DNA from: an uncultured Acidobacteriota bacterium
GTDB lineage: Bacteria > Acidobacteriota > Vicinamibacteria > Fen-336
NCBI GenBank assembly: GCA_963732935.1
Contig: CAVTBK010000004.1
Span: 258,327 to 322,326, forward strand
Reading direction: 5' to 3'
DNA length: 64,000 nucleotides
Made by a program: the position numbers and the translations under genes
In this document: piece by piece, positions 1-64,000 of the stretch
How the letters are laid out: each line of letters opens with the position of its first letter
How positions within the stretch are numbered: the stretch's first letter is position 1
The notes under the pieces: generated by a model
What the model was told of the DNA's origin: nothing
Database searches by the model: none
What the model saw: only the letters and a program-made list of their open reading frames with translations

Positions 1-1907
1 CTCCGCCGCTGCAGCTCCACCAGCGAGGAGTACTTCACCAGCGTTCGCCGGACGTCGAGGTTCTGCCCGTCGACCATGCGCTGGCCATGCTCGATCTCCT
101 GCTGGAGCCGGCCCGGGGACAGCTCGCCGCGACGCTCCGCGCCTTGGCGCTCGCGCAGCGTCGCCGCGAGCCCATGGCGTTCGAAGAGGTCGTCCTCCAG
201 GCTGATGAAGAACCGCGTCGTGCCGGGATCGCCCTGCCGTCCCGCCCGTCCGCGCAGCTGCCGGTCGATGCGTGCGCTCTCGTGGCGGTTGGTGCCGATC
301 ACGCAGAGCCCGCCGAGCCCCACCACCCGGGCGCGCTCCCGCTCGTCGCGCCCTCCCAGCCGGATGTCGGTCCCCCGCCCGGCCATGTTGGTCGAGATCG
401 TCACCGCACCCGGGAGGCCGGCGTCGGCGACGATCTCGGCCTCCTCCTGGTCGTGCTTCGCATTCAGCACCGCAGAGGCGATCCCCTGACGGCGAAGCTC
501 GTCCGCCAGCTGCTCCGACTCGTGGACGCTCGCGGTGCCCACCAGGACGGGTCGCCCTGCGGCGTGGAGGTTTCCGATCTCGTCGAGCAGCGCTCGCCGC
601 TTGGACTCGCGGTCGGAGAAGACGGCGTCGGGGAGGTCGACTCGCCGGCTGGGGACGTGGGGCGGCACGACGACCGTCTCGAGCCCATAGAACTCCTGCA
701 GCTCGTCGGCAGAGGGGCGCGCGGTGGCGGTCGTGCCGGCCAGGATCGGGTAGAGCCCGAGGAAGTGCTGCAGCGTGATCGAGCCCAGGATGCGGCCGGC
801 CGACCGCCGGGCCAGTCCTTCCTTGGCCTCGACCGCCGCCTGAAGGCCGTCGGGCCAGTGCCGGCGGTCCACCACGCGACCCGTGAGCTCGTCGACGATC
901 TCGATCCGGCCGTCGCGCACGAGGTAGTCCACGTCACGACGGAGCAGCGCCTCGGCGTGCAGCGCGCAGTGGACGGCCGCGATCAGGAGCTGGTTGTCCT
1001 CGGCGTGGAGCGGAGCGCAGCCGAGGGCCGCCTCCACCCGGTCAATGCCGGCGTCGAGCAGGAAGACGTTGCGCCGCTCGGCGTCCGTCTCGTAGTCGCG
1101 ACCGGGCACGAGCCAACGGGCGAGGGCAGCGAGCCCGTAGGCGTCCCGCTCGGGTCGCTCCTCGATGGCCGAGAGGACGAGAGGGATGCGCGCCTCGTCG
1201 ATCAGGACGGAGTCCGCCTCGTCGACCAGCGCGCAGTGGAGCGGCCGCTGCACCCGCTCGAGGGCCTGGTAGGCGATGCCGTCCCGCAGGAAATCGAAGC
1301 CCGCCTCCTTGGCCGTCAGGTAGGTGACGTCGGCTCGATAAGCCGCGCGCTTCTCGGCTGGCGGCATGCCCGCCTGCACGCAGCCGACCGACAGGCCCAG
1401 GAGACGGTAGGCCGGCCCCATCCAGGCGGCGTCCCTCCGCGCCAGGTAGTCGTTGACGGTCAGGACGTGGACGCCTCGGCCGGCGAAGGCGTGGCGTGCC
1501 GCCGCGAACACGATCGCCAGGGTCTTGCCCTCGCCGGTGGGCAACTCGGCGACACGGCCGCGCGCCATCCCCAGGCCCGCGATCATCTGCGTATCGAAGG
1601 GGTCGAGCCTTATCGCGCGCCGCGCCGCCTCCCGCACCAGGGCGAGGATCTCCCTCTCGATCTCGGCGGGGCGCAGGCCATCGACCGTCCGCCGGAGCTC
1701 GCGGGACCGGTCGGCGATGCTGCTGTCCGAGAGAATCGAGTACCCGCGGACCTTGGCCGAGGCGACGACCTCACGGTACGACTCGAGATCTGTCTCGACG
1801 GCCGAGCCCGAGACGGCGTGAAACACTCGCCCGAGAGTCGAGGAGAGGCGACGCTTCAAGGGCGAGGTGCGGCGAGACGTGCACGGCTCTCCAGCCGAGG
1901 ACGACAT
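1..1907 (-). CDS. secA: Preprotein translocase ATPase SecA, N-terminal ~635 aa; the C-terminal part lies beyond the window start
   Basis: Reverse-strand translation from ATG at 1907 (GGAGG 7 nt upstream) gives MSSSAGEP...LPTGEGKTLAIVFAAARHAFAGRGVHVLTVNDYLARRD (Walker A, DEAD motor) and, further on, ...GLPGAVTISTNMAGRGTDIRLGG. No stop before the window edge. The track omits it because the ORF is open at the edge. Confidence 0.9.
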   Translation of the reverse strand, partial: MSSSAGEPCTSRRTSPLKRRLSSTLGRVFHAVSGSAVETDLESYREVVASAKVRGYSILSDSSIADRSRELRRTVDGLRPAEIEREILALVREAARRAIRLDPFDTQMIAGLGMARGRVAELPTGEGKTLAIVFAAARHAFAGRGVHVLTVNDYLARRDAAWMGPAYRLLGLSVGCVQAGMPPAEKRAAYRADVTYLTAKEAGFDFLRDGIAYQALERVQRPLHCALVDEADSVLIDEARIPLVLSAIEERPERDAYGLAALARWLVPGRDYETDAERRNVFLLDAGIDRVEAALGCAPLHAEDNQLLIAAVHCALHAEALLRRDVDYLVRDGRIEIVDELTGRVVDRRHWPDGLQAAVEAKEGLARRSAGRILGSITLQHFLGLYPILAGTTATARPSADELQEFYGLETVVVPPHVPSRRVDLPDAVFSDRESKRRALLDEIGNLHAAGRPVLVGTASVHESEQLADELRRQGIASAVLNAKHDQEEAEIVADAGLPGAVTISTNMAGRGTDIRLGGRDERERARVVGLGGLCVIGTNRHESARIDRQLRGRAGRQGDPGTTRFFISLEDDLFERHGLAATLRERQGAERRGELSPGRLQQEIEHGQRMVDGQNLDVRRTLVKYSSLVELQRR

Positions 1908-1963
1908 GGGAGGACCTCCGGACCGGGTGTCGAAAGACAGGCTTCAGCGGGTGAACGAGGAGG

Positions 1964-2212
1964 TCAGATCTGCGGCGGCCCGCGCGGAGCGCGGGGGCGG
2001 GAGGCATCCCGCGAGGCGGGCGCGTTCGCGACGGCCCATTCCCGCCTCACCGCCGCGACCATGGGATCGCTCGGCAGGAGGAAGAGAAGCGGCAGCAGCA
2101 GCGGTGGGACCAGGACGGCGATCAGGAGCAGCGCGGAGACGACCAGCCAGAACCCGACCGCTCGACCGTAGCTGAACTCGATGCGCGAGAGCGTGCCCTG
2201 GTATCCCATCAC
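1964..2212 (-). CDS. Hypothetical small membrane protein (82 aa) upstream of secA
   Basis: ORF MMGYQGTLSRIEFSYGRAVGFWLVVSALLLIAVLV... with one hydrophobic helix and GC3-rich codons in its first two thirds. No recognisable family. Confidence 0.25.
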   Translation of the reverse strand: MMGYQGTLSRIEFSYGRAVGFWLVVSALLLIAVLVPPLLLPLLFLLPSDPMVAAVRREWAVANAPASRDASRPRAPRGPPQI

Positions 2213-2307
2213 TCAGTGCCTCTTTGCGAGGCTCCAGCAACACCCTACGACGGCGCCGGCGCGAAGGCAAACAGGTAACCCGCGGCGACAGCAGGCCCCA
2301 GGGCCGG

Positions 2308-4161
2308 CTACTCCCCGAGCGCGCCCCTCAGCTGCTCGATCCGCTCGTTCACCTGCGCGAGGCTCAGCTTGCGGAAGCGCGCGGGCAGGAAGCGGGTGTC
2401 GGTGCACTCCTTGACCGCCAGGAGGTCCATGAGCTGCAGCCGTTCGACGTGCGCGGAGGGGCGGAAGTCCGCGATCGCCGACTCGATGCAGTCCGGCAGC
2501 GGCTGCGGCTGTCCCTGGCCTCGCTCGGCCGCGTCCAGCGAGGCCTCGTGGGTACGCAGCGCGCGGACCAGGATCCCCTCCATCTCGTTGCCGCCGATCT
2601 GGTCGTTGTCGGGCAGGGTCGGAAGCTCCTCGGGCGCGCAGGGCAGCTTGAGCTTGTGCGCCATCGCGGCGAAGAGGCCCGCGCGCCCGGCGGCGTCACC
2701 GGGCGGGAAGAGGGGGATGTGGACGTCGAGCCGGCCCTGGCGCTTGAGGTCCACCTCCAGCAGGTCCGGGCGCGAGGTGGCGAAGATCCAGACGATCTTT
2801 CCCCGGTTGCGCGTGTCCGACATCTCCTTGGCGAGCATCGCGTAGACGCGGCCCGAGAGCCCCGAGTCGGAGTCGCCGCCGCCGCGCTTGCCGGTCATCT
2901 GGTCCGCCTCGTCCACGAACACGATCACCTGGCCGAGCGCGTGCAGGATCGCGAACACCTTCTCCAGGTTCCCCTCGGTGGCGCCCACCCACTTCTCGCG
3001 GAAGTTCCGGAGCTCCACGCAAGGGATGCCGATCTCGCCGGCCAGGCACTCGACCAGATAGGTCTTGCCGGTGCCGATGCGGCCGGTCAGCAGGTAGCCC
3101 ATCGGGATCGCCATCGCGCGCCCGCGCCGCAGCAGGATCGCGTCCTCGCGCAGCCAGGCCTTGGCCTCGACGTGGCCGGCCACGTCGTCGAGGGTACGGC
3201 TCGACTCCAGGAACTCCAGACGGCCCGCGGCCTCCTTCTCGATCAGCTCCTTCTTCACCCGGGTCAGATAGGCGCCGGTGATGCGCTCGCCGCCGCTGAG
3301 GGCGCGCCTGACCAGCGTTCGGATCGAGACCCGCGAGAGGCCCACCAGCTTGTCGGCCAGGGCCTCCCTCGGCACGTCGCTCGCCTGCTCGTACGCGGTG
3401 CCCTCGGGCAGCAGGTCCGCGACGAAGCTGCGGATCTCGTCCGCGTTCGGCAGCGAGATCCGGATCTTCGCGCTGTACGGGCTCTCGACCAGCGCCCGGT
3501 TGAGGTCGCTGAGGTTCTCACTGATCAGGACGGTCGCGACGAAGGCGCTGGTCACGTCGGGGTTGGCCGCCCAGTCCTGGATCTGGATCAGCGTCTGGCT
3601 GAGGTCGGCCACGTAGATCGGGTCCCCCTGCGGGACGATGAACTGCGCGTAGTCCAGGATCACGGCGACCTTGAGCGGGCTCGCCACCCCCTTGCCGTCC
3701 TGCACCACCGTGCGCCGGCGCGCGAAGGCAAGGATGCGGTCGACGATCTCGAGCGCGCGCTTGGGATCGCGCGGGAGCTGGTCGCGCAGGTCGAGACGGT
3801 CGAGCTTCTCGGCGACGGCGGCGAAGGCCCCGGGCGCGCCGCGGAACGCGTCGACGCCCTTCAGGAAGCGGAACACCTCCTCGACGCCCTTGTAGGCGTC
3901 GGCCCGCCGGCTGTCGGGCGGCTCGATGCGGATGCCGCGGCCACGGTCGTAGCGCACGACCACGTCGAACGGCTGGAACATGGTGCCGGCCAGGAAGTCC
4001 GTGAGCGAGACCCAGCTCGAGCCGCGCTTACCGTCCGGCGCCGGCACCAGGTCGAAGACGTTGCCGTGCAGCACGAACTGGCTGGTGGCCCCGGCCCGGA
4101 AGACCTGGCGCATCTCCTCGGCCCAGGCGGGAAGGCCCGCGCTCGCTATGGGGTCAGACAT
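2308..4161 (-). CDS. AAA+ ATPase (classic clade) with a ~350-aa N-terminal domain of unknown function
   Basis: Start at MSDPIASAG (ATG 4161, RBS GGAGAGGAG). Walker A GRIGTGKT, Walker B VIVFVDEADQ, SRH-like ATSRPDLLEVDLKRQGRLD. The track ORF begins 18 codons earlier at 4215. Confidence 0.8.
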   Translation of the reverse strand: MSDPIASAGLPAWAEEMRQVFRAGATSQFVLHGNVFDLVPAPDGKRGSSWVSLTDFLAGTMFQPFDVVVRYDRGRGIRIEPPDSRRADAYKGVEEVFRFLKGVDAFRGAPGAFAAVAEKLDRLDLRDQLPRDPKRALEIVDRILAFARRRTVVQDGKGVASPLKVAVILDYAQFIVPQGDPIYVADLSQTLIQIQDWAANPDVTSAFVATVLISENLSDLNRALVESPYSAKIRISLPNADEIRSFVADLLPEGTAYEQASDVPREALADKLVGLSRVSIRTLVRRALSGGERITGAYLTRVKKELIEKEAAGRLEFLESSRTLDDVAGHVEAKAWLREDAILLRRGRAMAIPMGYLLTGRIGTGKTYLVECLAGEIGIPCVELRNFREKWVGATEGNLEKVFAILHALGQVIVFVDEADQMTGKRGGGDSDSGLSGRVYAMLAKEMSDTRNRGKIVWIFATSRPDLLEVDLKRQGRLDVHIPLFPPGDAAGRAGLFAAMAHKLKLPCAPEELPTLPDNDQIGGNEMEGILVRALRTHEASLDAAERGQGQPQPLPDCIESAIADFRPSAHVERLQLMDLLAVKECTDTRFLPARFRKLSLAQVNERIEQLRGALGE

Positions 4162-4444
4162 CGCGGAACTCCTCTCCTCGACATGGCGCCCTTTCGTGCT
4201 GCGCGGACTTTGCATTCTACCGGTACTGCGGGGCGGTGGGCCGCTTGACTCGGCGACGCTGGGCCTCTGCCTTCCAGGACACGCGCGGCTCTCCTCTACT
4301 CGCTCCTCTTCGCCTGCCTGGCCATCGCAGGCGAGTGGTTTTCGGGTGCCCTCGGCCTCAACGCGCCGCCGGCAACGCCTTCGCCGCCTTCCAGAGGCTG
4401 CCCTAGCATGCGCCGACCGAGATCCCCGAAGTTGGTGGCGTCCG

Positions 4445-5365
4445 CTAGCGTTGCCTCTGACCCACGCGCGGCGCCCGGGGGCGCGGCGGGGAGGCGGGTT
4501 CCTCCTCGGCGACCGCGCCGACCGCTCGCGGCACTGGCGGAAGCGTCGTGTCGAGGTCGCCGGAGCTCAGGTCGCTGAACAGTTCCGCGTGCTGGTCCAT
4601 CCAGCGCGAGGTCTCGCTGAGCGTCGCGGAGACGGAGTCCAGCCGCGCCGAGAGGGCCTCGGGCGAGCCGCTGACGGCGCTCTCCTCGCGCACCAGACGC
4701 ACCTGCTGCTCGATCCGCTCCAGCTCCGCGTCGATCACCGCCAGGTTGTTGGTGGCGGTGTCCAGGTTGGCGAGGCGCTTCTCCTGGATCTCGAGCGTCG
4801 CCCGGAGCGAGCGGGCGAGCGCGCCCTCGGGATCGGCGACACCGGCGACGCGGGTGCGGACCGATTCGATGCTGGCCTGGAGCTGCCGGCGGTCCACCCG
4901 GGCGAGAGTGTCCTGGATCGACTCGCGCGAGGAGAGCAGGCGCAGGAAGAGCCAGAGCAGCTGGTTCAGGTTGCCGGCGCGGAAGTCCGCGATCTTGCTC
5001 TCGTCGAAGTCGCCCAGGCCGAGGATCTCGCGGCACTGCATCACGAGAGCGCGGTAGCGCGACTGGGACGCCGGCTGCAGCCGCTCGTAGGCCCGCTGCA
5101 TGGTCACCTCGGCGCCCTCGGCGCGCGCCGCGATGCGCTCGGCGTCGATGAGCTTCTGGAAACGCGCGCTCGAGGAGCGCCCGCCCACCATCGCGACGAT
5201 CAAGGCCAGCCCGAGCAGCCAGAAGCCGGGATTGAAGAACCCGGCGAGCCCGAAGGCCGCCAGCAGCATCTGGGTGAGCGGCATGGCGCCGAACGCGCGC
5301 GAGCGGACCGGCTTCCAGAAGGCGGCCTTCACGTAGTCCCAGAAGGACAGCGGTGCGCCGGACAT
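4445..5365 (-). CDS. Membrane-anchored coiled-coil protein (306 aa), unknown function
   Basis: Two N-terminal hydrophobic helices (LTQMLLAAFGLAGFF / FWLLGLALIVAMVGG), then ~230 aa predicted alpha-helical coiled coil rich in A/R/E/L/Q. Starts 18 nt after the stop of the ABC ATPase gene on the same strand. Confidence 0.6.
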   Translation of the reverse strand: MSGAPLSFWDYVKAAFWKPVRSRAFGAMPLTQMLLAAFGLAGFFNPGFWLLGLALIVAMVGGRSSSARFQKLIDAERIAARAEGAEVTMQRAYERLQPASQSRYRALVMQCREILGLGDFDESKIADFRAGNLNQLLWLFLRLLSSRESIQDTLARVDRRQLQASIESVRTRVAGVADPEGALARSLRATLEIQEKRLANLDTATNNLAVIDAELERIEQQVRLVREESAVSGSPEALSARLDSVSATLSETSRWMDQHAELFSDLSSGDLDTTLPPVPRAVGAVAEEEPASPPRPRAPRVGQRQR

Positions 5366-5382
5366 GCCCCTCTACCTTCTCC

Positions 5383-6207
5383 TCACTTCCGCCCCTCGGC
5401 GGCACGGAAGGCGTGCGCCACCTCGTCCACCACCGCCTTGAACTCGCCCGTGCCCTGCACGACGATCGGGTCGGCGTCCCGCGTCTTCGGGATGCCGTCC
5501 TGGAACTGCCGCACGATCCTCCCCGGGCCCGGGCTCATCACCCAGACCCGATCGCCGAGGTAGACGGCTTCCGCGATCGAGTGGGTGATGATCATCACGG
5601 TCGTCTCGACCTCGTGCCACAGCTCCATGATCAGCTGCTGCATCTCGTAGCGGGTCGGCTCGTCGAGCGCCGAGAAGGGCTCGTCCATCAGGATGATCTG
5701 CGGCTTCAGCACCAGCGTGCGCGCGATCGCGACCCGCTGCTGCTGGCCGCCCGAGAGCTGGTGGGGGTACTTGTACTCGTGGCCGGCGAGCCCCACCTTC
5801 TTCACCCACTCGTGGGCCTTCGCCTCGCGCTCGGGGCGGGAGAGCCGGAGCACGTCCTGGTTCAGCTCCAGGCCGAAGGTGACGTTGTCGAGCACGGTAC
5901 GGTGCGGGAACGAGCTGTACTTCTGGAAGATCATCCCGCGGTCGCGCCCGGGGCCGCTCACCTCGCGCCCGTGCACGAGCACGGCACCGCTGGTGGGCGG
6001 ATAGACGTCCGCGAAGCCCTGGATCAGGTTCAGCAGGGTCGACTTGCCGCAGCCGGAGGGCCCCACGATCGCCACGAACTCGCCGTAGCCGGGGATGTCG
6101 TCGATCCGGAAGCTGACGTCCTGGAGCGCCGTGTAGGGGGAGCGCCCGCCCAGGTCGAAGGTCTTGGTGACGTTCCTGAACTCGATGACCGGCGGCAGGC
6201 TGCTCAT
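5383..6207 (-). CDS. ABC transporter ATP-binding protein, NitT/TauT (SsuB/TauB/NrtD-like) family
   Basis: Internal ATG at 6207 gives MSSLPPVIEFRNVTKTF...GPSGCGKSTLL (Walker A), LSGGQQQRVAIARTL (signature), ILMDEPFSALD (Walker B), ITHSIAEA (H-loop). The ATG overlaps the permease stop (ATGA). The 525-aa track ORF is an upstream out-of-frame extension. Confidence 0.9.
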   Translation of the reverse strand: MSSLPPVIEFRNVTKTFDLGGRSPYTALQDVSFRIDDIPGYGEFVAIVGPSGCGKSTLLNLIQGFADVYPPTSGAVLVHGREVSGPGRDRGMIFQKYSSFPHRTVLDNVTFGLELNQDVLRLSRPEREAKAHEWVKKVGLAGHEYKYPHQLSGGQQQRVAIARTLVLKPQIILMDEPFSALDEPTRYEMQQLIMELWHEVETTVMIITHSIAEAVYLGDRVWVMSPGPGRIVRQFQDGIPKTRDADPIVVQGTGEFKAVVDEVAHAFRAAEGRK

Positions 6208-7078
6208 CGCTTGTTCGCCCGATAGGGGAAGAGCCAGCGACCCACGGTTGCCCACACCTTGTCGGTGAGGAAGGCGACCACCACGATCACCAGCAGCACC
6301 AGGTAGATGTGCTCGCGGGGCCCGCGGCGCTGCGAGGTGATGATGATGCCGCCTAGACCTCGGCCGACGTCGACCATCTCGGCGAGCAGGATGTAGCTCC
6401 AGCCGACCCCGAAGCCGAGCCGCATCGCCTGGTAGATGTCGGGCCACGAGATCGGCAGCAGCACGTGGCCGACGGCCTGGGTCTTGGAGGCGCCGAGCGT
6501 GTAGGCGGTCTTGAGGTAGGTGTCGTCGACCCCGTCCACGGCCGCTACGAACAGCGGCACCAGGTAGATCATGAAGGCGAGCGCCAGGAACATGACCTTC
6601 TGCATCTCGCCTGTGCCGAAGAGGGACAGGGTGAGAGGCACCAGGGTCGGGATCGGCAGGTAGGCCCCGAAGATCGTGAGCGGCGTGAAGGCCGCCTTGA
6701 CCTTGGTGAAGGAGCCCATCAGGACGCCGAGCGGGAAGGCCAGCGCGGCCGCCAGCGCGAAGCCTTCCACGACCCGGGTGAAGGAGACGGCCAGGTTGCG
6801 GGTGAGCGCCCGGTCGAACCACAGCATCGGGAACGAGCGCACGACCTCGAGCGGCGAGGGCAGGATGGTCGGCGAGATCACCCGCTCTTCCGCCGCTCCC
6901 GCCGTCACCGCAGCCCAGAGCGCCAGCAGCACGGCGACCGGCACCATCCCGAGGAGCCACGAGACCCAGGCGGGCAGCGGCTCGCGGATCCGCAGCAGGC
7001 CGGCGTAGACCGACGGCGCCGGCGGCGTCCCCGGCCGCAGCCGTGGGCCGTCCGCCGGCGCGGACGCGCTGCTCGTCA
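6204..7078 (-). CDS. ABC transporter permease, NitT/TauT family
   Basis: GTG at 7078 overlaps the TGA of the upstream binding-protein gene (GTGA). Six predicted TM helices. The ...LYLKTAYTLGASKTQAVGHVLLP... region matches the EAA-loop area of SsuC/TauC-type permeases. Confidence 0.85.
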
Positions 7079-8803
7079 CTTCGATTCCGGCGGGTAGACC
7101 GAGATCTCCACGCGCCGGTTGAGGGCCTGGTTCATCGGGTCGTCCGGGTCCGCCGGCTCGTCCCAGGCCTTGCCCTCGACCGCGAACTTGTTGGGATCGA
7201 AGCCGTACTTCTTGACCAGCGCCTGCTTGACCGCCTCGGCCCGGTCGGTCGAGAGCGCCTTGACGTCCTGGTAGCGCGTGCCCCGGCCCTTCATCGAGGA
7301 GTCGGTGTGCCCGATCACGGCGATCACGGCGCGCTCGTACTGGCCCACCAGGCGCGCGACCTTCTCGAGCGTCGCGGAGACGCTCGGGTCGTAGAGGGTG
7401 TTCGGCACCACCTTGCCGGTCTCGTCGTGCTGCGGCTCGAACACGTTCGCCGAGTTGGGGTAGAAGTTGATGCGGATGGTCTGGGTGAGGATGGGCGACT
7501 CCGCCGAGACCTTGCGGTAGGTCGTGGGGGCGAAGCTGGCGCGGTTCTCGTCCTTCTGGTGCGCGAAGGTCCCGGCGCGGTCCAGGTCCTTGATCACCGA
7601 GAAGTCCATCACCTCGTCGAAGCGCGTCGGCGTGTCGACCAGCCCCAGCTCGCGGTAGACGAAGTTCACGTTCTTCCAGGTGCGCTCGAAGTTCGCCGGG
7701 TCGTTGGCGTTCAGGAAGAAGTTCTTGTTCTCGGCGAAGTTCGTGGAATGCGCGTCGTTCGCCATCGCGCGCACCTCGTCGGCCTGCATGCCGTAGCCGT
7801 CCGCCATCCACTGGTAGGCCTTTTCGCGCTGGGTCGGGTCCTTGAGCCGGTCCATGCCCTCGAAGATCCCGGCCACCAGGCCCTTGATCACCTCGGGGTG
7901 GTCCTTGGCAAAGTCGGCGCGCGCCGCCCAGACGTCGGCGATCAGCTTGTTGGCCTCGGCGGTGGTGGTCAGGATCCGAGTGCCCTTCACCTTCTCGGGG
8001 ATGTTGTAGATGTCGGGCGCCCAGGAGACGCAGGCGTCGATCGACTTGTCGGCGACGAAGGCGGCGGCGGCCTCGAAGGCGGTGGCCGTGAACTTGTGCT
8101 TGACGGCCGAGGGCTGGACGCCGGCGTTCAGCAGCAGGTTGTTGATGAAGTACTGGGAGGGCGAGTTCTGGGCGTAGACGACGGTCTTGCCCTTGAGATC
8201 GGCGACCGAGTGGACGTCACCGCGCACCACGATGCCGTCGCCGCCCGAGGACCAGTCGATCTGCTGGAAGACGCGCGGGGCGCTGCGCGAGTCCCTCATC
8301 AGGTCGGGCGCGAAGAGCACGATCATGTCGAGGGTGCCCCAGAGCACGTGGCTGTCGCCCGCGGCGAAGGCGTCCCGGGCCACGACCGGGTCGTCGATCA
8401 GCTTGAGGTTGACCTTGAAGCCGTACTTCTTGGCGAAGATCGAGTCGGCGTTGGGAGCGAAGCCTCCGTTGGCGGCGACGATCGGCAGCCAGCCGATCCA
8501 GACGTTGATCGGGAAGTTGACGACCTTCTGCTGCGGGTCCCACTTGTAGGCCGAGACGCCCTTCACCGGCGGCAGCTTCTCGCCCGGCGTGTACTTGTAC
8601 TCGCTGACGGTGGTGATCCCCTTGGCGTCGGGCGCCTCCACCTTCTTGAACTGGTCGAGGTCCACGAGACCGCCGCCGCTGCGGCCGGAGGGCGCGATCA
8701 GACCGCGGAAGTACCAGGCGGCCCCGGCCAGGCACGCCACCACGAAGAGGAACAGGACCAGCTTCCCGAGGCTGGTCGGCCCGACCTTCGCCTGATCTTC
8801 CAT
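7076..8803 (-). CDS. Membrane-anchored NMT1/SsuA/TauA-like substrate-binding protein with a C-terminal OmpA-like peptidoglycan-binding domain
   Basis: N-terminal TM helix (LVLFLFVVACLAGAAWYF); central ~330 aa periplasmic binding domain (…KGKTVVYAQNSPSQYFINNLLLNAGVQP…ACVSWAPDIYN…); last ~120 aa NFYPNSANVFEP…AVIAVIGHTDSSMKGRGTRYQDVKALSTDRAEAVKQALVKKYG…NRRVEISV is a typical OmpA C-terminal domain. Confidence 0.85.
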   Translation of the reverse strand: MEDQAKVGPTSLGKLVLFLFVVACLAGAAWYFRGLIAPSGRSGGGLVDLDQFKKVEAPDAKGITTVSEYKYTPGEKLPPVKGVSAYKWDPQQKVVNFPINVWIGWLPIVAANGGFAPNADSIFAKKYGFKVNLKLIDDPVVARDAFAAGDSHVLWGTLDMIVLFAPDLMRDSRSAPRVFQQIDWSSGGDGIVVRGDVHSVADLKGKTVVYAQNSPSQYFINNLLLNAGVQPSAVKHKFTATAFEAAAAFVADKSIDACVSWAPDIYNIPEKVKGTRILTTTAEANKLIADVWAARADFAKDHPEVIKGLVAGIFEGMDRLKDPTQREKAYQWMADGYGMQADEVRAMANDAHSTNFAENKNFFLNANDPANFERTWKNVNFVYRELGLVDTPTRFDEVMDFSVIKDLDRAGTFAHQKDENRASFAPTTYRKVSAESPILTQTIRINFYPNSANVFEPQHDETGKVVPNTLYDPSVSATLEKVARLVGQYERAVIAVIGHTDSSMKGRGTRYQDVKALSTDRAEAVKQALVKKYGFDPNKFAVEGKAWDEPADPDDPMNQALNRRVEISVYPPESK

Positions 8804-8902
8804 CTTCTCGCTCCGTTTCCGTTCTCACGAGAGCCCCGGTCGCCCGGGTGCTCGGTCCACTACCCCTCCGCGACGGTCCGCGCTGCGCTCGTCCCGCCAG
8901 CG

Positions 8903-9661
8903 CTATCCCTGCTTCTCCGGCCCCATGTCCTTGGCGGGCGGCGGCGGCGCGGCGGCGGGGGCCTCGGCGGCCTTGTCTGCCGGGACGTCGATGCCGTAGG
9001 CGGCGGCGAACTCGTTGAGCGCCGCGTCCGCGAGCGCCTGCTGCTCGGCTTCCATCAGCTCCACCTTCGAGGTGTCGACGGTCGAGGAGGCGACGCGCGC
9101 GCGGCCGGCCGCCTTGTCGCGACGCTCGGTCAGGTACTCCTCGACGCGGTTCAACGTGTCGCCCGAGCCCCCGATCGAGGAGACCATGCCGGTCGCCATC
9201 TCCTGGAGCTCCGCCTGGGCCTCCAGCATCTCCGTCTCGCTCATCATCCGCTTCAGCTTCTCGATCTTGTTCTGCGCCTCGCGCACGGAGACGTCACGCG
9301 CCTGGACCAGCTTCTTGTAGGTGGCCTCGCCCGCCTCGAGCTGCCTGCGGTTCTCCTCGAGCTGCTCCTTGACGGTCCTGAGCTGGAGGGCGTACTGCCC
9401 CGCCGCGCCGCGGTTGCCGACCTTCAGGTTGGCGGTCGCCTTGGCGGCGAGGTCATGCTCCTGCCTCTCGAGGTTCTTCACCTGGCGCAGCAGCCGCTCG
9501 CAGAAACCGGCGTGGGTGGCGAGGTTGTCGTTGAAGCGCGCGATCTGGCTGCGCAGGTTCTCCCGCTCCGCTTCGATCAGGGCCTTCGGGTTCTGCCGTT
9601 CGATTCCGGAGATGAACAGGCTGAGGAACCCCTTGAAGAGGTTCGCGATACGGCTGAACAT
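8903..9661 (-). CDS. pspA: PspA/IM30 (Vipp1) family protein
   Basis: MFSRIANLFKGFLSLFISGIERQNPKALIEAERENLRSQIARF… has the characteristic N-terminal amphipathic helix followed by a long coiled coil with an A/P-rich C-terminal tail. Confidence 0.9.
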   Translation of the reverse strand: MFSRIANLFKGFLSLFISGIERQNPKALIEAERENLRSQIARFNDNLATHAGFCERLLRQVKNLERQEHDLAAKATANLKVGNRGAAGQYALQLRTVKEQLEENRRQLEAGEATYKKLVQARDVSVREAQNKIEKLKRMMSETEMLEAQAELQEMATGMVSSIGGSGDTLNRVEEYLTERRDKAAGRARVASSTVDTSKVELMEAEQQALADAALNEFAAAYGIDVPADKAAEAPAAAPPPPAKDMGPEKQG

Positions 9662-9776
9662 GGCGGCTCTCCTCGCGGGCGTCGACCGGCTCGGGCCCGC
9701 ACCATCTGTTATCTACGAGATCCCGCCGGGCGGGGTTGCATCGACGAGCCGAGGCTAACAACCAAGTCGCTGTCCG

Positions 9777-9959
9777 TCAATCGCTTCGGGGGCGAGGCGG
9801 CTTCCCCCCGTCGTCTCCACCCGCGACCAGGTCGTGGCGGGCATCGTAGACGCCGTCCATCATCAGCTCGGTGGGCCGCTCGGCCCCGTCCCGGTAGGTC
9901 GCAGCGGTCGCACCGTAGCGCAGGATCCCGAGCTTCCTCAGCAGATCGAACAGGGTCAT
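9777..9959 (-). CDS. Hypothetical 60-aa ORF upstream of pspA
   Basis: MTLFDLLRKLGILRYGATAATYRDGAERPTELMMDGVYDARHDL…; no family recognised and may not be coding. Confidence 0.2.
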   Translation of the reverse strand: MTLFDLLRKLGILRYGATAATYRDGAERPTELMMDGVYDARHDLVAGGDDGGKPPRPRSD

Positions 9960-10048
9960 GGCTCCTCCCCGCGCCGCGGGACGGCGCTCGCCGCGTCGCG
10001 ACGGCGATCATTGCATCGGCCAGGTCCGGCGTGGTACGAGGTGCGGCG

Positions 10049-10879
10049 ATGCCCCTTTCCATCGCCGACAGCGTGGCCCTGAACAATGGCGTGTCGATGC
10101 CGCGGCTGGGGCTCGGCACCTGGCAGTCGGCCGCCGGCCGCGAGGCCGAGCAGGCCGTCACCTGGGCGCTCGAGCTCGGTTACCGCCACGTCGACACGGC
10201 CGCGCTCTACGGCAACGAGGCCGACGTGGGCCGGGCGTTGCGGGCTTCGAGGATCCCCAGGGAGGAGCTGTTCGTCACCACCAAGGTCTGGAACGACGAC
10301 CTGCGCCGGCGGCGGGTCCGGCAGGCGTTCGAGGCGAGCCTCGACAAGCTCGGTCTCGACAGCGTCGATCTCTATCTCGTGCACTGGCCCGTCCCCGGCG
10401 CCTTCGTCGAGGCCTGGAAGGTCCTGGAAGAAATGCTGGCCGAGGGAAAGGCGCGCGCCATCGGCGTGAGCAACTTCCTGGTTCCGCAGCTCGAGACCCT
10501 CCTCTCCGAGGCGCTCGTCGTGCCGGCGGTGAACCAGGTCGAGTGGCATCCCTGGCTGCAGCAGCCGGAGCTGGTCGACTTCTGCCGAGGACACGGGATC
10601 GTGTTCGAGGCCTGGTCACCGCTCATGCAGGGACGCATGGCGGAAGAGCCCCAGCTCGTCCGCGTCGCCGAGAGGCTCGGCCGGAGCCCGGCGCAGGTGG
10701 CCATTCGCTGGGGCCTGCAGCGCGAGGTCGTGATGATCCCGAAGTCGGTGCGGCGGGAACGGATCGCCGAGAACGCGGCGGTCTTCGACTTCGAGCTTTC
10801 CGCGGAGGACATGGCCGCGATCTCCCGCTGCGACCGCAACCAGCGGCTGGGCGCGGACCCGAACGACTTCCGCTTCTGA
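10049..10879 (+). CDS. Aldo/keto reductase (DkgA / 2,5-diketo-D-gluconate-reductase-like)
   Basis: ATG 10049; MPRLGLGTWQ, LGYRHVDTAALYGNE, IGVSNF, VEWHPW, MIPKS. The track embeds it in a 1278-aa artefactual ORF. Confidence 0.9.
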   Translation: MPLSIADSVALNNGVSMPRLGLGTWQSAAGREAEQAVTWALELGYRHVDTAALYGNEADVGRALRASRIPREELFVTTKVWNDDLRRRRVRQAFEASLDKLGLDSVDLYLVHWPVPGAFVEAWKVLEEMLAEGKARAIGVSNFLVPQLETLLSEALVVPAVNQVEWHPWLQQPELVDFCRGHGIVFEAWSPLMQGRMAEEPQLVRVAERLGRSPAQVAIRWGLQREVVMIPKSVRRERIAENAAVFDFELSAEDMAAISRCDRNQRLGADPNDFRF

Positions 10880-10884
10880 GTCGC

Positions 10885-13863
10885 TCAGCGCGCCGGAGCC
10901 GGGATGCTCCGGGCCATGCGCTCGACGTACCTCTGCAGCTCCGGGTCGATCGGCGCCTGCTCGTCGATGGAGCGAGCGGTGTCGAGGGCGTCCTCGGCCT
11001 CCCGCCACTTGTCCTGGCGGGCGAGCGCGGCCGCCAGCCGCAGCCAGGCGGAGACGTTCGCCGGCTCGAGACGCAGCAGGGCCCGGTGCGCCTGCTCGGC
11101 ACGCGGGTAGTCGCGGCGGTCGAGCGCGATCAGCCCCAACCCCTCCCAGGCGCGGGCGCGCGTGGGATCGACGCGCACGGCCTCGGCCAGCTGGGACTCG
11201 GCTTCTTTCTGTCGGCCCTGCTCGAGCAGGAGCGCGCCGGCGCGTGCGCTGGCGGTCGCGTCGGCGGGGTCGCGACGCTTCGCCGTCTCGAAGGCCCGGA
11301 TCGCGCGCTCGGCCTGTCCCGCCCTCGCGTAGCGCTCACCCAGCCGATCGAAGAAGACCGCGGAGATCGCCCCGCCGGCGGCGAGCAGGGGCTGACCCGC
11401 GATCCGGCCGGTGACGTCGCCGGAGGCACGGCTCAGCGCCTGGTATTGAGCCGCGGCCGAGCGCGCGGCTGCGGCGGGCCGGATCACGTTGCGCCGCGGC
11501 GCCACCAGCTCGAGGTACGGATAGTCGTCCGTGTTGAGCCGGACCCGGGCATGGGGACCGGTCCCGAGCCATCGCTCCATGTCCTTTCGTCCCATGGCCC
11601 AGGTCGCCGCGAGACCGACCGGGTCCTGGAGAACGCGCGTCGAGCGCAGGTCGCCCCCGATCCGCTCGTCACCGAAGGCCTGCTCGAGCCGCGGCCAGTC
11701 GAGCGCGCGGGGCTCAAGGCTGCCGACCAGCAGCAGGTCGGCCCCGAGGTTGCGCGAGCCGTCCTCGCTTTCGGCCGGAGGGACCAGCCAGAGCGAGGCG
11801 TGATCGAAGACGGACAGGAAGGTCCGGAGCTCGACCTTCACGTCCGCGGGCTCGAGATCATAGTAGTGGAACCACTGGCCGAAGACCCCGCCCGGCCGGA
11901 GCGCCGCGCGCGCGGCCAGGTAGAACTCCCGCGTGAAGAGGTTCGAAACCCCGGTGATCCACGGGTTCGAGGGCTCGGAGACGATCACGTCGTAGCCGGC
12001 AGGTCGGCGCAGCAGGTGGTTCCGTCCGTCGGCGAAGATGATGCGGAAGCGCGGATCGCTCGCCAGGCCTCCGCTGAGATCGCCGAAGAACCGTGCGGCC
12101 TGCCAGGTCGCGGGCTCGATCTCGACGCACTCGAGCTTCTCGAGAGGGTAGCGCGCGGCCGAGGCTGCGGTGGCGCCCGCGCCCCACCCGATCACGAGCG
12201 CCGTCCGTGGGGCCGGGTGAAGCAGGAGCGGCACGTGCGCGATGAACTTCTGGGTGACCACGTCCTCGCGGCCGCTGCCCGCGTCGGTCTTCCCGTTCAG
12301 GGACAGGAAGCGGCGACCCGGGTGCTCGCGCGACTCCGAGACGGCGACCACCGCCTCCTTTCCCTCCCGGTAGAACAGCAGCGAGCGCTGCTGCCGGAGC
12401 CAGTGCCCGAGCCCGCTCGGCGGGACCAGCCGGTCGCTCCAGTCCAGGCCGTAGCGATAGACGCCGGACGACATCAGCACCGGATCCCAGGGGTGGAAGC
12501 GCGGCACCACGACTCCGAGAGCCGTGGCCAGGAGCGCGAGCGCCGCCAGCCGGAGCGGGCGCCGCGCGCCGGCGCTCTCCAGGAGAGCCAGCAGCGCGCC
12601 CAGCAGCAGCAGGCCGGCAAACACGAGGTACGGCGGCTGGAGGCCGAGCCGGGGTACCAGCCAGAGGCCGGTGACGAGCGCCGCGACCACGGCCGCGATC
12701 GTGTTCCAGGCATAGAGGCGGCCCGCCGCCTGCTGCGAGGCGCCCGGTGCGACGTTCAGCAGGTGCAGGAGCATCGGAAAGGACAGCCCGAGCAGGACCG
12801 TCGTGGGCAGCAGCACGGCGAGGCAGAGAAGGAGGCTCGCCGCCTGGTGCGCGGCGAAGGAGACCGGCAGCAGTCCCAGCAGTCCCAGCCACAGCGACGG
12901 CAGCCGGCCGATCAGCCATTGGCCGGCGAGGATCCCGGCGCCGGCGCCCGCGAAGACCAGGGCGACCGCGCGGGCCGGGCGACCGATCCGGCCCCGCACG
13001 CGCGCGTAGAGCAGCGAGCCGAGGGCGATCCCCAGCAGGACCGCGAGCAGCATGGTGTTGAAGGCGTAGGTCGAGGAGCCGATCACGAGCGCGAGCGAGC
13101 GCGTCCAGACGAGCTCCACTCCGAAGGTGGCCGCGCCCGAGAGGGCGGCGAGCGCGAGGCCGAGGGCCGCCCCCGGGGCGCCGACGGGCGCCGCGGGGGG
13201 CGAAGGGGCGGGAGCCGGCGGCGGCCCCAGCTCTCGCGCGAGCCGCAACGCGACACCGCCCACGAAGAGGCTCGAGGCGGCGGCGGCCACGAGCGTTCCC
13301 CGTACCCCGACCGTCTCCATCAGCACGAAGCCGGCGAGGGCGACGCCGAGGGCGCCGCCCAGGGTATTGAGAAGGTAGAGCCGTCCGAAGCCCGCACGGA
13401 CGTCGGCGCCCGCGCGCTCGAGGAACGCGAGCGCGAGCGGCACGGTGGCGCCCAGCAGGACCGTCGCCGGCAGCAGCACCAGCGCGGAGAGCAGGACGCG
13501 GCCGGCGGCCTCGACGGGAGCGCCGATCGCCGCGCGCGCGACGAGGCCCCCGTAGGCCCAGGGCAGGGCACGCAGCAGCGGCAGGGTCAGAAGAGCGCTG
13601 GCGCCGACCGCCAGCTCGACCCGCGCATAGTCGCGGAGCGGGTCGCGGCTGGGCCGGCGCGCCGCGAGGGCGCTGCCCAGGGCGAGCCCGCCCAGGAAGA
13701 CGGCGAGCACCATCGCCACGGCGGAGGTGGTGTTCCCGAAGATGAGGCCGAACGAGCGCATCCAGAGGGACTCGTAGACGAGAGCCGCGGCACCCGAGAC
13801 GGCCACCAGCAGAGGCAGCAGACGGGCGGCACGGCCGAGCGCGACGTCGGCGGGACGTGTCAT
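10885..13863 (-). CDS. Membrane-fused spermidine synthase-like (PABS fold) protein with C-terminal TPR repeats
   Basis: ~12 TM helices in the N-terminal 450 aa. The central methyltransferase/PABS-like domain carries VIGWGAGATAASAARYPLEKLECVEIEP…DGRNHLLRRPAGYDVIVSEPSNPW. The C-terminal ~200 aa are TPR-like. Confidence 0.85.
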   Translation of the reverse strand: MTRPADVALGRAARLLPLLVAVSGAAALVYESLWMRSFGLIFGNTTSAVAMVLAVFLGGLALGSALAARRPSRDPLRDYARVELAVGASALLTLPLLRALPWAYGGLVARAAIGAPVEAAGRVLLSALVLLPATVLLGATVPLALAFLERAGADVRAGFGRLYLLNTLGGALGVALAGFVLMETVGVRGTLVAAAASSLFVGGVALRLARELGPPPAPAPSPPAAPVGAPGAALGLALAALSGAATFGVELVWTRSLALVIGSSTYAFNTMLLAVLLGIALGSLLYARVRGRIGRPARAVALVFAGAGAGILAGQWLIGRLPSLWLGLLGLLPVSFAAHQAASLLLCLAVLLPTTVLLGLSFPMLLHLLNVAPGASQQAAGRLYAWNTIAAVVAALVTGLWLVPRLGLQPPYLVFAGLLLLGALLALLESAGARRPLRLAALALLATALGVVVPRFHPWDPVLMSSGVYRYGLDWSDRLVPPSGLGHWLRQQRSLLFYREGKEAVVAVSESREHPGRRFLSLNGKTDAGSGREDVVTQKFIAHVPLLLHPAPRTALVIGWGAGATAASAARYPLEKLECVEIEPATWQAARFFGDLSGGLASDPRFRIIFADGRNHLLRRPAGYDVIVSEPSNPWITGVSNLFTREFYLAARAALRPGGVFGQWFHYYDLEPADVKVELRTFLSVFDHASLWLVPPAESEDGSRNLGADLLLVGSLEPRALDWPRLEQAFGDERIGGDLRSTRVLQDPVGLAATWAMGRKDMERWLGTGPHARVRLNTDDYPYLELVAPRRNVIRPAAAARSAAAQYQALSRASGDVTGRIAGQPLLAAGGAISAVFFDRLGERYARAGQAERAIRAFETAKRRDPADATASARAGALLLEQGRQKEAESQLAEAVRVDPTRARAWEGLGLIALDRRDYPRAEQAHRALLRLEPANVSAWLRLAAALARQDKWREAEDALDTARSIDEQAPIDPELQRYVERMARSIPAPAR

Positions 13864-13905
13864 GGCACGTCGGCCAATCTAGCATTTCGCTATGATCGAG
13901 TCTTC

Positions 13906-14475
13906 ATGACCGCCACCTGGCGAGAGGCGCTGGTCGCCTCGCTGGAGAGGCTCGTTCCTTCCGACCCGGAGGAGGAGCGCGACCGCGCCCGGATCCTCGC
14001 CTTCCTGTGCGAGCACCCGCAGCCCTTCGACCGCGCCATCGCCGAGGGCCACCTGACCGGTTCCGCGATCACCGTCTCGGCCGACGGCGCGCGGGTCCTC
14101 CTGCTCCACCATCGCAAGCTCGAGCGTTGGCTCCAGCCCGGCGGGCACGGCGATCCCGGCGAGACGAGCGGCGAGGAGGTGGCTCTCCGCGAGGCGCGCG
14201 AGGAGACGGGCATCGAGGGACTCGGCCTGCATCATTCGGCACCGCGGCCGCTCGACGTCGACGTCCACGCGATCCCCGCCCGCGGCGCGGAGCCGGCCCA
14301 TGCGCACCTGGACCTGCGCTACCTGGTGGTGGCTCCGGAGGGTGCCGCGCTCGCGCCCGACCTGGCGGAGCTCAGCGCGATCCGCTGGCTGGCGTGGGAC
14401 GAGACGGACGCGCTGGGGCTCGACCGGGGGCTGAGGCGCGCGCTCGCGAAGGCGCGGGCGATCGTGGGACACTAG
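13906..14475 (+). CDS. NUDIX hydrolase
   Basis: ATG 13906; Nudix box GGHGDPGETSGEEVALREAREETGIE. Confidence 0.85.
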   Translation: MTATWREALVASLERLVPSDPEEERDRARILAFLCEHPQPFDRAIAEGHLTGSAITVSADGARVLLLHHRKLERWLQPGGHGDPGETSGEEVALREAREETGIEGLGLHHSAPRPLDVDVHAIPARGAEPAHAHLDLRYLVVAPEGAALAPDLAELSAIRWLAWDETDALGLDRGLRRALAKARAIVGH

Positions 14476-14486
14476 TGGGGACCCGG

Positions 14487-15389
14487 ATGCGCCTCTTCCT
14501 GGCTGTTCTGGCCACTCTCCTGCCCGCTCCGCTCCTGCGCTCTCAGTCGGTGGCCCTGACCTTCGACGACGGTCCACGGCTCGACCAGCAGGTGCGGATG
14601 GACGCGGCCGGCAAGAACCGAGCGATCCTGGCAGCCCTGAGGGGGGCGAAAGTCTCCTCGGTACTCTTCGTGGCAGGCAGGCGGGTGGACTCGCCCGAGG
14701 GGCTCGCCCTCACCAGGGCGTGGGGCGAGGACGGGCACCGTATCGCGAACCACAGCTATGCACATCGCTATTTCCACAGCGAGGCCGCTACGCTGGCCGG
14801 CTTCGAGACGGACCTGCTGAAGAACGAAGACCTCCTCCAGGGCCTGCCGAACTACACGAGGTGGTTCCGGTTTCCATTCCTGAAGGAGGGGGACACCGCC
14901 GCCAAGCGTGACGGAGCGCGCGCCTTCCTGGCGGCTCATGGCTACCGCAACGGACACGTCAGCATCGACGCCAGCGACTGGTACTACGACCAACGCCTCC
15001 AGGTCCGGCTGGGCCAGGAGCCGAACGCGGATCTCGGCCCGTACCGCAAGGCCTACCTCGACCACCTCTGGGACCGCGCGCAGTACTACCAGGGGTTGGC
15101 CAGGGCCGTCCTGGGCCGGGACGTGAAGCACGTTCTGCTGCTGCACCACAACCTGGTCAACGCGCTCTTTCTGCCCGACGTGATCCGTATGTTCCGGGGC
15201 AAGGGATGGACGATCGTCTCTCCGTCGGAAGCGTACGACGACCCCGTGTACCGCCTCGAGCCCGACGTGCTGCCGGCGGGAGAGAGCCTGCTGTGGTCCC
15301 TGGCCAAGGAGAAGGGCATCCCGGGTCTGCGCTACCCCGGCGAGGACGAGCGCTACGAGAAGCCGCTCGTGGATGCCCTGGGGCTGTGA
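14487..15389 (+). CDS. Polysaccharide deacetylase (CE4 / NodB) with signal peptide
   Basis: ATG 14487; signal peptide MRLFLAVLATLLPAPLLRSQ; NodB motifs TFDDGP and NHSYAHRYF. Confidence 0.85.
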   Translation: MRLFLAVLATLLPAPLLRSQSVALTFDDGPRLDQQVRMDAAGKNRAILAALRGAKVSSVLFVAGRRVDSPEGLALTRAWGEDGHRIANHSYAHRYFHSEAATLAGFETDLLKNEDLLQGLPNYTRWFRFPFLKEGDTAAKRDGARAFLAAHGYRNGHVSIDASDWYYDQRLQVRLGQEPNADLGPYRKAYLDHLWDRAQYYQGLARAVLGRDVKHVLLLHHNLVNALFLPDVIRMFRGKGWTIVSPSEAYDDPVYRLEPDVLPAGESLLWSLAKEKGIPGLRYPGEDERYEKPLVDALGL

Positions 15390-15393
15390 GGCC

Positions 15394-16734
15394 TCACGGG
15401 CCGGGTGCAGGTGGACTGGCGGTCTGCGACCCTTCCTCCTTGGAGTCGGTTCCCCGCACGCCGATGGTCCGGGCCTTCTGTGCCTGGATCAGCCTGTCGT
15501 GGATCTCCTGGTGCTGCCGGGCCTTCTCGGCGTCGCCGCTCCTCTGGTAGGCGATCGCCAGCTGGTACTGACCCCGGATGGAGGTCGGGGACTGCTCGAC
15601 GAGCCGGGTGAGGTGCTGGACCGCCTGGTCGTAGCGGCCGGCCCGGTTCTCGAGCATCCCGGAGTAGAGCAAGGTCTCGGGATCGTCCGGCGCGATCGCC
15701 GCCGCCTTCTGCAGCCAGGAGCCGCAGGCGCGGTCGTCTCCCTTCAGGTAGGCCAGGTAGCCGAGCTTCGCCATGCAGCGGAAGCAGCGCGGGTCGTGCG
15801 CCAGCTCCCGCTCGAGGTGGGTCTTCGCCTCGGCGGTGCGCTTCTGGTCGAGCAGTACCACCCCCAGGGAGTAGTCGGCCAGCGGGTAGTCGGGATCCTG
15901 GCGGACGACCGCCTCGAACTCCTTCCGGGCGGCGTCGAGCTCCCCGGACGAGTAGAGTGCGCCCCCGAGCCGGAGCCGCGCCTCGGTGTTGCTCGGCGCG
16001 TGGGCGACCACCTCCCGGTACGCCTGCGCCGCGAGGCCGTACTGCTCCAACCCGTACAGGCAGTCCGCCGCCACCGTCATGAGCGGCGAGTCGAGGGGCG
16101 GGAACCCGTAGCCGTCGGCCTGGCGCAGGAGCCGCAGGGCCTCGTCCTTCTTGCCGAGTCGCGCGGTAAGCAGGCCCTGGACGAAGAGGACCTCCGCAAC
16201 CCGGCGCTTCAGCTTCTGGTCGTCCGCCGGGGTCAGGGTCTTCGAGGACGCGTCCCGCAGGCTCTCCTGGACCCGCCTGGCGACCCGGCTCCACTGGGTG
16301 CGGGCCTCGTCGAGCCGGCCCCGGCCGAGCAGACAGTAGCTGGCGTCCAGTGCGAACCGCTCGTCGGTGTCCAGCTCCGGCTCGAGCCGACCGAGCAGAG
16401 CGGTGGCCGAGGCGGAGTCGCGGGCGGCCAGGTACGAGTCGAGCAGCGCCAGCTGGACGTCGTGTCGCTTCGGGAACCGGCGGGCGGCCGCATCGAGCAG
16501 GCGCCGCGCCTCGGGGCTCGCGTTGTCCTGTGCGTAGAGCCGCAGGCCCAGCTCCATCGCCACCTGAGGATCGTCGGGGTGGGCGCGCTCCGCCGCCCGC
16601 AGCCGCGACAGGGCCTCGTCGCTGGTCGCCCGCGGGGCCGTGGCCCCGCCGACGGGCAGACCCAGCACGAGGAGCAGGACCCCGGCCGTCAACGCTTCAG
16701 CTCCACGACTTGTCGCACCTGGACCTCCCGGCAA
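15394..16734 (-). CDS. Secreted TPR-repeat protein, paralogue of the 58258-59316 gene
   Basis: Signal-peptide-like N-terminus and TPR-like repeats. Shares LRQADGYGFPPLDSPLM, ...DPRC..C..LG..AYL.GDD..C.SWL.KAAA..P.D and QYQLAIAYQR.GD..KAR.H..I.DRLI..QKART.GVRG with the second TPR gene. Confidence 0.8.
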   Translation of the reverse strand: MPGGPGATSRGAEALTAGVLLLVLGLPVGGATAPRATSDEALSRLRAAERAHPDDPQVAMELGLRLYAQDNASPEARRLLDAAARRFPKRHDVQLALLDSYLAARDSASATALLGRLEPELDTDERFALDASYCLLGRGRLDEARTQWSRVARRVQESLRDASSKTLTPADDQKLKRRVAEVLFVQGLLTARLGKKDEALRLLRQADGYGFPPLDSPLMTVAADCLYGLEQYGLAAQAYREVVAHAPSNTEARLRLGGALYSSGELDAARKEFEAVVRQDPDYPLADYSLGVVLLDQKRTAEAKTHLERELAHDPRCFRCMAKLGYLAYLKGDDRACGSWLQKAAAIAPDDPETLLYSGMLENRAGRYDQAVQHLTRLVEQSPTSIRGQYQLAIAYQRSGDAEKARQHQEIHDRLIQAQKARTIGVRGTDSKEEGSQTASPPAPGP

Positions 16735-16861
16735 CGCTCTTTCGACCTGGCGGAGACTACTCCGCGTGAGCGGGCGCGATCAAGCAGCCGCTCGTCCGCT
16801 CGAGCCCGCTCGCGCCTCACCCCTCGCGGCCCAGGTCGTGCCCCAGATCAGCGTGAGGATC

Positions 16862-18166
16862 CTACGGGCGCTCCTTCACGATCTCGCCGCCCTTCATGAC
16901 GAAGAACACCTTCTCGGTCGCGCGAACGTCCTGCAGCGGATCCCCGGGGACTGCGACGAGATCAGCCAGCTTCCCCTTCTCGAGGGTGCCACGGCTGTCG
17001 GCCACTCCGAGCAGGTCCGATGCACCCGCCGTGGCCGCAAGCAGGGCCTGGGCCGGCGTCATGCCGTTCTTCACCATCAAGGCGAACTCGCGGGCGTCCT
17101 CGCCGTGAGGCTCGACCCCCGAGTCCGTGCCGAAGGCGACCTTGACGCCGATCCGCACGGCGTGCTGGAACATCTGCTGCATGCGGGCGGCCGCGGCGCG
17201 CGCCTTGTCGGCGATCGCCGGAGGGTATTCGTCCGCCTTCTCGCCGACCCACTCGCCGGCGAAGAGTGTCGGCACCAGGTAGACCCCCTTCGCCTTCATG
17301 AGCTCCAGGGTGTCATCCTCGAGGAAGGTCCCGTGCTCGATGGAGTCGACACCGGCCTGGATCGCCATCTTCGCGGCGGCGTCTCCGTGGCAGTGGGCAG
17401 CCGCCTTCCGGTGCCAGGCATGGGCTTCCGAGACGATCGCGTCCATCTCGGCCTGGCTCAGCTCCGGCACGTCCACCGGATCGGAGAGGGAGAGGACGCC
17501 ACCCGAGGGCATGAACTTGATGACGTCGGCCCCGTACTTGATCTGGTAGCGCACGGCGGCCCGGCACTCGTCGGCGCCGTTGCAGACCCCCTGAATAGGC
17601 CCCGCCGGAAGGACGAGCTGCGGTGGGAAGGGGGCCTGATCGGCGTGACCGCCGGTCGAACCGATCGGGTAGTTGCACACCAGCATCCGGGGCCCCTCGG
17701 CGACGCCCGCGTTGATGGCGTCCCGCAGGCCGAGCGCGATGTAGTCGCTCGAGCCGAGGTCCCGAGCCGTCGTGAAGCCCGCCTCGAGGGTCGCGCGCGC
17801 GTAGCGGGCGCCGTAGAGCGCCTGCTCGGCGGGGAAACGCAGCATGCGGTGGTAGAAGTCGCGATACCACTCGTCGGACATCTGAGCCGACATGTGGACG
17901 TGGGCGTCGATGAACCCCGGTAGCAGCGTTGCGTCCCCGAGGTCGACCACCCGGGCCCCGGAAGGGGCGCTGAGGTTCGCGCCCACCGCGGCGATGCGGT
18001 CCCCCTCGACCAGGACCGTTCCGGGAGCGAGCGGCGTCTCCGAGGTCGAGGTGAAGACGCGGGCCGCCTTGAGGAGGATCGCCGTCGCGGGCTTCTTGGG
18101 GGCGGGTGCCGCAGCGACCGTCGAGGCGGCGAGGGCGGCGGCCAGGGCGAGGGAGAGCTTCCTCAT
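16862..18166 (-). CDS. Amidohydrolase-family metallohydrolase with signal peptide
   Basis: Start at MRKLSLALAAALAAS (ATG 18166). LPGFIDAHVHM metal-binding motif, DVIKFM, HCHGD, FGTDSG, and an EKGKLADLV C-terminal motif typical of the amidohydrolase superfamily. Confidence 0.85.
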   Translation of the reverse strand: MRKLSLALAAALAASTVAAAPAPKKPATAILLKAARVFTSTSETPLAPGTVLVEGDRIAAVGANLSAPSGARVVDLGDATLLPGFIDAHVHMSAQMSDEWYRDFYHRMLRFPAEQALYGARYARATLEAGFTTARDLGSSDYIALGLRDAINAGVAEGPRMLVCNYPIGSTGGHADQAPFPPQLVLPAGPIQGVCNGADECRAAVRYQIKYGADVIKFMPSGGVLSLSDPVDVPELSQAEMDAIVSEAHAWHRKAAAHCHGDAAAKMAIQAGVDSIEHGTFLEDDTLELMKAKGVYLVPTLFAGEWVGEKADEYPPAIADKARAAAARMQQMFQHAVRIGVKVAFGTDSGVEPHGEDAREFALMVKNGMTPAQALLAATAGASDLLGVADSRGTLEKGKLADLVAVPGDPLQDVRATEKVFFVMKGGEIVKERP

Positions 18167-18217
18167 GCCATCTCCTTCTTCGAAGTGAGCGCTGGACAAC
18201 GAGTCTAGCACCCGGTG

Positions 18218-20228
18218 ATCCGCCGCCCCGGGCGAGCCCGAGCCGGGTGGCGGTGCGGACCTCCGGCTCGAGCTCGATCCGGCCCGAGACTACGGCCGCG
18301 GCATGAGCACCTCGACCTGCACCGACTGCTTGGTGCCGTCGGCCCGTACGTAGTCGAGACCGGTGCGCAGGTACGTGTCCCGGTCTGGCGGAAGCGCGAG
18401 CTGGAAGTCGGTCAGCAGGGGCTTGCCGTCGCCGAGCATGGGCTTCGCCGGGGACAGCCACTGCTGGGGGAGCCACTTGCCGTCGACGCGAGCGGCCGCG
18501 CTCATCGCGAACGGGCCGTCGACGCCGGGACCCGGGTCGAGCGTCCAGCGCGACGTCAGCAACGAGCCCGGCTTCCAGCGCAGCGGGAAGCGCCAGGAGA
18601 GCACCAGGTCGGGCACGTCGAGGAGCCCGCAGCGCGCCACGCGCAGGCTGACGTCGGACACGCACCGGCAGATCGGCGCCGAGGCGCCGACCGGCGCCGG
18701 CGACAACACCGCGCACGGCAGCTCGCCCTGCGAGCCGTCCGAAGACTCGGCAGCGCCGATGTCCACGGCTCGGCCTTGGACGCGCCGCGCCTGGTACACG
18801 TCCCAGGGGCCGATCTCCGGCGCCGAGTTCGAGCCGGCGTCGATCGCCGGCGAGCCGGGGTCCAGCCGGTAGTCGTCCGTGGCGGGGTCGACGAAATGCG
18901 GGTCCTCGAACAGGTTGTTCGAACCCGTGACGCCCGCCGGCCCGTCGACACCGTTGCCGAACACGATGCTGTTGTCGAGGCGCACCGCGCCGCCGCCCAC
19001 CGCCACGCCGGCACCGGTGTGGCCCGTCACCGTGAGGTTGGTCAGGTACACGGTCCCGCCCTCAAGAGCCGTCGCGAGGATGCCGCTGCTGTCGCCGCCC
19101 CCGCCCGCCACGACGCTGTCCGAGAGCACTGCCACACCCGTCCCGCCATCGGTCACGGCGACCTGCCACGCCCCAGCGTCGTCGGCCGGCACGTTGCGCA
19201 GGATCTGGTTGCGGCGGGCCGTCAGGCGCGCCGCGCCCGGACCGTCGTACGAGCTCGTCGCGAAGAGCGAGATCTCGGGTCCGCCCTGGTGCGTGTCCGA
19301 CGAGCTGCGGTTGTCGACGAACCAGTTGTCCCAGACGTCGACGGTGGCGTTCTGCGCGGCGTTTGCGGACAACGCCGAACCGTAGGTCTGGCCGGGCGCG
19401 TGGATCGTATTGCGGAGGAAGTGGTTGGACTCGAGCAATACGTTGCTGTGGCCAGTCGCGTAGACGAAGGCCCCACCGGTGGCTCCGGCATCCGTGGCCT
19501 CATGCGAGTTGTCCGTGAAGTAGTTGCCTCGCCAGGTCATCCGTGCGGATCCGACGAGATAGGCATGCGCGAAGGCCCTGCCGCTGGCCTCCACCGTGTG
19601 GTTGTCCCAGACCGCGCTCTCCGACACCTCGACCTGGGCATGGTCGTCAGCCCAGATGTCGAGCCCGGAGGCGCTTGGCCCCGGCCCACCGCCCGTCAAC
19701 ACCAGACCTCTCACGATCAGCACGCCCGAACTGCTCGCCTGCAGCACGGGACCGTCGAGAGCGCCCTGGACGACGGTGTTCTCCGCGGCGGCGGGGTCCT
19801 GCGGAGAGGGATGAGGCACGCCGCCGAAGCTGTCTGACCATCCCCCGCTGATCGTGAGCGACTCACCGGAAGCGACCCAGACGCTGAGGTTCTCTGGGTA
19901 ACGGCCGCGCGCGACCCGGATCTCGACGGGTCTCGCCGACGTTCCCGCGGCGTCGATCGCGGCCTGGATCGTCGCATAGCCGCCCGCACGCCCGACCGTC
20001 AGCACCGACGGATCCGCGCTGGCGGCCGACGCCAGGGCGCACGCCCCCACGACCGACACGATCACTCGCACTCCTCTTCCGGCCTGCCTCATGGTTCGCT
20101 CCTCGGCACCGTGATGGCGCCTTCTGCTTGTTTGGGCTTTCCTTCTGTGGCGCACGCCCGGGCGGGGCGTTACGGGAGGGGGCACGCCAAGCCGCCTGTA
20201 ACGCCGGACCCGCTGCGCACGCCCAAGT
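18218..20228. repeat. Tandem direct repeat unit 1 (~2.0 kb): beta-helix gene plus ~135 bp of its 5-prime region
   Basis: Aligns base for base with 20282-22301 at both ends (for example 20093-20228 versus 22165-22301). The central part of the gene has diverged. Confidence 0.85.
18290..20092 (-). CDS. Secreted right-handed parallel beta-helix protein with a choice-of-anchor-Q-like motif (copy A of a tandem pair), 600 aa
   Basis: Start MRQAGRGVRVIVSVVGACALASAASA (signal peptide; ATG 20092, RBS GAGGAG). Repetitive G/N/T/S/V-rich beta-helix core (…NHFLRNTIHAPG…VDNRSSSD…ILRNV…). NNLFEDPHFVDPATDDYRLDPGSPAIDAGSN matches the choice-of-anchor-Q signature. C-terminal ~190-aa Cys-containing domain. Confidence 0.8.
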   Translation of the reverse strand: MRQAGRGVRVIVSVVGACALASAASADPSVLTVGRAGGYATIQAAIDAAGTSARPVEIRVARGRYPENLSVWVASGESLTISGGWSDSFGGVPHPSPQDPAAAENTVVQGALDGPVLQASSSGVLIVRGLVLTGGGPGPSASGLDIWADDHAQVEVSESAVWDNHTVEASGRAFAHAYLVGSARMTWRGNYFTDNSHEATDAGATGGAFVYATGHSNVLLESNHFLRNTIHAPGQTYGSALSANAAQNATVDVWDNWFVDNRSSSDTHQGGPEISLFATSSYDGPGAARLTARRNQILRNVPADDAGAWQVAVTDGGTGVAVLSDSVVAGGGGDSSGILATALEGGTVYLTNLTVTGHTGAGVAVGGGAVRLDNSIVFGNGVDGPAGVTGSNNLFEDPHFVDPATDDYRLDPGSPAIDAGSNSAPEIGPWDVYQARRVQGRAVDIGAAESSDGSQGELPCAVLSPAPVGASAPICRCVSDVSLRVARCGLLDVPDLVLSWRFPLRWKPGSLLTSRWTLDPGPGVDGPFAMSAAARVDGKWLPQQWLSPAKPMLGDGKPLLTDFQLALPPDRDTYLRTGLDYVRADGTKQSVQVEVLMPRP

Positions 20229-20281
20229 TTGGGAGGGTGAAGCGCGGGTCGGGCTGCCATTGAGGCCGCGCCCTCGGGGCG

Positions 20282-22301
20282 GCGATCCGCCCCAGGCGAG
20301 CCCGAGCCGGGGCGGTGCGGCCCCCCGGCTCGAGCTCGATCCGGCCCGAGACTACGGCCGCGGCATGAGCACCTCGACCTGCACCGACTGCTTGGTGCCG
20401 TCGGCCCGTACGTAGTCGAGACCGGTGCGCAGGTACGTGTCCCGGTCCGCCGGAAGCGCGAGCTGGAAGTCCGTCAGCAGGGGCTTGCCGTCGCCGAGCA
20501 TGGGCTTCGCCGGGGACAGCCACTGCTGGGGGAGCCACTTGCCGTCGACGCGAGCGGCCGCGCTCATCGCGAACGGGCCGTCGACGCCGGGACCCGGGTC
20601 GAGCGTCCAGCGCGACGTCAGCAACGAGCCCGGCTTCCAGCGCAGCGGGAAGCGCCAGGAGAGCACCAGGTCGGGCACGTCGAGGAGCCCGCAGCGCGCC
20701 ACGCGCAGGCTGACGTCGGACACGCACCGGCAGATCGGCGCCGAGGCGCCGACCGGCGCCGGCGACAACACCGCGCACGGCAGCTCGCCCTGCGAGCCAT
20801 CCGAAGACTCGGCAGCGCCGATGTCCACGGCTCGGCCTTGGACGCGCCGCGCCTGGTACACGTCCCAGGGGCCGATCTCGGGCGCGGAGTTCGAGCCGGC
20901 GTCGATCGCCGGCGAGCCGGGGTCCAGCCGGTAGTCGTCCGTGGCGGGGTCGACGAAATGCGGGTCCTCGAACAGGTTGTTCGAACCCGCGACGCCCGCC
21001 GGCCCGTCGACACCGTTGCCGAACACGATGCTGTTGTCCAGGTGTACATCACCGCCCAGGCTGGTCACGCCGGCACCGGTGTGGCCGGTCACCGTCAGGT
21101 TGGTCAGATACACCGACCCGCCCTCGAGAGCGGTCTCGCCGACGCCACTGCTGTCTCCGCCACCGCCCGCCACGACGCTGTCCGAGAGCACCGTCACGCC
21201 CGCCCCGAGGCTGCAGACGCTGATCTGCCAGGCTCGGCCGTCGGCCGGGACGTTACGCAGGATCTGGTTGCGGCGGGCCGTCACCCGCGGCGACCCGGGA
21301 CCGCCGATCGAGCCGCTCTCGGCACAGAGCTGTATCGCCGGCCCCGGGTCGCCTGTGTCCGAGACGCTGCGATTCTCGACGAACCGGTTGTCTCGCACGT
21401 CCATCGTGGCGTCCTGCTGGGCATGCGCGGTTAACGCTGATTCGTAGGCCTGATCCGGCGCGTGGATCGAGTTGCGCAGGAACTGATTCGCCTCGATCCA
21501 CACGCTGCTGTGACCGGTCGCGAGGACATCGGCGCCTCCGTTGACCCAGGCCCCGGCGCCCGTGGCTTCGGACGAGTTGTCCGTGAAGTAGTTGCCTCTC
21601 CAGGTCATTCGTGCCGATCCGTCGACGCGAGCCTGCGCGAAGCCCCAGCCGCCCGAGTCCACGACCGTGTGGTTGTCCCAGACCGCGCTGTCCGACACCT
21701 CGACCTGGGCAGAATCGTGGGCCCAGATGTCGAGCCCGGAGGGCGTTTGGCCCCACCCCGCCGCCCGTCAGCACGAGACCCTTCACGATCAGTACGCCCC
21801 AACTGGTCGCCTGCAGCACGGGTCCGTCGAGAGCGCCCCGGACGACGGTGTTCTCCGCGGCGGCGGGGTCTTGCGGAGAGGGATGAGGCACGCCGCCGAA
21901 GCTGTCTGACCATCCCCCGCTGATCGTGAGCGACTCACCGGAAGTGACCCAGACGCTGAGGTTCTCGAGGTAGCGGCCGTGCGCGACCCGGATCTCGACG
22001 GGTCTCGCCGACGCTCCCGCGGCGTCGATCGCGGCCTGGATCGTCGCATAGTCGCCCGCACGCCCGACCGTCAGCACCAACGGATCCGCGCTGGCGGCCG
22101 ATGCCAGGGCGCACGCCCCCACGACCGACACGATCACTCGCACTCCTCTTCCGGCCTGCCTCATGGTTCGCTCCTCGGCACCGCGATGGCGCCTTCTGCT
22201 TGTTTGGGCTTTCCTTCTGTGGCGCACGCCCGGGCGGGGCGTTACGGGAGGGGGTGCGCCAAGGCCGCCTGTAACGCCGGACCCGCTGCGCACGCCCAAG
22301 T
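20282..22301. repeat. Tandem direct repeat unit 2
   Basis: See unit 1; period ~2070 bp. Confidence 0.85.
20352..22164 (-). pseudogene. Copy B of the beta-helix gene; the reading frame is broken by one extra C near 21741 (pseudogene or sequencing error)
   Basis: The N-terminal 134 aa and C-terminal ~220 aa are essentially identical to copy A at nucleotide level. The middle ~250 aa is ~65-70% identical. The track splits it into 20352-21698 and 21253-22893 in different frames. Aligned to copy A, the site reads gccctcc versus gcctcc. Confidence 0.6.
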
Positions 22302-22398
22302 GCGCGAGGACAACGTGCGCATCGGTCCCGGTCGCGGTGGCCGTCGGTCCAATCGAAACCGGAGGTGCTAGAATGCCGTCTCGCTTCAGCCCAGCAGA

Positions 22399-22980
22399 AT
22401 GGCCACTCACGAAGATGCGGACCTCGTCCAGCGCTTTCTCCGCGGGGAACCGGCCGCCGCGGCGAGGATCGACGGCTGGATCGCCGCCGCCGCCTGGTCT
22501 TTCAGGCGCCGCCTGCTCTCGGAGTGGGACGACCTGCTCCAGGAGATCCGGCTCGAGGCCCTGCGCCTGCTCGGCGCCGGACATTTCCGCGGCGAGTCCC
22601 GGCTCAAGACCTACTTGTGGCAGGTGGCCTGTCACACCTGCCTGGACGCCGTGCGCCGGCAGCGGCGGCGCACGTTCCTCGACCTCGATGCCATTGAGGC
22701 CGCGCCCTCGGGGGCTCCCTCGCCGTTCGACGTCCTGGCGCGTCGAGAGCACCGCGCCGCGGCGCTTCGCGCCCTCGAGACCCTCTCGGACGAGTGCCGG
22801 GACGTCTGGACGAGACTGCTGCAAGGCGCGAGCTATCGCGACATCTCGCGGGCGCTGGCGGTGTCCGAGGGCGCTTTGAGGGTGCGCGCACACCGCTGCC
22901 GCAAGTCGGCGGTCGAAGCCTATCGCGCGGCGACGCGACTCGCCCCGCGCGCCGCGGAGGGTGAGGATGCTCTGCCCTGA
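22399..22980 (+). CDS. ECF (sigma-70 family group 4) RNA polymerase sigma factor
   Basis: Region-2-like DLLQEIRLEALRLLGAGHFRGESRLKTYLWQVACHTCLDAVRR and region-4 HTH SYRDISRALAVSEGALRVRAHRCRKS. Its stop overlaps the start of the downstream anti-sigma ORF by 14 nt. Confidence 0.85.
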   Translation: MATHEDADLVQRFLRGEPAAAARIDGWIAAAAWSFRRRLLSEWDDLLQEIRLEALRLLGAGHFRGESRLKTYLWQVACHTCLDAVRRQRRRTFLDLDAIEAAPSGAPSPFDVLARREHRAAALRALETLSDECRDVWTRLLQGASYRDISRALAVSEGALRVRAHRCRKSAVEAYRAATRLAPRAAEGEDALP

Positions 22981-23857
22981 GGCCGTCGAGAGGCTTCCCG
23001 AGCTGCTGAACGGCAGCCTGCCGTCGGAACCGAGGGCGGAGGTCGAAGCCCACCTCGCCGATTGCGCGCCCTGCCGCGAGGAGTGGGAGGAGACACGCCA
23101 AGGTGCCGCGGTCTTCAGCGCGCATCTCCCGACGGACGCGCTCGTGGCGCTCGCCTGGGACCGCCCGCTGCCCGGGCTCGATCCGGACCTCGCCCGCCGT
23201 CATCTCGACGCCTGCGCCGACTGTCGCGAGGACCTGGCACTCGCGCGCGAGAGCCGGTCTCGCGAGAGGGCCGAGGAACGCCTCGCCCCGCGCCGCGTCT
23301 CCTGGGCGCTGCCGGCGAGCCTGGCCGCGGGTCTCGTGGCGGCGGCGCTCGTCGCAGGCTTCGCCTTGGGATCGCGGCGCGCGCAGACCCATCTCGCCCA
23401 GGCGGACGCCGCCCGGCGGCAGGCCGTCGAGACAGCCGCGCGCTTCGGAGCCGAGACGGACCACCTGCGTCAAGTCGAGTCGGAGCTCCGCGCTCGCCTG
23501 GCGCGTCTCGCCGCGCCCCGGATCAACCTGCCGGTGCTCGAGCTGCTGCCCGGCTCCACGCTGACCCGCGGCGCCTCGCAGCCCCGAGCCCGAGCTCGAC
23601 CTCGGCGCCGAGGACACGCTCGCCGCGCTGGTCCTCAGCGTTCCCACGAACCGAAGCGGCCTCACGGCCGAGCTGCGCGACGTACGGGGGCGGTTGCTCT
23701 GGAAGGCCGCCGGCCTGGAGCCGAGCACCCTCGGCGGCTATGCGCTCGCCGTGCCGGCCGATCTGCTCCCCGAGGGGCGGCTGACTCTGTCCCTCGTTCC
23801 CGAACACGGCGGGCCGACGCTCGCCAGGTTGCCCTTCCGGGTAGGCGGACACCGTGA
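22967..23857 (+). CDS. Anti-sigma factor, ZAS/zf-HC2 type, single TM. Only the first ~200 aa of this ORF look genuine; the true C-terminus is probably reached via frame switches (see findings)
   Basis: Two HxxxCxxC motifs (EAHLADCAPCREEW; RHLDACADCRED), then the TM helix WALPASLAAGLVAAALVAGFALG, then coiled coil. After ~23575 the frame turns into R/P/G-rich nonsense while the +1 frame reads like protein. Confidence 0.65.
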   Translation: MLCPEAVERLPELLNGSLPSEPRAEVEAHLADCAPCREEWEETRQGAAVFSAHLPTDALVALAWDRPLPGLDPDLARRHLDACADCREDLALARESRSRERAEERLAPRRVSWALPASLAAGLVAAALVAGFALGSRRAQTHLAQADAARRQAVETAARFGAETDHLRQVESELRARLARLAAPRINLPVLELLPGSTLTRGASQPRARARPRRRGHARRAGPQRSHEPKRPHGRAARRTGAVALEGRRPGAEHPRRLCARRAGRSAPRGAADSVPRSRTRRADARQVALPGRRTP

Positions 23858-24092
23858 GCCCGACCCCCGCCGCTCTCCTGGCTGCTCGGCGTCTGCGGCG
23901 CGCTGGTCGCATCGCCCGTCGAGGGAGCCCGACTCCGCGTGAAGGAGGTGACTCCGGAGCTGGCGGCGGCGAAAGCGGGCCTGGATCCCGGCGACGTGCT
24001 GCTGAGCTGGCGGCAGGGCGCCGGAAGCGGGAGCGCTCGCCTCGCCGCTCGACCTGCTGGAGATCGAGATCGCACGCGGACCTCGCGGCCCG

Positions 24093-27000
24093 GTGGCCCT
24101 CGATTGTGAGCGAGACGGACGCGCGCTCGCGGTCTCGCTCTTCCCCGACCAGTGGGGCCTCGACGCCCAGTTGTCAGGAGACGACGCTGGCGAGCCCTCG
24201 GCCGCCGCCTGGACGCGACTCGAACGGGCGGTGAGCCTGATCGAAACGGACCTCGAGCAGGCGCGCCGAACGGCAGTCCAGGCGGCGAACGCCGCTCCTA
24301 CGCCCAGCGCTCGTGCGCTCGTGCGCTTCGCCTTCGCCGAGGCGTTACGGCGACGCTCGCGCTACGCCGAGGCCGCGCGCGAGTACGAGGAGGCGATCCG
24401 GATCGAGGAGCCGCTGGCGGGGAACACTCTGGTGCTCGCCCGCCTCTACGAAGGCGCGGGCTTCGCCGCCTACAGCCTGCTGAAGGACCTGCCGCCCGCA
24501 CGCAGGCGGCTCGAGCGCGGGCTCGCGATCCTCGAGAAGGAGGCGCCCGAGAGCCTCGCCTGCGCGCGCACGCTGCAGGCGCTCGCCCAGACGCTGGACT
24601 CCACCACCGACGCGCAGCGGCTGCTGCTTCGGGCCTCGGCGCTCGCGGAGAAGCTGGCGCCCGATACTCTCACCCACGCCTCGATCCTGTACTCGCTGGC
24701 GTGGGTGACGCCCACGGCGGAGCAGCTCGAGTGGGCACGGCACGCCCTCGCGATCCGCGAGCGTCTGGCGCCGGACAGCGTCGAGCTGGCGGCGGCGCTG
24801 CGTCTCGTCGGTCTCTCGCTGGACAGCTTCGGACGCCGGCAGGAGGCCGAGGCGCACGTGAAACGCGCGGCGCGGCTGCTGGAACGGATCCAGCCGAAGG
24901 GCACGGCGCTCGCAAGCACCCTCGAGAGCCTCGGCGCGATGGCCATGGACTGCGGCGAGCTGGCCGACGCCGAGCGCGCGCTGCGCCGTGCCCTCGCCTT
25001 GCGCCTCGAGCACGGCTTCGCCAGCCACACCGCGATCACGCTCCTGAACCTGGTCGATCTCCTGGTCCTGCGGCGCGATCTCGACGAAGCGCGCGTGGAC
25101 GCGGAGAGGGCGCGCACCATCCTGGAGCGCGAGCTTCCCGACAGCGAGTACCTCGGCTACGCCTGCCGGAGCCTCGGCGAGATCGCCCTGGAGACGGGCG
25201 ACGTCTCCGGCGCCGAGACCTGGTTCCGACGCGCGGTCGCGATCTTCCGCAAGGTCAACCCCACCGGCTTCGCCTTCGGTACCGCCGAGAACGACCTCGG
25301 CCAGGCCCTCGCCCGCGCCGGGCGCCTGGAGGAGGCCCGGGTCGCGCACGAGCACGCGCTGCAGCTCGTCCGCGACGTGGACAACGTCCGTGCGGCGACG
25401 ATCCAGGACGACCTCGCCGCCCTGGCGCTCCAGCGCGGAGACCTGGACACGGCAGAGACGTGGTTCGAAAAGGCGCTGGCCGCACGCCGCCGGCTCGCGC
25501 CCGGCAGCATCTGGGAGGCGATGTCCGAGCACTCCCTCGGGGTCCTGGCACGCCGACGCGGGCGACCACAGCAGGCGCTCGAGCACTTCCAGCGCGCGGT
25601 CGACGCGCTCGACGCCCAGGCACGCCGCTTGGGAGGCGCGCCGGAGGTGGCCGCGGCCTTTCGTGCCCACTACCAGGACTTCTATCGCGATCTCGAGGGG
25701 CTCCTGCTCGAGAGCGGCCACCCGACCGAAGCCTTCACCGTCCTCGATCGGGGACGCGCTCGCGTCTTGCTGGCGCTGCTGGCTCAGCGTGCGATCGTGC
25801 TGCCCGAGCTGCCCGCCGACCTGGAGCGCGAGCGTCGGGAGGCCGATGCCGAGCACGATGCCGTCGTCGAGCAGCTCGCCACCCTCGCCGACCACGACCC
25901 CAAGCGCGCCGAGCTCACCCGGCGCTACGCGGAAGCGCGGCGCCGGCAGGACGAGGTGCGTGCTCGCATCCGTGCCGCAGCGCCGCGCGCGGCGGCGCTC
26001 CTCGATCCGGAGCCGCTCGACCTCGACGGTGTGCGACAGGCCCTCGAGCCCGGCACGCTGCTCCTCGCCTACAGCCTCGGCGCGGACGGCAGCCGCGTCT
26101 ACGCCGTCGGGCCGGGCCCGGCGGATTTCGCCGTCCACGACCTGGCGGCGACCGAGCCTGAGATCCGTCACGCGGTCGAGAGTTTCCGCACGCTCCTGGA
26201 GCGGCGCCGCGGCCCGCTGCTGCGGCACGGACTCGACGAGCAGGCACGCGCCCTGGGGCGGACGCTCGTGCAGCCGGCGGCCGGCGCCCTGGCCCGCGCC
26301 CGGAGGCTCCTGATCGTCCCCGACGGCGTCCTGAACCTGCTCCCTTTCTCGGCGCTCCAGCTCCGCGCTTCGGACGGCCGCTTCCGCTGGCTCGTGGAGG
26401 CGGCGCCGCCGCTCCACCTGGCCGCGTCGGTCACGCTCTACGCGCAGCTCGCGGAGCGTCGAGGGCGCAGCGCCGGGCACGAGGTCGTGGCGTTCGGCGA
26501 CCCCGCCTACGCCGCCGGGCCGGCGGCGGCGCACGACGCCGCAGTGGCCCGTGGGATGGAATGGGGTCTTCGACTGGAGCCGCTGCCTGCGGCGCGCGGG
26601 GAGCTCGCCGCGCTGCGTCAGCTCGCACCCGGCGAGACACGCCTGTGGCTCGGTGCCGAGGCGACCGAAGAGCGAGCGAAGCAGGTGGGATCCGAAGCAC
26701 GGATCATCCATTTCGCGACCCACGGTTTCGTGGACGAGGACTTTCCGCTCGAGTCGGGCCTGGCGCTGGCAACGCCGCCGCCGGGCGACGAGGGCCGCGA
26801 CAACGGCCTGCTCCAGGCCTGGGAGGTCTTCGAGTCGGTCCGGATCGACGCCGACCTCGTCACCCTTTCGGCCTGCCGCACGGCCCTCGGCAAGGAGGTC
26901 GGCGGGGAGGGCCTGGTCGGTCTGACCTGGGCGTTCGAGTATGCGGGCGCGCGCAGCGTGCTGGCCTCGCTGTGGGAGGTGAACGACGCGTCCACAGCCG

Positions 27001-27149
27001 AGCTGATGCGGCAGTTCTACAGCGCGCTTCGCGCTGGAGCACCAACGGCGAAGGCCTTGCGCCAGGCGCAACTGAAGCTGCTGCACCGGCCGGCGACCTC
27101 TGCGCCGTTCTTCTGGGCCGCCTTCCAGCTCGTCGGCGACTGGCGGTAG
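24093..27149 (+). CDS. TPR-repeat + CHAT (caspase-like protease) domain protein. The start is uncertain; this is probably the C-terminal part of a longer anti-sigma-PDZ-TPR-CHAT polypeptide
   Basis: Many TPR-like repeats (residues ~60-520). C-terminal CHAT domain with the catalytic pair …ARIIHFATHGF… and …ADLVTLSACRTALG…, followed by …RSVLASLWEVNDASTAELMRQFY. The frame is open upstream to 24006 and encodes the end of a PDZ domain. Confidence 0.85.
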   Translation: MALDCERDGRALAVSLFPDQWGLDAQLSGDDAGEPSAAAWTRLERAVSLIETDLEQARRTAVQAANAAPTPSARALVRFAFAEALRRRSRYAEAAREYEEAIRIEEPLAGNTLVLARLYEGAGFAAYSLLKDLPPARRRLERGLAILEKEAPESLACARTLQALAQTLDSTTDAQRLLLRASALAEKLAPDTLTHASILYSLAWVTPTAEQLEWARHALAIRERLAPDSVELAAALRLVGLSLDSFGRRQEAEAHVKRAARLLERIQPKGTALASTLESLGAMAMDCGELADAERALRRALALRLEHGFASHTAITLLNLVDLLVLRRDLDEARVDAERARTILERELPDSEYLGYACRSLGEIALETGDVSGAETWFRRAVAIFRKVNPTGFAFGTAENDLGQALARAGRLEEARVAHEHALQLVRDVDNVRAATIQDDLAALALQRGDLDTAETWFEKALAARRRLAPGSIWEAMSEHSLGVLARRRGRPQQALEHFQRAVDALDAQARRLGGAPEVAAAFRAHYQDFYRDLEGLLLESGHPTEAFTVLDRGRARVLLALLAQRAIVLPELPADLERERREADAEHDAVVEQLATLADHDPKRAELTRRYAEARRRQDEVRARIRAAAPRAAALLDPEPLDLDGVRQALEPGTLLLAYSLGADGSRVYAVGPGPADFAVHDLAATEPEIRHAVESFRTLLERRRGPLLRHGLDEQARALGRTLVQPAAGALARARRLLIVPDGVLNLLPFSALQLRASDGRFRWLVEAAPPLHLAASVTLYAQLAERRGRSAGHEVVAFGDPAYAAGPAAAHDAAVARGMEWGLRLEPLPAARGELAALRQLAPGETRLWLGAEATEERAKQVGSEARIIHFATHGFVDEDFPLESGLALATPPPGDEGRDNGLLQAWEVFESVRIDADLVTLSACRTALGKEVGGEGLVGLTWAFEYAGARSVLASLWEVNDASTAELMRQFYSALRAGAPTAKALRQAQLKLLHRPATSAPFFWAAFQLVGDWR

Positions 27150-27393
27150 CTCCCGGCCCCATCATTTGCGGCGTCCGGCGCGCAGTCGACTATCCTGGTG
27201 GAGCAGCGACGGGTGCCTGTGCCCTGGCAGCGGAAGGGGGTCGCGCATGATGTGGGTCGCCTCGATCAAGACGCGCCGCGTCGCCGTTTCTGCGCTCGCG
27301 GCCCGACTACACGACCGAGATCCTCCGCACGAGCCGGTCGGGCATCTCGGTGAGCTGCCGGGTCCGCTGAGCGGCCCGGCGGAGGTCCCCCTC

Positions 27394-28861
27394 ATGCGCA
27401 TCTCTCGATGGATCGTGCTCGTGCTCGGTGCGTGCCTCCTGCCTGCGGGACTCTCGGCCCAGGCGCGGCCCACGCCGACCCCCTCGCCGTCCGGGCGGCG
27501 GAACCCGTTCCTGATGAGCCCGGAGGAACGCGCGCGCCTGGACCGGCTGTCGCGTGAGGACCACGCCGACATGATGAGGCAGCTCGGCATCACGAAGCTT
27601 CGGCCCGGCTACGACGGCTGGGCGACCGCCGGCAGTCCGGGCGCCGCGAACTACGACGAGGCCAAGGCCAACCCCTACCCCGACTGGCCGGACGTGCTGA
27701 CCATGAAGGACGGCCGGAAGGTGACGACGCCGCAGCAATGGTGGCAGGAGAGACGCCCGGAGATCGTCCGCGACTTCGAACGCGAGGTCTACGGCCGCGT
27801 GCCCGCCGACGCACCCAAGGTGGCCTGGAACGTGGCCGAGACCGCGAGGACGACGGTCGGCGGCCGGCCGGTCGTAGCCCGACGCGTGATCGGGCACGTC
27901 GACAACTCCGCTTGTCCCTCGATCGCGGTGGACGTCGAGATGGCGGTCGTGCTGCCCGCGCGCGCCAAGGGGCCGGTTCCGGTCCTGATCATGTTCGGCT
28001 GGGGCAACATGCCCGACGAGCCGGTGCCGCACTTCCCGGGCTTCCAGGAACCAAAGGCTCCACCCTCCCCGAGTCAGCTCGTCGCCGCGGGCTGGGGCTA
28101 CGTGTCACTCAGCCCCTCCAGCATCCAGGCCGACAACGGGGCCGGCCTGACCGAGGGCATCATCGGGCTCACCAACCAGGGCAAGCGCCGCACGCCCGAA
28201 CAGTGGGGCGCGCTCCGCGCCTGGGCCTGGGGAGCAGCGCGCGCGCTCGACTACCTCGAGACCCTGCCCGCGGTCGACGCCAAGCGCGTGGGCATCGAAG
28301 GAGTCTCGCGCTACGGCAAGGCCGCTCTCGTCACCATGGCCTTCGAGCCGCGCTTCGCGGTCGCGCTCGTCGGATCGTCCGGCGAAGGGGGCGCCAAGCC
28401 GCACCGCCGCAACTTCGGCGAGGCGGTCGAGAACCTCACTGGTTCCGGTGCCTACCACTGGATGGCCGGCAACTTCCTCAAGTACGGCGCCGCCGAGTCG
28501 TCCTTCGGCAGCAGGAACGCGAACGACATTCCGGTCGACGCTCACGAGCTGATCGCCCTGTGCGCACCGCGCCCTGTCTTCATCAGCTACGGGGTCCCCG
28601 AGAACGGCGACGCCAAGTGGCTTGATCAGAAGGGGAGCTTCATGGCGGCGGTGGCCGCGGGGCCGGTCTATCGCCTCCTCGGCGCGCGCGACCTCGGCGT
28701 GAGAGAGGACTACCGCGTGGCCAGGATGCCGCCCCCCGGGACGGGCCTCCTGGACGGTGCCCTCGCCTGGCGCCAGCACGACGGCGGGCCACGAGGACCG
28801 CTCGAACATGAGCTTCTTCATCGCCTGGGCCGACCGGATGCTGCGTGCCACGATCCCCTAG
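27394..28861 (+). CDS. CE15-like glucuronoyl esterase with signal peptide; apparent 1-nt frameshift near 28795
   Basis: ATG 27394 (RBS GGAGG); signal peptide MRISRWIVLVLGACLLPAGLSAQA. IEGVSRYGKAALVTMAFEPRFAVALVGSSGEGGAKPHRRNFGE resembles the CE15 G-C-S-R-x-G nucleophile region (V in place of C). The last ~20 aa (…HEDRSNMSFFIAWADRMLRATIP*) are in the +1 frame and end 25 nt before the next gene. Confidence 0.7.
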
Positions 28862-28885
28862 AATCCTTCCTGCGGGAGGTAACGC

Positions 28886-31093
28886 ATGGAAACACGGCTC
28901 CCTCATCTCGCGAGTCGTTTCGGCGAGGCTGCGATCGCCGGGGTCCTGACGGCCGTCCTGGCCGGATGTGGCGGCGGCGAGACGCCGGGCGTCACTTCCA
29001 GCAGCGGCAGCCCGGACGAGCGTGCCGACCAGCTGATCGCCCAGATGACGTTGGACGAGAAGATCCAGCTGGTCCACGGCGGCGCGGCCACCGACTGGTG
29101 GAACCACGTCCTCCCGCACGGCGGCGGCTGGGTGCCCGGCATCCCGCGGCTGGGGATCCCGGACCTCTACCTGGCGGACGGAAGCGTCGGCCTGGCCAAC
29201 AAGGCGGGGCCGGCGACCGCCCTGCCCTCCTCGATCGCCAGCGCCGCCAGCTGGGATCTCGAGCTGGCCTACAGGTACGGTCAGGTGATCGGGACCGAGG
29301 CGGCGGCCAAGGGCATCAACGTGAACCTCGGCGGCAACGTCAACCTGATCGGACGCGAGCCCCGCGACGGGCGCACGTTCGAGACCAAGGGCGAGGACCC
29401 GACCCTGGCGGGTCGGATCACGGCGGCGCACCTGCGCGCGATCCAGGACCAGCACGTGATCGCCGGCGTCAAGCACTTCGCCCTCAACGACCAGGAGACC
29501 GGCCGCTTCACTGCCGACGTGAGGATCGGCGACCGCGACGCGCGGGAGAGCGACCTGCTCGCCTTCGAGATCGCGGTCCGCGACTCGGACGTCCAGTCGG
29601 TGATGTGCTCCTACAACCTCGTGAACGGCGTCTACGCCTGCGAGAATCCCGAGCTGCTGAACGGCGTGCTGAAGGGTGATTGGGGCTTCCGGGGCTTCGT
29701 CATGTCGGACTGGGACGCCACCCACAGCACGGTCCGCGCGGTCCAGAGCGGGCTCGACCAGGAGCAGCCGGAGAACCTGTATCTCGACACTGACCTGAAG
29801 CAGGCCGTCCAGAGCGGAGCGGTCCCAAGCTCGAGGCTCGACGACATGGTCCACCGCATCCTGCGCGCGATGTTCGCCGCGGGAATCTTCGAGCACCCCC
29901 CGGCGGTGGGCTCGATCGACGCTGCGGCGGGCGCCGCTGCCGCGCAGGAGGCGGAGGAGCAGGGCGCGGTACTGCTGAAGAACACCGGCCTCCTACCGCT
30001 CGACCCCTCGACACACGACTCGATCGCGATCATCGGGGCGCACGCCGACGTCGGCGTGCTCTCGGGCGGCGGCTCGGCGCAAGTGATACCCATCGGCGGA
30101 CCGGCCCTCACCGAGGGCTACCCCAACCCGCCCGGCTGGTCCCAGGTCGTCTGGGTGCCCTCCTCGCCGCTGGCGGCGATCCGCGCGGCGGCCCTCGGGG
30201 CGAACGTGCGCTTCGACGACGGCACGAACGCCGCCGCCGCGTCGGCTCTGGCAGCGGCCTCCACCGTGGCGGTGGTGTTCGTCGCCCAGTGGGAGAGCGA
30301 GGGCATGGATCGCCCCAGCCTGAACCTGGTCGACGTGGTCCACTCGAACCCGATCGACCAGGACGCGCTGGTAGCGGCGGTCGCCGCGGCCAATCCGCGC
30401 ACGGTCGTGGTGATCGAGAGCGGCGGTCCCGTCGTGATGCCGTGGCTGGCGCGGGTCGGCGCCGTGCTCGCGGCCTGGTATCCCGGGCAGCGCGGGGGCG
30501 AGGCCATCGCCAACATCCTCTTCGGCGCGGTCAATCCCTCCGGCAAGCTCCCGCTCACCTTCCCGGCGCGGGTCGGGGACCTGCCGCGCCCGACCATCGA
30601 CGTCCCCGCGAACTCGACAACGCCCTTCACGGTCGACTACACGATCGATGGCTGGCGGGTCGGCTACAAGTGGTTCGACTCCCGGCACCTCACACCGCTC
30701 TTCCCGTTCGGCTACGGGCTCTCCTACACGACCTTCTCGATCGGCAACCTGCAGCTCGCGGCGACGCCGGCCGGGACCGACTCGGCGTTCCAGGTGAGCC
30801 TCGAGCTGCAGAACACCGGAGGCCGGGCGGGCGCCGAGGTGGCGCAGGTCTATCTGGATCTGCCCGCCGCGACGGGCGAGCCGCGACGGCTGGTGGGTTG
30901 GCAGAAGGTCGCCCTCGACCCCGGCCAGCAACAGCGGGTGACGATCGAGGTCAAGGCAGGCGACTCGGCGCACCCTCTCTCGTACTGGGACGAGGGTTCG
31001 CACGCCTGGGTGGTCGCTTCGGGGACGTACGGCGTCCAGGTCGGCGACTCCTCGCGCCACCTCCAATCGGCCGGTACGTTCCACGTGCCCTAG
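28886..31093 (+). CDS. GH3-family beta-glucosidase/beta-xylosidase lipoprotein
   Basis: ATG 28886 (GGGAGG upstream). Lipobox LAGC. GH3 motifs …KHFALNDQE…, nucleophile region GFVMSDWDA, and the C-terminal fibronectin-like domain. Confidence 0.9.
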   Translation: METRLPHLASRFGEAAIAGVLTAVLAGCGGGETPGVTSSSGSPDERADQLIAQMTLDEKIQLVHGGAATDWWNHVLPHGGGWVPGIPRLGIPDLYLADGSVGLANKAGPATALPSSIASAASWDLELAYRYGQVIGTEAAAKGINVNLGGNVNLIGREPRDGRTFETKGEDPTLAGRITAAHLRAIQDQHVIAGVKHFALNDQETGRFTADVRIGDRDARESDLLAFEIAVRDSDVQSVMCSYNLVNGVYACENPELLNGVLKGDWGFRGFVMSDWDATHSTVRAVQSGLDQEQPENLYLDTDLKQAVQSGAVPSSRLDDMVHRILRAMFAAGIFEHPPAVGSIDAAAGAAAAQEAEEQGAVLLKNTGLLPLDPSTHDSIAIIGAHADVGVLSGGGSAQVIPIGGPALTEGYPNPPGWSQVVWVPSSPLAAIRAAALGANVRFDDGTNAAAASALAAASTVAVVFVAQWESEGMDRPSLNLVDVVHSNPIDQDALVAAVAAANPRTVVVIESGGPVVMPWLARVGAVLAAWYPGQRGGEAIANILFGAVNPSGKLPLTFPARVGDLPRPTIDVPANSTTPFTVDYTIDGWRVGYKWFDSRHLTPLFPFGYGLSYTTFSIGNLQLAATPAGTDSAFQVSLELQNTGGRAGAEVAQVYLDLPAATGEPRRLVGWQKVALDPGQQQRVTIEVKAGDSAHPLSYWDEGSHAWVVASGTYGVQVGDSSRHLQSAGTFHVP

Positions 31094-31236
31094 CGCCTTT
31101 CCAGCCTCAACTTCGACCGCGCGGCCCAGCGGCTGTGGCGGCTGATCGGGGTGCATGCGTATGGCTGGCGTCGGCGGGCAGCCGCCGCAGGGTAGCCCTC
31201 GCGGGCCCCGCACCGAGCGTCGCGGTGCTTCGTTCT

Positions 31237-32340
31237 TCAGAGCCGGACGGTCTTGCCGGCGGCCGCGGACTCGTAGATGGCGGTCATGATCCGGAGGTCC
31301 TGGCGCCCCTCCTCGCCCGGAACCTTGGTAGGACGGCCGGTGAGGATGCAGTCGGCGAAGTCGTCCATCTCGGCGGCGAACTGGTCGATGTCGGGCAAGC
31401 TCATCTCCTTCACCCCGTCGCTGCCGTAGGTGCGGCCCCGGATGCCGTGGTAGTAGAGCGCGGGCGAGAGCTCGAACGCCCCCTGTCCCGCGCCGGCCCA
31501 GAAGCGGCTGAGATTCGTGGCGTAGCTGCTGCTGCAGCCGGCGAGGATGCCGTTCGGGAACTCGAGGTCGAAGAGGACCGACTCGTCGACGTCCTTGAAC
31601 TTCGCGGGCTCGGTCACGCTCGAGCGCGCGCTGACCGCGATCGGCTCGGCGCCCGCGATATGGCGGGCCGCCTGCAGCGCGTAGATGCCGATGTCCATGA
31701 GCGAGCCGCCGCCCGAGAGCTTCTTGTCGAGGCGCCACTGGGAGGGATCGCCGATGCGGAAGCCCGCCGAGGCCTCGATCACCTTCACCGGTCCGAACGT
31801 CCTCTCGCGGGCGAGCCGCACCATCTCCAGGTTGTAGGGCTCGAAGTGCAGCCGGTAGCCGATCGCGAGCTGGCGCCCGGCGGCGCGGCAGGCCGCGATC
31901 ATCTCGTCGCACTCCTTCACCGAGACGGCCATCGGCTTCTCGCACAACACGTGCTTGCCGGCCTTCGCCGCGCGGATCGTGTACTCCGCGTGCATGCTGT
32001 TCGGCAGCACGACGTAGACCACGTCGATCTCGGGATCGTCGGCAATGCGATCGAAGGTCTGGTAGCTGTAGAGGCTCTCGGCCGGGACGCCGTAGCGGCT
32101 CGCCCACTCGCGCGCCTTGTCGGGGTGGCCGCTCACCAGGCCGGCCAGCCGGCAGTTCCGAGTGCGCGCGAACGCCGGCGCGAGCTGCTCGCCGGCGAGC
32201 TTCCCCAGCCCGACCAGGGCGAAGCCCAGCCGCCGGCGCGGTGGCTGTTGGGCGGCCAGCACATCCCCCATCCCCACGAGCGGCGATGCGGCGGCGGCTC
32301 CGACGGCCAGGCGCAAGAAGCGGCGGCGACTCTGGGGCAT
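31237..32340 (-). CDS. Gfo/Idh/MocA-family NAD(P)-dependent oxidoreductase with a TAT signal; candidate periplasmic sugar dehydrogenase
   Basis: Start MPQSRRRFLRLAVGAAAASPLVG (twin-arginine motif; ATG 32340). Rossmann motif GFALVGLGKLAGEQ. EKP motif LCEKPMA. Confidence 0.85.
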   Translation of the reverse strand: MPQSRRRFLRLAVGAAAASPLVGMGDVLAAQQPPRRRLGFALVGLGKLAGEQLAPAFARTRNCRLAGLVSGHPDKAREWASRYGVPAESLYSYQTFDRIADDPEIDVVYVVLPNSMHAEYTIRAAKAGKHVLCEKPMAVSVKECDEMIAACRAAGRQLAIGYRLHFEPYNLEMVRLARERTFGPVKVIEASAGFRIGDPSQWRLDKKLSGGGSLMDIGIYALQAARHIAGAEPIAVSARSSVTEPAKFKDVDESVLFDLEFPNGILAGCSSSYATNLSRFWAGAGQGAFELSPALYYHGIRGRTYGSDGVKEMSLPDIDQFAAEMDDFADCILTGRPTKVPGEEGRQDLRIMTAIYESAAAGKTVRL

Positions 32341-32717
32341 GAACGACTCCTCATCTAATGTGGTGATCGCAATCAACTATACGCCAGGAGCACTCGGGCA
32401 GCGGCGCCTGCTCCGACCCGTGCAGAGTCGCCTCGTGGGATGCTTCGCCGCCCACCGGGGCTCGTCCCGCGACGTTGCCCCGCGCTGTCCATCTCGGCAT
32501 GCCGCCGAGCCTTGCCTTCGTCCAGACCGACCCCGGACGCCGGTCGTCCTCCAGTCCCGCGAGCGAGAGCGAGGTGAGCCCCGCAGGGGTGCTCCAGTCG
32601 GCCGGGCAGACCACGACCGGCCGGAGCGCGTCCTCGGCGCGCACGGCTGCGTGCGACACTGCGGGGTCGCCTCGCAAGCTGGGGCTCGGCTGTCCCCGAG
32701 CATGCGCTGCGGTGATC

Positions 32718-34313
32718 CTAGGTGCCCGCTGCGCTCGTCCACCTCCCGTCGACCAGGCGCCAGATCCCGCGGGGATTGTCGTCCCTGAGCTCGGGCGGGA
32801 GGGCCTCCTCCGGGAAGCCCTGATAGCAGACCGGATGGGCGAAGCGCTCGATCGAGGCGGTGCCGATGGACGTGTAGTGGGAGTCGGTCGTGGCCGGATA
32901 GGGCCCGCCGTGGTGCATGGCGGCGCACACCTCGATCCCGGTCGGGAATCCGTTGAAGACGATCCGACCGACCCGGCGTTCCAGGATGCGAACCAGCCCG
33001 CCGTGGCTCTCGAGCTCTGCGTGGGTACCGTGGATCGTCGCCGTGAGGTGGCCACGCATGCGGCGCGCGACCCGCTCGAGGTCCGAGGCGGTCGGGCACG
33101 AGATGACGACCGAGACCGGGCCGAAGACCTCCTCCCACAGTCGCGGCTGGGCGTCGAGCGTCGCGAGGTCCGTGCTGAACAGGACGCAGGGCACCTCGGT
33201 CTTGCCGGCGTCGGCGGGCGCCTTCGACTCGCCCAGCAACCGCACACCGGGCGTCTTGCGGAGGCGGCCCAGGCCGCCGTGAAAGGACTCGCAGGTCCCC
33301 CGGTTGAGCATCGTGGCGGGCGCCACCTCGCGCGCGCTCGCCGCGATCGCCTCGAGAAATGGTTGAAAGGCAGGGCCCGCGACACCGAGCAGGATGCCGG
33401 GGTTGGTGCAGAACTGCCCCGTGCCGAGCGTCACGGACTGGACGTAGCCGGCGGCGATCTCGGCTCCGCGCGCAGCCATGGCCTCGGGCAGCACGAACAC
33501 GGGGTTGGTGCTGCCCATCTCGGCGTAGACGGGAATCGGCTCGGGCCGGGCCGCCGCGGCGTCGAAGAGGGCGTGTCCACCGGCCTGCGACCCCGTGAAG
33601 GCCACGACCTTCGTGAGCGGGTGACGGACGAGCGCGAGACCTACCTCGTGACCCGCCCCATGCACCATGCCGAAGACGCCGGGCGGCACGCCGCTCTTCC
33701 CGGCGGCCGCGACGATGGCGCGCCCGATCATCTCGCAGGTGCCGGGGTGCCCGGGATGGGCCTTGGCCACCACCGGGCAGCCGACCGCCAGGGCGGAGAC
33801 GGTGTCGCCGCCGCCGACCGAGATGGCAAACGGAAAGTTGCTGGCGCCGAAGACCGCCACCGGCCCGATCGGATGCAGCATGCGGCGCACGTCCGGCTTG
33901 GGAAGCGGCTGGCGGTCCGGGGCGGCGTGGTCGATGCGCGCCTCCACCCAGGACCCTTCGCGCACGAGCTGGGCGAAGAGACGCGTCTGGCTGACCATGC
34001 GGGTGCGCTCCCCCGCCAGCCGGGCCGAAGGCAGCGCCGTCTCGGCATGGGCCTGCTCGAGGAGAGCATCACCCAGGCCCAGCCATTCCTCGGCCACGGC
34101 CTCCAGGAAGGCGGCGATCGTCTCGCCGCCGAGACCGCGGTAGGCGTCGAAGGCCTGGTCGGCGGCCTGGAGCGCGCGGTCGACCTCGGCCTCGGTGGCC
34201 TCGTGAACCGGAGCTGTCGTCGCCTCCCCCGTCGACGGGTTGCGCCCGACGAAGGTGGTCTTCCCCTCCGCAACGGCCTCGCCCGCGATGATCTGTCGAC
34301 CGTGAAGCTCCAT
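32718..34313 (-). CDS. Aldehyde dehydrogenase, 2,5-dioxovalerate (alpha-ketoglutarate semialdehyde) dehydrogenase-like
   Basis: ALDH-superfamily length and motifs (…FTGSQAGG…, catalytic …GTGQFCTNPG…, …VYAEMGSTNP…). Co-operonic with the FAH and IlvD/EDD genes. Confidence 0.85.
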   Translation of the reverse strand: MELHGRQIIAGEAVAEGKTTFVGRNPSTGEATTAPVHEATEAEVDRALQAADQAFDAYRGLGGETIAAFLEAVAEEWLGLGDALLEQAHAETALPSARLAGERTRMVSQTRLFAQLVREGSWVEARIDHAAPDRQPLPKPDVRRMLHPIGPVAVFGASNFPFAISVGGGDTVSALAVGCPVVAKAHPGHPGTCEMIGRAIVAAAGKSGVPPGVFGMVHGAGHEVGLALVRHPLTKVVAFTGSQAGGHALFDAAAARPEPIPVYAEMGSTNPVFVLPEAMAARGAEIAAGYVQSVTLGTGQFCTNPGILLGVAGPAFQPFLEAIAASAREVAPATMLNRGTCESFHGGLGRLRKTPGVRLLGESKAPADAGKTEVPCVLFSTDLATLDAQPRLWEEVFGPVSVVISCPTASDLERVARRMRGHLTATIHGTHAELESHGGLVRILERRVGRIVFNGFPTGIEVCAAMHHGGPYPATTDSHYTSIGTASIERFAHPVCYQGFPEEALPPELRDDNPRGIWRLVDGRWTSAAGT

Positions 34314-34333
34314 GCCCACCTCAGTGTGTTCTG

Positions 34334-35161
34334 CTAGCCCATCTCGTTGACCAGCGTTCCGATCGGCCCGATCGTGATCCGCACCGCGTCACCGCGCCGG
34401 AGGCAGAACCGCCCGGGCGGAACGATCCCCGTTCCCGTCATCAGGAAGCAGCCGACGGGGAAGGCGTTGTCGCGGAAGAGATACGCCACCAGTCGCGCCA
34501 GCGGCTTGCGCAGCTCGGAGAGCCGCGTCTCTCCCCGGAAGATCGTTCGACCGGCACGGCGGATGCCGAGGGAGATCCGCGTCGTGGGCGGCAGGGGCGC
34601 CTCCGCGATCAGCAGCCCTGGACCGATGGCAGCGCAGGCCTCGAAGGTCTTGGCCTGCGGGAGGTAGAGAGGGTTCTCTCCCTCGAGGTCGCGGCAGCTG
34701 AGGTCGTTCCCGACGGTGTAGCCGACGATGCGGCCGCGGCTGTTGACGGCGAGCGTCAGCTCGGGCTCGGGGACGATCCAGCCCGAGTCGCGCCGGAGAT
34801 GCATGGTGCCGCCGGGACCGACCACCCGGTGGGGCGTCGCCTTGAAGAACAGCTCCGGGCGGTGCGCCCGATAGATGTGGTCGTAGAAGCTGCTGCCGCC
34901 GGCGTCCTTCGACTCGGACATGCGCGCCGTGCGGCTGCGCGCGTAGGTCACGCCCGCCGCCCAGACCTCCTGACCGCCGATGGGAGCGAGCAGCCTGGCC
35001 TGCCGCGGGAGCCGCCGGAGCGGCTCCGCGGAGCGGACCGTGGCGCGCAGGAACGCCGGCAGCGCGCGCCGGTTGAAGAGCGCGTCCCAGTCGCCCGGCA
35101 CGCGATGGTAGCGACCCTCCTGCTCGACGAAGATGCCGGCGGACGAGCGGTAGAGAATCAT
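34334..35161 (-). CDS. Fumarylacetoacetate hydrolase (FAH) family protein; candidate 2-keto-3-deoxy-pentonate dehydratase (XylX/KdxD-like) by context
   Basis: Start [16 protein letters not shown] (ATG 35161). FAH-fold motifs …[11 protein letters not shown]…, …[19 protein letters not shown]…, …GTGIVPPG…. Follows the dehydratase gene with a 1-nt gap. The track ORF carries a spurious 102-codon N-terminal extension. Confidence 0.8.
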
Positions 35162-35162
35162 C

Positions 35163-37136
35163 TCACTGCCCCCGCGGCTTCCTGCCCGTCGCGAGGGCGG
35201 CGAGGATCGCGTCGACGTCGTAGACGCACCCACCCCATGTCCCCCCGCCGACCTCCTGGAGCGCCGCCCACAGTCGCGTATCGTCCGGGAGTCCGGCGTG
35301 CGGCGCGAGGTCGGCGCGCTGCGGCCGGCGTTCGAGCTCGCCCGCCCCCCACTCGGCGCCAAGCACGTCACCGTCACTCCCGACCAGGTCCAGCCGTGCC
35401 TCGAGCGTCCTGCGATCGATGACGATCTCCACCAGGTCTCCGTCGCGCAGGCGTCCGATCGGACCACCCGCCAGGGCCTCGGGGGAGACGTGTCCGATGC
35501 ACGCGCCGCTCGAGACGCCGGAGAAGCGCGCGTCCGTGACGATCGCCACCTGCTTGCCCCACGGGAGGTGCTTCAGGGCGGAGGTGAGCTGGTAGGTCTC
35601 CTCCATGCCCGTGCCCATCGGGCCGCAGCCGGCGAGGATCAGGATGTCACCGGCCTTGACGGCCTCGGGGCCGCGGGACTTGAGGGCCGCGATCGCCTGC
35701 TCCTCGCTCGTGAAGACGCGCGCGGGACCCAGCTTGCGATAGACGCCGTCTTCGTCGACGACACCAGGATCGATGGCGGTGCTCTTCACCACCGCGCCCT
35801 GCGGCGCGATGTTCCCGACGGGAAAGGCCACCGTGCTGGTCAGGCCCGCGCGTCGGGCCGCGTCGGGATCCAGGATGACCGTGGCCGGATCGACGCCGTC
35901 CTGCTCGACCAGGAGGGCCTTGAACCGGCGACGCCGCTCGGACCCTTCCCATTCGTCGAGCACCTCGCCCAGCGGCCGTCCGAGCGCGGTCAGGCACTCG
36001 AGCTCGAGCAGCCCGAGCCGCCTCAGGTGGAGCATGACCTCGGGCACGCCACCGGCCAGGAAGACGCGCACCGTGGGATGCAGTACCGGGCCGTTCGGGA
36101 TCACGCTCACCAGGCGCGGGACCTCGCGGCTGACCTCGACCCACTCCCGGACCGTCGGCCGAGGGAGCCCGGCGGCATGCGCCACCGCCGGCAGGTGCAG
36201 GATCAGGTTGGTCGAGCCGCCGAATGCGGCATGGACGACCATGGCGTTGCGAACCGCGCGCTCCGTCAGGACCTGCTTCACGGCCACGCCGGCCGCTTCG
36301 TTGCGCACGACCGCGCGCGCCGACTGCCTGGCGATCTCACGCCAGACCTCGAAGCCCGACGGCGCCAGGGCCGAGTGCGGCAGCGAGAGGCCGAGCGTCT
36401 CCCCGACTACCTGCGAGGTCGCGGCGGTGCCCAGGAACTGGCAGCCTCCGCCGGCCGAGCCGCAGGCGCGGCAGCTCAGCTCGGCCGCCTGATCGAGCGA
36501 CACCAGGCCGTGCGCGTAGCGCGCTCCGAGCGTCTGCGCGGCGCCGGCGTCCTCGGCGCCCCTGGCCGGCAGGGTGACGCCTCCCGGCACGAGAACGGCC
36601 GGAAGCTCCCGGCATCCGGCGAGGGCCATCATCATCGCGGGATGGCCCTTGTCGCAGGTGGCGACCCCGATGAGACCACGCCGGGTCGGGAGCGAGCGAA
36701 CCAGGCGGCGCAGGACGATCGCCGCGTCGTTGCGGTACGGCAGGCTGTCGAACATCCCCGTCGTACCCTGCGTGCGGCCGTCGCACGGGTCGCTGCAGAA
36801 GCCGGCGAAGGGCACGCCGCCCTGCGCCTCGATCTCGCGTGCGGCGGCCTCCATCAGCAGACCGACCTCCCAGTGCCCGGTGTGGTAACCCAGCGCGACC
36901 GGCGTGCCGTCCGGCGCGCGGATCCCGCCCAGCGTGCTCAGGATCAGGAACTCCTTGCGGCCGAAGCCCACAGGGCTCCAGCCCATGCCGACGTTCTGCG
37001 TCCAGCCGAAGAGCTCGCCGCTGGGCCGGCGCAGCAGCGCGTCCTCGCTGACGGGCAGCCGGCCCTGAGGGCCGGCGCCCGTGGTGCGCAGCTCGTAGAC
37101 CGAGTCGCCGACGGCGTCGAAGAAGGGCGAGTCCAT
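35163..37136 (-). CDS. IlvD/EDD-family sugar-acid dehydratase, 657 aa (YjhG/YagF xylonate-dehydratase-like length)
   Basis: Start MDSPFFDAV (ATG 37136). IlvD/EDD motifs …[16 protein letters not shown]…, …[10 protein letters not shown]…, …[24 protein letters not shown]…. The track ORF adds a ~270-codon false N-terminus. Confidence 0.9.
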
Positions 37137-37150
37137 GGACGCGTCCCGAG

Positions 37151-38551
37151 CTAGGGGGCGGCGGCGGGCGCCATCGGAAAGACGAGCGCCAGCAGGACCG
37201 TGACGAGGACGCCCGTCAGGCCGACCGAGGTGGAGAGGACGGTCCAGGTCTTGAGCGTCTCGGCCTCGCTCAGGTTGCCCATCTTGGAGAAGATCCAGAA
37301 GCCGCTGTCGTTCATCCAGGTGCCGATGAGCGAGGCGGAGGAGATACCGAGCGCCAGGTAGACGGGATGGTATGGCAGCGAACCGCCGGCGGGCACCAGG
37401 GCGGCGACCATCGCGGAGGTCGTGAGCATGGCCACCGTGCTCGAGCCCTGTACCATCTTGAAGAGGCTCGACATCGCCGCGCCGAGAAGCAGCAGCGACA
37501 GGCCGCCGGTCGCGCCCCCGGAGCGGAACAGGGCCTCTACCGCGGAACCCACGTGCGCCAGGCGCAGCATGGCACCGAAGGCCCCGCCGGCGGCGGTGAT
37601 GAGGATGATGACACCGCCGCTCATCAGCGACTGCTCGACCAGCTCGGCCATCCGGTCGCGGCCCGGCCGTCGCTTCCAGTAGACGAGACCCAGGGCGACG
37701 ACCGCGGAGGCCAGGAGGGCCAGGTTGGGGTCGCCGACCAGACCGGCGAAGGCCGCCAGCGAGGCCGGCACGCTCACGCCGCGGGCGGAGAGCATCGAGA
37801 TGACGGTATTGCCGGAGATGAGGACGATCGGGAGAGCGATCGGGAGCAGGGAGAGCCCGAGGGAAGGCAGGCTGTCGTCCGCGATCGGCGTCGGCTCGGC
37901 CTCGACACCCGGCAGGGGACGATACTCGATGCCCAGCCAACGGTCGACCCAGGCCGAGACCAGGAGGCCGACCAGAGCCGCCGGGACCGCCACCACCAGA
38001 CCGACCAGGATCATCGTCCCGAGATCGACGCCCAGGTTGGAAGCCACGGCCAGCGGTCCCGGCGTGGGCGGCACCAGCGCGTGCGTGGCGGCCGCCCCCG
38101 CGGCGATCGCCATCAGGTAGCGCACGTAGTGCCGGCCGACCCGGCGCGTCATCGAGCGCGCCAGCGGCAGCAGCAGGTAGAAGACGGTGTCGTAGAAGAC
38201 CGGGATGCTCAGCACGAAGCCGCTGCCCATCATGGCCACGTCCCCGCGCTTCTCGCCCAGCGCGCGCAGAAAGGCGCGGACGATCCGGTCGGCGGCGCCG
38301 CTCTCGGTCATGGCGCGCCCAATCACCGCGGCAAGCGCGATCACGATGCCGATGCTGCCAGCGGCCGAGCCGAAGGCCGTGGCCACGCGCGCGCCCTTCT
38401 CCGCCGCCGCGCCAGGAGCGAGCAGGCTCACGACCAGGGCCGCGATGACGAGGGCCAGGAAGGCGTTCACGCGAGCCACGACGATCAGGCCCACGACGGT
38501 CACGACTCCCGCGCCCAGGATCAGCCAGGGATTGACGAGCGGCTCGCCCAC
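37151..38551 (-). CDS. GntP-family gluconate/sugar-acid:H+ symporter
   Basis: 12-14 TM helices; the N-terminal region aligns with GntP (…[15 protein letters not shown]…[30 protein letters not shown]…). GTG start at 38551 without an obvious SD, so the start is uncertain. Confidence 0.85.
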
Positions 38552-38648
38552 GATCTGGGCACTATGTCACGCGCTCCCGGCGAGGGGCAACAATCGGGCC
38601 GCTGCTGGAGGCACGGCCTGCCGCCGCGCGTGCTGCCGTCGCCCCCGC

Positions 38649-39026
38649 TCAGCGCCGCTTGCGGTTCGGCGCCCGGTTCACGAAGTCCTCGAGGGCCTGG
38701 CGGCTCGGCCCGTCGGTCGCGCCGAACTGCACGGCGAGACCGTGGGGATGCTGCGGCGACTCCTCGCCAGTCTGGGCGACCCGCACGACGCGCGCGGGCA
38801 GGCGCAGCTCGCGCCGGCCGGGCAGCAGCAGCAGCTTCAGCACGACCTCGTGCGCGAGCGGGAGGCTCACCCGGGTGACCACGAAGGCGCCCGTCGCGCT
38901 CACGTCGGCCAGACCGACGATGTGCTCGCGGCCCTGCGCCACGAGCACCGCCGCCTGGCCGAACGGGAGCGCCCGGCGGCGCGCCCGCCCTCCCTTTCCG
39001 GACACGCTCGACGCGAGCTTCGCCAT
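38649..39026 (-). CDS. PilZ-domain protein (c-di-GMP receptor-like), 125 aa
   Basis: ATG 39026; RxxxR motif GRARRRALPF and D/NxSxxG motif DVSATGAFV. The upstream part of the 366-aa track ORF is antisense to the deaminase gene. Confidence 0.7.
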   Translation of the reverse strand: MAKLASSVSGKGGRARRRALPFGQAAVLVAQGREHIVGLADVSATGAFVVTRVSLPLAHEVVLKLLLLPGRRELRLPARVVRVAQTGEESPQHPHGLAVQFGATDGPSRQALEDFVNRAPNRKRR

Positions 39027-39188
39027 GGTGTTGTCTCTCGAGGCCCAAACGACACGACCGCGCGATCGGGGTCCAACGGGGGAACTATAGCCTCGGATCG
39101 CATTCCGGCGCCGCCCGGCCCCGCCCCCCTGCGCTCTTGCGCGCGGGAGCGGCCCGGGTGACACTCGCTCGATCAGAGGAGACCAGGC

Positions 39189-39659
39189 TTGGTACACGAG
39201 CGACCGGACTGGGACGAGTACTACATGTCGATCGCGCGGACCGTCTCGATGCGCTCGAACTGCCTGCGCCGCCGGGTGGGGGCGGTGATCGTGGTCGACA
39301 AGGCGATCATCGCCACCGGCTACAACGGGACGCCGATGGGCGTACGCAACTGCTACGACGGGGGCTGCCCGCGCTGCGCCTCGGACGCCCCCTCCGGGGC
39401 CGGCTACGACACCTGCGTGTGCGTGCACGCCGAGCAGAACGCGATCGTGCTGGCGGCACGGCACGGCAACGCCACCGACGGCGGGATCCTCTACGCCACC
39501 CTGCGTCCCTGCTTCGGCTGCGCCAAGGAGTCGATCCAGGCCGGCATCCGCGAGATCGTCTTCGACGAGCCCTACGAGTACGGCGAGGGCCTGGAGGAGG
39601 CCTACCGCAGCCTGATCGCGGAGTCGGGCATCAAGCTGCGGCAGCACCGGACACGCTGA
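39189..39659 (+). CDS. dCMP deaminase (cytidine/deoxycytidylate deaminase zinc-binding family, ComEB-like)
   Basis: CVHAEQNAI (H-A-E) and PCFGCAKE (PCxxC) zinc ligands. TTG start at 39189 with AGAGGAG 9 nt upstream; ATG at 39225 is the alternative. Confidence 0.8.
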   Translation: MVHERPDWDEYYMSIARTVSMRSNCLRRRVGAVIVVDKAIIATGYNGTPMGVRNCYDGGCPRCASDAPSGAGYDTCVCVHAEQNAIVLAARHGNATDGGILYATLRPCFGCAKESIQAGIREIVFDEPYEYGEGLEEAYRSLIAESGIKLRQHRTR

Positions 39660-39738
39660 GGCGCCACCTGGGGGCAGGCCGCCGAGGCCGGGGCGAGCAC
39701 CGCGACCAGGACGGCCAGGGGGACGACGGACTCGCTTC

Positions 39739-40659
39739 TCATCGCTCACGACCTCGCTGTTTCGCGGCGTCGGACGACTCTTCGCTCGGCTCGGGCGGCC
39801 GCGCGAGCATCACCGAGTCCGCGTGCAGGCAACGCCCTTCCCCGCAGGCCTCGATACGACCGACGACCTCCAGCCAGCGCGAGGTGTCGCCCTTCGAGAA
39901 GGGGTCCAGCCACCAGCCCTTGCCCTTCGCCTTCTTGCCCACCACCCAGACGGCGGCCCCATCCTGCGCCAGGACCCAGGCGTCGCCCTTCGGCGCAGCG
40001 GCGCTGAGCCCGCCGCACAGGTTCCTCCCGCAGAAGCGCCCACGCACGGTCACGCGCCCATCCGACGGCGTCTCGCCGCCGAGAAGCTCGCGCAGGGTCG
40101 TCGAGGTCTCGTCCTCGCTGCGAGAGCGGCGGGCGAGCGGCGTCAGATCCGAGATGCTCCAGATCGTGAGTGAGGTGCGCGGCCAGAAGGGGTGCGTCGT
40201 GCCGAGGTCGGGGGTCGCCGGGAGCGGCGGATCGTCGCAGATGCTCTGCGGGACCGTCTGGTTCAGGAAGATGCAGGTGCCCTGGCTCTCGTGCAGCTCC
40301 CGCGGCAGGCCCGTCACCTCCACGCGAAGTCCCACGAAGGATCGGACCTCGTCGCGCAGCTCGTTGACCACGATCACGAGCACCTCGTCGCCGCGATCCC
40401 TGAGCTTCAGGTAGCCGCTGGTCGGATCGGCGTAGGAGAGGGTGCCGAGAGTGCGCACCGCCTGTCGCCGGTAGCGACCGTTCACGATCTCCCGGAGCGT
40501 CGCGGGCATCGGACGCCCGTAGCCCACGTAGCGGTCGGAGCCTCCGGGCCGACGCAACTCCGGCCTGCGCGGCAGGCCGTCCGTCCCCTGGCCGCGCGAC
40601 TGCGACGGCAGCGACGTCCCCAGCAGCAGGATGCCAGCCAAGACAGCCGCGCTCTTCAT
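39739..40659 (-). CDS. Secreted hypothetical protein (306 aa), possibly two tandem OB-fold (BOF/YgiW-like) domains
   Basis: Start MKSAAVLAGILLLGTSLPSQSRGQ (signal peptide; ATG 40659). Two internal segments have a pattern like …V.V.G.V…..F.L.D.TG… The family assignment is tentative. Confidence 0.55.
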   Translation of the reverse strand: MKSAAVLAGILLLGTSLPSQSRGQGTDGLPRRPELRRPGGSDRYVGYGRPMPATLREIVNGRYRRQAVRTLGTLSYADPTSGYLKLRDRGDEVLVIVVNELRDEVRSFVGLRVEVTGLPRELHESQGTCIFLNQTVPQSICDDPPLPATPDLGTTHPFWPRTSLTIWSISDLTPLARRSRSEDETSTTLRELLGGETPSDGRVTVRGRFCGRNLCGGLSAAAPKGDAWVLAQDGAAVWVVGKKAKGKGWWLDPFSKGDTSRWLEVVGRIEACGEGRCLHADSVMLARPPEPSEESSDAAKQRGRER

Positions 40660-40830
40660 GCGGCCTCGCCTCCCGATCCCAGGGTCGTTCGAACCCCCGA
40701 ATCGCCCCCCGCTCCGGGCTCGGGCAGTGGATCGAGCGTTTGTAGCACACGCCGCCGGCCTTCGGGCGGACCGCGCGCGATCGGGCACACGCGATCGGGT
40801 ATAGTTGCTTCCGGGGGCAAGAGCAACGTC

Positions 40831-41298
40831 ATGAACAACGTCAGCAACGTGGAAAAGGCGGTCGAGCTCTTTCGCGGCGGGTGCGCCTGCTCACAGGCGG
40901 TGCTGGGGACCTACGGCCCGCGCTACGGTCTCAGCGAGAACCAGGCGATGCGGATTGCCGCTGCCTTCGCGGGCGGCATGCGAATGGCGGAAACTTGCGG
41001 TGTCGTGACGGGCGCCCTCATGGTGCTGGGCCTCGCCCACTGCACGGACGAGTGCCGCAGCATCGAGGGCCGGAGGAACGCGTACCGGGCCGCCCTCGAC
41101 TTCGCCGAGGCTTTCAAGGCGCGCAACGGCTCGCTCGCCTGTCGGGAGCTGCTCGGCTGCGACATCAGCACGCCCGCCGGCGGGGAGATCGCTCGTGAGA
41201 AGGGCCTCTTTGAGACCCTGTGTCCGCGCCTGGTCGGCGACGCCGCCCGGATCCTCGAGGCCAACCTGCCCGAGGCCGCCGCGGCCACGCGCGGCTAG
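40831..41298 (+). CDS. C_GCAxxG_C_C family putative redox-active protein
   Basis: ATG 40831. …FRGGCACSQAVLGTYG…MRMAETCGVVTGALMVLGL…LACRELLGC…LCPRLV… fits the family's conserved Cys pattern. Confidence 0.7.
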   Translation: MNNVSNVEKAVELFRGGCACSQAVLGTYGPRYGLSENQAMRIAAAFAGGMRMAETCGVVTGALMVLGLAHCTDECRSIEGRRNAYRAALDFAEAFKARNGSLACRELLGCDISTPAGGEIAREKGLFETLCPRLVGDAARILEANLPEAAAATRG

Positions 41299-42023
41299 AC
41301 GCCGCCGCGCCCGGTGCCGACCCTCGCCCGCCAGGCTTCCCCGGGAACGGCGGTCGCGAGCGCGGGCGGTTCGAGAAAGGACCGGGGCGGGGCCATCTCC
41401 GAGGCCGCCGCCACGGTCAGCACGAAGGCACCGAAGCGCTGCCACCAGCCCGGGAACAGGGTCCCCTCGGTCGCCTGAACGAGCATCGGCGCCCAGCCGT
41501 CGACGCTCGCGGCGGACGGGAAGGACACCTCGACGCTCAGAGTGCTGCGCCGCAGACCCGTGCGCAGGACCTTGAGCGCCGACTCCTTGCCGCACCAGAT
41601 CAGGTTGGCGAGCAACTCGCGAGCCTGCCCGGCGTCCGCTACCAGTCGCTGCTCCTCGGTCGTGAGGTAGTCGGCCACGAAGGCGGCGCTGCGCGGCTCG
41701 ACCAGCTCGAGATCGCAGCCGAGCGCCGTGCCGGACGGGCCCACCAGGCAGACGGCCTGATCGGCGCGATCGGTCATCGTCAGGTAGGCCTCGGCGGGCC
41801 GACCCTCGACGTAGGCGGCGGGCGCGCCGTCAGGGGCACGATCGATCAGGATCGCGCGCAGCTCGACCGCGGACGAGCCACGCCCGAGCTGGAAGCCGAT
41901 CGCGCGCTTGGCGGTCCAGCGCCCGAGCCGAAACTCGCTCCGGCGCTTCTCGAAGCGCAGGCGCGCGAGGTAGTCGGCCTCCCGGGGCGCCAGCCAGGCG
42001 TCGTCGGCCGGCAGGTCGCTCAT
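41295..42023 (-). CDS. 4-prime-phosphopantetheinyl transferase (Sfp/EntD type)
   Basis: Start MSDLPADD (~42023; one-base uncertainty in my indexing). …CLVGPSGTALGCDLE… and the W/KES motif LIWCGKESALKVLRTGL. The track ORF has a long false N-terminal extension. Confidence 0.8.
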   Translation of the reverse strand: MSDLPADDAWLAPREADYLARLRFEKRRSEFRLGRWTAKRAIGFQLGRGSSAVELRAILIDRAPDGAPAAYVEGRPAEAYLTMTDRADQAVCLVGPSGTALGCDLELVEPRSAAFVADYLTTEEQRLVADAGQARELLANLIWCGKESALKVLRTGLRRSTLSVEVSFPSAASVDGWAPMLVQATEGTLFPGWWQRFGAFVLTVAAASEMAPPRSFLEPPALATAVPGEAWRARVGTGRGGV

Positions 42024-42119
42024 CCCCTGCGAGAGCCAGCAGGTCCCCGGTCGCACCGGAGGAGGATACCCCGCGCGACGGCTTTGTTTCCGGGGAGCAG
42101 TCCGGTGAAGATAGAGATC

Positions 42120-43016
42120 ATGAATACCCTCGCACCTCTGATGGGAGTCGCTCGCGCGCCCTTCCTCGCGCTGCCGTTCACGCTGGTCGCCGCCGGGGCC
42201 GCCGCCGCGGCCTACGCGGGGCACTTCGGCTGGCTGCCCACCGTCCTCGCGCTCGTCGGCCTGCTGCTGCTGCACGCAGCCGTCAACTCGCTGAACGAGG
42301 CGAGCGACATGAAGACGGGGATCGACCTGCACACGAACCGGACTCCTTTCTCGGGGGGCAGCGGAACCCTGCCCGCGGGGCGGCTCTCGCTGCGCGCGAC
42401 CCGTGTCTTCGCCTACGGCTGTGCCCTGGGCGGGGGTCTCATCGGCGTCTACTTCGCCGCCCAGCTGGGGACCGCCTTCGCGCTGCTGATCACGGTGGGA
42501 GCGATCGCCGTTCTCTTCTACTCGGAGGTGTTCGCGCGCTCGGGGCTCGGCGAGATCTTCGCCGGTCTCGGGCTCGGCGCGCTGCCGGTGTGGGGGGCTG
42601 CCTGGGTGCAGGGCAGCGCTCCCGGCGCGGCGGCGCTCTGGGCCGGCGCACCCGCCTTCTTCATGACCTTCAATCTGCTGCTGCTGAACGAGTTCCCCGA
42701 CGAGGAGGCCGACCGCGAGGGCGGACGCCGCAACCTGGTGCTGCTGTTCGGCCGCAAGGGTGCCGCCCTCGTGTACGCGGCGGCCGCCCTGCTCACGCCG
42801 GTCGCGATCGTGGTGGCGGTCGCGATCGGGGCCCTGCCCGCCTTCGCGCTCGCGGCGGTGCTGCCGTCGCTGCTGCTCGCGAAGCCTCTCTCCTGGGCGT
42901 TCGGAGACACGCGCAGGCCGGTGCCCCTGCCGGCGCTGGGCGCCAACGTGGTCTGGAACCTGGCGACGAATGGCGTTCTCGCGATGGCTTTGGTCGCGGC
43001 CCGCCTGCTTCACTGA
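42120..43016 (+). CDS. UbiA-superfamily prenyltransferase-like membrane protein
   Basis: ATG 42120. ~8 TM helices. Asp-rich motifs NSLNEASDMKTGID and NEFPDEEADREGG in the loop positions typical of UbiA enzymes. Confidence 0.7.
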   Translation: MNTLAPLMGVARAPFLALPFTLVAAGAAAAAYAGHFGWLPTVLALVGLLLLHAAVNSLNEASDMKTGIDLHTNRTPFSGGSGTLPAGRLSLRATRVFAYGCALGGGLIGVYFAAQLGTAFALLITVGAIAVLFYSEVFARSGLGEIFAGLGLGALPVWGAAWVQGSAPGAAALWAGAPAFFMTFNLLLLNEFPDEEADREGGRRNLVLLFGRKGAALVYAAAALLTPVAIVVAVAIGALPAFALAAVLPSLLLAKPLSWAFGDTRRPVPLPALGANVVWNLATNGVLAMALVAARLLH

Positions 43017-43334
43017 GCGCGCGGCACGGCGGCCCGCGGGCGGGGTGAACCGCCGTGGGTTACCGTGTGACGAGCGCGGGACAGGGGGGGCGCTCGGCCA
43101 GGGTGCGCGCGGACCCTCTCGAAGCCGACCATGCGACGGATCAGCACGGACTTCCGCATCGCCCGGCGTGGGATCTCACGCGCCGAGCTGGCCAGACTGA
43201 TGGGCATCCGCCGCCGCGCCGCCGGGGAGACGCTGCGGCAGCAGTCGCTGCTTCGAGAGGCCGGCGAGACCGAGATCCTGCCCGTCGGCCGCGGCGAGTA
43301 CCGCCTGTCCGGGGCAGAATCGTCCGGGCGCGAG

Positions 43335-43363
43335 TTGACAGCCAGTCCGGCCGGGCCTATAAG
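43335..43363 (+). promoter_or_regulatory. Sigma-70-like promoter candidate (TTGACA-N17-TATAAG) for the GPH/GH52/GH10… operon
   Basis: TTGACA at 43335-43340, 17-nt spacer, TATAAG at 43358-43363. Lies ~250 nt upstream of the transporter ATG in an otherwise 70% GC context. Confidence 0.5.
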
Positions 43364-43609
43364 ACGCGAGTTTGTCTCTCTCGAGAACTAAATCGGCGGG
43401 AGGGACGAGGCGCTGGAACGAGGCCTGCCAGGATCGGTGACACTCGGCGACGGGCGGATGCCGATCGAGCGGCCGCCGGAGGAGGCGATCGTGGCGCAGG
43501 CGGCGATCCCGGTGGACGGGACGGGCGAGCGCCTCTCGGTCGTCGGCTCACGGCGCGACGCGATCGGGTAGCCCGGCAGACGAACCGGCACGCCCAGGAA
43601 AGAGGAACG

Positions 43610-44965
43610 ATGGCCCAGAGACTCCCGGTCAAAGAGAAGGTCGGCTACGCACTCGGCGACATGGCCGCCAATTTCGTGTTCCAGTTCATGATCGCCCTGC
43701 AGCTGGACTTCTACACCCACACCTTCGGCCTCACACCGGCGCAGGCGGGGACCATGCTGGGCGTCGTCGGCCTGGGCGTCGCCGTGCTCAACCCGGTGAT
43801 GGGCGTGATCGCCGACCGGACCACCAGCAGGTGGGGCAAGTTCCGGCCCTGGGTCCTGTGGAGCGCGCTCCCCTTCGGCATCATCGGCGTTCTCACCTTC
43901 ACGACGCCTGATCTCAGCCTCGGCGCCAAGGTGATCTACGCCTGGGTGACCTACACCGCGCTGCGCGTCGTCTACATCATCAACAACGTGCCCTATGCCT
44001 CGCTGACCGCCGTGATGACCGAAGACCCGGACGAGCGGACCAGCATCTCCTCGTACCGCCAGATCGCGGCGAACACCGCCGGCCTCATCATCGCCAGCTT
44101 CGTCATCCCGCTGGTCGGCATCCTCGGCCGGGGTAACGACGCGCGCGGGTATCAGCTCACGATGGGGCTGCTCTCGGTGGTGAGCGTCGTCTTCTTCGTC
44201 ATCACGTTCCTCGTCGCCAAGGAGCGCATCCAGCCCGATCCGCAGCAGAAGAGCTCGCTCGCCCTGGACATGTCGGACTTGTTCAGCAACAAGGCCTTCG
44301 TCATGCTGTTCATGGCAACGCTCTTCTACTTCACGGCGATCCTCATCCGCGGCAACGTGATGTTGCCGTACTTCCGCTTCGTCTCGGGCAAGGTGAACGT
44401 CTACTCCTGGTTCAACGGATTCGGCCTTGGTTCGCTGCTCCTGGGCGTCGCCTGTTCGACGCCGGTCTCGATCCGCGTGGGCAAGCTGCGACTCTTCCAG
44501 GTCAGCATGATCCTCACGGGCGTCTTGTCGATGGCGCTCTACGTCCTGCCACCGACGGGGACGATCGCAATCGTCGCCACGGAATCGCTGCGCCAGTTCT
44601 CGTTCGGCCTTTCGGGACCGATCCTGTGGGCCATGATGGGCGACGTGGCCGACTACGGCGAGTGGAAGACGGGCCGGCGCGCCAGCGGCACCGTCACCTC
44701 GGCCGTCGTGTTCGCGCTCTGGGCGGGACTGGCACTCGGCGGCGCTGCCGCCGGCTGGCTGCTCGGGGCCTACGGAGTGGTCTCGGACGCCGCAACGCAA
44801 ACACCGACCGCACAGTCGGGCATCGTGCTCACCGGCAGCATCTATGCGGGTCTGGCCTTCCTGGCGGCGGCCGCCTTCCTGTTCCTCTATCCACTGTCCG
44901 GCGAGAAGGCCAGGTCGATCGCCGACGAGCTGACGGAGCGCCGCAAGTCCTTTGCGCAGAGCTAG
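43610..44965 (+). CDS. MFS transporter, glycoside-pentoside-hexuronide (GPH):cation symporter family
   Basis: ATG 43610 (AGGAAAGAGGAACG upstream). 12 TM helices. GPH N-terminal motif [27 protein letters not shown]… and …[18 protein letters not shown]…. Confidence 0.9.
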
Positions 44966-45008
44966 TCGTTCGCCTCGGGAAGCAAGAGAAAGACGGACGG
45001 AGGAAACG

Positions 45009-47277
45009 ATGTCGAAACGCCTGTCCTGCCCCATCGGGTTCAACGCCCAGCATTCCCCGATGGGCGCCTTCATGAGCTTCACCTGTGGCCATCCCGGAAC
45101 CAAGGGCGGCATCGGGCTGCAGATCGGGCAGCCGGCCGACCAGGAGGTCTTCGTCGGGCTGGTCGACGGCGACCGCTACGCCGACGCGCCGCTCCAGAGC
45201 CTGCCCTTCTACATAGGGGCGGTCAGCAAGGCCGCCGAGGCCTTCACGGTGGAGCAGGCCGGACCGTCGGAGGCGAACGTGAGGCCCGACGCAGTGCCGT
45301 TCAAGCTCGAGGAGATCGAGCGGCGCTACGGCTGGTGCACGGACACCTGGCGGGCCGGGGACCTGACCTTCACGGTCTACACGCCCTTCGGCTCGATCGC
45401 CGATCCGAAGCGGGCGAGCACCCAGAAGATGCGCGACGCGCTGCGGCCGGCGGTCGTGGCGCAACTCGTCGTCGACAACACGAAAGGGACCAGGCCCAAG
45501 ACCGGCATCTTCGCGCTCAACCACTCGCGGACCGGCCCGCGGATGATCACCGACGACCTGGGACGGAAGAACCGCGTCGGCTTCGCCTTCCGCCGCGAGG
45601 CGGGTGTCGCCGCCGAGGTGTTCGACGTCACGTCACGCAAGAAGGCGGCCGGGCCGCAGCCCTTCGGCTTCATGCGCTGGTCGGCGACCGACGGCATCCG
45701 GGAGCGCTACAACCCGGTGCACCTCCTGGGATCCTGCCCGGGCGTCGGGTTCGAGGTGCCGCCCGGCAAGCGCTACGCCATGGTGCTGGCCATCGGCTCC
45801 TACCTCGAGTGCCCGGTGACCACCGGGCTCGACGGGCGCTACCTCTACACCCGCTACTACGAAGACCTCAACGACGTCCTGCGCTCGACGCTCGATAGGG
45901 CCGACGCGCTCGTGGCCGCCGCGGAAGCGCTCGACGCGAAGCTCGACGCGGCCAAGCTGTCCGACGACCAGCGTTTCATGATCGCGCACGCCACGCACAG
46001 CTACTACGGCTCGACACAGCTGCTCGAGATCAACCGCCAGCCCTTCTGGGTGGTGAACGAGGGCGAGTACTGCATGATGAACACGCTCGACCTCGCGGTC
46101 GACCACGTGTTCTGGGAGCTCGACCGCAACCCCTGGCTGGTGAGGAACCTGCTCGACAGCTTCGTGCGGCTCTACAGCTACCGGGACGAGATCAAGACCT
46201 ACAAGGCAGAGGCAGAGCTGTCGTCGCACGCGATGGACCACGATCCCTCGGAGCCTCCGCCTCCGCCCGACGCGGCGCAGCTGGCCCGGCCTTTCGAAAA
46301 GAAGCCGGGAGGCATCAGCTTCTGCCATGACATGGGCGCGCACAACAACTTCGCGCCAAAGGGTCGGTCGAGCTACGAGCTCGCCAACCTGACCTCCACC
46401 TTCAGCTACATGACCGTGGAGCAGCTCTGCAACTGGACGCTCACCGCCGCCTGCTACCTGGCGAAGACGCGCGACACGGCGTGGCTGAAGAAGAACCAGA
46501 AGGTCATCCGGGACTGCCTGACCAGCATGATCAACCGCGGGGGCGAGGTCGGCTTCGCGCAGTACGACTCTACCAGGACGGCGGGCGGCCAGGAGATCAC
46601 GACCTACGACTCGCTCGACCACTCGCTGGCACAGACGCGCAACAACGTCTACATGGCCGTCAAGAGCTGGGCAACCTATCACGCCCTGGCTCTCTTGTTC
46701 CGCGATCTCGGCGACAAGGCGACCCAGCAGAAGTGCCGGAAGCTCGCCGAGACGGTCGCGGGCGTCGTCGCCGAGCAGGCTGTGGACGGTGTGCTCCCCG
46801 CCATCTTCGAGAAGTCGAACCCCGGCTACAACTCGCGCATCCTGCCGGCGGTGGAAGGCTGCGCCTATCCGCTGTACTTCGTGAAGACGGGCTATCAGCG
46901 GCAGACTCTCGATCAGGTCTTCGGCACGCCGGCCGAGAAGAAGATGTACGACGTGCTCAAGGAGCACACGCGCAGGCTGCTGCTCGATCCCCAGCGGCGC
47001 AGCGTGTTCGCGGACGGCGGCATCAAGCTGTCCTCGACCAGCAACAACTCGTGGATGAGCAAGATCTCGATCTTCATGCACGTGACGCGGCAGCGTCTTC
47101 CGTCTCGACCAGGATCCGGGCGTGGTCGAGGTCTTCCGCAAGGCCGACGCGGCTCACGTGAAGTGGCAGGTCGAGGGCAGCGCCTACTGGGCCTGCTCGG
47201 ACCAGATCGTCTCGGGCGAAGGCAAGGCCAGCCGGTACTATCCGCGCATCATCACCAGCGCGCTCTGGATGGAGTGA
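45009..47277 (+). CDS. GH52-family beta-xylosidase (cytoplasmic); apparent 1-nt frameshift near 47090
   Basis: ATG 45009 (GGAGG). Strong co-linearity with Geobacillus XynB2-type GH52: NAQHSPMGAFMSFTCG, TDTWRAGDLTFTVY, LSDDQRFMIAHATHSYYGSTQLLE, WVVNEGEYCMMNTLDL, GGISFCHDMG, SSTSNNSWMSKI. The final ~60 aa (…VFRLDQDPGVVEVFRKADAAHVKWQVEGSAYWACSDQIVSGEGKASRYYPRIITSALWME*) are read in the +1 frame. Confidence 0.8.
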
Positions 47278-47285
47278 CGGCCACC

Positions 47286-48437
47286 ATGCAGATGCGTCGC
47301 ACCCTGACGTGGTCGCCCGGCCTGCTGCTGTGCGCCGCGACAGCGCTCGTGGCCGTGTCCGCCGCCGCTGAAACGCCAGCGCTCAAGGACGTGGCGCCGC
47401 AGGGCCTGCGCATCGGGGCGGCGCTCAGCCAGACCCAGAGCGACGGGCTCGACCCGGTCGCGCTCCGGATCGTCAGCCGCCAGTTCGACACGATCAGCCC
47501 GGAGAACCTCCTCAAGTGGGAGTCGGTGCACCCCGAGCCGGGGCGCTACGACTTCGGCCCCGCGGACCGTTTCGTGAGCTTCGGCACCAGCCGCGGGATG
47601 TTCGTGGTGGGCCACGTGCTCGTCTGGCATCAGCAGACGCCCGCCTGGGTCTTCGCCGGGGCGGACGGCAAGCGGGCCGACCGCGAGACGCTGCTCGCCC
47701 GCCTGCGCGACCACATCGCGACCGTGGTCGGCCGCTACCGCGGGCGAATCGGCGGCTGGGACGTCGTCAACGAGGCGCTCGAGGACGACGGCAGCCTGCG
47801 CAAGAGCCCCTGGCTCGCTGCGATCGGCGAGGACTATCTGGCCCAGGCCTTCGCGGCCGCGCACGCGGCGGATCCCGGGGCGGAGCTCTACTACAACGAC
47901 TACAACCTCTGGAAGCCGGCCAAGCGCGACGCCGCGGTGCGCCTGGTGGCGCGCCTGCGGGAGCAGGGCCTGCGCGTCGACGGCATCGGCGAGCAGGGTC
48001 ACTGGGGCATCGACGACCCGCCGCTCGGCGCAATCGACGCGGCCCTCGCCGCGATCGTGGCGAGCGGGACGAGGGCGCTCGTGACCGAGCTGGACATGGA
48101 CGTGCTGCCGCGGGACCCCGACATGTGGGGGGCCGACCTCGCCAAGAAGGCCAAGCTCCGCGCGACCACGAACGTCTACCCGGACGGCCTGCCCCCGGCC
48201 GTGGAGCAGCAGCTCGCCCGCCGCTATGCGGACGTCTTCCGGCTCTTCCTCAAGCACGGCGTCGCGCGGGTCACTTTCTGGGGAGTCAGCGACGCCACCA
48301 CCTGGCTCGACGACTTCCCGATCCCGGGCCGCGTGAACTACCCCCTGCTCTTCGATCGCTCCGGTCGCGAGAAGCCGGCGTTCCACGCCGTCCTGGACGT
48401 CCTCGAGAAGAGATCGGCAGGAGACGCGGCCCGCTGA
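47286..48437 (+). CDS. GH10 endo-1,4-beta-xylanase with signal peptide
   Basis: ATG 47286. Signal peptide …[16 protein letters not shown]. Catalytic acid/base WDVVNEA and nucleophile region VTELDMD. Confidence 0.9.
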
Positions 48438-48438
48438 C

Positions 48439-49683
48439 ATGCGCATTACCGACCTGCGTGCGACGCCCGTCTCGGTGCCGCTCGCGGCGCCGTTGCGCCA
48501 CGCGAACGGCTGCCACTGGGGGCGCTTCGTGCGCACGATCGTGGAGCTCGCGACCGACGAGGGCCTGGTGGGACTCGGGGAGATGGGTGGTGGCGGGGAG
48601 AGCGCAACCGCGGCGCTCCTGGCCCTGAAGCCGTACCTGCTGGGCCGCGACCCGGCCCGGCTCGAGGAGATGCGCTTCCTGCTCGCGAACCCGACGGCGT
48701 CGCTCTACAACAACCGCACGCAGATCGTGGCGGCCCTCGAGTTCGCCTGCCTGGACCTGCTCGGGCAGCGCTGGGGGGTTCCCGTCTCGGAGATCCTGGG
48801 CGGCCGGGTCCGGGAGCGGGTACCGTTCGCCTCCTATCTCTTCTTCCGCTACCCGCACCCGCGCACCGGCGAGGGCGAGGTGCGCACCGTCGCTCAGCTG
48901 GTCGCCGAGGCGCGCGCCCTCAAGGAGCGCCACGGCTTCACCACCCACAAGCTCAAGGGCGGCGTCTTCCCGCCCGAGTACGAGCTGGGCTGCTACCGGG
49001 CGCTGGCCGACGCCCTGCCCGACGACAGCCTGCGCTTCGACCCGAACGGCGTCTGGTCCGTCGAGCAGGGGATCTGGTTCGGACGCAGGATCGAGGATCT
49101 CCGCAACGACTACCTCGAGGATCCTGTGTTCGGCCTCAACGGCATGCGCCGCGTGCGCCAGAAGCTGCGCCTGCCGCTCGCCACCAACACGGTGGTCGTC
49201 AACTTCGAGCAGCTCGCCGCCAACGTGCTCTCGACCGCGGTCGACGTGATCCTGCTCGACACCACCTTCTGGGGAGGCATCCGTCCCTGCCTCAAGGCCG
49301 CCGCCGTCTGCGAGACGTTCCAGCTCGGCACGGCGGTGCACTCCTCGGGCGAGCTCGGGATCCAGCTCGCGACCATGCTCCACCTGGGCGCGTGCGTCCC
49401 GAACCTGACCTTCGCGGCCGACGCCCACTATCACCAGCTGCTCGACGACGTGATCGAAGGGGGTGCGATCCCCTACCAGGGCGGCTCGATCGCGGTGCCG
49501 ACCGGCCCGGGCCTCGGTGTCCGGCTCGATCGCGAGAAGCTGGCGCGCTACCACGAGGAGTTCCAGCGGCTCGGGTCCTATCCCTACGACCAGGACCCGC
49601 TGCGGCCGGGCTGGACGCCCCTGGTTCCGAACGACCGCTGGGCCGATCCTGACGACGACCGGGTTCCGGAGGTGCCGTTCTGA
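48439..49683 (+). CDS. Enolase-superfamily acid-sugar dehydratase, glucarate dehydratase (GudD/GudX)-like
   Basis: ATG 48439, 2 nt after the GH10 stop. Glucarate-dehydratase-like blocks [38 protein letters not shown]. Its stop overlaps the GH67 start (TGATG). Confidence 0.8.
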
Positions 49684-51884
49684 TGCTCCGCAACCTGTAC
49701 CACGCCTCCCTCACGGCCCTGGTCGCCTTCGCCGCCCTCGCCGCATCCGCGCCGGTGCGGGCCGAGGACGGCTACGAGCTATGGCTGCGCTACCGTCTCG
49801 TGTCCGACCCCGCCCGGGTCGAGGCCTATCGCGCGGCTCTCACGCAGCTGCTGCTGCCTGGTGAATCCCCCACCCTGCGCGCCGCGCGCGAGGAGCTGCG
49901 ACGCGGACTGGGCGGGCTGCTCGGAGCGGAGATCGTCGACGTGTCGAGCCTTCCCGGGCGCGACGGGCACGACCAGGACGCGAAGGGCGTGCTGGTCGTG
50001 GGCACCAGGCAGAGCTGCCCCGAGATCGCGGCACTCGACCTCGACGACGCCCTCGCGCGCGCGGGCCGCGAGGGTTTTCTGCTCCGCAGGACGAGCGTCC
50101 GCGGCACCCCCGTGACGTTGGTCGCCGCCAACACCGAGATCGGCGTCCTCTACGGCGCCTTCGCGCTGCTGCGGCGGGTCGCGACCGAGAGCCCGCTCGA
50201 CGTCCTCGACCAGGTCGAGGCGCCGCGCATCCAGCATCGCCTGCTCGACCACTGGGACAACCTCGACCGCACGGTCGAGCGCGGCTACGCGGGCTGCTCG
50301 CTGTGGGACTGGTTCAAGCTGCCCGACTACCGCGAGCCCCGCTACACGGACTACGCGCGGGCGAACGCCTCGATCGGGATCAACGGCGCGGTGCTGAACA
50401 ACGTCAACGCCGACGCCATCAGCCTGACCCACCCGTATCTGGCGAAGGCGGCGGCCCTGGCCGAGGTCTTCCGGCCCTACGGCATCCGGGTCTACCTGAG
50501 CGCCCGCTTCAGCGCCCCGGTGGAGATCGGCGGGCTCACGACGGCCGACCCGCTCGATCCCGCCGTCGCGTCCTGGTGGAAGCGGAAGGCGGACGAGATC
50601 TACCGCCTGATCCCCGACTTCGGCGGTTTCCTGGTGAAGGCGAACTCGGAGGGGCAGCCCGGGCCGCAGGACTACGGCCGCAGTCACGCGGACGGCGCCA
50701 ACCTGCTCGCCGACGCGCTCGCGCCCCACGGCGGCATCGTGATGTGGCGGGCCTTCGTCTACTCGCACGAGGTACCGGAGGACCGGGCCAAGCAGGCCTA
50801 CGACGAGTTCCACCCGCTCGACGGTGCCTTCCGGCCGAACGTGCTGGTGCAGGTGAAGAACGGCCCCATCGACTTCCAGCCGCGGGAGCCCTTCCACCCC
50901 CTCTTCGGCGCCATGCCGAAGACGCCGCTCGCGCTCGAGCTGCAGATCACCCAGGAGTACCTGGGCTTCTCGACCCACCTCGTCTTCCTGGCGCCGCTCT
51001 TCGAGGAGGTGCTGCGAGCCGACACCTTCGCCCGGGGCGAAGGCTCGACCGTGGCGAAGGTGGTCGACGGCTCGCTCGAGGGCCACCAGTTGACGGGCAT
51101 CGCCGGCGTCGCCAACGTGGGCAGCGATCGCAACTGGTGCGGTTCGGTCTTCGCCTGCGCCAACTGGTACGCGTTCGGCCGCCTGGCCTGGGACCCGGGT
51201 CTGGCGTCCGCGACGATCGCCGACGAGTGGCTGCGCCTGACCTTCACCAACGATCCCGCCTTCCTGGCGCCCGCCGCGGGGATGATGCTGCGCTCCCGCG
51301 AGGCGGCGGTCGACTACAGGACGCCGCTCGGACTCGTTCACCTGATGGCGCGAGGGCACCACCACGGCCCGGGGCCCTGGGTGAGCGGAGGTCCCCGCCC
51401 CGACTGGACCTCCGTCTACTACCACCGCGCGGACGCGGAGGGGATCGGCTTCGACCGCACCGCCACCGGCAGCGACGCGGTCGCCCAGTACGCCCCGCCG
51501 GTCCGCGACGAGTTCGCCAGCCTGGACCGCTGCCCCGAGAAGTACCTGCTCTTCTTCCATCACGTTCCCTGGGACTACCGCCTTCGGTCGGGTCGGACCC
51601 TGTGGGACGGACTGGTCGACCACTACTACCGGGGCGTCGAGGAGGTGCGGGCGATGCAGGCGACCTGGGACTCGCTGGCCCGGTTCGTCGACGCCGAGCG
51701 CTACCGGCAGGTGCGCGTCTTCCTGGGGATCCAGGAGCGCGAGGCCCGCTGGTGGCGTGACGCCTGCGTGCTGTACTTCCGGACCTTCTCGAAGCGCCCG
51801 GTCCCCGCCGGCTACCCCGCACCGGCCGGGACCCTGGAGCAGTACATGGCGATCGACGAGCGCTACGTTCCGGGGAGCCGGTGA
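49683..51884 (+). CDS. GH67 alpha-glucuronidase (xylan alpha-1,2-glucuronosidase) with signal peptide
   Basis: Signal peptide, then the hallmark DGYELWLRY; …VLVVGT…[20 protein letters not shown]…; central TIM-barrel region …[12 protein letters not shown]…. Confidence 0.9.
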
Positions 51885-52699
51885 GCGGCCTCCCGAGCTT
51901 CGACCTCGCGGACCGGGTCGCCGTGGTCACGGGAGGCTACGGAGTCATCGGCGGCAGCCTGGCCGACGGGCTCGCCGCTGCCGGCGCGAAGGTCGCGGTC
52001 CTGGGCCGCAGCCGGGAGGCCGCCGAGGCGAAGGCCGCGGGCCTCCGGCGCTCGCGTGCCTCGTCCCTCGCCCTCGTGGCCGACGTGCTCGATCGCGCCG
52101 CGCTCGAGGCCGCGCGCGAGGCCGTCCTCGCGGCCTGGGGGCGCCTCGACGTGCTGGTCAACGCGGCGGGCGGCAACGTCCCGGACGCCCGGACCGACGA
52201 CACGCCGGTCTTGACGCTGGACCTGCCCGCCTTCGACGCCGTCGTCCAGCTGAACCTCAACGGTGCGGTGCTGCCGACGCTCGTCTTCGGCGAGGCGATG
52301 GCCCGCCAGCGCAAGGGCAGCATCGTCAACATCTCCTCGATGGCGGCGAGCCGTGCCCTCTCCGGCGTCCCCGGCTACTCGGCGGCCAAGGCCGGCATCG
52401 AGAGCTTCACCCGCTGGCTCGCCGTCGACCTCGCGCGTCGGTGCGGCCCCGAGCTGCGCGTCAACGCGGTGGCGCCGGGCTTCTTCCTCGCCAGCCAGAA
52501 CCGCGACGTGCTGATGAAGCCGGACGGCTCGCTCAGCGCGCGGGCGGAGGCGATCCTGGGCCACACGCCCATGCGCCGCTTCGGGGAACCGAGGGAGCTG
52601 CAGGGCGCCGTCGTCTGGCTCGCCAGCGAGGCATCCTCGTTCGTCACGGGCGCGGTCATCGCGGTCGATGGAGGCTTCAGTGCAGACACCGGAATCTAG
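51881..52699 (+). CDS. Classical SDR-family oxidoreductase (candidate uronate or fructuronate/mannonate dehydrogenase by context)
   Basis: GTG 51881 overlaps the GH67 stop (GTGA). [26 protein letters not shown] (TGxxxGxG), NAAG, catalytic YSAAKAG (YxxxK). Confidence 0.85.
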
Positions 52700-53741
52700 G
52701 CGGCAGGCGGCCCTGGAACGCTTCCTGGTCGCCGCGCGCGGCGGGCGGCCCGATCAGGTCCCCACCGCCCTCATCGTCGACAGCCCCTGGCTGCCCGGCT
52801 TCGTGGGGATGGACACGCGTGACTTCTTCCTCGATCCCGCGCTCTGGCTGGCCGCTCACCTGCGGATCGCCGAACGCTTCCCTGACGTGGTCTTCCTGCC
52901 CGGTTTCTGGGTGGAGTACGGCATGGCCAACGAGCCGGCGGCCTTCGGCGCTCGGCCGCTCTGGCAGGCCGATACCCCGCCCCCGCTCAGACCGATCGAC
53001 CTGCCGGTCGAGCGCTGGGGCGAGCTGCCGCGGGTCGATCCGGAGACGGACGGTCTTATGCCCTTCGTGCTCCGCCGCATGGAACGGCTGGAGCGCGGCG
53101 AGCTGCCCGAGCCCCACCGAGCGCACTTCGCCGCCGCCCGGGGGCCGCTCGCGGTGGCCAGCCATGTCCTGGGGATGACCCCCTTCCTGGAGGCGACGGC
53201 CGCCGCGCCCGACGCGGCACGGGCGGCCCTCGACGTCTTCACCGACACGGCGATCGCGTTCCTGCGCGCGCAGCTCGAGCGCCTGCGGGAGCCGCTCGGC
53301 ATCCTCCTGCTCGACGACGTGGCCGGACTCCTCTCCCCGAGGGGCTTCGACAGCCTCGCCCTGCCCTGCCTGCAGCGGGTTCTCGACGCCTTCCCGGGCA
53401 AGGTCCGCATCTATCACAACGACACGCCCTGCCCGCACCTGCTCTCCCGGATCGGTCAGCTGCACTGCGAGGTCTGGAATCTCAGCCACGAGCTGGACCT
53501 GGGCGAGGTGCGCGCCGCGGTCGGGCCGGGGATGGCCCTGATGGGCAACGTCGCCCCCCTCGACCTCATGGTTCGGGGAACGCCCAAAGAAGTCTCTGAC
53601 GCTGCACGCGCTTGTATCGCCGATGGGGCGTCGAGCGGGGCCTTCGTCCTCTCGGCGGGGGGCGGCCTCTCCCCGGGAACGCTCGCGGAGCACATCGATG
53701 CTCTCGTGGACGCTGCCCGCCTGGGCCTGGCGGCCGAATGA
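52668..53741 (+). CDS. Uroporphyrinogen-decarboxylase (URO-D) superfamily protein, MtaA/CmuA-like; function in this locus unknown
   Basis: …[35 protein letters not shown]… N-terminus and overall length typical of URO-D-like (beta/alpha)8 proteins. Start 52668 overlaps the SDR gene by 32 nt. Confidence 0.7.
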   Translation: MEASVQTPESRRQAALERFLVAARGGRPDQVPTALIVDSPWLPGFVGMDTRDFFLDPALWLAAHLRIAERFPDVVFLPGFWVEYGMANEPAAFGARPLWQADTPPPLRPIDLPVERWGELPRVDPETDGLMPFVLRRMERLERGELPEPHRAHFAAARGPLAVASHVLGMTPFLEATAAAPDAARAALDVFTDTAIAFLRAQLERLREPLGILLLDDVAGLLSPRGFDSLALPCLQRVLDAFPGKVRIYHNDTPCPHLLSRIGQLHCEVWNLSHELDLGEVRAAVGPGMALMGNVAPLDLMVRGTPKEVSDAARACIADGASSGAFVLSAGGGLSPGTLAEHIDALVDAARLGLAAE

Positions 53742-53765
53742 CCGCTTCCGCCTGAGCCATACCCC

Positions 53766-53807
53766 CCGCCCGGGCGTCTCGGGTGGCCGCCCGGGCGTCT
53801 CGGGTGG
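53766..53807. repeat. Perfect 21-bp tandem duplication CCGCCCGGGCGTCTCGGGTGG x2 just downstream of the URO-D-like gene
   Basis: Direct reading of 53766-53786 and 53787-53807. Followed by the inverted repeat GGAGTCGCC (53812-53820) / GGCGACTCC (53840-53848). Confidence 0.8.
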
Positions 53808-53906
53808 CACAGGAGTCGCCGCTTCTCACCTCGCCGGGAGGCGACTCCCAGATCGCGCTGGCGTTTCGGATCTTTGGATCAGGACTCGGAAAATTGCTCT
53901 ATTGTC

Positions 53907-53950
53907 CACATCGCGAACAAAGCCGTGATGCGGTTTCACATCGCCAACAA
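53907..53950 (+). promoter_or_regulatory. Direct repeat CACATCGCGAACAA / CACATCGCCAACAA (30-bp spacing) upstream of the TonB-receptor promoter: candidate activator/repressor site
   Basis: 53907-53920 and 53937-53950; 13/14 identical; sits in the most AT-rich island of the window, immediately 5-prime of the -35 box. Confidence 0.4.
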
Positions 53951-53955
53951 TGATG

Positions 53956-53985
53956 TTGACATCCCTCCCGTCCTCGACCTATAAA
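53956..53985 (+). promoter_or_regulatory. Sigma-70-like promoter candidate TTGACA-N18-TATAAA for the TonB-dependent receptor gene
   Basis: TTGACA 53956-53961, 18-nt spacer, TATAAA 53980-53985, ~90 nt upstream of ATG 54076. Confidence 0.5.
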
Positions 53986-54018
53986 GCCGTGCTTTTGTCC
54001 CTGTCCGGGACGAAATCA

Positions 54019-54048
54019 TTCGCGTCCGCAAATTTCGCGTCCGCAAAT
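54019..54048 (+). promoter_or_regulatory. Perfect tandem 15-bp direct repeat TTCGCGTCCGCAAAT x2 between the -10 box and the RBS: candidate operator
   Basis: 54019-54033 and 54034-54048, located ~35 nt downstream of the -10 box and 28 nt upstream of the start codon. Confidence 0.45.
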
Positions 54049-54075
54049 AAGGTTGGCAGACTAGGGAGGCTGAGA

Positions 54076-57000
54076 ATGGACTTTATCCGTGGCTTCCGCT
54101 TGGCGGCGGTGGCGGCCCTGGTGGGGCTGCTGGTGCTGGCGGGCGGAACGTCGATACAGGCGCAGACGACCAGCGCGTCGGTGTCGGGCACCGTCAAGGA
54201 CTCCCAGGGAGGGGTCCTGGCCGGCGCGACCGTGACGCTGACGAGCCGCACCCAAGGCAGCACGCTGACGGCCATCGTGAACAGCGCCGGAAGCTTCGCA
54301 TTCCCGATCGTGCGTCCGGACACGTACACGCTCCGGGTGACGATGGAAGGCTTCAAGACGCTGGAGCGCGACAACCTGGTGGTCAACGCGAACGACCGGC
54401 TCTCCGCCGGCAACCTGGTCCTCGAGGTCGGCTCGCTCACCGAGAGCGTCACCGTTTCCTCGCGCGTCAGCGAGCTGCAGTCGACTAGCGGTGAGCGCTC
54501 GTACACCCTGGAGAGCGAAGCGATCAGGGACATCGCCTCCAACTCGCGCCAGTTGTTCAACTACGCGCTGCTCGTCCCTGGCGTCGTCTCCACCGACACC
54601 AACGCCGGCACCGAGCGGACCCAGGTGTCCAGCATCGTCGTGAACGGCCAGCGGGAGACCTCCAACAACGTGACGGTCGACGGTGTCGCCAACATCGACA
54701 CGGGCGACAACGGCGGCAACATGGCCGTCACCAACACCGAGGCCATCGCCGAGTTCAAGGTCCTGACGAGCTCGTACCAGGCGGAATACGGACGCGCGGT
54801 CGGCGGGCAGGTGCAGATGGTGACCAAGAGCGGGACCCAGTCCTTCCACGGCTCGGGTTACTGGTTCGGCCGCCGCTCCGGCTGGAACGCCAACAGCTGG
54901 ACCAACAAGCGTGCCGGGGCGCCTGCGCCGGTCGGCAACGGCGCGGTGATCGAGCCACCGACGGCCACGCGTGACGACTTCGGTTTCACGATCGGCGGCC
55001 CGATCTACATCCCGGGCCTCTTCAACACGGACAAGAAGAAGCTCTTCTTCTTCTGGAGCGAGGAGTTCCAGAAGCGCAGCAGCCCGCCGTCGCAGCGCAC
55101 GGCGCGCGTGCCCACCGCCCTCGAGCGGGCAGGGGACTTCTCCCAGAGCGTCGACAACAGCGGCAACCCCTATCCCTACATCCGCGACTACACGACCGGC
55201 CTGCCCTGCAACGCCAGCGATACCCGCGGCTGCTACCAGGACGGCGGCGTCGTCGGTAAGATCCCCGCGAGCCGCCTCTATGCTCCCGGCCTCGCCGCGC
55301 TCGGCCTCTTCCCCTCGCCGAACTACACCTCCGGCGGCGGCGTCAACTACACGAGCCAGGACTCGGACAGTTCGTCACCGCGTTCGGACCTGATCCGGCT
55401 GGACTTCCAGCCCAGCGACAACTGGCGCGTCACCGGCCGCTACATGCAGACCAAGAACGACACCACCCAGGCGTACGGCACCCCCTGGGCCGGTAACGGC
55501 AGCTACCAGGTCCCGATGGCAGTGCTCTTCAAGAACCCCGGCTACAACTTCATGGTGAGCACCAGCGGCATCCTCAACAACTCGACCTCGCTCGAGCTGA
55601 GCGTCGGGACCGCGCACAACTCGCTCAACTACGAGATGCAAGCCCAGCAGCTGTACCGGGCGAACTCGGGGCTCAGCGACTTCCCCTACCTCTATCCGGA
55701 CGCCGTCCAGGCCGACTACGTCCCGTTCTTCCAGTTCGGCGGCACGAACATCGGAAACCAGGCCGAGTACCAGACGAACAACGGCCCGTTCGCCAACTAC
55801 AACACGACCTGGGACGTGGTCGCGAACCTGACGAAGATCTGGGGAGCGCACAACTCCAAGTTCGGCATCTACTTCCAGAGCAGCAAGAAGCCCCAGACGA
55901 TCTTCTACAGCTTCAACGCCCAGGTGGACTTCGCCGGCAACCCGAGCAACCCCTACGACACGAGCCTCAGCTACGCCAACGCGGCGACCGGGGTGTTCAA
56001 CACCTACACCCAGGTCAACAAGTACTCGATGCCGAAGTGGGAGTACAAGAACCTCGAGTTCTACCTCCAGGACAACTGGAAGGCCAGCTCCAGGCTCACG
56101 CTCGACTACGGCGTGCGCTTCTACTACATGACGCCGCAGTGGGACGTGGATAAGGGCGTCTCGAACTTCCTGCCCGACAAGTACGACCCCAGCAAGGCCG
56201 CGCAGCTCTACGCCCCGGCCATCGTCAACGGCGTGAAGGTCGGGCGCGATCCCGCCACGGGCCAGACGGTCGACGCGCGCTTCATCGGCCGGCTGACCCC
56301 GGAGTCGGACCGGTTCAACGGAGCCTTCGAGGCCGGCCAGGGGATCTCCGACACGGTGCAGAGCGGGAGCGTCTTCAAGGTGTCTCCTCGCCTCGGCTTC
56401 GTGTTCGACCTCACTGGGAAGGGCGACACCATCGTCCGCGGGGCCGGCGGGATCTTCTACGACCGCCCGATGGGCAACATCGACTTCGACATGGGCGGCA
56501 ACGCGCCGAGCGTCCTGAACTCCACCCTCCAGTGGGGGCAGCTGCAGAACCTCAGCGCTGCGCAAGGGGACCCCAACGCGCCGCTGTCGCTGTCCCCGAC
56601 CGCCTACGACTTCAACCCTCCCAAGGTCTACGCCTGGAACATCGGCCTGCAGCAGAAGCTGCCGGGCAAGGTGATCTTCGACATCGCCTACGTCGGCTCC
56701 TCGTCGAAGAACCTGGTGCGCAGGTCGCAAATCAACTCGCCGGCGCTGGGCGCCACCTTCGACCCGGCCAACCAGGACCCGACGAAGCCCGCAAACCTCA
56801 ACGGGAGCTCCGCGCTGCCCACCGACTTCCTGCGGCCCTACCCGGGCTACTCCAACATCAATGCCTATGACTACTCGGGCTTCTCGAGCTACAACTCGCT
56901 GCAGACGTCGGTGCAGCGGCGGTTCGACAACGGGTTCATGTTCGCGGTCTTCTACGTCTGGAGCAAGAACCTCACGACCAACACCTCGGACTACACCTCA

Positions 57001-57680
57001 GACGGAGTGCCCGGGGGCGTCGTGGGCGACCACGCCACGATCAGGCAGTACGACTACTCGTATTCGAACTGGGACCGCCCGCACAACTTCGTCATCAACG
57101 CCATCTACCAGACGCCGAAGGTGACCGACAACGCTGCGCTCGGTCTCCTCGTGAACGGGTGGCAGCTCTCGGGGGTCTACCGCTTGACGAGCGGTCAGGC
57201 CTACCCGATCACGTACGCGATCTCCGGCGTCTCCAACGACAACCTGACCGGCACGAGCATGCCTGCCGCCCGCATCGTCGTCACCTGCGATCCGGGCGGC
57301 GGCACGAGCAGCGATCCTTACAAGCAGTTCGACACCTCGTGCTTCGCTCCGCCGCAGCCGGGCAGCAACGGCAACGAGTCGGCCCGGCGCTTCATGCACG
57401 GGCCGTGGACCAACAACCTCGACCTGTCGATCTCCAAGTCCTTCACGTTCTACAAGGACCTGAAGCTCGAGGTGCGCCTGGACGCCTTCAACGCGCTCAA
57501 CCACACCCAGTTCACGGGCGTCAACGCCAATGCCAACTTCAACAGCACGAGCGACCCCACGATCACCAACCTGCCCTACAACTCGGCCGGGGCAATCTGG
57601 TCAACGTCAACGGGTTCGGCGCCATCAACGGTGTGGCATCCCCGCGGACGATCCAGCTGGTCACGCGGCTGACGTTCTAG
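54076..57680 (+). CDS. TonB-dependent outer-membrane receptor-like protein with an N-terminal CarboxypepD_reg domain (Acidobacteria type); apparent 1-nt frameshift near 57588
   Basis: ATG 54076 (GGGAGG). Signal peptide, then CarboxypepD_reg …VSGTVKDSQGGVLAGATVTLTSRTQG…RPDTYTLRVTMEGFKT…, a plug-like region, and a very long beta-barrel. The expected C-terminal …GNLVNVNGFGAINGVASPRTIQLVTRLTF* is in the +1 frame from ~57590. Confidence 0.8.
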
Positions 57681-57796
57681 AAGCAGCCTGATCGTCGACT
57701 GTACCTGGGGTCGGCGCTCGTCCGGAACGAGCGCCGGCCCCATTTCCTTCTCGGCGCGACCGCAGCGCCGATCCACTGTAGAATCGCCGGACGGTG

Positions 57797-58261
57797 ATGC
57801 GCCTTCTCCTCCCCCTGCTCGCTCTGCCCCTGGCCGTGCTGCCGGCGCCGCCACCGGCGCCCCTCGCCCCCGGCGCCTGGCGTGGGGTGGCGGTCGCCGA
57901 CGTCGACAACGACGGCACGCCGGAGATGGCGGTGTCGCGGCTGAACGGCGCCGCTGCTCTCTTGGTGAAGAGGGGCGGGCCGGTCCACAACTGGATCCTG
58001 CTGGACCTCGAGGGCCGCCGGAGCGACCGCGACGCCATCGGGGCGCGGGTCCGCCTGGTGCTGCCGTCCGGGCGCACGCTGCACCAGCACGTGACCACCG
58101 CGAACGGGATCTACTCGGCCAGCGACAAGCGCCTGCTCTTCGGGCTGGGCACGGAGACGGCGATCGCCACCATCGAGATCGTCTGGCCCAGCGGCATCGT
58201 GCAGACGCTTTCGAACCAGGCCGTCAACCGGGGGATGCAAGTCGTGGAGCCGACGAATTGA
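57797..58261 (+). CDS. Small secreted protein with one FG-GAP/VCBS-like motif and an ASPIC/UnbV-like C-terminal domain (a minimal CRTAC1-like protein)
   Basis: Signal peptide MMRLLLPLLALPLAVLPAPP. VADVDNDGTPEMAV. …RSDRDAIGARVRLVLPSGRTLHQHVTTANGIYSASDKRLLFGLGTETAIATIEIVWPSGIVQT… resembles the UnbV_ASPIC domain that ends the two large downstream proteins. Confidence 0.6.
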   Translation: MRLLLPLLALPLAVLPAPPPAPLAPGAWRGVAVADVDNDGTPEMAVSRLNGAAALLVKRGGPVHNWILLDLEGRRSDRDAIGARVRLVLPSGRTLHQHVTTANGIYSASDKRLLFGLGTETAIATIEIVWPSGIVQTLSNQAVNRGMQVVEPTN

Positions 58262-59316
58262 GGGCCGCCGCCCGGACGCGCTCACGGCTGGGGACGGCCG
58301 TGGCCCTGTTTCTGGCCGCTGGGTTCCCGGTCTCCGCGCCGGCGGCTCAGGCGAAGGCAGCGAGCCGCCAGGCCGTCGCCCACACCTCCCCCGACCGGCG
58401 GGCCCTGGACGCGGTCTACGTCCTCATCCAGCAGCGTCGCTTTGCCGAGGCGCGAACCCGCTGGAAGCCGATCGCCGAGCGAGTGCAGCGGGACGTGAAG
58501 GCCTCGTCCGGGCGCAGCCTGGCGCCTGTGGCGCGGCAGGAGCTGCAGCGCCGGTACGCGGAGGTCGTCTTCATCCAGGGCCTGCTCGAGGCGCGGCTCG
58601 GCCGCCGGGAGGACGCGCTTGCGCAGCTCCGCCAGGCCGACGGCTACGGCTTCCCGCCACTGGACTCGCCGCTCATGGGTCTGGCCGGTCAGTGCCTGCT
58701 CGAGCTGCGGGAGCCGGCGTTGGCCTCGCAGGCCTATGGCGAGCGGGTGAAGGCTGCGCCAGCCGACAGCGAGGCACGGCTGGGGCTGGGGGCGGCGCTG
58801 CTGGCCAAGGGCGACCTGACGGCCGCCGAGCGTGAGCTGCGCGAGGTGCTGAGGCGCCGGCCGGAGCAACCGCAGGCGGAGTACTACCTGGGGGCGGTGC
58901 TGGCCGAAGAGCGCCGCGGCGCGGAAGCCAGGGGGCACCTGCAGCGGGAGCTCGCCCGCGACCCACGCTGCGTCGGCTGCCTGGCCCGGCTCGGGCTGGT
59001 CGCCTACCTCGAGGGGGACGACGCGGCGTGCGAATCATGGTTGGGCAAGGCGGCGGCGCTCGACCCGGAGGACGTCGACACGAACATGATCTACGGAATG
59101 CTCTACAACCGGACCGGCCGGCCCGCGCTCGCCGTCGAGCGCCTGTCGCGGGTCGTCCAGCGGACGCCGGCCTACACCACGGCACAGTACCAGCTGGCGA
59201 TCGCGTACCAGCGCGCCGGCGATCCCACCAAGGCACGCGAGCACCGGGCGATCTACGACCGGCTGATCGCGGAGCAGAAGGCGAGGACCCTGGGCGTGCG
59301 CGGGTCGGAGCAGTAG
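58258..59316 (+). CDS. Secreted TPR-repeat protein, paralogue of 15394-16734
   Basis: TTG start at 58258 overlapping the upstream stop (TTGA). Signal peptide MRAAARTRSRLGTAVALFLAAGFPVSAPAAQA. Shared paralogue motifs are listed under the first TPR gene. Confidence 0.8.
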   Translation: MRAAARTRSRLGTAVALFLAAGFPVSAPAAQAKAASRQAVAHTSPDRRALDAVYVLIQQRRFAEARTRWKPIAERVQRDVKASSGRSLAPVARQELQRRYAEVVFIQGLLEARLGRREDALAQLRQADGYGFPPLDSPLMGLAGQCLLELREPALASQAYGERVKAAPADSEARLGLGAALLAKGDLTAAERELREVLRRRPEQPQAEYYLGAVLAEERRGAEARGHLQRELARDPRCVGCLARLGLVAYLEGDDAACESWLGKAAALDPEDVDTNMIYGMLYNRTGRPALAVERLSRVVQRTPAYTTAQYQLAIAYQRAGDPTKAREHRAIYDRLIAEQKARTLGVRGSEQ

Positions 59317-59388
59317 CGTGGCGCGCGCGCGAGGACGGCGACCCTTTCGCTCGCCCTGGCCCTGCTGCCGGCCGCCGGGCTCGCCCTG

Positions 59389-61464
59389 GTGGCGCTGACG
59401 GCGGCGGCGCCGCCCGACGCCGCGGAAACGCCGGCGATGCAGATCCAGAAGCGGGCGATCGAGCGGCTGCGCGAGGCTTCGCGGGCGGCGACCGTGGGCG
59501 ACGGAGCCGGCTTCTCGCAGGCCCTGCGCGACGCCAGCCGTGAGGTCGGCAGCCTGCTCGAGGCGGCCCCGTCGCTGCCGTCGTCCGTCCGCGAGGGTCT
59601 CCGCACGACGGCGGCCGGGCTGGACGCCCGGGCAAGGTCGGGACCGACCGGCTACTCGGTCGACGCGGACCTCGCGGCCATCGACCGCGCCGGCTACTGG
59701 CTGCGCAAGGGCGGCGGTGCCGGGCTCGAGCTGCAGGGCAGCTTCGCGCGGGGCGAGCCCGGGGCACCCGAGGAGCCGGCCTATGGCGGCCACGCCACCG
59801 CAATGGGGCCGCCGCCGGTGGAGATGCCCGCCGCGGCCGGGCCGGAGGCGACGACGATACACTTCGAGCCGGTGCGCGGACAGCTCACGGAGTACACCTT
59901 CGGCGGCGGCCCGTCGAAGCTGCACCTCGTCGAGTCGGGGGGCAACGGCGTCGCCCTGCTCGACTACGACGGTGACGGCCTCCAAGACGTCTACGTGGTG
60001 AGCGGCCCCGAGCTCGACGAGAGGAACGGCCGCAGCCTCGTCCCTCACCGCAACGCTCTCTACCGCAACCTGGGCGGGATGAAGTTCGAGAACGTCGCGG
60101 CCCGGGCAGGTGTCGACGGGGCCTCCTGGGGCTACGGCGTCTGCTCGGGCGACTCCGACGGCGACGGCCGGCTCGATCTCTACGTCACGAACTACGGACC
60201 GAACTACCTGTACCGCAACAAGGGGGACGGCACGTTCGAGGAGGTGGCGGCGAAGGCCGGCGTGGCCGCGGAGGGCTGGAGCACCGGCTGTGCCTTCTTC
60301 GATGCCGACGGCGACGGCGATCTCGACCTGTACGTGGCGCGCTACGTCACCACCTCGTGGGACGAGGTGCTGAACCCGCGGCTGTTCCTGACCTGGCGCG
60401 GGGTGGCCAAGGTGATGCTCGGCCCGGCCGGACTGCCCGGCGCCGACGATCTCTACTTCGAGAACCGCGGCGACGGCACGTTCGTCGAGAGGACCGTGCC
60501 GATGGGCCTCACCGACACCATCCACGGCTACGGGTTCGGGGTGCTTGCAACGGACTACGACGGCGACGGCTGGACGGACATCTTCGTGGCCAACGACTCC
60601 AACCCGGACTTCCTCTACCACAACCGCGGCGGCCACGGCTTCGAGAGCGTCGGCCTGACTGCGGGCGTCTCCCTGACCGTCGACGCCCGCGCGCAGGCCG
60701 GCATGGGCGCCGACTCTGGCGACTACGACGGCGACGGCCGGCTCGACATCGCGGTGGCCGCCTTCGCCTTCGACCACAACAGCCTGTACCACAACCTGGG
60801 CGACGGCGGCTTCGAGGACGTTTCGCAGCGGGCCGGCCTGGCGACGCCGGATCCGCAGCAGCGGATGACCTGGGGCCTGGCCTTCCTCGACGCCGACCTC
60901 GACGGCGATCTCGACCTTTTCTTCGCCCACGGGCACCTGTTCCCGCAGGTCGACGAGTACCCGGCGCTGCACGAGAGCTACGCGCAGAAGAACCAGATCC
61001 TCCAGAACGAAAACGGCAGGTTCCGCGACGTCTCCGCCAGCGCCGGCCGGGGGCTGGCGGTGCTCAAGTGCAACCGCGCGGTCGCGGTCGGCGACCTCGA
61101 CAACGACGGCGATCCCGACCTGGTGGTGAGCGCGATGGACGAGCCGCCCACCCTGCTCGAGAACACGCAGCGCACAGGCAATCACTGGCTGGGAGTGCAG
61201 CTGCGCAAGCCGAGCGGCAACCGCTTCGCGATCGGGGCGCGGGTCACGGTCACCGCCGACGGTCGCCGGCAGGTCCGCGAGGTCCGCTCGGGGGGCGGCT
61301 ACCTGTCGCAGAACGACCTGCGTCCCCTGTTCGGCCTCGGCCGATCGACCGCACCGGTCACCGTCGACGTGCGCCTCGGCCAGGCCAGCTGGCGCTGGAC
61401 CGGCATCGCGCCCGATCGCTACGTCACCCTGGACCTGGACGACGCGCACCATGTCGAGCAGTAG
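59389..61464 (+). CDS. CRTAC1-family protein (FG-GAP/VCBS repeats + ASPIC/UnbV C-terminal domain); true start possibly GTG 59317 via a frame break
   Basis: Repeated DxDxDGxxD loops (DYDGDGLQDVYVV; DSDGDGRLDLYVTNYG; DADGDGDLDLYVARY; DYDGDGWTDIFVANDS; DYDGDGRLDIAVAAF; DADLDGDLDLFFAHG; DLDNDGDPDLVVSAM). C-terminal …GNHWLGVQLRKPSGNRFAIGARVTVTADGRRQVREVRSGGGYLSQNDLRPLFGLG…. Confidence 0.8.
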   Translation: MALTAAAPPDAAETPAMQIQKRAIERLREASRAATVGDGAGFSQALRDASREVGSLLEAAPSLPSSVREGLRTTAAGLDARARSGPTGYSVDADLAAIDRAGYWLRKGGGAGLELQGSFARGEPGAPEEPAYGGHATAMGPPPVEMPAAAGPEATTIHFEPVRGQLTEYTFGGGPSKLHLVESGGNGVALLDYDGDGLQDVYVVSGPELDERNGRSLVPHRNALYRNLGGMKFENVAARAGVDGASWGYGVCSGDSDGDGRLDLYVTNYGPNYLYRNKGDGTFEEVAAKAGVAAEGWSTGCAFFDADGDGDLDLYVARYVTTSWDEVLNPRLFLTWRGVAKVMLGPAGLPGADDLYFENRGDGTFVERTVPMGLTDTIHGYGFGVLATDYDGDGWTDIFVANDSNPDFLYHNRGGHGFESVGLTAGVSLTVDARAQAGMGADSGDYDGDGRLDIAVAAFAFDHNSLYHNLGDGGFEDVSQRAGLATPDPQQRMTWGLAFLDADLDGDLDLFFAHGHLFPQVDEYPALHESYAQKNQILQNENGRFRDVSASAGRGLAVLKCNRAVAVGDLDNDGDPDLVVSAMDEPPTLLENTQRTGNHWLGVQLRKPSGNRFAIGARVTVTADGRRQVREVRSGGGYLSQNDLRPLFGLGRSTAPVTVDVRLGQASWRWTGIAPDRYVTLDLDDAHHVEQ

Positions 61465-64000
61465 GGCGGGTGCGGGCGGCAGCGCTGGCCGCGCCCTGCT
61501 GGCGGGGTTCGCGCTGCTGGCGACCCTGGCGGGGCAGGCGATGGGGGACCAGACAGAGCCGCGAGGGCGCGTCGAGCCGCCGCGGTCGCCTGGACAGCCG
61601 TACGTCTACAGGGCCACGGTCGTGCTCTCCGACACGCTGCAGTCCTACCTGAACGAGGCCGCGCGAGACATCGACTTCCTGCCCGACGAGCGCGTCGCCG
61701 GGGAGCTGATCGCGCGGCTTTCGGAGCTGAGCGCCCGGATCAAACAGGGGGACGACCCCGCGCGCGCCGTTTCCAGCCTGCTCGCCGCCGGCTTCCACGG
61801 TGCCCGCCTCCGCCCGCAGGCGGAAGACGCCGTCGTCCGCACCTCGGCCCTGCAGGTCCTGCAGGGGCGGGTCATGGCGAAGAAGCCGGTCCTCGACGCC
61901 CGGAAATTCGCACCGGAGCTGGCGGCGCTGCTCCAGGACTTCCGCCAGGTCACCACCGCCGAGTTCCTGGTTCCCGACCTCAAGGTGGATCCAGGGAAGG
62001 AGGCGGCCACCGCCGAGGTGCGCTACGACTTCGTCGGTCCGGGCCGCGCTGCCTACCGCGTCCAGCGCGTCGGCCTGTGGCAGATGCGCTGGCAGAAGAG
62101 ACCCTCCGGCTGGCAAGTCGTCGAATGGACGCCGCTGCGCGACACCCGCAGCAGCGCCTCGGTACCCATCTTCACCGAGGTGACGATGGCCGCCTTCGGC
62201 GCCATCGACTCGTTCCGCCGGCAGCTCAGCGTGACGCTCGACGAGTGGGGGAAGACGCTCGACTCGGCGCTCGCCCGCGATTCGAACGGCCACCACGCCA
62301 TCGCCGTCGGCGACGTCGACGGGGACGGGTTGGAGGACGTGTACATCTGCCAGCCCCACGCTTTTCCGAACCGCCTCTACCGGGCCCGCGGTGACGGCAC
62401 CTTCGAGGACATCTCGGAGGGTTCCGGGGTCGACACCCTGGAGGACACGCAGCATGCGCTCTTCGCCGACCTCGACAACGACGGCGACCAGGACCTCATC
62501 CTGCTGCCCAGCAGCGGCCCGATCCTCTTCCGCAACGACGGGACCGGCCACTTCACTCGGGACCCGGATGGCTTCCGCTTCGCGAACCACCTGCAGGGTG
62601 CGGCCATGGGGTTGGCGCTCGGCGACTACGACCGCGACGGGTTTCTCGACCTGTACCTGTGCGTCTACTCCTACACCTACGGCGCCGCCGACAAGAAGGC
62701 GGGCACGCCCACGCCGTATCACGACGCGGTCAACGGGCCGCCGAACATCTTCTTCCGCAACGACGGCCACGGGCGGTTCGTCGAGGTGACCGACGAGGTG
62801 GGACTGAACGCGGGCAACGACCGCTTCAGCTTCTCGGCGGCGTGGGGCGACTACGACGGGGACGGCTGGCCCGACCTGGTCGTCACCAACGACTTCGGGC
62901 GCAAGAACCTGTACCACAACCTGGGCCTGCGGGACGGGAAGGTGCGCTTCGAGGACGTCTCGGCCCAGGCCGGCATCGAGGACTACGCCGCCGGCATGAG
63001 CGTCTTCTGGTTCGACTTCGACGGCGACGGCCGGCAGGACATCTACGGCGGGCAGATGTGGAGTGCCGACGGCTTGCGGTTGACGGCCAGCCCGGACTTC
63101 ATGCCCGAGGCGCCGCAGAGCGTGCGTGCGCTCTACCATCACCACGCGCGGGGGAACTCCCTCTTCCGCAACCGCGGCGACGGCACGTTCGAGGACGTCT
63201 CCGTGCCGGCGCGCGCCGAGATGGGCCGCTGGACGTGGTCCTCGGGGGCCCTCGACTTCGACAGCGACGGCTGGGAGGACATCTACTGCGTGAACGGCAT
63301 GGTCACCCGCGAAGGGAGCGACCTCGACCTCGACGAGCTGTTCTGGGGCGGCGTCGTCGCACGCTCGCCGCTCACCCAGGCGGCCGGCACCCCGTACGAC
63401 GACGGCTGGCGCGGGCTCAACTGGCTGATGGCCGACCGCTCGATCGCCGGGCGCCACCGCGACGTGTTCCTGCGCAACGACGGCCGGGGCGGGCTCGACG
63501 ACATCTCCGGCGCGCTCGGCCTCGATCGCGAGGTGGACGGGCGGGCCTTCTCCGTCCTCGATTTCGACCAGGACGGCGACCCGGACATTCTCTACTTCTC
63601 CCCCCGCTCGGCCCCCCAGTTGCGGCTCTTCCGGAACGACTACGGACCTCGCGGAGCGACGCTCTCCGTGCGCCTGCTGGGCACCCCCGACCGGCCGTTC
63701 GAGTCCGCGGCGGGGCGTCTGGTGAGCAGCCGCGACGCGATCGGCGCGCGCGTCACCGTGGAGACCGACGTGCTGCGGCGGACCAAGGTGGTGAACGCCA
63801 ACTCGGGCTTCCTCTCGCAGCACTCCAGGGAGCTGCTGTTCGGGCTGGGCGCGAGCAGGCAGGTGAAGCGGCTGACGGTCGAGTGGCCGAGCGGCCTGCG
63901 GCAGGAGTTCACGGGGCTGCCGCTGGCGCAGCGGGTCCGGATCGAGGAAGGCGGAGCGCCGGTCGTCGAGCCGTACGCCTCCGCGCCGCCGCTCGCGGCG
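61451..64000 (+). CDS. Second CRTAC1-family protein (FG-GAP/VCBS + ASPIC/UnbV), 3-prime end beyond the window
   Basis: ATG 61451 overlapping the previous stop by 14 nt. Signal peptide …GRALLAGFALLATLAGQAMG. Repeats VGDVDGDGLEDVYICQ, DLDNDGDQDLILL, DYDRDGFLDLYLCVYS, DYDGDGWPDLVVTNDFG, DFDGDGRQDIYGG, DFDSDGWEDIYCVNG, DFDQDGDPDILYF. Near the end …IGARVTVETDVLRRTKVVNANSGFLSQHSRELLFGLG…. Confidence 0.8.
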   Translation, partial: MSSSRAGAGGSAGRALLAGFALLATLAGQAMGDQTEPRGRVEPPRSPGQPYVYRATVVLSDTLQSYLNEAARDIDFLPDERVAGELIARLSELSARIKQGDDPARAVSSLLAAGFHGARLRPQAEDAVVRTSALQVLQGRVMAKKPVLDARKFAPELAALLQDFRQVTTAEFLVPDLKVDPGKEAATAEVRYDFVGPGRAAYRVQRVGLWQMRWQKRPSGWQVVEWTPLRDTRSSASVPIFTEVTMAAFGAIDSFRRQLSVTLDEWGKTLDSALARDSNGHHAIAVGDVDGDGLEDVYICQPHAFPNRLYRARGDGTFEDISEGSGVDTLEDTQHALFADLDNDGDQDLILLPSSGPILFRNDGTGHFTRDPDGFRFANHLQGAAMGLALGDYDRDGFLDLYLCVYSYTYGAADKKAGTPTPYHDAVNGPPNIFFRNDGHGRFVEVTDEVGLNAGNDRFSFSAAWGDYDGDGWPDLVVTNDFGRKNLYHNLGLRDGKVRFEDVSAQAGIEDYAAGMSVFWFDFDGDGRQDIYGGQMWSADGLRLTASPDFMPEAPQSVRALYHHHARGNSLFRNRGDGTFEDVSVPARAEMGRWTWSSGALDFDSDGWEDIYCVNGMVTREGSDLDLDELFWGGVVARSPLTQAAGTPYDDGWRGLNWLMADRSIAGRHRDVFLRNDGRGGLDDISGALGLDREVDGRAFSVLDFDQDGDPDILYFSPRSAPQLRLFRNDYGPRGATLSVRLLGTPDRPFESAAGRLVSSRDAIGARVTVETDVLRRTKVVNANSGFLSQHSRELLFGLGASRQVKRLTVEWPSGLRQEFTGLPLAQRVRIEEGGAPVVEPYASAPPLAA

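Follow-up and report, generated by a model that had tools for sequence, protein, structure and literature searches.

How two adjacent genes come to be nearly identical at both ends and clearly different in the middle is the question raised by a pair of beta-helix genes in an uncultured Acidobacteriota-like bacterium. An earlier note had offered two answers: an old duplication whose flanks are being homogenised by gene conversion, or a recent duplication after which the exposed beta-helix face diversified rapidly. Within the window, by which we mean the whole 64-kb stretch of DNA that was analysed, we found two units arranged head to tail on the minus strand and repeating every 2062-2073 bp, the homology running over 18213-20236 in one unit and 20281-22309 in the other. 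The tandem duplication of a unit of ~2.0 kb is real and is seen directly, and its homology ends close to the positions first proposed. There was no third copy of the gene within the 64-kb window and no further paralogue in the protein database. Copy A is intact and copy B carries a frameshift, confirmed as a single extra C; apart from this base, every indel that separates the two copies is a multiple of 3. The features of the locus are listed in Table 1.

Table 1. Positions of the duplicated units, their junction and the neighbouring genes, numbered from the first letter of the window.
Feature	Position	Strand	Description
Copy A	18290-20092	-	intact gene, 600 aa
Copy B	20352-22164	-	same gene as copy A with a +1 frameshift; 603 aa readable after removing one C
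CCC run with the extra base of copy B	21741-21743	-	counterpart in copy A is CC
3′ high-identity block, unit A	18231-18976	-	98.8% identity, including a 326-bp perfect run; partner in unit B ~20299-21038
Divergent core, unit A	18977-19735	-	78.2% nucleotide identity, dS ~0.5, dN/dS 0.37; partner in unit B ~21039-21807
5′ high-identity block, unit A	19736-20227	-	97.0% identity; partner in unit B ~21808-22300
Inverted repeat GGCGTTAC-N24-GTAACGCC	20149-20223		in the leader of copy A; second instance at 22221-22296, between copy B and the sigma gene
Junction piece	20228-20254	+	27 bp, in register with 22301-22327 at only ~61% identity
Junction scar	20255-20279	+	25/25 identical to 22689-22713 within the ECF sigma gene; adjoins unit B at its downstream end
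ECF sigma factor gene	22399-22980	+	divergent from copy B; source of the 25-bp scar
zf-HC2 anti-sigma gene	22961-23857		after the ECF sigma gene
TPR-CHAT gene	24093-27149		after the zf-HC2 anti-sigma gene

The copy A protein has a signal-peptide-like N-terminus, a right-handed beta-helix at aa ~29-380 and a choice-of-anchor Q domain at aa 404-450, followed by a low-confidence linker and an Ig-like beta-sandwich at aa 475-597. The right-handed beta-helix repeat model PF13229 matched aa 154-301 with 36 bits (cut-off 25.9) and the choice-of-anchor Q model NF041518 matched aa 404-450 with 37.4 bits (curated cut-off 25), and with both scores above their cut-offs the family assigned earlier, a secreted beta-helix protein resembling choice-of-anchor Q proteins, was correct; the protein is presumably secreted. 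An AF2 model had a mean pLDDT of 87.6 and regular rungs of three or four strands over aa 29-380. Foldseek matches in the PDB were weak and generic, namely PL6 lyase, phage tailspikes, pectin methylesterase, AlgG and, for the C-terminal part, adaptin-ear-like domains. The family profile does resemble the CE8 pectinesterases, matching their first ~115 residues (5c1e) at E = 7.6e-11, but the match ends before the catalytic Gln/Asp motifs; the Pfam Pectinesterase model gave no match at E <= 1, and with only the N-terminal ~115 residues of 5c1e covered we do not place the protein in CE8. Unlike other beta-helix/choice-of-anchor Q proteins, the subfamily found here has an extra C-terminal Ig-like domain of 150 aa with four conserved Cys, common only to the proteins P0003-P0008 and P0012. 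A lipoprotein signal was rejected by inspection, with Arg in the six positions before a lipobox-like VGAC and a Cys that is not conserved in homologues.

Identity between the two units is far from uniform, as had been claimed: the two-breakpoint maximum chi-squared was 201.9, whereas none of 200 permutations exceeded 21.0. Between copies A and B, perfect identity extended at most over 326 bp (18411-18736), where the 99.9th percentile of the null was 118. Block edges were taken from the segment model with the best BIC, which has three blocks with abrupt edges; we sought but found no significant gradient of nested conversion tracts, and the three blocks were statistically sufficient. The 5′ block holds the leader/promoter region, RBS, signal peptide and N-terminal cap, the core about seven rungs of the beta-helix, and the 3′ block the last rungs, the choice-of-anchor Q domain, the C-terminal domain and ~60 bp past the stop codon. 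The ends are less alike than they had first appeared. The 5′ regions and first ~130 codons had been described as identical base for base, but the leaders differ by 3 substitutions and 1 indel, and the first 136 codons by 20 nucleotides and 10 amino acids (92.6% amino-acid identity). Of the single P/A difference said to separate the ends, P569A was indeed seen, but so was T389A, the second of two residue differences in the last 219 codons. The core is less similar than the ends, but an identity of ~65-70% overstates the divergence: identity falls to 62-69% only where divergence peaks, over 100-200 bp, and the averages are 78% at the nucleotide and 72.5% at the amino-acid level.

The mosaic is seen directly at synonymous sites, where divergence per segment, as the earlier note had proposed to measure it, follows the blocks. 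Values of dS were 0.094 in the 5′ block, 0.506 in the core and 0.029 in the 3′ block, so that core dS is 5-17 times that of the flanks. The blocks were significantly more similar than the rest of the units, synonymous sites included, as expected of tandem paralogues under interlocus gene conversion. Taken over its whole length, the core is under purifying selection, with a dN/dS of 0.37. The ratio of transitions to transversions was 15:5 in the 5′ block versus 68:90 in the core, which suits young divergence in the former and old divergence in the latter. When compared against 7 outgroups, the two cores had changed at 22 and 24 sites; these relative rates are symmetric and therefore both cores evolved as working genes. 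The GC3 of both cores was native (0.86-0.89). A seemingly hypervariable core thus need not mean fast evolution, and it is the dS profile that tells the two readings apart, here speaking for recombination between the copies and against fast mutation.

The junction between the units, which is also observed directly, preserves further evidence of age. The 27-bp junction piece aligns with 22301-22327, where the intergenic DNA next to the sigma gene begins. At ~61% identity, it has diverged as far as the synonymous sites of the core (pS = 0.37), and therefore unconverted neutral DNA and the core look equally old. Next to it lies the 25-bp scar, a match that was found 0 times in 100 shuffles. The scar derives from the interior of the ECF sigma gene, into which the duplication therefore originally extended.

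The history that fits best, and that we hold with moderate confidence, is the first option of the earlier note: an old duplication, with interlocus gene conversion later homogenising its ends, as the dS mosaic suggests. We infer the order and age of events as follows. An illegitimate tandem duplication would have copied the DNA between ~18213, which lies ~47 bp ahead of the amidohydrolase start codon, and a point within the neighbouring ECF sigma gene that corresponds to 22713. From the sigma leader and 5′ end so copied, ~363 bp would later have been lost by deletion, with the 27-bp diverged piece and the 25-bp scar as remnants. Non-reciprocal homologous recombination between the units would then have homogenised one end comprising the promoter/leader, signal peptide and N-terminal cap, and a second comprising the last rungs, choice-of-anchor Q domain, C-terminal domain and 3′ flank, while the central ~seven rungs would have retained their original divergence (dS ~0.5). 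The divergence of the two flanks is unequal (Fisher p = 0.027), which suggests that they were homogenised in separate events. This history needs one extra step because the scar is 100% identical to its source: the copied sigma fragment would have to have been kept converted until a recent deletion. If the scar were as old as the core, with ~37% neutral difference, the chance that all 25 bp remained unchanged would be ~1e-5.

A mosaic of this kind is an ordinary and well-known mode of duplicate-gene evolution. Mosaic divergence through interlocus gene conversion has been described in tandem paralogues such as HMA4 of Arabidopsis halleri (bioRxiv 10.1101/2025.10.29.685298, PMC3749932), and concerted evolution is known in prokaryotes (PMC6053082). 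Our locus shares with such tandem paralogues the blocks of near-identity beside old divergence, the sharp boundaries and the involvement of synonymous sites, but it has two copies only, belongs to an uncultured bacterium, and its concerted evolution is read from one genome. The paralogues homA/homB and babA/babB of Helicobacter pylori are ~90% identical overall, with nearly identical ends and differences confined to the middle; RecA-dependent conversion between them has been seen experimentally and is coupled to phase variation (PMC3960876). The near-identical 5′ and 3′ ends are common to both systems, and in H. pylori the variable middle is the part of the surface protein that faces the ligand. 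The H. pylori genes, however, are beta-barrel adhesins at dispersed loci, whereas the copies described here are adjacent and encode a beta-helix. The finding leaves current understanding unchanged; within a single genome it gives a clean case of partial concerted evolution, with a preserved junction that shows how the array arose.

A possible, if unlikely, alternative is a recent tandem duplication after which homologous recombination, using the conserved ends as arms, exchanged the core of one copy for that of a divergent allele or homologue belonging to another lineage. This variant was absent from the two options of the earlier note. It would account for a scar that is still identical to the sigma gene, as expected of a young junction, for flanks that are 97-99% identical, and for two sharp breakpoints to which a three-block model is sufficient. 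A young duplication would leave unexplained, however, why the 27 bp between leader and scar have diverged so far from their partner, and the match of that divergence to the synonymous differences of the core would be a coincidence. The unequal divergence of the flanks also counts against replacement, as do the cores themselves, neither of which has a foreign composition and both of which are equidistant from the outgroups. No candidate donor emerged: among 5.8 billion proteins, in which this lineage is poorly sampled, none was more than 47% identical. The closest relative, at 47%, is P0003, which is single-copy, and a contig search returned relatives at <=36% identity, mostly from Thermoanaerobaculia/Acidobacteriota MAGs. 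No tandem pair was present at any related locus searched, and a metagenome scan with a 30-mer of the identical C-terminal region gave 0 hits.

An assembly artefact is quite improbable, whether two strain alleles of one single-copy gene joined in tandem or a frameshift that alone reflects a consensus error in the repeat. Judging by its closest relatives, the source is probably a metagenome-assembled genome; repeat arms that are 99% identical are difficult to assemble and polish, and the frameshift amounts to a single base in a short run of C that lies 65 bp within the 5′ breakpoint. Against this, the junction at 20228-20279 contains sequence absent elsewhere in the window together with a specific fragment of the sigma gene, neither of which would be made by an artefact of graph traversal; a 25/25 match in unique DNA, with 0 expected by chance, means that the array is no assembly loop. 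A coarse plot of GC3 phase against ORF boundaries revealed no other frame breaks in the 64-kb window. Taken alone, the frameshift of copy B could still be an error. The one-base insertion is either very recent or a consensus error, and if genuine it would inactivate copy B. Programmed +1 frameshifting was rejected, the GCC-C site having neither a slow codon nor a stop.

As the earlier note had it, the genes lie divergent from a module of ECF sigma factor, zf-HC2 anti-sigma and CHAT-TPR genes, and the adjacent ECF sigma factor may regulate them. The inverted repeat found in both leaders yields GTAACGCC-N13/14-CGCC on both strands; GTAACGCC is a candidate promoter-like motif, picked after the sequence was seen. 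Scans of 18100-22500 found no sigma-70 promoters or intrinsic terminators, and Rfam gave no credible match there. No sigma-factor domain was found among the scanned neighbours of P0003. One could imagine a minimal two-cassette switch in which conversion carries either the frameshift or the divergent core that faces the ligand from an expressed copy to a silent one or back, altering specificity or the on/off state, with control by the ECF sigma/anti-sigma/CHAT module through the duplicated back-to-back GTAACGCC element. We think this very doubtful; if it were true, the near-identical arms would exist because they are used. The locus does not resemble a phase-variable contingency gene, the frameshift lying in a run of only 3 C with no repeat tract, or a cassette system of the pilE/pilS type for antigenic variation, there being only two copies, both with a complete leader and start codon.

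The replacements in the core, finally, are not spread evenly over the predicted helix. They are seen directly to cluster on one sheet, in whose strands 23 of 48 residues had changed versus 44 of 200 elsewhere in the core (p = 5e-4); the earlier expectation that the variable part would form one face of the helix is thereby supported. Enrichment in strands versus loops was not significant (p = 0.26), and only the split by sheet was. In the outward register of the variable sheet 17 of 22 residues had changed, with dN 0.88 and dS 0.84, the assignment of inward and outward residues on the predicted helix having been made after the pattern was seen. Such clustering, with dN ~ dS, could be taken for a recent duplication followed by rapid, selection-driven point mutation of the exposed face, the mutational form of the second option, but we reject this as hardly credible: core dS is as for old DNA (0.51 vs 0.03-0.09 in the flanks) with a dN/dS of 0.37, buried residues and the other sheets carry many synonymous changes too, and the mismatches show a symmetric spectrum without adenine bias (28 vs 35 A positions of 157), so the core is not the target of a diversity-generating retroelement. 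No reverse transcriptase was found among the scanned neighbours. On the structural model, the outward residues of one sheet appear to evolve at about the neutral rate and the helix interior under purifying selection. The proteins of copies A and B probably differ in what they bind, and the variation specific to one sheet marks the face of this beta-helix/choice-of-anchor Q family that probably contacts the ligand, a guide for biochemistry.

The minus strand carried two units head-to-tail, with homologous spans of 18213-20236 and 20281-22309, as determined by ORF listing, repeat finding and pairwise alignment, and blastn and tblastn revealed no third copy of the unit in the whole window. The two units were 90.1% identical across 2019 aligned columns, with a very uneven distribution of mismatches. 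Maximum chi-squared with two breakpoints gave 201.9 (top value in 200 permutations, 21.0), the longest perfect run was 326 bp (99.9th percentile of the null, 118), and BIC favoured three blocks in change-point analysis. The 3' edge was abrupt, with 30 bases at 53% identity adjoining 745 bases at 98.8%. The sharp mosaic is a real feature, and the tandem duplication with non-uniform identity described in an earlier note was confirmed. That note had placed core identity at 65-70%, whereas we measured 78%, and had called the 5' end identical; it is similar but not identical, the 136 codons containing 10 amino acid differences and the leader carrying 3 substitutions and 1 indel.

Features of the tandem beta-helix locus (window coordinates unless marked aa)
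Feature	Position	Strand	Remarks
Copy A	18290-20092	-	intact, 600 codons
Copy B	20352-22164	-	one surplus C in run at 21741-21743
5' block	20227-19736		97.0% identity
Core	19735-18977		78.2% identity
3' block	18976-18231		98.8% identity
C-terminal domain	copy A aa 451-600; 18290-18737		~150 aa, predicted Ig-like beta-sandwich, four conserved Cys
Variable sheet	aa 144-149, 175-180, 208-212, 241-246, 274-279, 309-315, 336-342, 363-367
Inverted repeat GGCGTTAC-N24-GTAACGCC in leaders	20149-20223 (copy A); 22221-22296 (copy B)
ECF sigma gene	22399-22980		divergent from copy B

Rapid diversification of the core had been offered as one explanation of this pattern. Calculation by the Nei-Gojobori method gave dS values of 0.094 for codons 1-136, 0.506 for codons 137-385 and 0.029 for codons 386-604, with dN/dS of 0.37, 0.37 and 0.14, respectively. 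The mosaic is thus present at silent sites too, indicating that the low-identity core is older DNA rather than a faster-evolving protein, and the suggestion was not borne out. The ratio of transitions to transversions was lower in the core (68:90) than in the 5' block (15:5). A diversity-generating retroelement was ruled out by the mismatch spectrum between the copies, which was symmetric and without adenine bias. Homologous recombination made the mosaic, whether the duplication is old or recent; the duplication and the mosaic are real, and their explanation is ordinary.

The two units are separated by 52 bases that are part of neither gene. Positions 20255-20279, directly adjoining the downstream end of unit B, match 22689-22713 within the divergently transcribed ECF sigma gene at 25 of 25 bases, a match that arose by chance in 0 of 100 shuffles. 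Positions 20228-20254 pair in register with the DNA next after the leader of copy B (22301-22327) at ~61% identity, and their best match elsewhere in the window was at most 18/27. The simplest history of the junction is a duplication and a later deletion: a segment from ~18213 into the sigma gene would have been duplicated in tandem, joined via at most 1-2 bp of microhomology, after which the sigma copy would have lost ~363 bp from its leader and 5' end. Because the junction sequence is unique, an assembly loop is strongly disfavoured. Downstream of copy B, a perfect 7-bp GC hairpin, GGGGCGG-CGAT-CCGCCCC (20276-20293), exactly spans the duplication junction; it was rejected as a canonical intrinsic terminator because no U-run follows the stem on the mRNA strand.

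The two pieces of the junction point opposite ways on age. The 27-bp piece, just outside the 5' block, is ~39% diverged and the synonymous pS of the core is 0.37, an equality that fits unconverted neutral DNA of an old duplication, while perfect conservation of the 25-bp scar fits a young junction. We lean towards an old duplication, after which both ends would have been converted between copies and the sigma gene would have kept its copied fragment converted until a recent deletion. A recent duplication followed by replacement of the core by recombination would agree with a scar without any change, but we consider it rather improbable, as it requires that a divergent core was imported in a separate event, that changes accumulated in an unexplained burst within 27 bp and that the divergence levels of that piece and the core are equal by coincidence, and the flanking blocks are unequal to each other in divergence (Fisher p = 0.027).

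Once the surplus C was taken out, copy B regained a frame of 603 codons, and the remaining indels between the copies were all multiples of three. When compared with seven outgroups, the residue judged ancestral was in A at 22 sites and in B at 24, a balance showing that copy B has not been decaying, and its frameshift must therefore be either an error or very recent. No other frame break in the window emerged when a coarse GC3 phase plot was set against ORF boundaries.

Copy A scored 36 bits against Pfam Beta_helix, above the cut-off of 25.9, and 37.4 bits against NCBIfam choice-of-anchor Q, above the cut-off of 25. In an AlphaFold2 model from 25 homologues (mean pLDDT 87.6), an N-terminal helix fitting a signal peptide precedes a regular right-handed beta-helix (aa 29-380). 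The choice-of-anchor Q segment comes next, and a linker of low prediction quality (452-473) separates it from the Ig-like beta-sandwich at the C-terminus (475-597). Foldseek against the PDB returned weak, generic matches to PL6 alginate lyase, phage tailspike depolymerases, pectin methylesterases and AlgG, and to adaptin-ear-like sandwiches for the C-terminal domain. The family profile aligned with CE8 pectinesterases over their first ~115 residues (E = 7.6e-11), ending ahead of their catalytic motifs. The C-terminal domain of copy A had no match in Pfam or NCBIfam, was common only to the closest homologues (proteins P0003-P0008 and P0012), and was 100% conserved between copies except for P569A. 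Fold and neighbourhood together suggest a role in carbohydrate binding or modification.

Core strands were assigned to sheets by DSSP on the model. In keeping with an exposed variable face, as the earlier note had proposed, changes clustered on one predicted sheet (23 of 48 residues versus 44 of 200 in the rest of the core; Fisher p = 5e-4), where they alternated, as in LSANAA/LTAHAQ and ISLFAT/IQLCAE. With registers assigned post hoc, the pattern already seen, 17 of 22 residues in the putative outward register were changed (dN 0.88, dS 0.84), compared with 6 of 26 in the putative inward register (dN/dS ~0.25). The outward columns were also the most variable family-wide (3.0 versus 2.1 bits). 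This would fit a predicted exposed face that is specificity-determining or unconstrained; positive selection is not demonstrated.

A search of 5.8 billion proteins put the closest relative beyond the contig at 47% identity; it was single-copy, with no sigma-factor domain among its scanned neighbours. Genome relatives were Thermoanaerobaculia/Acidobacteriota MAGs at ≤36% identity, none with tandem pairs, and a metagenome scan with a 30-mer from the identical C-terminal region gave 0 matches. Interlocus gene conversion is a well-documented source of mosaic divergence in tandem paralogues (bioRxiv 10.1101/2025.10.29.685298; PMC6053082). In H. pylori, homA/homB match almost exactly at both ends and diverge in the middle, babA/babB show concerted evolution of 3' segments, and the bab loci have been shown to convert one another (PMC3960876). 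The beta-helix copies resemble homA/homB in their near-identical ends and divergent middle, and the locus is a new example of this known kind of mosaic in an uncharacterised protein family.

Both copies retain the same 135-nt leader with the ribosome-binding site GAGGAG. The arms of the inverted repeat read GTAACGCC-N13/14-CGCC on both strands, a motif defined after the fact, whose only four occurrences in the window are those in the two leaders. These could be back-to-back ECF-type promoters, bidirectional and common to the sigma operon and the beta-helix gene. Scans of 18100-22500 detected neither sigma-70 promoters nor intrinsic terminators, and an Rfam search gave no credible family around the beta-helix copies. 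Genes for a zf-HC2 anti-sigma factor and a TPR-CHAT protein accompany the sigma gene, divergent from copy B. The TPR-CHAT protein (1018 aa, 24093-27149, +) is encoded immediately downstream of the other two, an arrangement that puts a caspase-like protease together with a sigma/anti-sigma pair.

Further along, a single 1161-aa ORF (44952-48437, +) encodes a fusion of GH52 (beta-xylosidase family) and GH10 (xylanase family), in a xylan-utilisation neighbourhood with a glucuronyl-esterase-like gene (27166-29679), GH3 (28886-31093), a GntP permease (37151-38551) and a TonB-dependent receptor (53950-57672). Long spurious ORFs are frequent throughout the window. One of 1505 aa (9958-14475, +) is mostly an antisense artefact of high G+C overlapping the real spermidine-synthase-TPR gene (10885-13863, -); by eye, its last ~190 codons alone resemble a real gene, Nudix-like.

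What the first reader, a model, noticed from the sequence alone, without database searches (positions are those of the whole stretch)
22399..27149. ECF sigma / ZAS anti-sigma pair whose anti-sigma frame continues into a PDZ-TPR-CHAT caspase-like protease: a possible CRISPR-free analogue of the type III-E Craspase-Csx30-RpoE circuit
Seen in sequence: an ECF sigma gene (22399-22980) is translationally coupled to a zf-HC2 (two HxxxCxxC) single-TM anti-sigma gene (from 22967). After the TM helix and a coiled coil, the genuine-looking protein signal hops frames three times (~23575, ~23860, ~24020). If one base is corrected at each site, a single ~1390-aa polypeptide results. Its order is zf-HC2 anti-sigma, TM, a ~90-aa extracytoplasmic segment (PEPELDLGAEDTLAALVLSVPTNRSGLTAELRDVRGRLLWKAAGLEP…), a PDZ domain (…GARLRVKEVTPELAAAKAGLDPGDVLLSWRQG…PLDLLEIEIARGPRGPVALDCERDGRALAVSLFP), ~12 TPRs, and a CHAT domain with intact His (IIHFATHG) and Cys (TLSACRTALG). 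Established knowledge: in type III-E CRISPR loci the TPR-CHAT protease Csx29 (Craspase) cleaves Csx30, which together with Csx31 restrains the ECF sigma factor RpoE. Here the same logic (TPR-CHAT protease, an anti-sigma-like substrate, an ECF sigma) appears compressed into one sigma/anti-sigma operon, with no cas genes anywhere in 64 kb. Even without frame correction, the adjacency of the sigma, the anti-sigma and the TPR-CHAT ORF stands. Inference: a signal-activated CHAT protease releases its own sigma factor by self-cleavage or cleavage in trans. The divergently transcribed, duplicated secreted beta-helix genes 235 bp upstream are the obvious candidate regulon
Basis: partly seen in the sequence, partly recalled or inferred. 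Interest (0 to 1): 0.85.

Follow-up and report, generated by a model that had tools for sequence, protein, structure and literature searches.

The report
Sigma, anti-sigma and secreted CHAT protease
These are three separate, translationally coupled genes (a stress-type sigma factor, its membrane-bound inhibitor and a secreted caspase-like protease), not one giant fusion protein. The trio recurs across Acidobacteria and looks like a split version of the Myxococcus DdvS/DdvA switch.

Summary
The 1390-aa fusion is not real.

- **Separate genes.** A ~97% identical metagenome contig and 30 aligned family members show a stand-alone ~296-aa anti-sigma ending ...RVRRTP at TGA 23855-57. None of the best 150 relatives among 1.84 billion representatives exceeds 459 aa. 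The protease gene starts at GTG 23854 (GTGA overlap).
- **Frame hops.** The window carries four 1-nt indels, two compensating inside the anti-sigma and two in the protease 5' end. They are probably assembly errors.
- **Location.** The protease starts with a signal peptide, so it is periplasmic rather than a cytoplasmic Craspase analogue.
- **Conservation.** A secreted TPR-CHAT gene lies beside this sigma/anti-sigma family in 25 of the related loci examined, in four orientations, against 2-3 clear negatives.
- **Promoter.** A candidate cognate promoter (GTAACG-N14-16-CGCC) precedes the sigma operon, both beta-helix genes, and an unlinked protease orthologue in another genome.
- **Closest known.** M. 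xanthus DdvA, where a ZAS anti-sigma is fused to a periplasmic TPR-CHAT.

Best reading: a split DdvA-like module in which the protease is the trans-acting sensor or site-1 protease. No cleavage has been demonstrated.

The parts
18290..20092 (-). Secreted beta-helix protein, copy 1 (intact, starts MRQAGRG...)
   Evidence: Pfam Beta_helix E = 9e-9. Start at 20092, 56 nt downstream of the promoter motif.
20149..20173 (-). GTAACG-N15-CGCC promoter-like motif pointing at beta-helix copy 1
20198..20223 (+). Orphan copy of the sigma-directed motif, carried along by the duplication
   Evidence: The duplicated region is aligned.
20352..22164 (-). Beta-helix protein, copy 2, broken by a 1-nt insertion near 21743
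   Evidence: Alignment A2, column 673. ORF pieces.
22221..22245 (-). Promoter-like motif pointing at beta-helix copy 2
22271..22296 (+). Promoter-like motif GTAACGCCGGACCCGCTGCGCACGCC, 103 nt upstream of the sigma ATG. Candidate autoregulated ECF promoter.
   Evidence: 4 hits against 0.45 expected. The same motif lies upstream of sigma in L001, L006 and L008. Enrichment is 15 against 0.94 in 214 kb of related loci.
22367..22375 (+). TGCTAGAAT, extended -10-like element 23 nt before the sigma start
   Evidence: Sequence. Similar TAGGAT/TATGAT boxes occur in related loci. Not found by the consensus scan.
22399..22980 (+). ECF sigma factor, 193 aa
   Evidence: Pfam Sigma70_r2 and r4_2. RpoE 1or7 E = 3.9e-10.
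22967..23857 (+). Transmembrane ZAS anti-sigma. It is 296 aa once two compensating 1-nt indels are corrected (+1 at ~23578, -1 at 23842/23843). Between the indels, 88 codons are out of frame in the assembly.
   Evidence: Start overlaps the sigma gene by 14 nt. Stop is TGA 23855-57.
22973..23236 (+). Tandem zf-HC2 / ZAS domain with invariant residues C3 H29 C33 C36 H53 H79 C83 C86
   Evidence: Pfam, two stretches. Invariance in 30 sequences. Weak profile hits to RslA, RsiW and DdvA-Nt.
23303..23371 (+). Single TM helix (WALPASLAAGLVAAALVAGFALG), preceded by basic residues
   Evidence: Part of the long helix in the model.
23567..23569 (+). Codon of the near-invariant Arg201 in the predicted disordered periplasmic loop LLPGSTLTRG. 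Candidate cleavage site (inference).
   Evidence: pLDDT < 50 for loop 196-203. Arg conserved in 93% of 30 aligned sequences, and an Arg-Gly one position out of register is visible in the other two.
23854..27149 (+). Secreted PDZ-like/TPR/CHAT protease. It is 1097 aa once two 1-nt insertions (~23884, ~24021) are removed. GTG start overlaps the anti-sigma stop (GTGA).
   Evidence: Orthologues P0014-P0020 are 58-64% identical over 97-99% of the length.
23854..23925 (+). Signal-peptide-like N-terminus MSPTPAALLALGVCGALVASPVEG
   Evidence: Low-confidence N-terminal helix in the model.
23926..24160 (+). PDZ-like domain, split across two frames in the assembly
   Evidence: Pfam PDZ_6 below threshold. 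PDZ-like fold at residues 29-108 of the P0014 model. Pfam PDZ hits are precomputed for P0038, P0040 and P0085.
24312..25950 (+). TPR array
   Evidence: TPR_12 E = 1.6e-37 among others. Helical repeats 116-720 in the model.
26238..27140 (+). CHAT (caspase-like) domain with catalytic His codon 26721-26723 and Cys codon 26874-26876
   Evidence: Pfam CHAT E = 2.8e-69. His and Cys invariant in 25 family members. Coordinates. Fold matches separase, DdvA and Csx29.

Best explanation
The locus is a three-gene, translationally coupled ECF signalling operon. It encodes sigma (22399-22980), a transmembrane tandem-ZAS anti-sigma (22967-23857) and a secreted PDZ-like/TPR/CHAT caspase-type protease (23854-27149).

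Shown:
- The three are separate genes.
- The anti-sigma has a cytoplasmic zinc-finger sigma-binding domain, one TM helix, a periplasmic coiled-coil stalk, a disordered loop with a near-invariant Arg, and an Ig-like beta-sandwich.
- The protease carries a signal peptide.
- The sigma/anti-sigma family is accompanied by a secreted TPR-CHAT gene in nearly all related Acidobacteriota loci that could be evaluated.

Inferred:
- The periplasmic protease is the signal-sensing partner of the anti-sigma.
- When its N-terminal sensor domain or TPRs bind a ligand, it cuts the anti-sigma's periplasmic part. The candidate site is the conserved ...LLPGxxxxR-G loop between the stalk and the sandwich.
- That cut removes the block to an RseP-type site-2 protease and frees sigma.
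- Sigma then transcribes from GTAACG-N14-16-CGCC promoters: its own operon and the two secreted beta-helix genes.

This makes it a 'split' form of M. xanthus DdvA, in which the same TPR-CHAT module is fused to the anti-sigma.

The four 1-nt indels in the window are most likely assembly errors. If they are real, both genes are inactivated in this strain.
For: **Separate genes**
- L006 (~97% nt identity) has intact sigma, anti-sigma and PDZ genes with a GTGA overlap.
- L007 has the same arrangement, with a CTGA overlap.
- All family members are ~300 aa.

**Periplasmic protease**
- N-terminal hydrophobic signal peptides occur in 29 of 30 family members, against 2 in control internal windows.
- The partner CHAT genes in L009, L013, L017-L021 have lipobox or Sec-type leaders.

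**Conserved linkage**
- 25 positive loci: 15 divergent, 5 co-directional downstream, 3 co-directional upstream, 2 convergent. The window and L009 add two more.
- Linkage that survives rearrangement is the classic sign of a functional tie.

**Rosetta-stone precedent**
- DdvA fuses a ZAS domain, a TM helix and a periplasmic TPR-CHAT. Its authors propose that the CHAT domain is the site-1 protease acting ahead of RseP (PMC11506125).
- DdvA is the best bacterial structural match of the protease model: 8rot_A, E = 9.7e-16, TM 0.43/0.51, 16% identity.

**Catalytic and substrate features**
- The catalytic His and Cys are invariant.
- The conserved Arg sits in a loop with pLDDT < 50.

**Expression pattern**
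- In the clade with the other N-domain, sigma and the CHAT gene sit behind sigma-70-like promoters, while the GTAACG motif precedes downstream target genes. That fits a signalling component rather than a target.
Against: - No cleavage has been shown for any member. Even for DdvA, CHAT activity and the signal remain undemonstrated.
- The closest full-length orthologue, P0014, is unlinked from its sigma/anti-sigma pair (L010 versus L001, same MAG). P0020 also has no sigma nearby.
- P0014 has the GTAACG motif 82 nt upstream. That is equally what a mere regulon member would show.
- Three sigma/anti-sigma loci (L001, L028, and probably L003) have no adjacent CHAT gene.
- Known site-1 proteases (DegS, Prc, PrsW) are usually not encoded beside their anti-sigma (my own knowledge).
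- Co-variation between the anti-sigma C-terminal tail and the PDZ type is confounded by phylogeny and has exceptions.
- In this assembly both genes are frame-disrupted.
Confidence: 0.45

Rival explanations
1. The protease is simply a target or effector of the sigma regulon. It would be a secreted caspase-like enzyme that processes other envelope or secreted proteins (for example the beta-helix, FG-GAP or Sel1 proteins), with no role in releasing sigma.
For: - The GTAACG-N-CGCC motif lies 82 nt upstream of the unlinked orthologue P0014 in L010.
- In the window the gene is co-transcribed with an apparently autoregulated operon.
- The other motif-driven genes are all secreted proteins.
- Orthologues P0014 and P0020 sit away from any ECF sigma.
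Against: - Adjacency to the sigma/anti-sigma pair persists through four gene orders and two different N-terminal sensor domains.
- In the second clade the CHAT gene lacks the motif while true downstream targets have it.
- The DdvA fusion argues for physical coupling of the anti-sigma and TPR-CHAT.
Confidence: 0.3
2. In this particular genome the anti-sigma and protease genes are decaying pseudogenes. The four indels would be real, so the module is non-functional or sigma is constitutively active.
For: - There are four indels within 450 bp and none in the 1280 bp upstream of the same alignment.
- That clustering is unusual for random error.
- The periplasmic part is also the most diverged from L006.
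Against: - The second beta-helix copy also carries a 1-nt indel.
- The source is a 646-kb contig held by NCBI and ENA, like L008 and L009. Those come from long 'contig_N' assemblies whose CHAT genes are visibly shattered by frameshifts.
- The out-of-frame stretches contain no accumulated stops or larger deletions.
Confidence: 0.2
3. One reading: a single ~1390-aa anti-sigma/PDZ/TPR/CHAT polypeptide acts as a CRISPR-free, Craspase-like circuit that frees sigma by self-cleavage.
For: - A DdvA-type fusion exists in Myxococcota.
- One database protein, P0045, is annotated with zf-HC2 + TPR + CHAT.
Against: - The stop codon TGA 23855-57 is conserved, and the GTG start overlaps it.
- None of the best 150 relatives is longer than 459 aa.
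- P0045 is itself a frameshift artefact. An alternative frame gives a normal anti-sigma C-terminus, and the CHAT part starts with a lipoprotein signal.
- A signal peptide in the middle of a polypeptide makes no sense.
Confidence: 0.02

Closest known systems
DdvS/DdvA of Myxococcus xanthus (ECF sigma plus transmembrane ZAS anti-sigma with a periplasmic TPR-CHAT; PMC6061681, PMC11506125; PDB 8ROT, 8RW5, 8RLZ)
   Same: - An ECF sigma is co-encoded with a single-pass anti-sigma that has an N-terminal zinc (CHCC-type) anti-sigma domain.
- A TPR-CHAT module with a His/Cys dyad is located in the periplasm.
- The proposed logic is the same: CHAT acts as site-1 protease, then RseP.
- DdvA is the best bacterial fold match of the protease model.
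- DdvA-Nt is weakly hit by the anti-sigma profile.
   Different: - Here the TPR-CHAT is a separate secreted protein, not the anti-sigma's own C-terminal domain.
- The anti-sigma keeps a small Ig-like periplasmic domain.
- The protease has an extra N-terminal PDZ-like domain, or in a sister clade an unassigned beta-rich domain.
- The zf-HC2 is duplicated.
- The phylum is Acidobacteriota (Thermoanaerobaculia-like), whereas DdvA-like fusions were reported only in Myxococcota and one Comamonas.
- No CBASS or CRISPR genes are nearby. The apparent regulon is made of secreted beta-helix and other envelope proteins.
Type III-E Craspase: Cas7-11/gRAMP-Csx29 (TPR-CHAT) cleaving Csx30, which restrains an ECF-like sigma (PMC10028731)
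   Same: A TPR-CHAT protease is genetically tied to an ECF-type sigma and its inhibitor. The TPR-CHAT fold is shared (Csx29 hits at E ~1e-12 to 1e-13).
   Different: - Craspase is cytoplasmic, RNA-guided and bound to Cas7-11.
- Csx30 is not a ZAS or transmembrane protein.
- Here there are no cas genes and no CRISPR array.
- Here the protease is secreted and the inhibitor is a classical membrane ZAS anti-sigma.
DegS-RseA-sigmaE (and Prc/CtpA-type site-1 proteases) of Proteobacteria
   Same: - A periplasmic protease with a PDZ sensor domain would start regulated intramembrane proteolysis of a single-pass anti-sigma.
- The sigma here is most similar to RpoE among solved structures.
   Different: - DegS is a serine protease, is unlinked to rpoE-rseA, and RseA is not a ZAS protein.
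- Here the catalytic domain is caspase-like CHAT with a long TPR array, and it is encoded in or next to the operon.
ECF54 group (Actinobacteria), with CHAT, subtilase and carboxypeptidase genes in its genomic context (review PMC8999054)
   Same: A recurrent neighbourhood of an ECF sigma and a CHAT-domain protein, interpreted as proteolytic control.
   Different: ECF54 is described as lacking an anti-sigma factor. It belongs to a different phylum, and I have no evidence of homology between the two sigma groups (not tested).

Membership tests
ECF (group IV) sigma factor | Only regions sigma-2 and sigma-4, about 190 aa | tested here: met
   Sigma70_r2 at 25.6 bits (cut-off 24). r4_2 at 24.6 bits (cut-off 25.7, marginal). 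Length 193 aa. RpoE 1or7 E = 3.9e-10.
ECF (group IV) sigma factor | Co-transcribed cognate anti-sigma | tested here: met
   The anti-sigma ATG 22967 overlaps the sigma 3' end by 14 nt. The pair is conserved in all related loci.
ZAS (zf-HC2) class I transmembrane anti-sigma | N-terminal HxxxCxxC zinc motif in a helical anti-sigma domain | tested here: met
   Pfam zf-HC2 E = 7e-14, two stretches. H29/C33/C36 and H79/C83/C86 are invariant in 30 sequences. Residues 1-106 are helical with pLDDT > 84.
ZAS (zf-HC2) class I transmembrane anti-sigma | Single TM helix followed by an extracytoplasmic domain | tested here: met
   A hydrophobic 23-mer at residues 113-135, then a coiled coil and a beta-sandwich. 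Topology is inferred, not measured.
ZAS (zf-HC2) class I transmembrane anti-sigma | Binds and inhibits its sigma; binds zinc | not testable with these tools
   No multimer prediction or biochemistry is available.
DdvA-like anti-sigma | ZAS domain, TM helix and periplasmic TPR-CHAT in one polypeptide | tested here: not met
   Stop TGA 23855-57 and a separate GTG start. Relatives are 165-459 aa.
DdvA-like anti-sigma | TPR-CHAT located in the periplasm with a His/Cys dyad | tested here: met
   Signal peptides. Dyad invariant. Fold match to 8rot_A. Localisation is predicted only.
DdvA-like anti-sigma | Controls an antiphage defence island | tested here: not met
   The neighbours are beta-helix genes and a xylan-utilisation cluster. 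There is no CRISPR array. Only the larger ORFs were scanned.
Type III-E Craspase system | Csx29 associated with Cas7-11/gRAMP, Csx30, Csx31 and a CRISPR array | tested here: not met
   No tandem-repeat array. The large ORFs of the window are GH, TonB-receptor, AAA or TPR proteins. The protease is secreted.
CHAT peptidase (clan CD, Pfam PF12770) | CHAT fold with a catalytic His...Cys dyad | tested here: met
   E = 2.8e-69 over the full profile, 2-289 of 289. Dyad invariant. Separase, DdvA and Csx29 are the top fold hits.
CHAT peptidase (clan CD, Pfam PF12770) | Proteolytic activity | not testable with these tools
   Needs biochemistry.
PDZ domain | Match to a PDZ profile above threshold, or a PDZ fold | tested here: inconclusive
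   Pfam PDZ_6 at 18-20 bits against a cut-off of 27. The beta/alpha pattern in the model is compatible with a bacterial PDZ. Relatives P0038, P0040 and P0085 carry precomputed PDZ hits. No domain-level fold search was run.

The most novel reading that the evidence does not exclude
Acidobacteriota have a widespread, previously undescribed class of ECF signalling. A stand-alone, secreted caspase-like TPR-CHAT protease, with interchangeable N-terminal sensor domains (PDZ-like or an unassigned beta-rich domain), would act in trans as the signal-gated site-1 protease. It would cut a dedicated tandem-ZAS anti-sigma at a conserved Arg in the periplasmic loop. This would be the free-standing ancestor or derivative of the fused DdvA switch.
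Probability: 0.4. Interest if true: 0.7.

Novelty: new variant of a known kind. Interest (0 to 1): 0.55.

Why it matters
- **Testing the DdvA proposal.** DdvA is so far the only characterised anti-sigma linked to a TPR-CHAT. Its proposed caspase-like site-1 cleavage could not be demonstrated, because protease and substrate are one chain and the signal is unknown (PMC11506125). A natural split version puts protease and substrate on two proteins that can be mixed in vitro.
- **Concrete predictions.** It gives a candidate cleavage loop (LLPGxxxxR-G) and a candidate promoter motif and regulon.
- **Wider distribution.** It extends the TPR-CHAT/ECF connection from Myxococcota and CRISPR type III-E to a large, poorly studied phylum: 363 anti-sigma clusters at E <= 1e-30.
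- **A caution for annotators.** Apparent 'anti-sigma-CHAT fusions' in long-read MAGs, such as this window and P0045, can be frameshift artefacts.

Tried and rejected
1. A genome-contig scan with the protease N-terminal alignments. A4 was too diverse. A5 gave 84 pattern hits, none confirmed.
2. Sequence searches of the PDB with the protease or its family profile. They returned only TPR proteins and did not reach DdvA, Csx29 or separase. The fold search was needed.
3. P0045 as a genuine zf-HC2/TPR/CHAT fusion. Rejected: an alternative frame restores a normal anti-sigma C-terminus, and the CHAT part starts with a lipoprotein leader.
4. L008 as a 'no CHAT' locus according to its gene calls. Overturned by a six-frame HMM scan, which showed a shattered PDZ-TPR-CHAT gene.
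5. Co-variation of the anti-sigma C-terminal tail (RVRRxx versus RVQ) with the PDZ or beta-rich protease type, as evidence that PDZ binds the tail. It is suggestive, but confounded by clade and has exceptions in L020 and L041.
6. The fold of the anti-sigma periplasmic domain. It is only a generic Ig-like sandwich, with no hit at E <= 0.001.
7. Retrieving the window's own record through P0002 or P0013. Not on record, and no names are given.
8. The supplement of the ECF re-classification paper (PMC7826278) is not held, so the ECF group of this sigma could not be assigned.
9. Programmed frameshifting. Rejected because close and distant relatives have uninterrupted frames.
10. A window-wide frameshift census from a GC3 frame plot. 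It was too coarse to separate gene boundaries from frameshifts.


Full report
**1. What is in the sequence**

The window is ~71% G+C.

- ORF 22399-22980 is an ECF sigma factor. It matches Sigma70_r2 and r4_2, and its nearest solved relative is E. coli RpoE at 3.9e-10.
- An ORF in the next frame (22961/22967-23857) begins with a zf-HC2 match in two stretches, E = 7e-14.
- ORF 24093-27149 carries many TPRs and a full-length CHAT domain, E = 2.8e-69. It contains IIHFATHG and TLSACRTALG.
- Three-frame translation and GC3 confirm that protein-like signal switches frame between 23560 and 24040.

**2. The fusion is not real**

A search with the stitched N-terminal 445 aa returned only 280-308-aa proteins covering the first ~295 residues. 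All of them end ...FRVRR(T)(P/R).

One of them, P0001, is 92% identical and lies on a 2.9-kb JGI contig, L006. That contig is ~97% identical in DNA to window 22300-24115. L006 has three clean genes:
- sigma, 193 aa;
- anti-sigma, 295 aa, with a TGA stop;
- a gene starting at a GTG that overlaps this stop (GTGA). It reads VSRAPVALLAFGVCGALVASPGEGAGLRVKEV..., which is the PDZ-like N-terminus.

Against L006 the window has exactly four 1-nt indels:
- +1 at ~23578;
- -1 between 23842 and 23843;
- +1 at ~23884;
- +1 at ~24021.

The first two compensate each other. The anti-sigma ORF therefore keeps its true start and true stop (TGA 23855-57), while 88 internal codons are out of frame. Corrected, it is 296 aa, ends RLPFRVRRTP, and aligns end to end with the family. 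The last two indels lie in the 5' end of the protease gene. Corrected, that gene gives a 1097-aa protein.

At family level, a profile of the anti-sigma family finds 363 clusters at E <= 1e-30 among 1.84 billion representatives. The best 150 are 165-459 aa, mostly matched over the whole profile. None is a fusion.

The one database protein annotated zf-HC2 + TPR + CHAT (P0045, 1221 aa) is itself a frameshift artefact. An alternative frame yields a normal anti-sigma C-terminus (...GEYRIHLREENGKTIGDYELRIPSP*), and the CHAT part begins with a lipoprotein-type leader, MSCASRALSAAGTLLALLPAACG.

**3. Are the indels real?**

I cannot see reads. Evidence for assembly error:
- The second beta-helix paralogue also has a 1-nt insertion relative to copy 1.
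- The window's proteins come from a 646-kb contig held by NCBI and ENA. L008 and L009 are of the same kind, long 'contig_N' records, and their CHAT genes are visibly fragmented across frames.

Evidence for real lesions: four indels fall in 450 bp and none in the preceding 1280 bp. I put about 0.2 on genuine pseudogenisation in this strain. Either way, the ancestral state is three intact genes.

**4. Where the protease works**

The corrected protease has orthologues of 58-64% identity over 97-99% of its length (P0014-P0020), and many at 33-47%. Nearly all start with a basic n-region, a hydrophobic stretch and an Ala-rich c-region, followed by the PDZ-like segment.

A crude hydropathy test finds such an N-terminal segment in 29 of 30 sequences, against 2 control internal windows. 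The window reads MSPTPAALLALGVCGALVASPVEG. In L007 the homologous leader appears when a CTG overlapping the anti-sigma stop is used as the start.

The AlphaFold model of P0014 (pLDDT 85.4, pTM 0.79) has four parts:
- a low-confidence N-terminal helix;
- a PDZ-like beta/alpha unit, residues 29-108;
- TPRs, residues 116-720;
- a CHAT domain, residues 735-1092.

The PDZ assignment is only sub-threshold in Pfam.

The window also encodes a TonB-dependent outer-membrane receptor, so the organism is diderm. The protease is therefore predicted to be periplasmic. That is the same compartment as the anti-sigma's C-terminal domain and the opposite side of the membrane from sigma.

**5. The anti-sigma**

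The model of P0001 (pLDDT 83.7) shows these elements in order:
- a helical N-terminal domain, residues 1-106;
- a long helix, residues 127-181;
- a short strand;
- a disordered loop, residues 196-203;
- a seven-to-eight-stranded sandwich, residues 208-293.

The TM segment (window residues 113-135) lies mostly in the low-confidence stretch that precedes the long helix. The sandwich has no specific PDB match.

Across 30 non-redundant members, eight Cys/His are invariant: C3, H29, C33, C36, H53, H79, C83, C86. This is a tandem ZAS. The periplasmic motif P-x2-N-x-P-x2-E/D-L-x-P-(x3-6)-R-G keeps its Arg in 93% of sequences as aligned, and an Arg-Gly one position out of register is visible in the other two. 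The Arg lies in the disordered loop. The first assembly indel sits three codons after it.

The family profile weakly hits RslA, RsiW and the DdvA N-terminal domain.

**6. Conservation of the neighbourhood**

I used gene look-ups, a genome scan (mostly Thermoanaerobaculia MAGs, one Bryobacterales) and a metagenome scan. I then ran six-frame searches with home-made HMMs for sigma, the anti-sigma, the TPR region, the CHAT domain and two N-terminal domain types.

Result: 25 non-redundant loci have a secreted TPR-CHAT gene within 3 kb of the sigma/anti-sigma pair. The window and L009 add two more. Orientations among the 25:

| Orientation relative to the pair | Loci |
|---|---|
| Divergent | 15 |
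| Co-directional, downstream | 5 |
| Co-directional, upstream | 3 |
| Convergent | 2 |

Clear negatives are L001 and L028, and probably L003. Sixteen contigs are too short to judge.

Two clades emerge. In one the protease has the PDZ-like N-domain: the window, L006-L008, L020, L022, L025, L041 and L043. In the other it has an unassigned ~90-aa beta-rich domain (REIGGGExHxY...AGxYLRLRIDQPGIDV) with no Pfam match. All examined partners have Sec or lipoprotein leaders.

Conversely, two close protease orthologues (P0014 in L010, P0020 in L012) are not next to any ECF sigma. P0014 belongs to the same MAG as L001. There, sigma/anti-sigma is followed instead by an FG-GAP/CarboxypepD_reg protein.

**7. 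A candidate cognate promoter**

Comparing regions upstream of sigma revealed GTAACG-N14-16-CGCC.

- In the window it occurs four times, against 0.45 expected. The sites are 56 nt upstream of each beta-helix ATG, 103 nt upstream of the sigma ATG, and one orphan copy created by the duplication.
- In 214 kb of non-redundant related loci it occurs 15 times, against 0.94 +/- 0.89 in dinucleotide shuffles.
- Almost every hit is just upstream of a gene:
  - sigma (L001, L006, L008);
  - the divergent secreted genes (L001, L006, L008);
  - two further secreted proteins in L001;
  - the anti-sigma (L003, L017, L021 and many metagenome loci);
  - the unlinked protease orthologue P0014, 82 nt upstream;
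  - in the second clade, a small membrane protein and a SIMPL/DUF541 protein located right after the CHAT stop.

The motif was first seen by eye in three of these loci, so the statistic is partly circular. The hits in the other loci are independent.

**8. Comparison with known systems**

The held literature contains one directly relevant precedent. M. xanthus DdvA is a transmembrane anti-sigma with a cytoplasmic CHCC zinc domain and a periplasmic TPR-CHAT. Its authors propose that CHAT acts as the site-1 protease, by autoproteolysis in trans, ahead of RseP. They found such fusions only in Myxococcota and one Comamonas (PMC11506125).

Foldseek of the protease model against the PDB gives:

| Target | E-value | Other scores |
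|---|---|---|
| Human separase, 9hn0_B | 3.3e-16 | |
| DdvA, 8rot_A | 9.7e-16 | TM 0.43/0.51, 16% identity |
| Csx29, several entries | ~1e-12 to 1e-13 | |

Craspase-Csx30-sigma (PMC10028731) is cytoplasmic and Cas7-11-bound. Here there is no CRISPR array, and the large ORFs belong to a xylan-utilisation cluster.

ECF54 is reported to have CHAT genes in its context but no anti-sigma (PMC8999054). DegS/RseA offers the functional analogy of a PDZ-gated periplasmic site-1 protease. That comparison rests on established knowledge and is also summarised in PMC10028731.

**9. Mechanism**

Shown:
- three separate, translationally coupled genes;
- a predicted periplasmic protease with an intact dyad;
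- strong, rearrangement-resistant linkage to this anti-sigma family;
- a shared promoter motif.

Inferred, at about 0.45: the protease senses a periplasmic cue through its N-domain or TPRs and cuts the anti-sigma in the conserved Arg loop. That starts regulated intramembrane proteolysis and releases sigma, as a split DdvA would.

The main rival, at about 0.3, is that the protease is only a sigma-controlled secreted effector. The two are not mutually exclusive, because a site-1 protease inside its own regulon would give positive feedback.

**10. Verdict**

The finding as written (giant fusion, Craspase analogue) is not supported. The underlying association is genuine, is conserved, and was not found described in the searchable literature as a split system. 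I rate it a new variant of a known kind, of moderate interest (0.55).

Noticed in passing
window 18290-22300: The secreted beta-helix gene is tandemly duplicated together with its bidirectional promoter region (about 93% identity overall, near-identical 3' halves). Copy 2 carries a 1-nt insertion near 21743. The duplication left an orphan sigma-directed GTAACG motif at 20198-20223 with no sigma gene behind it.
   Followed up: partly
window 22973-23236 (anti-sigma residues 3-86): The anti-sigma family has two complete zinc-type motifs with eight invariant Cys/His (C3 H29 C33 C36 / H53 H79 C83 C86). This is a tandem zf-HC2 rather than the usual single ZAS motif.
   Followed up: partly
L009 8001-11666 (P0045) and L008 8912-12217: Public long-read-style contigs contain frameshift artefacts. 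One creates a false 1221-aa 'zf-HC2-TPR-CHAT' protein. The other shatters a PDZ-TPR-CHAT gene into unannotated fragments, so gene-call-based context analysis misses the CHAT gene.
   Followed up: yes
L013 ~1500-3000, L032, L038, L046, L019 (minus strand, downstream of the CHAT gene): In the clade with the beta-rich N-domain, a GTAACG-N16-CGCC motif sits immediately after the CHAT stop codon. It precedes a conserved ~150-aa membrane protein and a SIMPL/DUF541 periplasmic protein (PF04402, E = 5e-57).
   Followed up: partly
window 22367-22375; related loci upstream of sigma: A sigma-70-like extended -10 (TGCTAGAAT in the window; TAGGAT or TATGAT elsewhere) lies 15-30 nt before the sigma start codon in many loci. 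This suggests basal housekeeping transcription with a very short leader, in addition to the ECF-type motif.
   Followed up: no
L003 2544, L017 6623, L021 6949, L026-L031, L037, L040: In many loci the GTAACG-N-CGCC motif lies inside the last ~40 nt of the sigma gene, 8-40 nt before the anti-sigma start. It could be an internal sigma-dependent promoter giving a near-leaderless anti-sigma transcript (negative feedback), or it could reflect a coding constraint.
   Followed up: no
window 27400-57700: Downstream lies a glucuronoxylan-utilisation cluster: a CE15 glucuronyl esterase whose ORF runs on to 29679 and seems to have lost its stop, a GH3, one 1161-aa ORF combining GH52 and GH10, a GH67 alpha-glucuronidase and a TonB-dependent receptor. 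In L010 the protease orthologue also sits next to a GH3 gene.
   Followed up: partly
window 10885-13863 (-): A 991-aa protein combines a spermidine-synthase-like domain with C-terminal TPRs.
   Followed up: no

Follow-up and report, generated by a model that had tools for sequence, protein, structure and literature searches.

A probable glucuronoxylan utilization locus in two modules, with a conserved enolase-GH67 gene pair, from an uncultured soil acidobacterium

The 64,000-nt window, meaning the whole stretch of DNA that was analyzed, probably carries a glucuronoxylan utilization system of an uncultured Vicinamibacteria-like soil acidobacterium; in this sequence-based reading, the genes fall into two neighboring modules and the frameshifts are assembly errors. 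The locus is largely an ordinary xylan cluster and a variant of known xylan utilization systems, in which a widely conserved, unstudied enzyme pair adjoins the glucuronic-acid-releasing enzyme. The first-pass annotation had described one glucuronoxylan island. All the families that it named were recovered with domain models (CE15, GH3, GPH symporter, GH52, GH10, GH67, and a TonB receptor with CarboxypepD_reg, Plug, and barrel domains), and its central reading as a glucuronoxylan utilization locus holds, with the gene set recurring around enolase-GH67 in other soil bacteria. The single island was overstated, since there are two modules with around 5 kb of unrelated genes in between.

Xylan-degrading genes and proposed xylan flow

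The plus-strand features were as follows:

27394..28861, plus strand: CE15 glucuronoyl esterase gene with a Sec signal peptide (MRISRWIVLVLGACLLPAGLSAQA, then R); Pfam GCE_fung, 111 bits
28886..31093, plus strand: GH3 glycosidase, predicted lipoprotein (lipobox LAG, then C); Glyco_hydro_3, Glyco_hydro_3_C, and Fn3-like domains
43131..43391, plus strand: ROK-family (XylR-like) regulator remnant of 86 aa, from BLASTP against the intact ROK regulator of Vicinamibacteria contig L009
43335..43363, plus strand: sigma-70-like promoter TTGACA-N17-TATAAG upstream of the GPH operon, from a pattern scan
43610..44965, plus strand: GPH-family glycoside-pentoside-hexuronide:cation symporter (YagG/XypB-like) with a Shine-Dalgarno site; MFS_2, 266 bits
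45009..47277, plus strand: GH52 beta-xylosidase without a signal peptide (cytoplasmic); Glyco_hydro_52, 439 bits
47286..48437, plus strand: GH10 endo-xylanase with its own ATG and a signal peptide (cleaved before E); Glyco_hydro_10, 296 bits
48439..49683, plus strand: candidate enolase-superfamily acid-sugar dehydratase; MR_MLE_N and MR_MLE_C
49683..51884, plus strand: GH67 alpha-glucuronidase with a signal peptide (…AASAPVRA, then ED); Glyco_hydro_67N, M, and C (507, 310, and 81 bits)
51881..52699, plus strand: classical SDR of the D-mannonate oxidoreductase (YjmF/UxuB-like) type; PRK08277, 339 bits against a cutoff of 281
52680..53741, plus strand: URO-D-fold protein; URO-D, 127 bits
53956..53985, plus strand: sigma-70-like promoter TTGACA-N18-TATAAA, 120 nt upstream of the receptor gene
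54076..57672, plus strand: TonB-dependent receptor with a signal peptide and the SD site GGGAGG; CarboxypepD_reg, Plug, and OMP_b-brl_4 (838-position barrel model)

The GPH symporter scored 352 bits with TIGR00792 against a cutoff of 231. The locations proposed earlier (exported CE15, GH10, GH67, and GH3; cytoplasmic GH52) match the N-termini, with signal peptides read by eye. The family of the GH3 enzyme was likewise correct, but a role on xylo-oligosaccharides is one of the weaker points, as the protein resembles beta-glucosidases (closest solved relatives; 4I3G, 4e-115) more than beta-xylosidases (7ZB3, 1e-69). The closest solved relatives of GH10 were 4K68, Cellvibrio Xyn10B 1UQY, and Xanthomonas 4PMV. 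The 2- to 4-nt start/stop overlaps reported from GH10 onward were wrong; the actual junctions are +1 nt for GH10/enolase, −1 for enolase/GH67, −4 (GTGA) for GH67/SDR, and −20 or −32 for SDR/URO-D. The last depends on whether the URO-D-like gene starts at a GTG, which gives the 20-nt overlap and matches the public gene call, or at the ATG at 52668, which gives 32 nt.

In the proposed flow, CE15 would release glucuronoxylan from lignin esters and GH10 would cut the backbone, after which the oligosaccharides would pass the outer membrane via the TonB receptor. Periplasmic GH67 would then remove the terminal 4-O-methyl-glucuronate, and the xylo-oligosaccharides would be taken up by the inner-membrane GPH symporter and converted to xylose by GH52.

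Frameshifts in the CE15 and GH52 genes

Although the enzyme families were named correctly, the genes are not all intact as sequenced: two of the five hydrolytic or esterolytic genes, CE15 and GH52, are frameshifted, which had not been noticed earlier. Three-frame translation located one extra base in CE15 at around 28787-28789 (GACGGCGGGCCAC), directly ahead of the codon for the catalytic His in the GGH motif. As sequenced, CE15 thus lacks the catalytic His and its ORF continues 800 nt into GH3, while the natural stop (TAG, 28859-28861) is reachable only in the +1 frame. The corrected protein of 488 aa aligns through its C-terminus with TtCE15A (PDB 6HSW, E=1.6e-102), including GVSRYGK and HDGGH, and homologues with 77-85% identity extend over the C-terminus; GH3 starts 24 nt after the corrected stop. 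In GH52, an extra A at 47092 (CGGC[A]GCGTC) turns GH52 and GH10 into one stop-free ORF of 1161 codons. The corrected GH52 has 755 aa and aligns end to end with the XynB2 structures 8QME/4RHH (E ~1e-150). The residues aligned to XynB2 chain positions E335 and D495, which we take to be the catalytic pair, are conserved.

Because both domains lie in a single ORF of the given sequence, a genuine bifunctional GH52-GH10 fusion, or a joining by programmed frameshifting, has to be considered, but it is extremely improbable. The 74-residue linker is Arg/Gly-rich out-of-frame junk, and a slippery sequence is absent. Read in the +1 frame, GH52 recovers its true C-terminus, which is conserved with respect to XynB2 and stops at a TGA; the ATG and signal peptide of GH10 follow 8 nt after this corrected stop. 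In relative L004, the extra A is missing and a GH52 of 753 aa and GH10 are separate genes, and on an independent contig (Logan contig L002) GH10 is called as a separate gene of 383 aa.

Assembly errors, in what appears to be a long-read metagenome contig, most likely account for the single-base insertions in both CE15 and GH52, and in the real organism CE15, GH52, and GH10 are probably intact and separate genes. An assembly error is the likelier explanation because independent contigs built from the same reads terminate at or near the two sites: independently assembled contigs from run ERR11571143, 100% identical to the window, begin 3 nt and around 25 nt after the two insertion sites, suggesting read disagreement. 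Both lesions are single inserted bases, with coding signal and conservation unbroken in the shifted frame up to the natural stops. In the relatives, CE15 and GH52 are intact and GH52 and GH10 are separate; in a related long contig, GH67 is broken instead. Comparable soil MAG assemblies were Nanopore-only, with a single polishing "to reduce indel errors" (PMC12313526).

The contrary reading, that the frameshifts are real and the locus is a decaying, partly nonfunctional xylan system whose frameshifts and deleted ROK regulator would together mean that the lineage is losing this capacity or has lost its regulation, is distinctly unlikely. It can draw on the presence of both frameshifts in deposited-type sequence and on the position of the GH52 insertion outside any homopolymer. 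The regulator, moreover, is genuinely degraded. Its remnant is an N-terminal HTH piece fused to the C-terminal tail, with the sugar-binding core deleted; it matches residues 17-78 (E=1e-6) and 374-412 (E=2e-5) of the L009 regulator, which adjoins the homologous operon, and such large internal deletions are impossible as base-calling errors. Downstream, an ASPIC/UnbV fragment of 159 aa is also present, and an in-frame TAG divides a TPR ORF from an FG-GAP ORF. Against decay, no further lesions follow either frameshift, the shifted C-termini are conserved with respect to the PDB homologues, and L004 differs by only a handful of mismatches over the 183 nt that follow the GH52 insertion. Elsewhere in both operons, the genes are undamaged and strongly codon-biased.

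Sugar-acid operon and the proposed fate of xylose

The minus-strand operon, described from its distal end, comprised the following genes:

31237..32340, minus strand: Gfo/Idh/MocA oxidoreductase with a twin-arginine signal (MPQSRRRFLRLAVGAAAASPLVGMGDVLAA); Pfam and Gfo6 match
32718..34313, minus strand: aldehyde dehydrogenase, candidate 2,5-dioxovalerate (alpha-ketoglutarate semialdehyde) dehydrogenase; Aldedh domain
34334..35161, minus strand: FAH-family protein of 275 aa, candidate 2-keto-3-deoxy-xylonate dehydratase (XylX/KdaD-like); FAA_hydrolase
35163..37136, minus strand: YjhG/YagF-type D-xylonate dehydratase (XylD); ILVD_EDD domains
37151..38551, minus strand: GntP-family sugar-acid:H+ symporter, first gene of the operon; GntP_permease, 304 bits

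XylD scored 1079 bits with TIGR03432 against an equivalog cutoff of 808, and the FAH-family gene starts 1 nt after its stop. The other assignments were weaker: the GntP symporter reached 267 bits with TIGR00791, just under the cutoff of 293, the NCBIfam matches of the aldehyde dehydrogenase included 2,5-dioxovalerate dehydrogenase and GucD, all under their cutoffs, and the best NCBIfam match of the Gfo/Idh/MocA oxidoreductase was D-xylose 1-dehydrogenase Gfo6 (218 bits, under the cutoff of 350). The last enzyme is a candidate periplasmic xylose (aldose) dehydrogenase.

Xylose in the periplasm would be oxidized by this Tat-exported enzyme, and the xylonate would enter through GntP and be converted to 2-oxoglutarate by the YjhG/YagF dehydratase, the FAH-family dehydratase, and the aldehyde dehydrogenase in turn, which would be a Weimberg-type route. 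No xylose isomerase or FGGY kinase domains were detected in any coding frame of the 64-kb window; the earlier statement that xylose isomerase and xylulokinase are missing thus holds for these 64 kb, the rest of the genome being outside its scope. The proposed xylose flow does not quite fit together topologically: GH52 liberates xylose in the cytoplasm, out of reach of a periplasmic dehydrogenase, and a cytoplasmic xylose route must therefore lie outside the window.

This gap bears on the question of whether the units belong together. Between the GPH...URO-D operon and the other two units, namely the CE15-GH3 pair and the sugar-acid operon, lie the unrelated genes at 38649-43016, identified by domain search as PilZ, cytidine deaminase, a secreted unknown, C_GCAxxG_C_C, PPTase, and UbiA. 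The xylan locus proper might accordingly span 43.3-57.7 kb only, with CE15-GH3 and the GntP...Gfo operon as independent neighbors and no single co-regulated island. Strands and promoters differ between the units, no promoter or operator motif common to them was found, the Tat-exported oxidoreductase does not connect to the cytoplasmic GH52, and in the one CE15 relative examined the gene adjoins a ribosomal operon, so that CE15 linkage is not conserved there. Nevertheless, we consider this alternative somewhat doubtful, since CE15 and GH3 lie within 5-6 kb of enolase-GH67 in 4 and 15 of 27 soil loci, respectively, the xylonate dehydratase assignment is confident, and the neighboring operon would yield mainly xylose.

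Enolase-GH67 pair and proposed uronate branch

Homologues of the enolase with 81-97% identity were found beside GH67 in four phyla, and the two genes adjoin each other in Longimicrobiaceae, Bacteroidetes, and Gemmatimonadaceae. Among the 27 well-flanked loci, defined as those flanked by 4 kb or more on each side, 22 had this adjacency; nearby genes were GH3 (15 loci), SDR (11), TBDR (9), GH10 (5), and CE15 (4). In L004, the closest relative (78-92% protein identity), the order is MFS_2-GH52-GH10-GH3-enolase-GH67-SDR-URO-D, and in Vicinamibacteria L009 a ROK gene stands next to TBDR-enolase-GH67-SDR-URO-D-GH3. In a Gemmatimonadaceae relative, a xylose isomerase and a kinase directly follow enolase-GH67.

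The enolase carries the GudD-type motifs HKLKGG, FDPNG, LEDP, ATN, and VHSS, which bears out the label "GudD-like", but it is not a bona fide GudD (TIGR03247, 160 bits against a cutoff of 829; ManD, 86 bits), and its closest structures are the uncharacterized EFI targets 3VC5, 3VDG, and 4IT1. The SDR scored only around 142 bits with KduD models. The URO-D-fold protein is neither HemE nor MtaA, and its NCBIfam matches were all under their cutoffs; its AF2 model (pLDDT 87.7) had MtaA 4AY7 as the best fold match (TM 0.80). The SDR and the GudD-type enolase would process the uronic acid, with the URO-D-fold protein added in this lineage. The dehydratase step of either known bacterial route takes the proton at the original C5, and the substituent originally at O4 is the leaving group; a 4-O-methyl group would therefore exit as methanol at the enolase step. 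Lactonase, UxaC, UxuA, KdgK, Eda, and KdgD were not found in the window, and the uronate branch is incomplete as seen.

An oxidative branch had been proposed earlier, in which the SDR would convert (methyl)glucuronate to (methyl)glucarate, the enolase would form 5-keto-4-deoxyglucarate by elimination of water or methanol, the URO-D-fold protein would decarboxylate this product to 2,5-dioxovalerate, and the aldehyde dehydrogenase would yield 2-oxoglutarate. The GudD-type motifs fit this route, as do glucarate dehydratases as the best named NCBIfam and PDB relatives of the enolase, the cofactor-free decarboxylase fold of URO-D, the nearby aldehyde dehydrogenase with its 2,5-dioxovalerate-dehydrogenase-like matches, and the lack of UxaC and UxuA in the window. 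It is nonetheless not the better-supported option, because the enolase falls far below the GudD cutoff and the SDR, a classical SDR rather than the extended Udh type, passes the D-mannonate oxidoreductase model. In Chloroflexota, the URO-D-like family accompanies the hexuronate genes UxaC and UxaE, members of the isomerase route, and enolase-GH67 modules of other phyla are without the URO-D-like gene. We regard the oxidative route as rather unlikely.

Receptor gene and promoters

In Vicinamibacteria L009 and L005, a receptor of the same architecture is encoded immediately upstream of enolase-GH67, and a weaker receptor homologue (24-26% identity) accounts for the nine well-flanked loci with a TBDR. 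That the receptor gene has its own strong promoter was borne out by the TTGACA-N18-TATAAA element. A generic promoter scanner missed it because the scanner expects the −10 hexamer to have T in its sixth position. The pattern TTGACA-N16-19-TATAA had two matches in the 64 kb (0 expected), one ahead of the GPH operon and one ahead of the receptor gene. Downstream of the receptor promoter, a 14-nt sequence, TCGCGTCCGCAAAT, is repeated in tandem at 54020-54033 and 54035-54048 and is a possible operator.

Gene map and operon structure

The locus is a variant of the known diderm xylan utilization systems that carries a Geobacillus-like GH52 and, in place of UxaC and UxuA, a noncanonical and widely conserved enolase/SDR set, here joined by a URO-D-fold protein. 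Because the window has a G+C content of about 71%, spurious frames dominate its raw ORF lists; the genes between 27.4 and 57.7 kb were mapped using third-position GC analysis combined with Pfam and NCBIfam scans.

Genes of the xylan locus and of the intervening region
27394-28861, plus strand: CE15 (Pfam)
28886-31093, plus strand: GH3 (Pfam)
32340-31237, minus strand: Gfo/Idh/MocA oxidoreductase, separated by a 377-nt gap from the aldehyde dehydrogenase gene
34313-32718, minus strand: aldehyde dehydrogenase, minus-strand operon
35161-34334, minus strand: FAH-family protein, minus-strand operon
37136-35163, minus strand: YjhG/YagF xylonate dehydratase, minus-strand operon
38551-37151, minus strand: GntP permease, first gene of the minus-strand operon
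38649-43016, ~5 kb: unrelated genes (PilZ, cytidine deaminase, secreted unknown, C_GCAxxG_C_C, phosphopantetheinyl transferase, UbiA)
43610-44965, plus strand: GPH symporter
45009-47277, plus strand: GH52
47286-48437, plus strand: GH10
48439-49683, plus strand: enolase-superfamily protein (GudD type)
49683-51884, plus strand: GH67
51881-52699, plus strand: SDR
52680-53741, plus strand: URO-D-fold protein
54076-57672, plus strand: TonB-dependent receptor, 334 nt after the URO-D-fold gene

Gaps of 43 nt separate the symporter gene from GH52, 8 nt GH52 (with its reading frame corrected) from GH10, and 1 nt GH10 from the enolase gene. The enolase and GH67 genes overlap by 1 nt, GH67 and SDR by 4 nt, and SDR and URO-D by 20 nt with the GTG start of the public gene call or 32 nt with the ATG. 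The first-pass annotation had linked the genes from GH10 onward by overlaps of 2-4 nt; the tight coupling stands, and the exact spacings are replaced by the measured values of +1, -1, -4, and -20/-32.

Family membership of the enzymes and transporters

All CAZy-type families proposed from the sequence in the first pass were borne out with strong Pfam scores. CE15 matched PF22244 (GCE_fung) with 111 bits, and its nucleophile motif GVSRYGK aligned to GHSRFGK of 6HSW, giving the pattern G-x-S-R-x-G-K. GH52 matched PF03512 with 439 bits and retained NEGEY and TYDSLD in the alignment with 8QME, where the GH52 catalytic pair is E335 and D495 in XynB2 numbering. The GH10 protein (PF00331, 296 bits) contained WDVVNEA (acid/base) and VTELDMD (nucleophile) and matched 4K68 at E=3.6e-104, while all three domains of GH67 (N, M, and C) were found with 81, 507, and 310 bits. 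The GH3 protein had the N, C, and Fn3-like domains of its family in Pfam. It resembled β-glucosidases more than the β-xylosidases implied in the first pass: the top 21 solved relatives were β-glucosidases (best 4e-115) and the first xylosidase followed at 1e-69.

The GPH symporter scored 352 bits with TIGR00792 (cutoff 231) and 266 bits with MFS_2, and the receptor contained Plug (28 bits), OMP_b-brl_4 (531 bits), and CarboxypepD_reg (63 bits) domains. No ORF of the window matched a SusD family in Pfam, and the locus is thus not a SusC/SusD-type PUL. Read by eye, the N-termini of CE15, GH10, GH67, and the receptor carry signal peptides of the Sec type, that of GH3 has a lipobox (LAG↓C), and that of GH52 has neither, from which we infer that the first four would be exported, GH3 would be a lipoprotein, and GH52 would be cytoplasmic.

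Most of the close CE15 homologues (P0121-P0240, 77-85% identity) were ~730 aa long and carried an SGNH/GDSL esterase domain in fusion with CE15. The protein of the window is the CE15-only form of ~488 aa.

Single-base insertions in CE15 and GH52

The CE15-domain ORF was stop-free to 29679 and overlapped GH3 by 800 nt, and the coding signal of its frame stopped near 28790. Three-frame translation placed the conserved CE15 C-terminus, HEDRSNMSFFIAWADRMLRATIP followed by the stop, in the +1 frame. The frame is broken by a single extra base in GACGGCGGGCCAC, one codon ahead of the catalytic His. As sequenced, the protein reads GGPRGP...; with one base removed (~28787-28789) it reads HDGGHEDRSN, aligned with HEGGHTPAPN of 6HSW. 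The corrected CE15 of 488 aa could be aligned with TtCE15A (6HSW, E=1.6e-102) up to its C-terminal end, with GVSRYGK and HDGGH among the aligned motifs.

GH52 and GH10 shared a single ORF of 1161 codons, in which the GH52 sequence ...FMHVTRQ was followed by 74 residues of Arg/Gly-rich junk and then by the GH10 signal peptide. The +1 frame contained a GH52 C-terminus matching XynB2 through the last residue, with its stop 8 nt before the GH10 ATG. DNA alignment with L004, the contig of the closest relative, assigned the shift to a single extra A at 47092, 62 codons ahead of the natural stop. An uninterrupted GH52 ORF of ~700-755 aa was present in L004 (753 aa) and absent from the window. Owing to the two single-base insertions, CE15 as sequenced lacks its catalytic His and GH52 its last 62 residues. 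A bifunctional GH52-GH10 fusion or a programmed frameshift was ruled out by the junk linker, the conserved C-terminus in the +1 frame, the internal signal peptide, and the two-gene arrangement of the relative.

Sequence error is the likeliest source of both the apparent fusion and the truncated CE15, and we consider it fairly probable that the insertions arose during assembly. Each lesion is one inserted base with no decay beyond it, and relatives have an intact 753-aa GH52 (L004) and intact CE15s. Three independently assembled short contigs of the sequencing run ERR11571143 showed 100% identity to the window along 2.1-4.9 kb, and two of the three start 3 nt and ~25 nt past the insertion sites. 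Since these contigs are only ~2-5 kb long, both coincidences are unlikely by chance, which suggests read disagreement at the two positions. In the related long contig L004 the broken gene is GH67 (6934-9211), of which nothing but a 277-aa GH67C fragment was called; the damaged gene of this operon therefore differs from one long contig to another. Comparable soil MAG projects used Nanopore-only assemblies with one round of Medaka (PMC12313526), although the Nanopore origin of the window is only presumed. Two further points favor genuine mutation over an assembly artefact: the extra A of GH52 does not lie in a homopolymer, and the ROK regulator remnant in the same locus is undoubtedly a real lesion. 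The GH52-GH10 ORF illustrates how single-base indels of long-read MAG contigs can yield false "fusion enzymes".

Look-up of the exact GH3, GH10, and GTG-started URO-D-like proteins led only to short Logan contigs of ERR11571143; for the exact GH67 product, the URO-D product with the ATG start, and the chimeric ORF of 1142 aa there was no record. A third frameshift was considered in the β-helix gene pair at 18290-21767 and rejected, since the pair looks like two genuine genes.

Sugar-acid operon and the fate of xylose

The minus-strand operon resembles Caulobacter crescentus xylXABCD, the haloarchaeal Weimberg systems, and E. coli YjhG/YagF in encoding a YjhG/YagF-type dehydratase above the equivalog cutoff, along with a second dehydratase of the FAH family, an aldehyde dehydrogenase, and an oxidoreductase similar to Gfo6. 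The first of these is firmly predicted to be the xylonate dehydratase of a Weimberg-type route (TIGR03432, 1079 bits against a cutoff of 808). The FAH protein, with its FAH domain, and the aldehyde dehydrogenase would fit this route at scores below the equivalog thresholds, and the Gfo6-like protein reached 218 bits against a cutoff of 350. Unlike in those systems, the oxidoreductase (31237-32340, minus strand) has a twin-arginine signal, SRRRFLRLAVGAAAA..., a GntP permease opens the operon, and no lactonase gene was found in the window.

The Tat signal and the leading permease suggest that xylose would be oxidized in the periplasm and xylonate taken up. With oxidation in the periplasm, the xylose released by GH52 in the cytoplasm would need another route outside the window. 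Pfam scans found neither xylA nor xylB in the 64-kb stretch; since the cytoplasmic route must lie elsewhere, this is no evidence of their genome-wide absence.

The GH67-linked enolase and SDR

Several motifs of the enolase (HKLKGG, FDPNG, LEDP, ATN, and VHSS) correspond to KxK, DPNG, EDP, N, and H, which we take to be the positions of the GudD catalytic residues (KxK, the D/E/N metal ligands, and the His base). The protein shares full-length homology with the GudD/GudX subgroup. Unlike GudD, it scored only one-fifth of the equivalog cutoff (TIGR03247, 159.6 against 828.7 bits, aligned over residues 2-379), and its family is tied to GH67 and not to glucarate/galactarate operons. It also fell short of ManD (NF043051, 86 bits against 550), and its nearest structures are the functionally unassigned EFI structural-genomics targets 3VC5, 3VDG, and 4IT1. 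The SDR passed the D-mannonate oxidoreductase model with 339 bits against 281.

The enolase retains 81-97% identity in more than 120 clusters, which come from four phyla (Acidobacteriota, Gemmatimonadota, Bacteroidota, and Rhodothermales). In genomes of Longimicrobiaceae, Bacteroidetes, and Gemmatimonadaceae it directly adjoins GH67. Of the 27 enolase loci flanked by 4 kb or more on each side, 22 had GH67 directly before or after the enolase gene, and the other neighbors were GH3 (15 loci), SDR (11), a receptor (9), GH10 (5), and CE15 (4). Between the four lineages, identity was 81-85% (P0243-P0362; L086-L168), unusually high for cross-phylum orthologues. Such identity suggests strong constraint on the enolase and/or its horizontal transfer together with GH67.

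A chemical argument may explain the pairing. In the isomerase route (UxaC/UxuB/dehydratase) as in the oxidative one (Udh/GudD), the dehydratase would take the original C5 proton and expel the original O4 substituent. The preferred product of GH67 is 4-O-methyl-glucuronate. Since the O4 substituent is the one expelled, the methyl ether would be lost as methanol in the enolase reaction, and the conserved enolase-GH67 pairing would therefore be functionally sensible. We offer only tentatively, as a rather unlikely combination, that the enolase removes the 4-O-methyl group of MeGlcA by β-eliminating methanol from an acid sugar derived from it (3-O-methyl-mannonate or 4-O-methyl-glucarate), that the enolase and SDR form a dedicated and undescribed methyl-glucuronate module, and that the URO-D-fold protein is a new hexuronate-pathway enzyme. 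In the literature library searched, nothing relevant linked the enolase superfamily or URO-D to GH67, xylan, 4-O-methyl-glucuronate, or hexuronate. How bacteria dispose of 4-O-methyl-glucuronic acid is still poorly defined, and the enolase and URO-D-fold families are direct candidates for this task.

The URO-D-fold protein

The predicted structure (pLDDT 87.7) is a URO-D/MtaA-type barrel with a TM of 0.80 to 4AY7. The fold alone is shared with HemE (TM ~0.75), whose model TIGR01464 gave 42 bits against a cutoff of 303. A role as an MtaA-type Zn/corrinoid methyltransferase acting as a sugar O-demethylase was not supported: the MtaA/CmuA models gave 72-93 bits against cutoffs of 235-244, the Zn-ligand Cys of MtaA is missing in the alignment with 4AY7 (GCG to GGG), and no corrinoid-binding gene was among the frequent neighbors of the homologues.

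More than 2000 homologues were found, with the 100% match on a 646-kb contig and the named relatives being Vicinamibacteria and other MAGs. In Acidobacteriota, the gene is the last of the enolase-GH67-SDR cassette (9 loci), and it was absent from the 83 enolase loci of other lineages. The Chloroflexota homologues (46-60% identity) have UxaC (26 loci), UxaE (27 loci), and SDR (22 loci) downstream on the same strand and often one or two URO-D paralogues upstream, with LacI, Opp-type ABC, NagA/NagB, AKR, PL22, and KduI nearby. Adjacency to UxaC weakens the idea of a simple UxaC replacement. From these neighborhoods the protein can be predicted to be a hexuronate-associated enzyme, and no single role as isomerase, dehydratase, decarboxylase, or demethylase fits both contexts.

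In the Chloroflexota MAG loci (L014-L084, e.g., L075 7586-14557), two or three tandem URO-D-fold paralogues lie directly upstream of UxaC, UxaE, and SDR, and a sulfatase, NagA, NagB, a LarA-like gene, PL22, and KduI also occur near them. These tandem genes look like an uncharacterized uronate-processing family.

Promoters and the ROK remnant

TTGACA-N17-TATAAG at 43335, upstream of the GPH operon, and TTGACA-N18-TATAAA at 53956, upstream of the receptor gene, were the sole two pattern matches in 64 kb, where none were expected. They suggest two transcription units with similar promoters, and the second agrees with the strong promoter that had been ascribed to the receptor gene. It was located by direct pattern search; a generic promoter scanner found nothing there because TATAAA fails its rule. 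Between this promoter and the SD, two tandem copies of the 14-nt repeat TCGCGTCCGCAAAT (54020-54048) form a possible operator. Downstream of the URO-D stop is a 9-bp hairpin (53812-53848). Just past the same stop, CCCGGGCGTCTCGGGTGGC occurs twice in 53769-53808.

An 86-aa ORF (43131-43391, plus strand) is a deletion remnant of a ROK-family regulator: it aligned with the N-terminal HTH as well as the C-terminal tail in the ROK regulator of L009, a Vicinamibacteria relative, where the gene is intact and divergently transcribed. Since the GPH operon promoter sits in the 3′ end of the remnant, the operon may be deregulated.

Comparison with relatives and known systems

The closest named relatives are Vicinamibacteria (Acidobacteriota). 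At 78-92% protein identity, L004 has the order MFS_2-GH52-GH10-GH3-enolase-GH67-SDR-URO-D, and in L009 and a further Vicinamibacteria relative, L005, a receptor of the same architecture lies directly upstream of enolase-GH67-SDR-URO-D(-GH3).

Xanthomonas and Caulobacter xylan "CUT" loci reportedly comprise a TonB-dependent transporter, XypB, Xyn10, Agu67, and hexuronate genes. Like them, the window encodes a TonB receptor without SusD, a GPH inner-membrane symporter, an exported GH67 (by-eye signal peptide), a glucuronate-processing SDR in the operon, and a small periplasmic-type GH10 that has Xanthomonas 4PMV and Cellvibrio Xyn10B among its nearest structures. Unlike them, its β-xylosidase is GH52 rather than GH43 or GH3, UxaC and UxuA are replaced or absent with the GudD-type enolase and the URO-D-fold protein in that place, xylose is tied to the Weimberg-type operon instead of XylAB, and only a remnant of the ROK regulator is left.

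The Geobacillus stearothermophilus T-6 cluster encodes XynB2 (GH52), AguA (GH67), an intracellular XynA2 (GH10), and uxaC-uxuAB-kdgKA. The GH52, GH67, and GH10 trio is common to both, and the window GH52 aligned end-to-end with XynB2 (E ~1e-150), with E335 and D495 conserved; structures of XynB2 are 4RHH, 4C1O, and 8QME. However, Geobacillus is monoderm, imports oligosaccharides by ABC transport, and keeps GH67 and GH10 in the cytoplasm, whereas in the window GH67 and GH10 have signal peptides and uptake would be by the TonB receptor and the GPH symporter. The receptor shares an N-terminal carboxypeptidase-regulatory-like domain with Bacteroidota SusC; unlike in Bacteroidota SusC/SusD PULs, a SusD-family gene is nowhere in the window. 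A SusC/SusD pair does accompany the related enolase-GH67 module of Longimicrobiaceae.

The locus brings together the TonB receptor and GPH symporter known from Xanthomonas/Caulobacter and the GH52, GH67, and GH10 known, apart from these, from Geobacillus. It shows in concrete terms how hardwood-type xylan may be used by soil Vicinamibacteria, which are abundant but uncultured. Of greater use is the comparative result that a very strongly conserved enolase-superfamily gene goes with GH67 in different phyla and that a URO-D-fold family goes with hexuronate genes.

Flanking genes

Downstream of the receptor gene (57782-64000, plus strand) are three ASPIC/UnbV-FG-GAP genes, the first of which encodes only 159 aa and has a signal peptide. 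A TPR ORF extending to 59316 and, in the same frame, an FG-GAP/UnbV ORF extending from 59317 have one TAG between them; the latter has a signal-peptide-like N-terminus and no canonical start ahead of GTG 59389. On the other side (22372-27149, plus strand) are an ECF-type sigma factor gene (22372-22980), unannotated ORFs, and, directly upstream of CE15, a gene for a 1018-aa TPR-CHAT protein.
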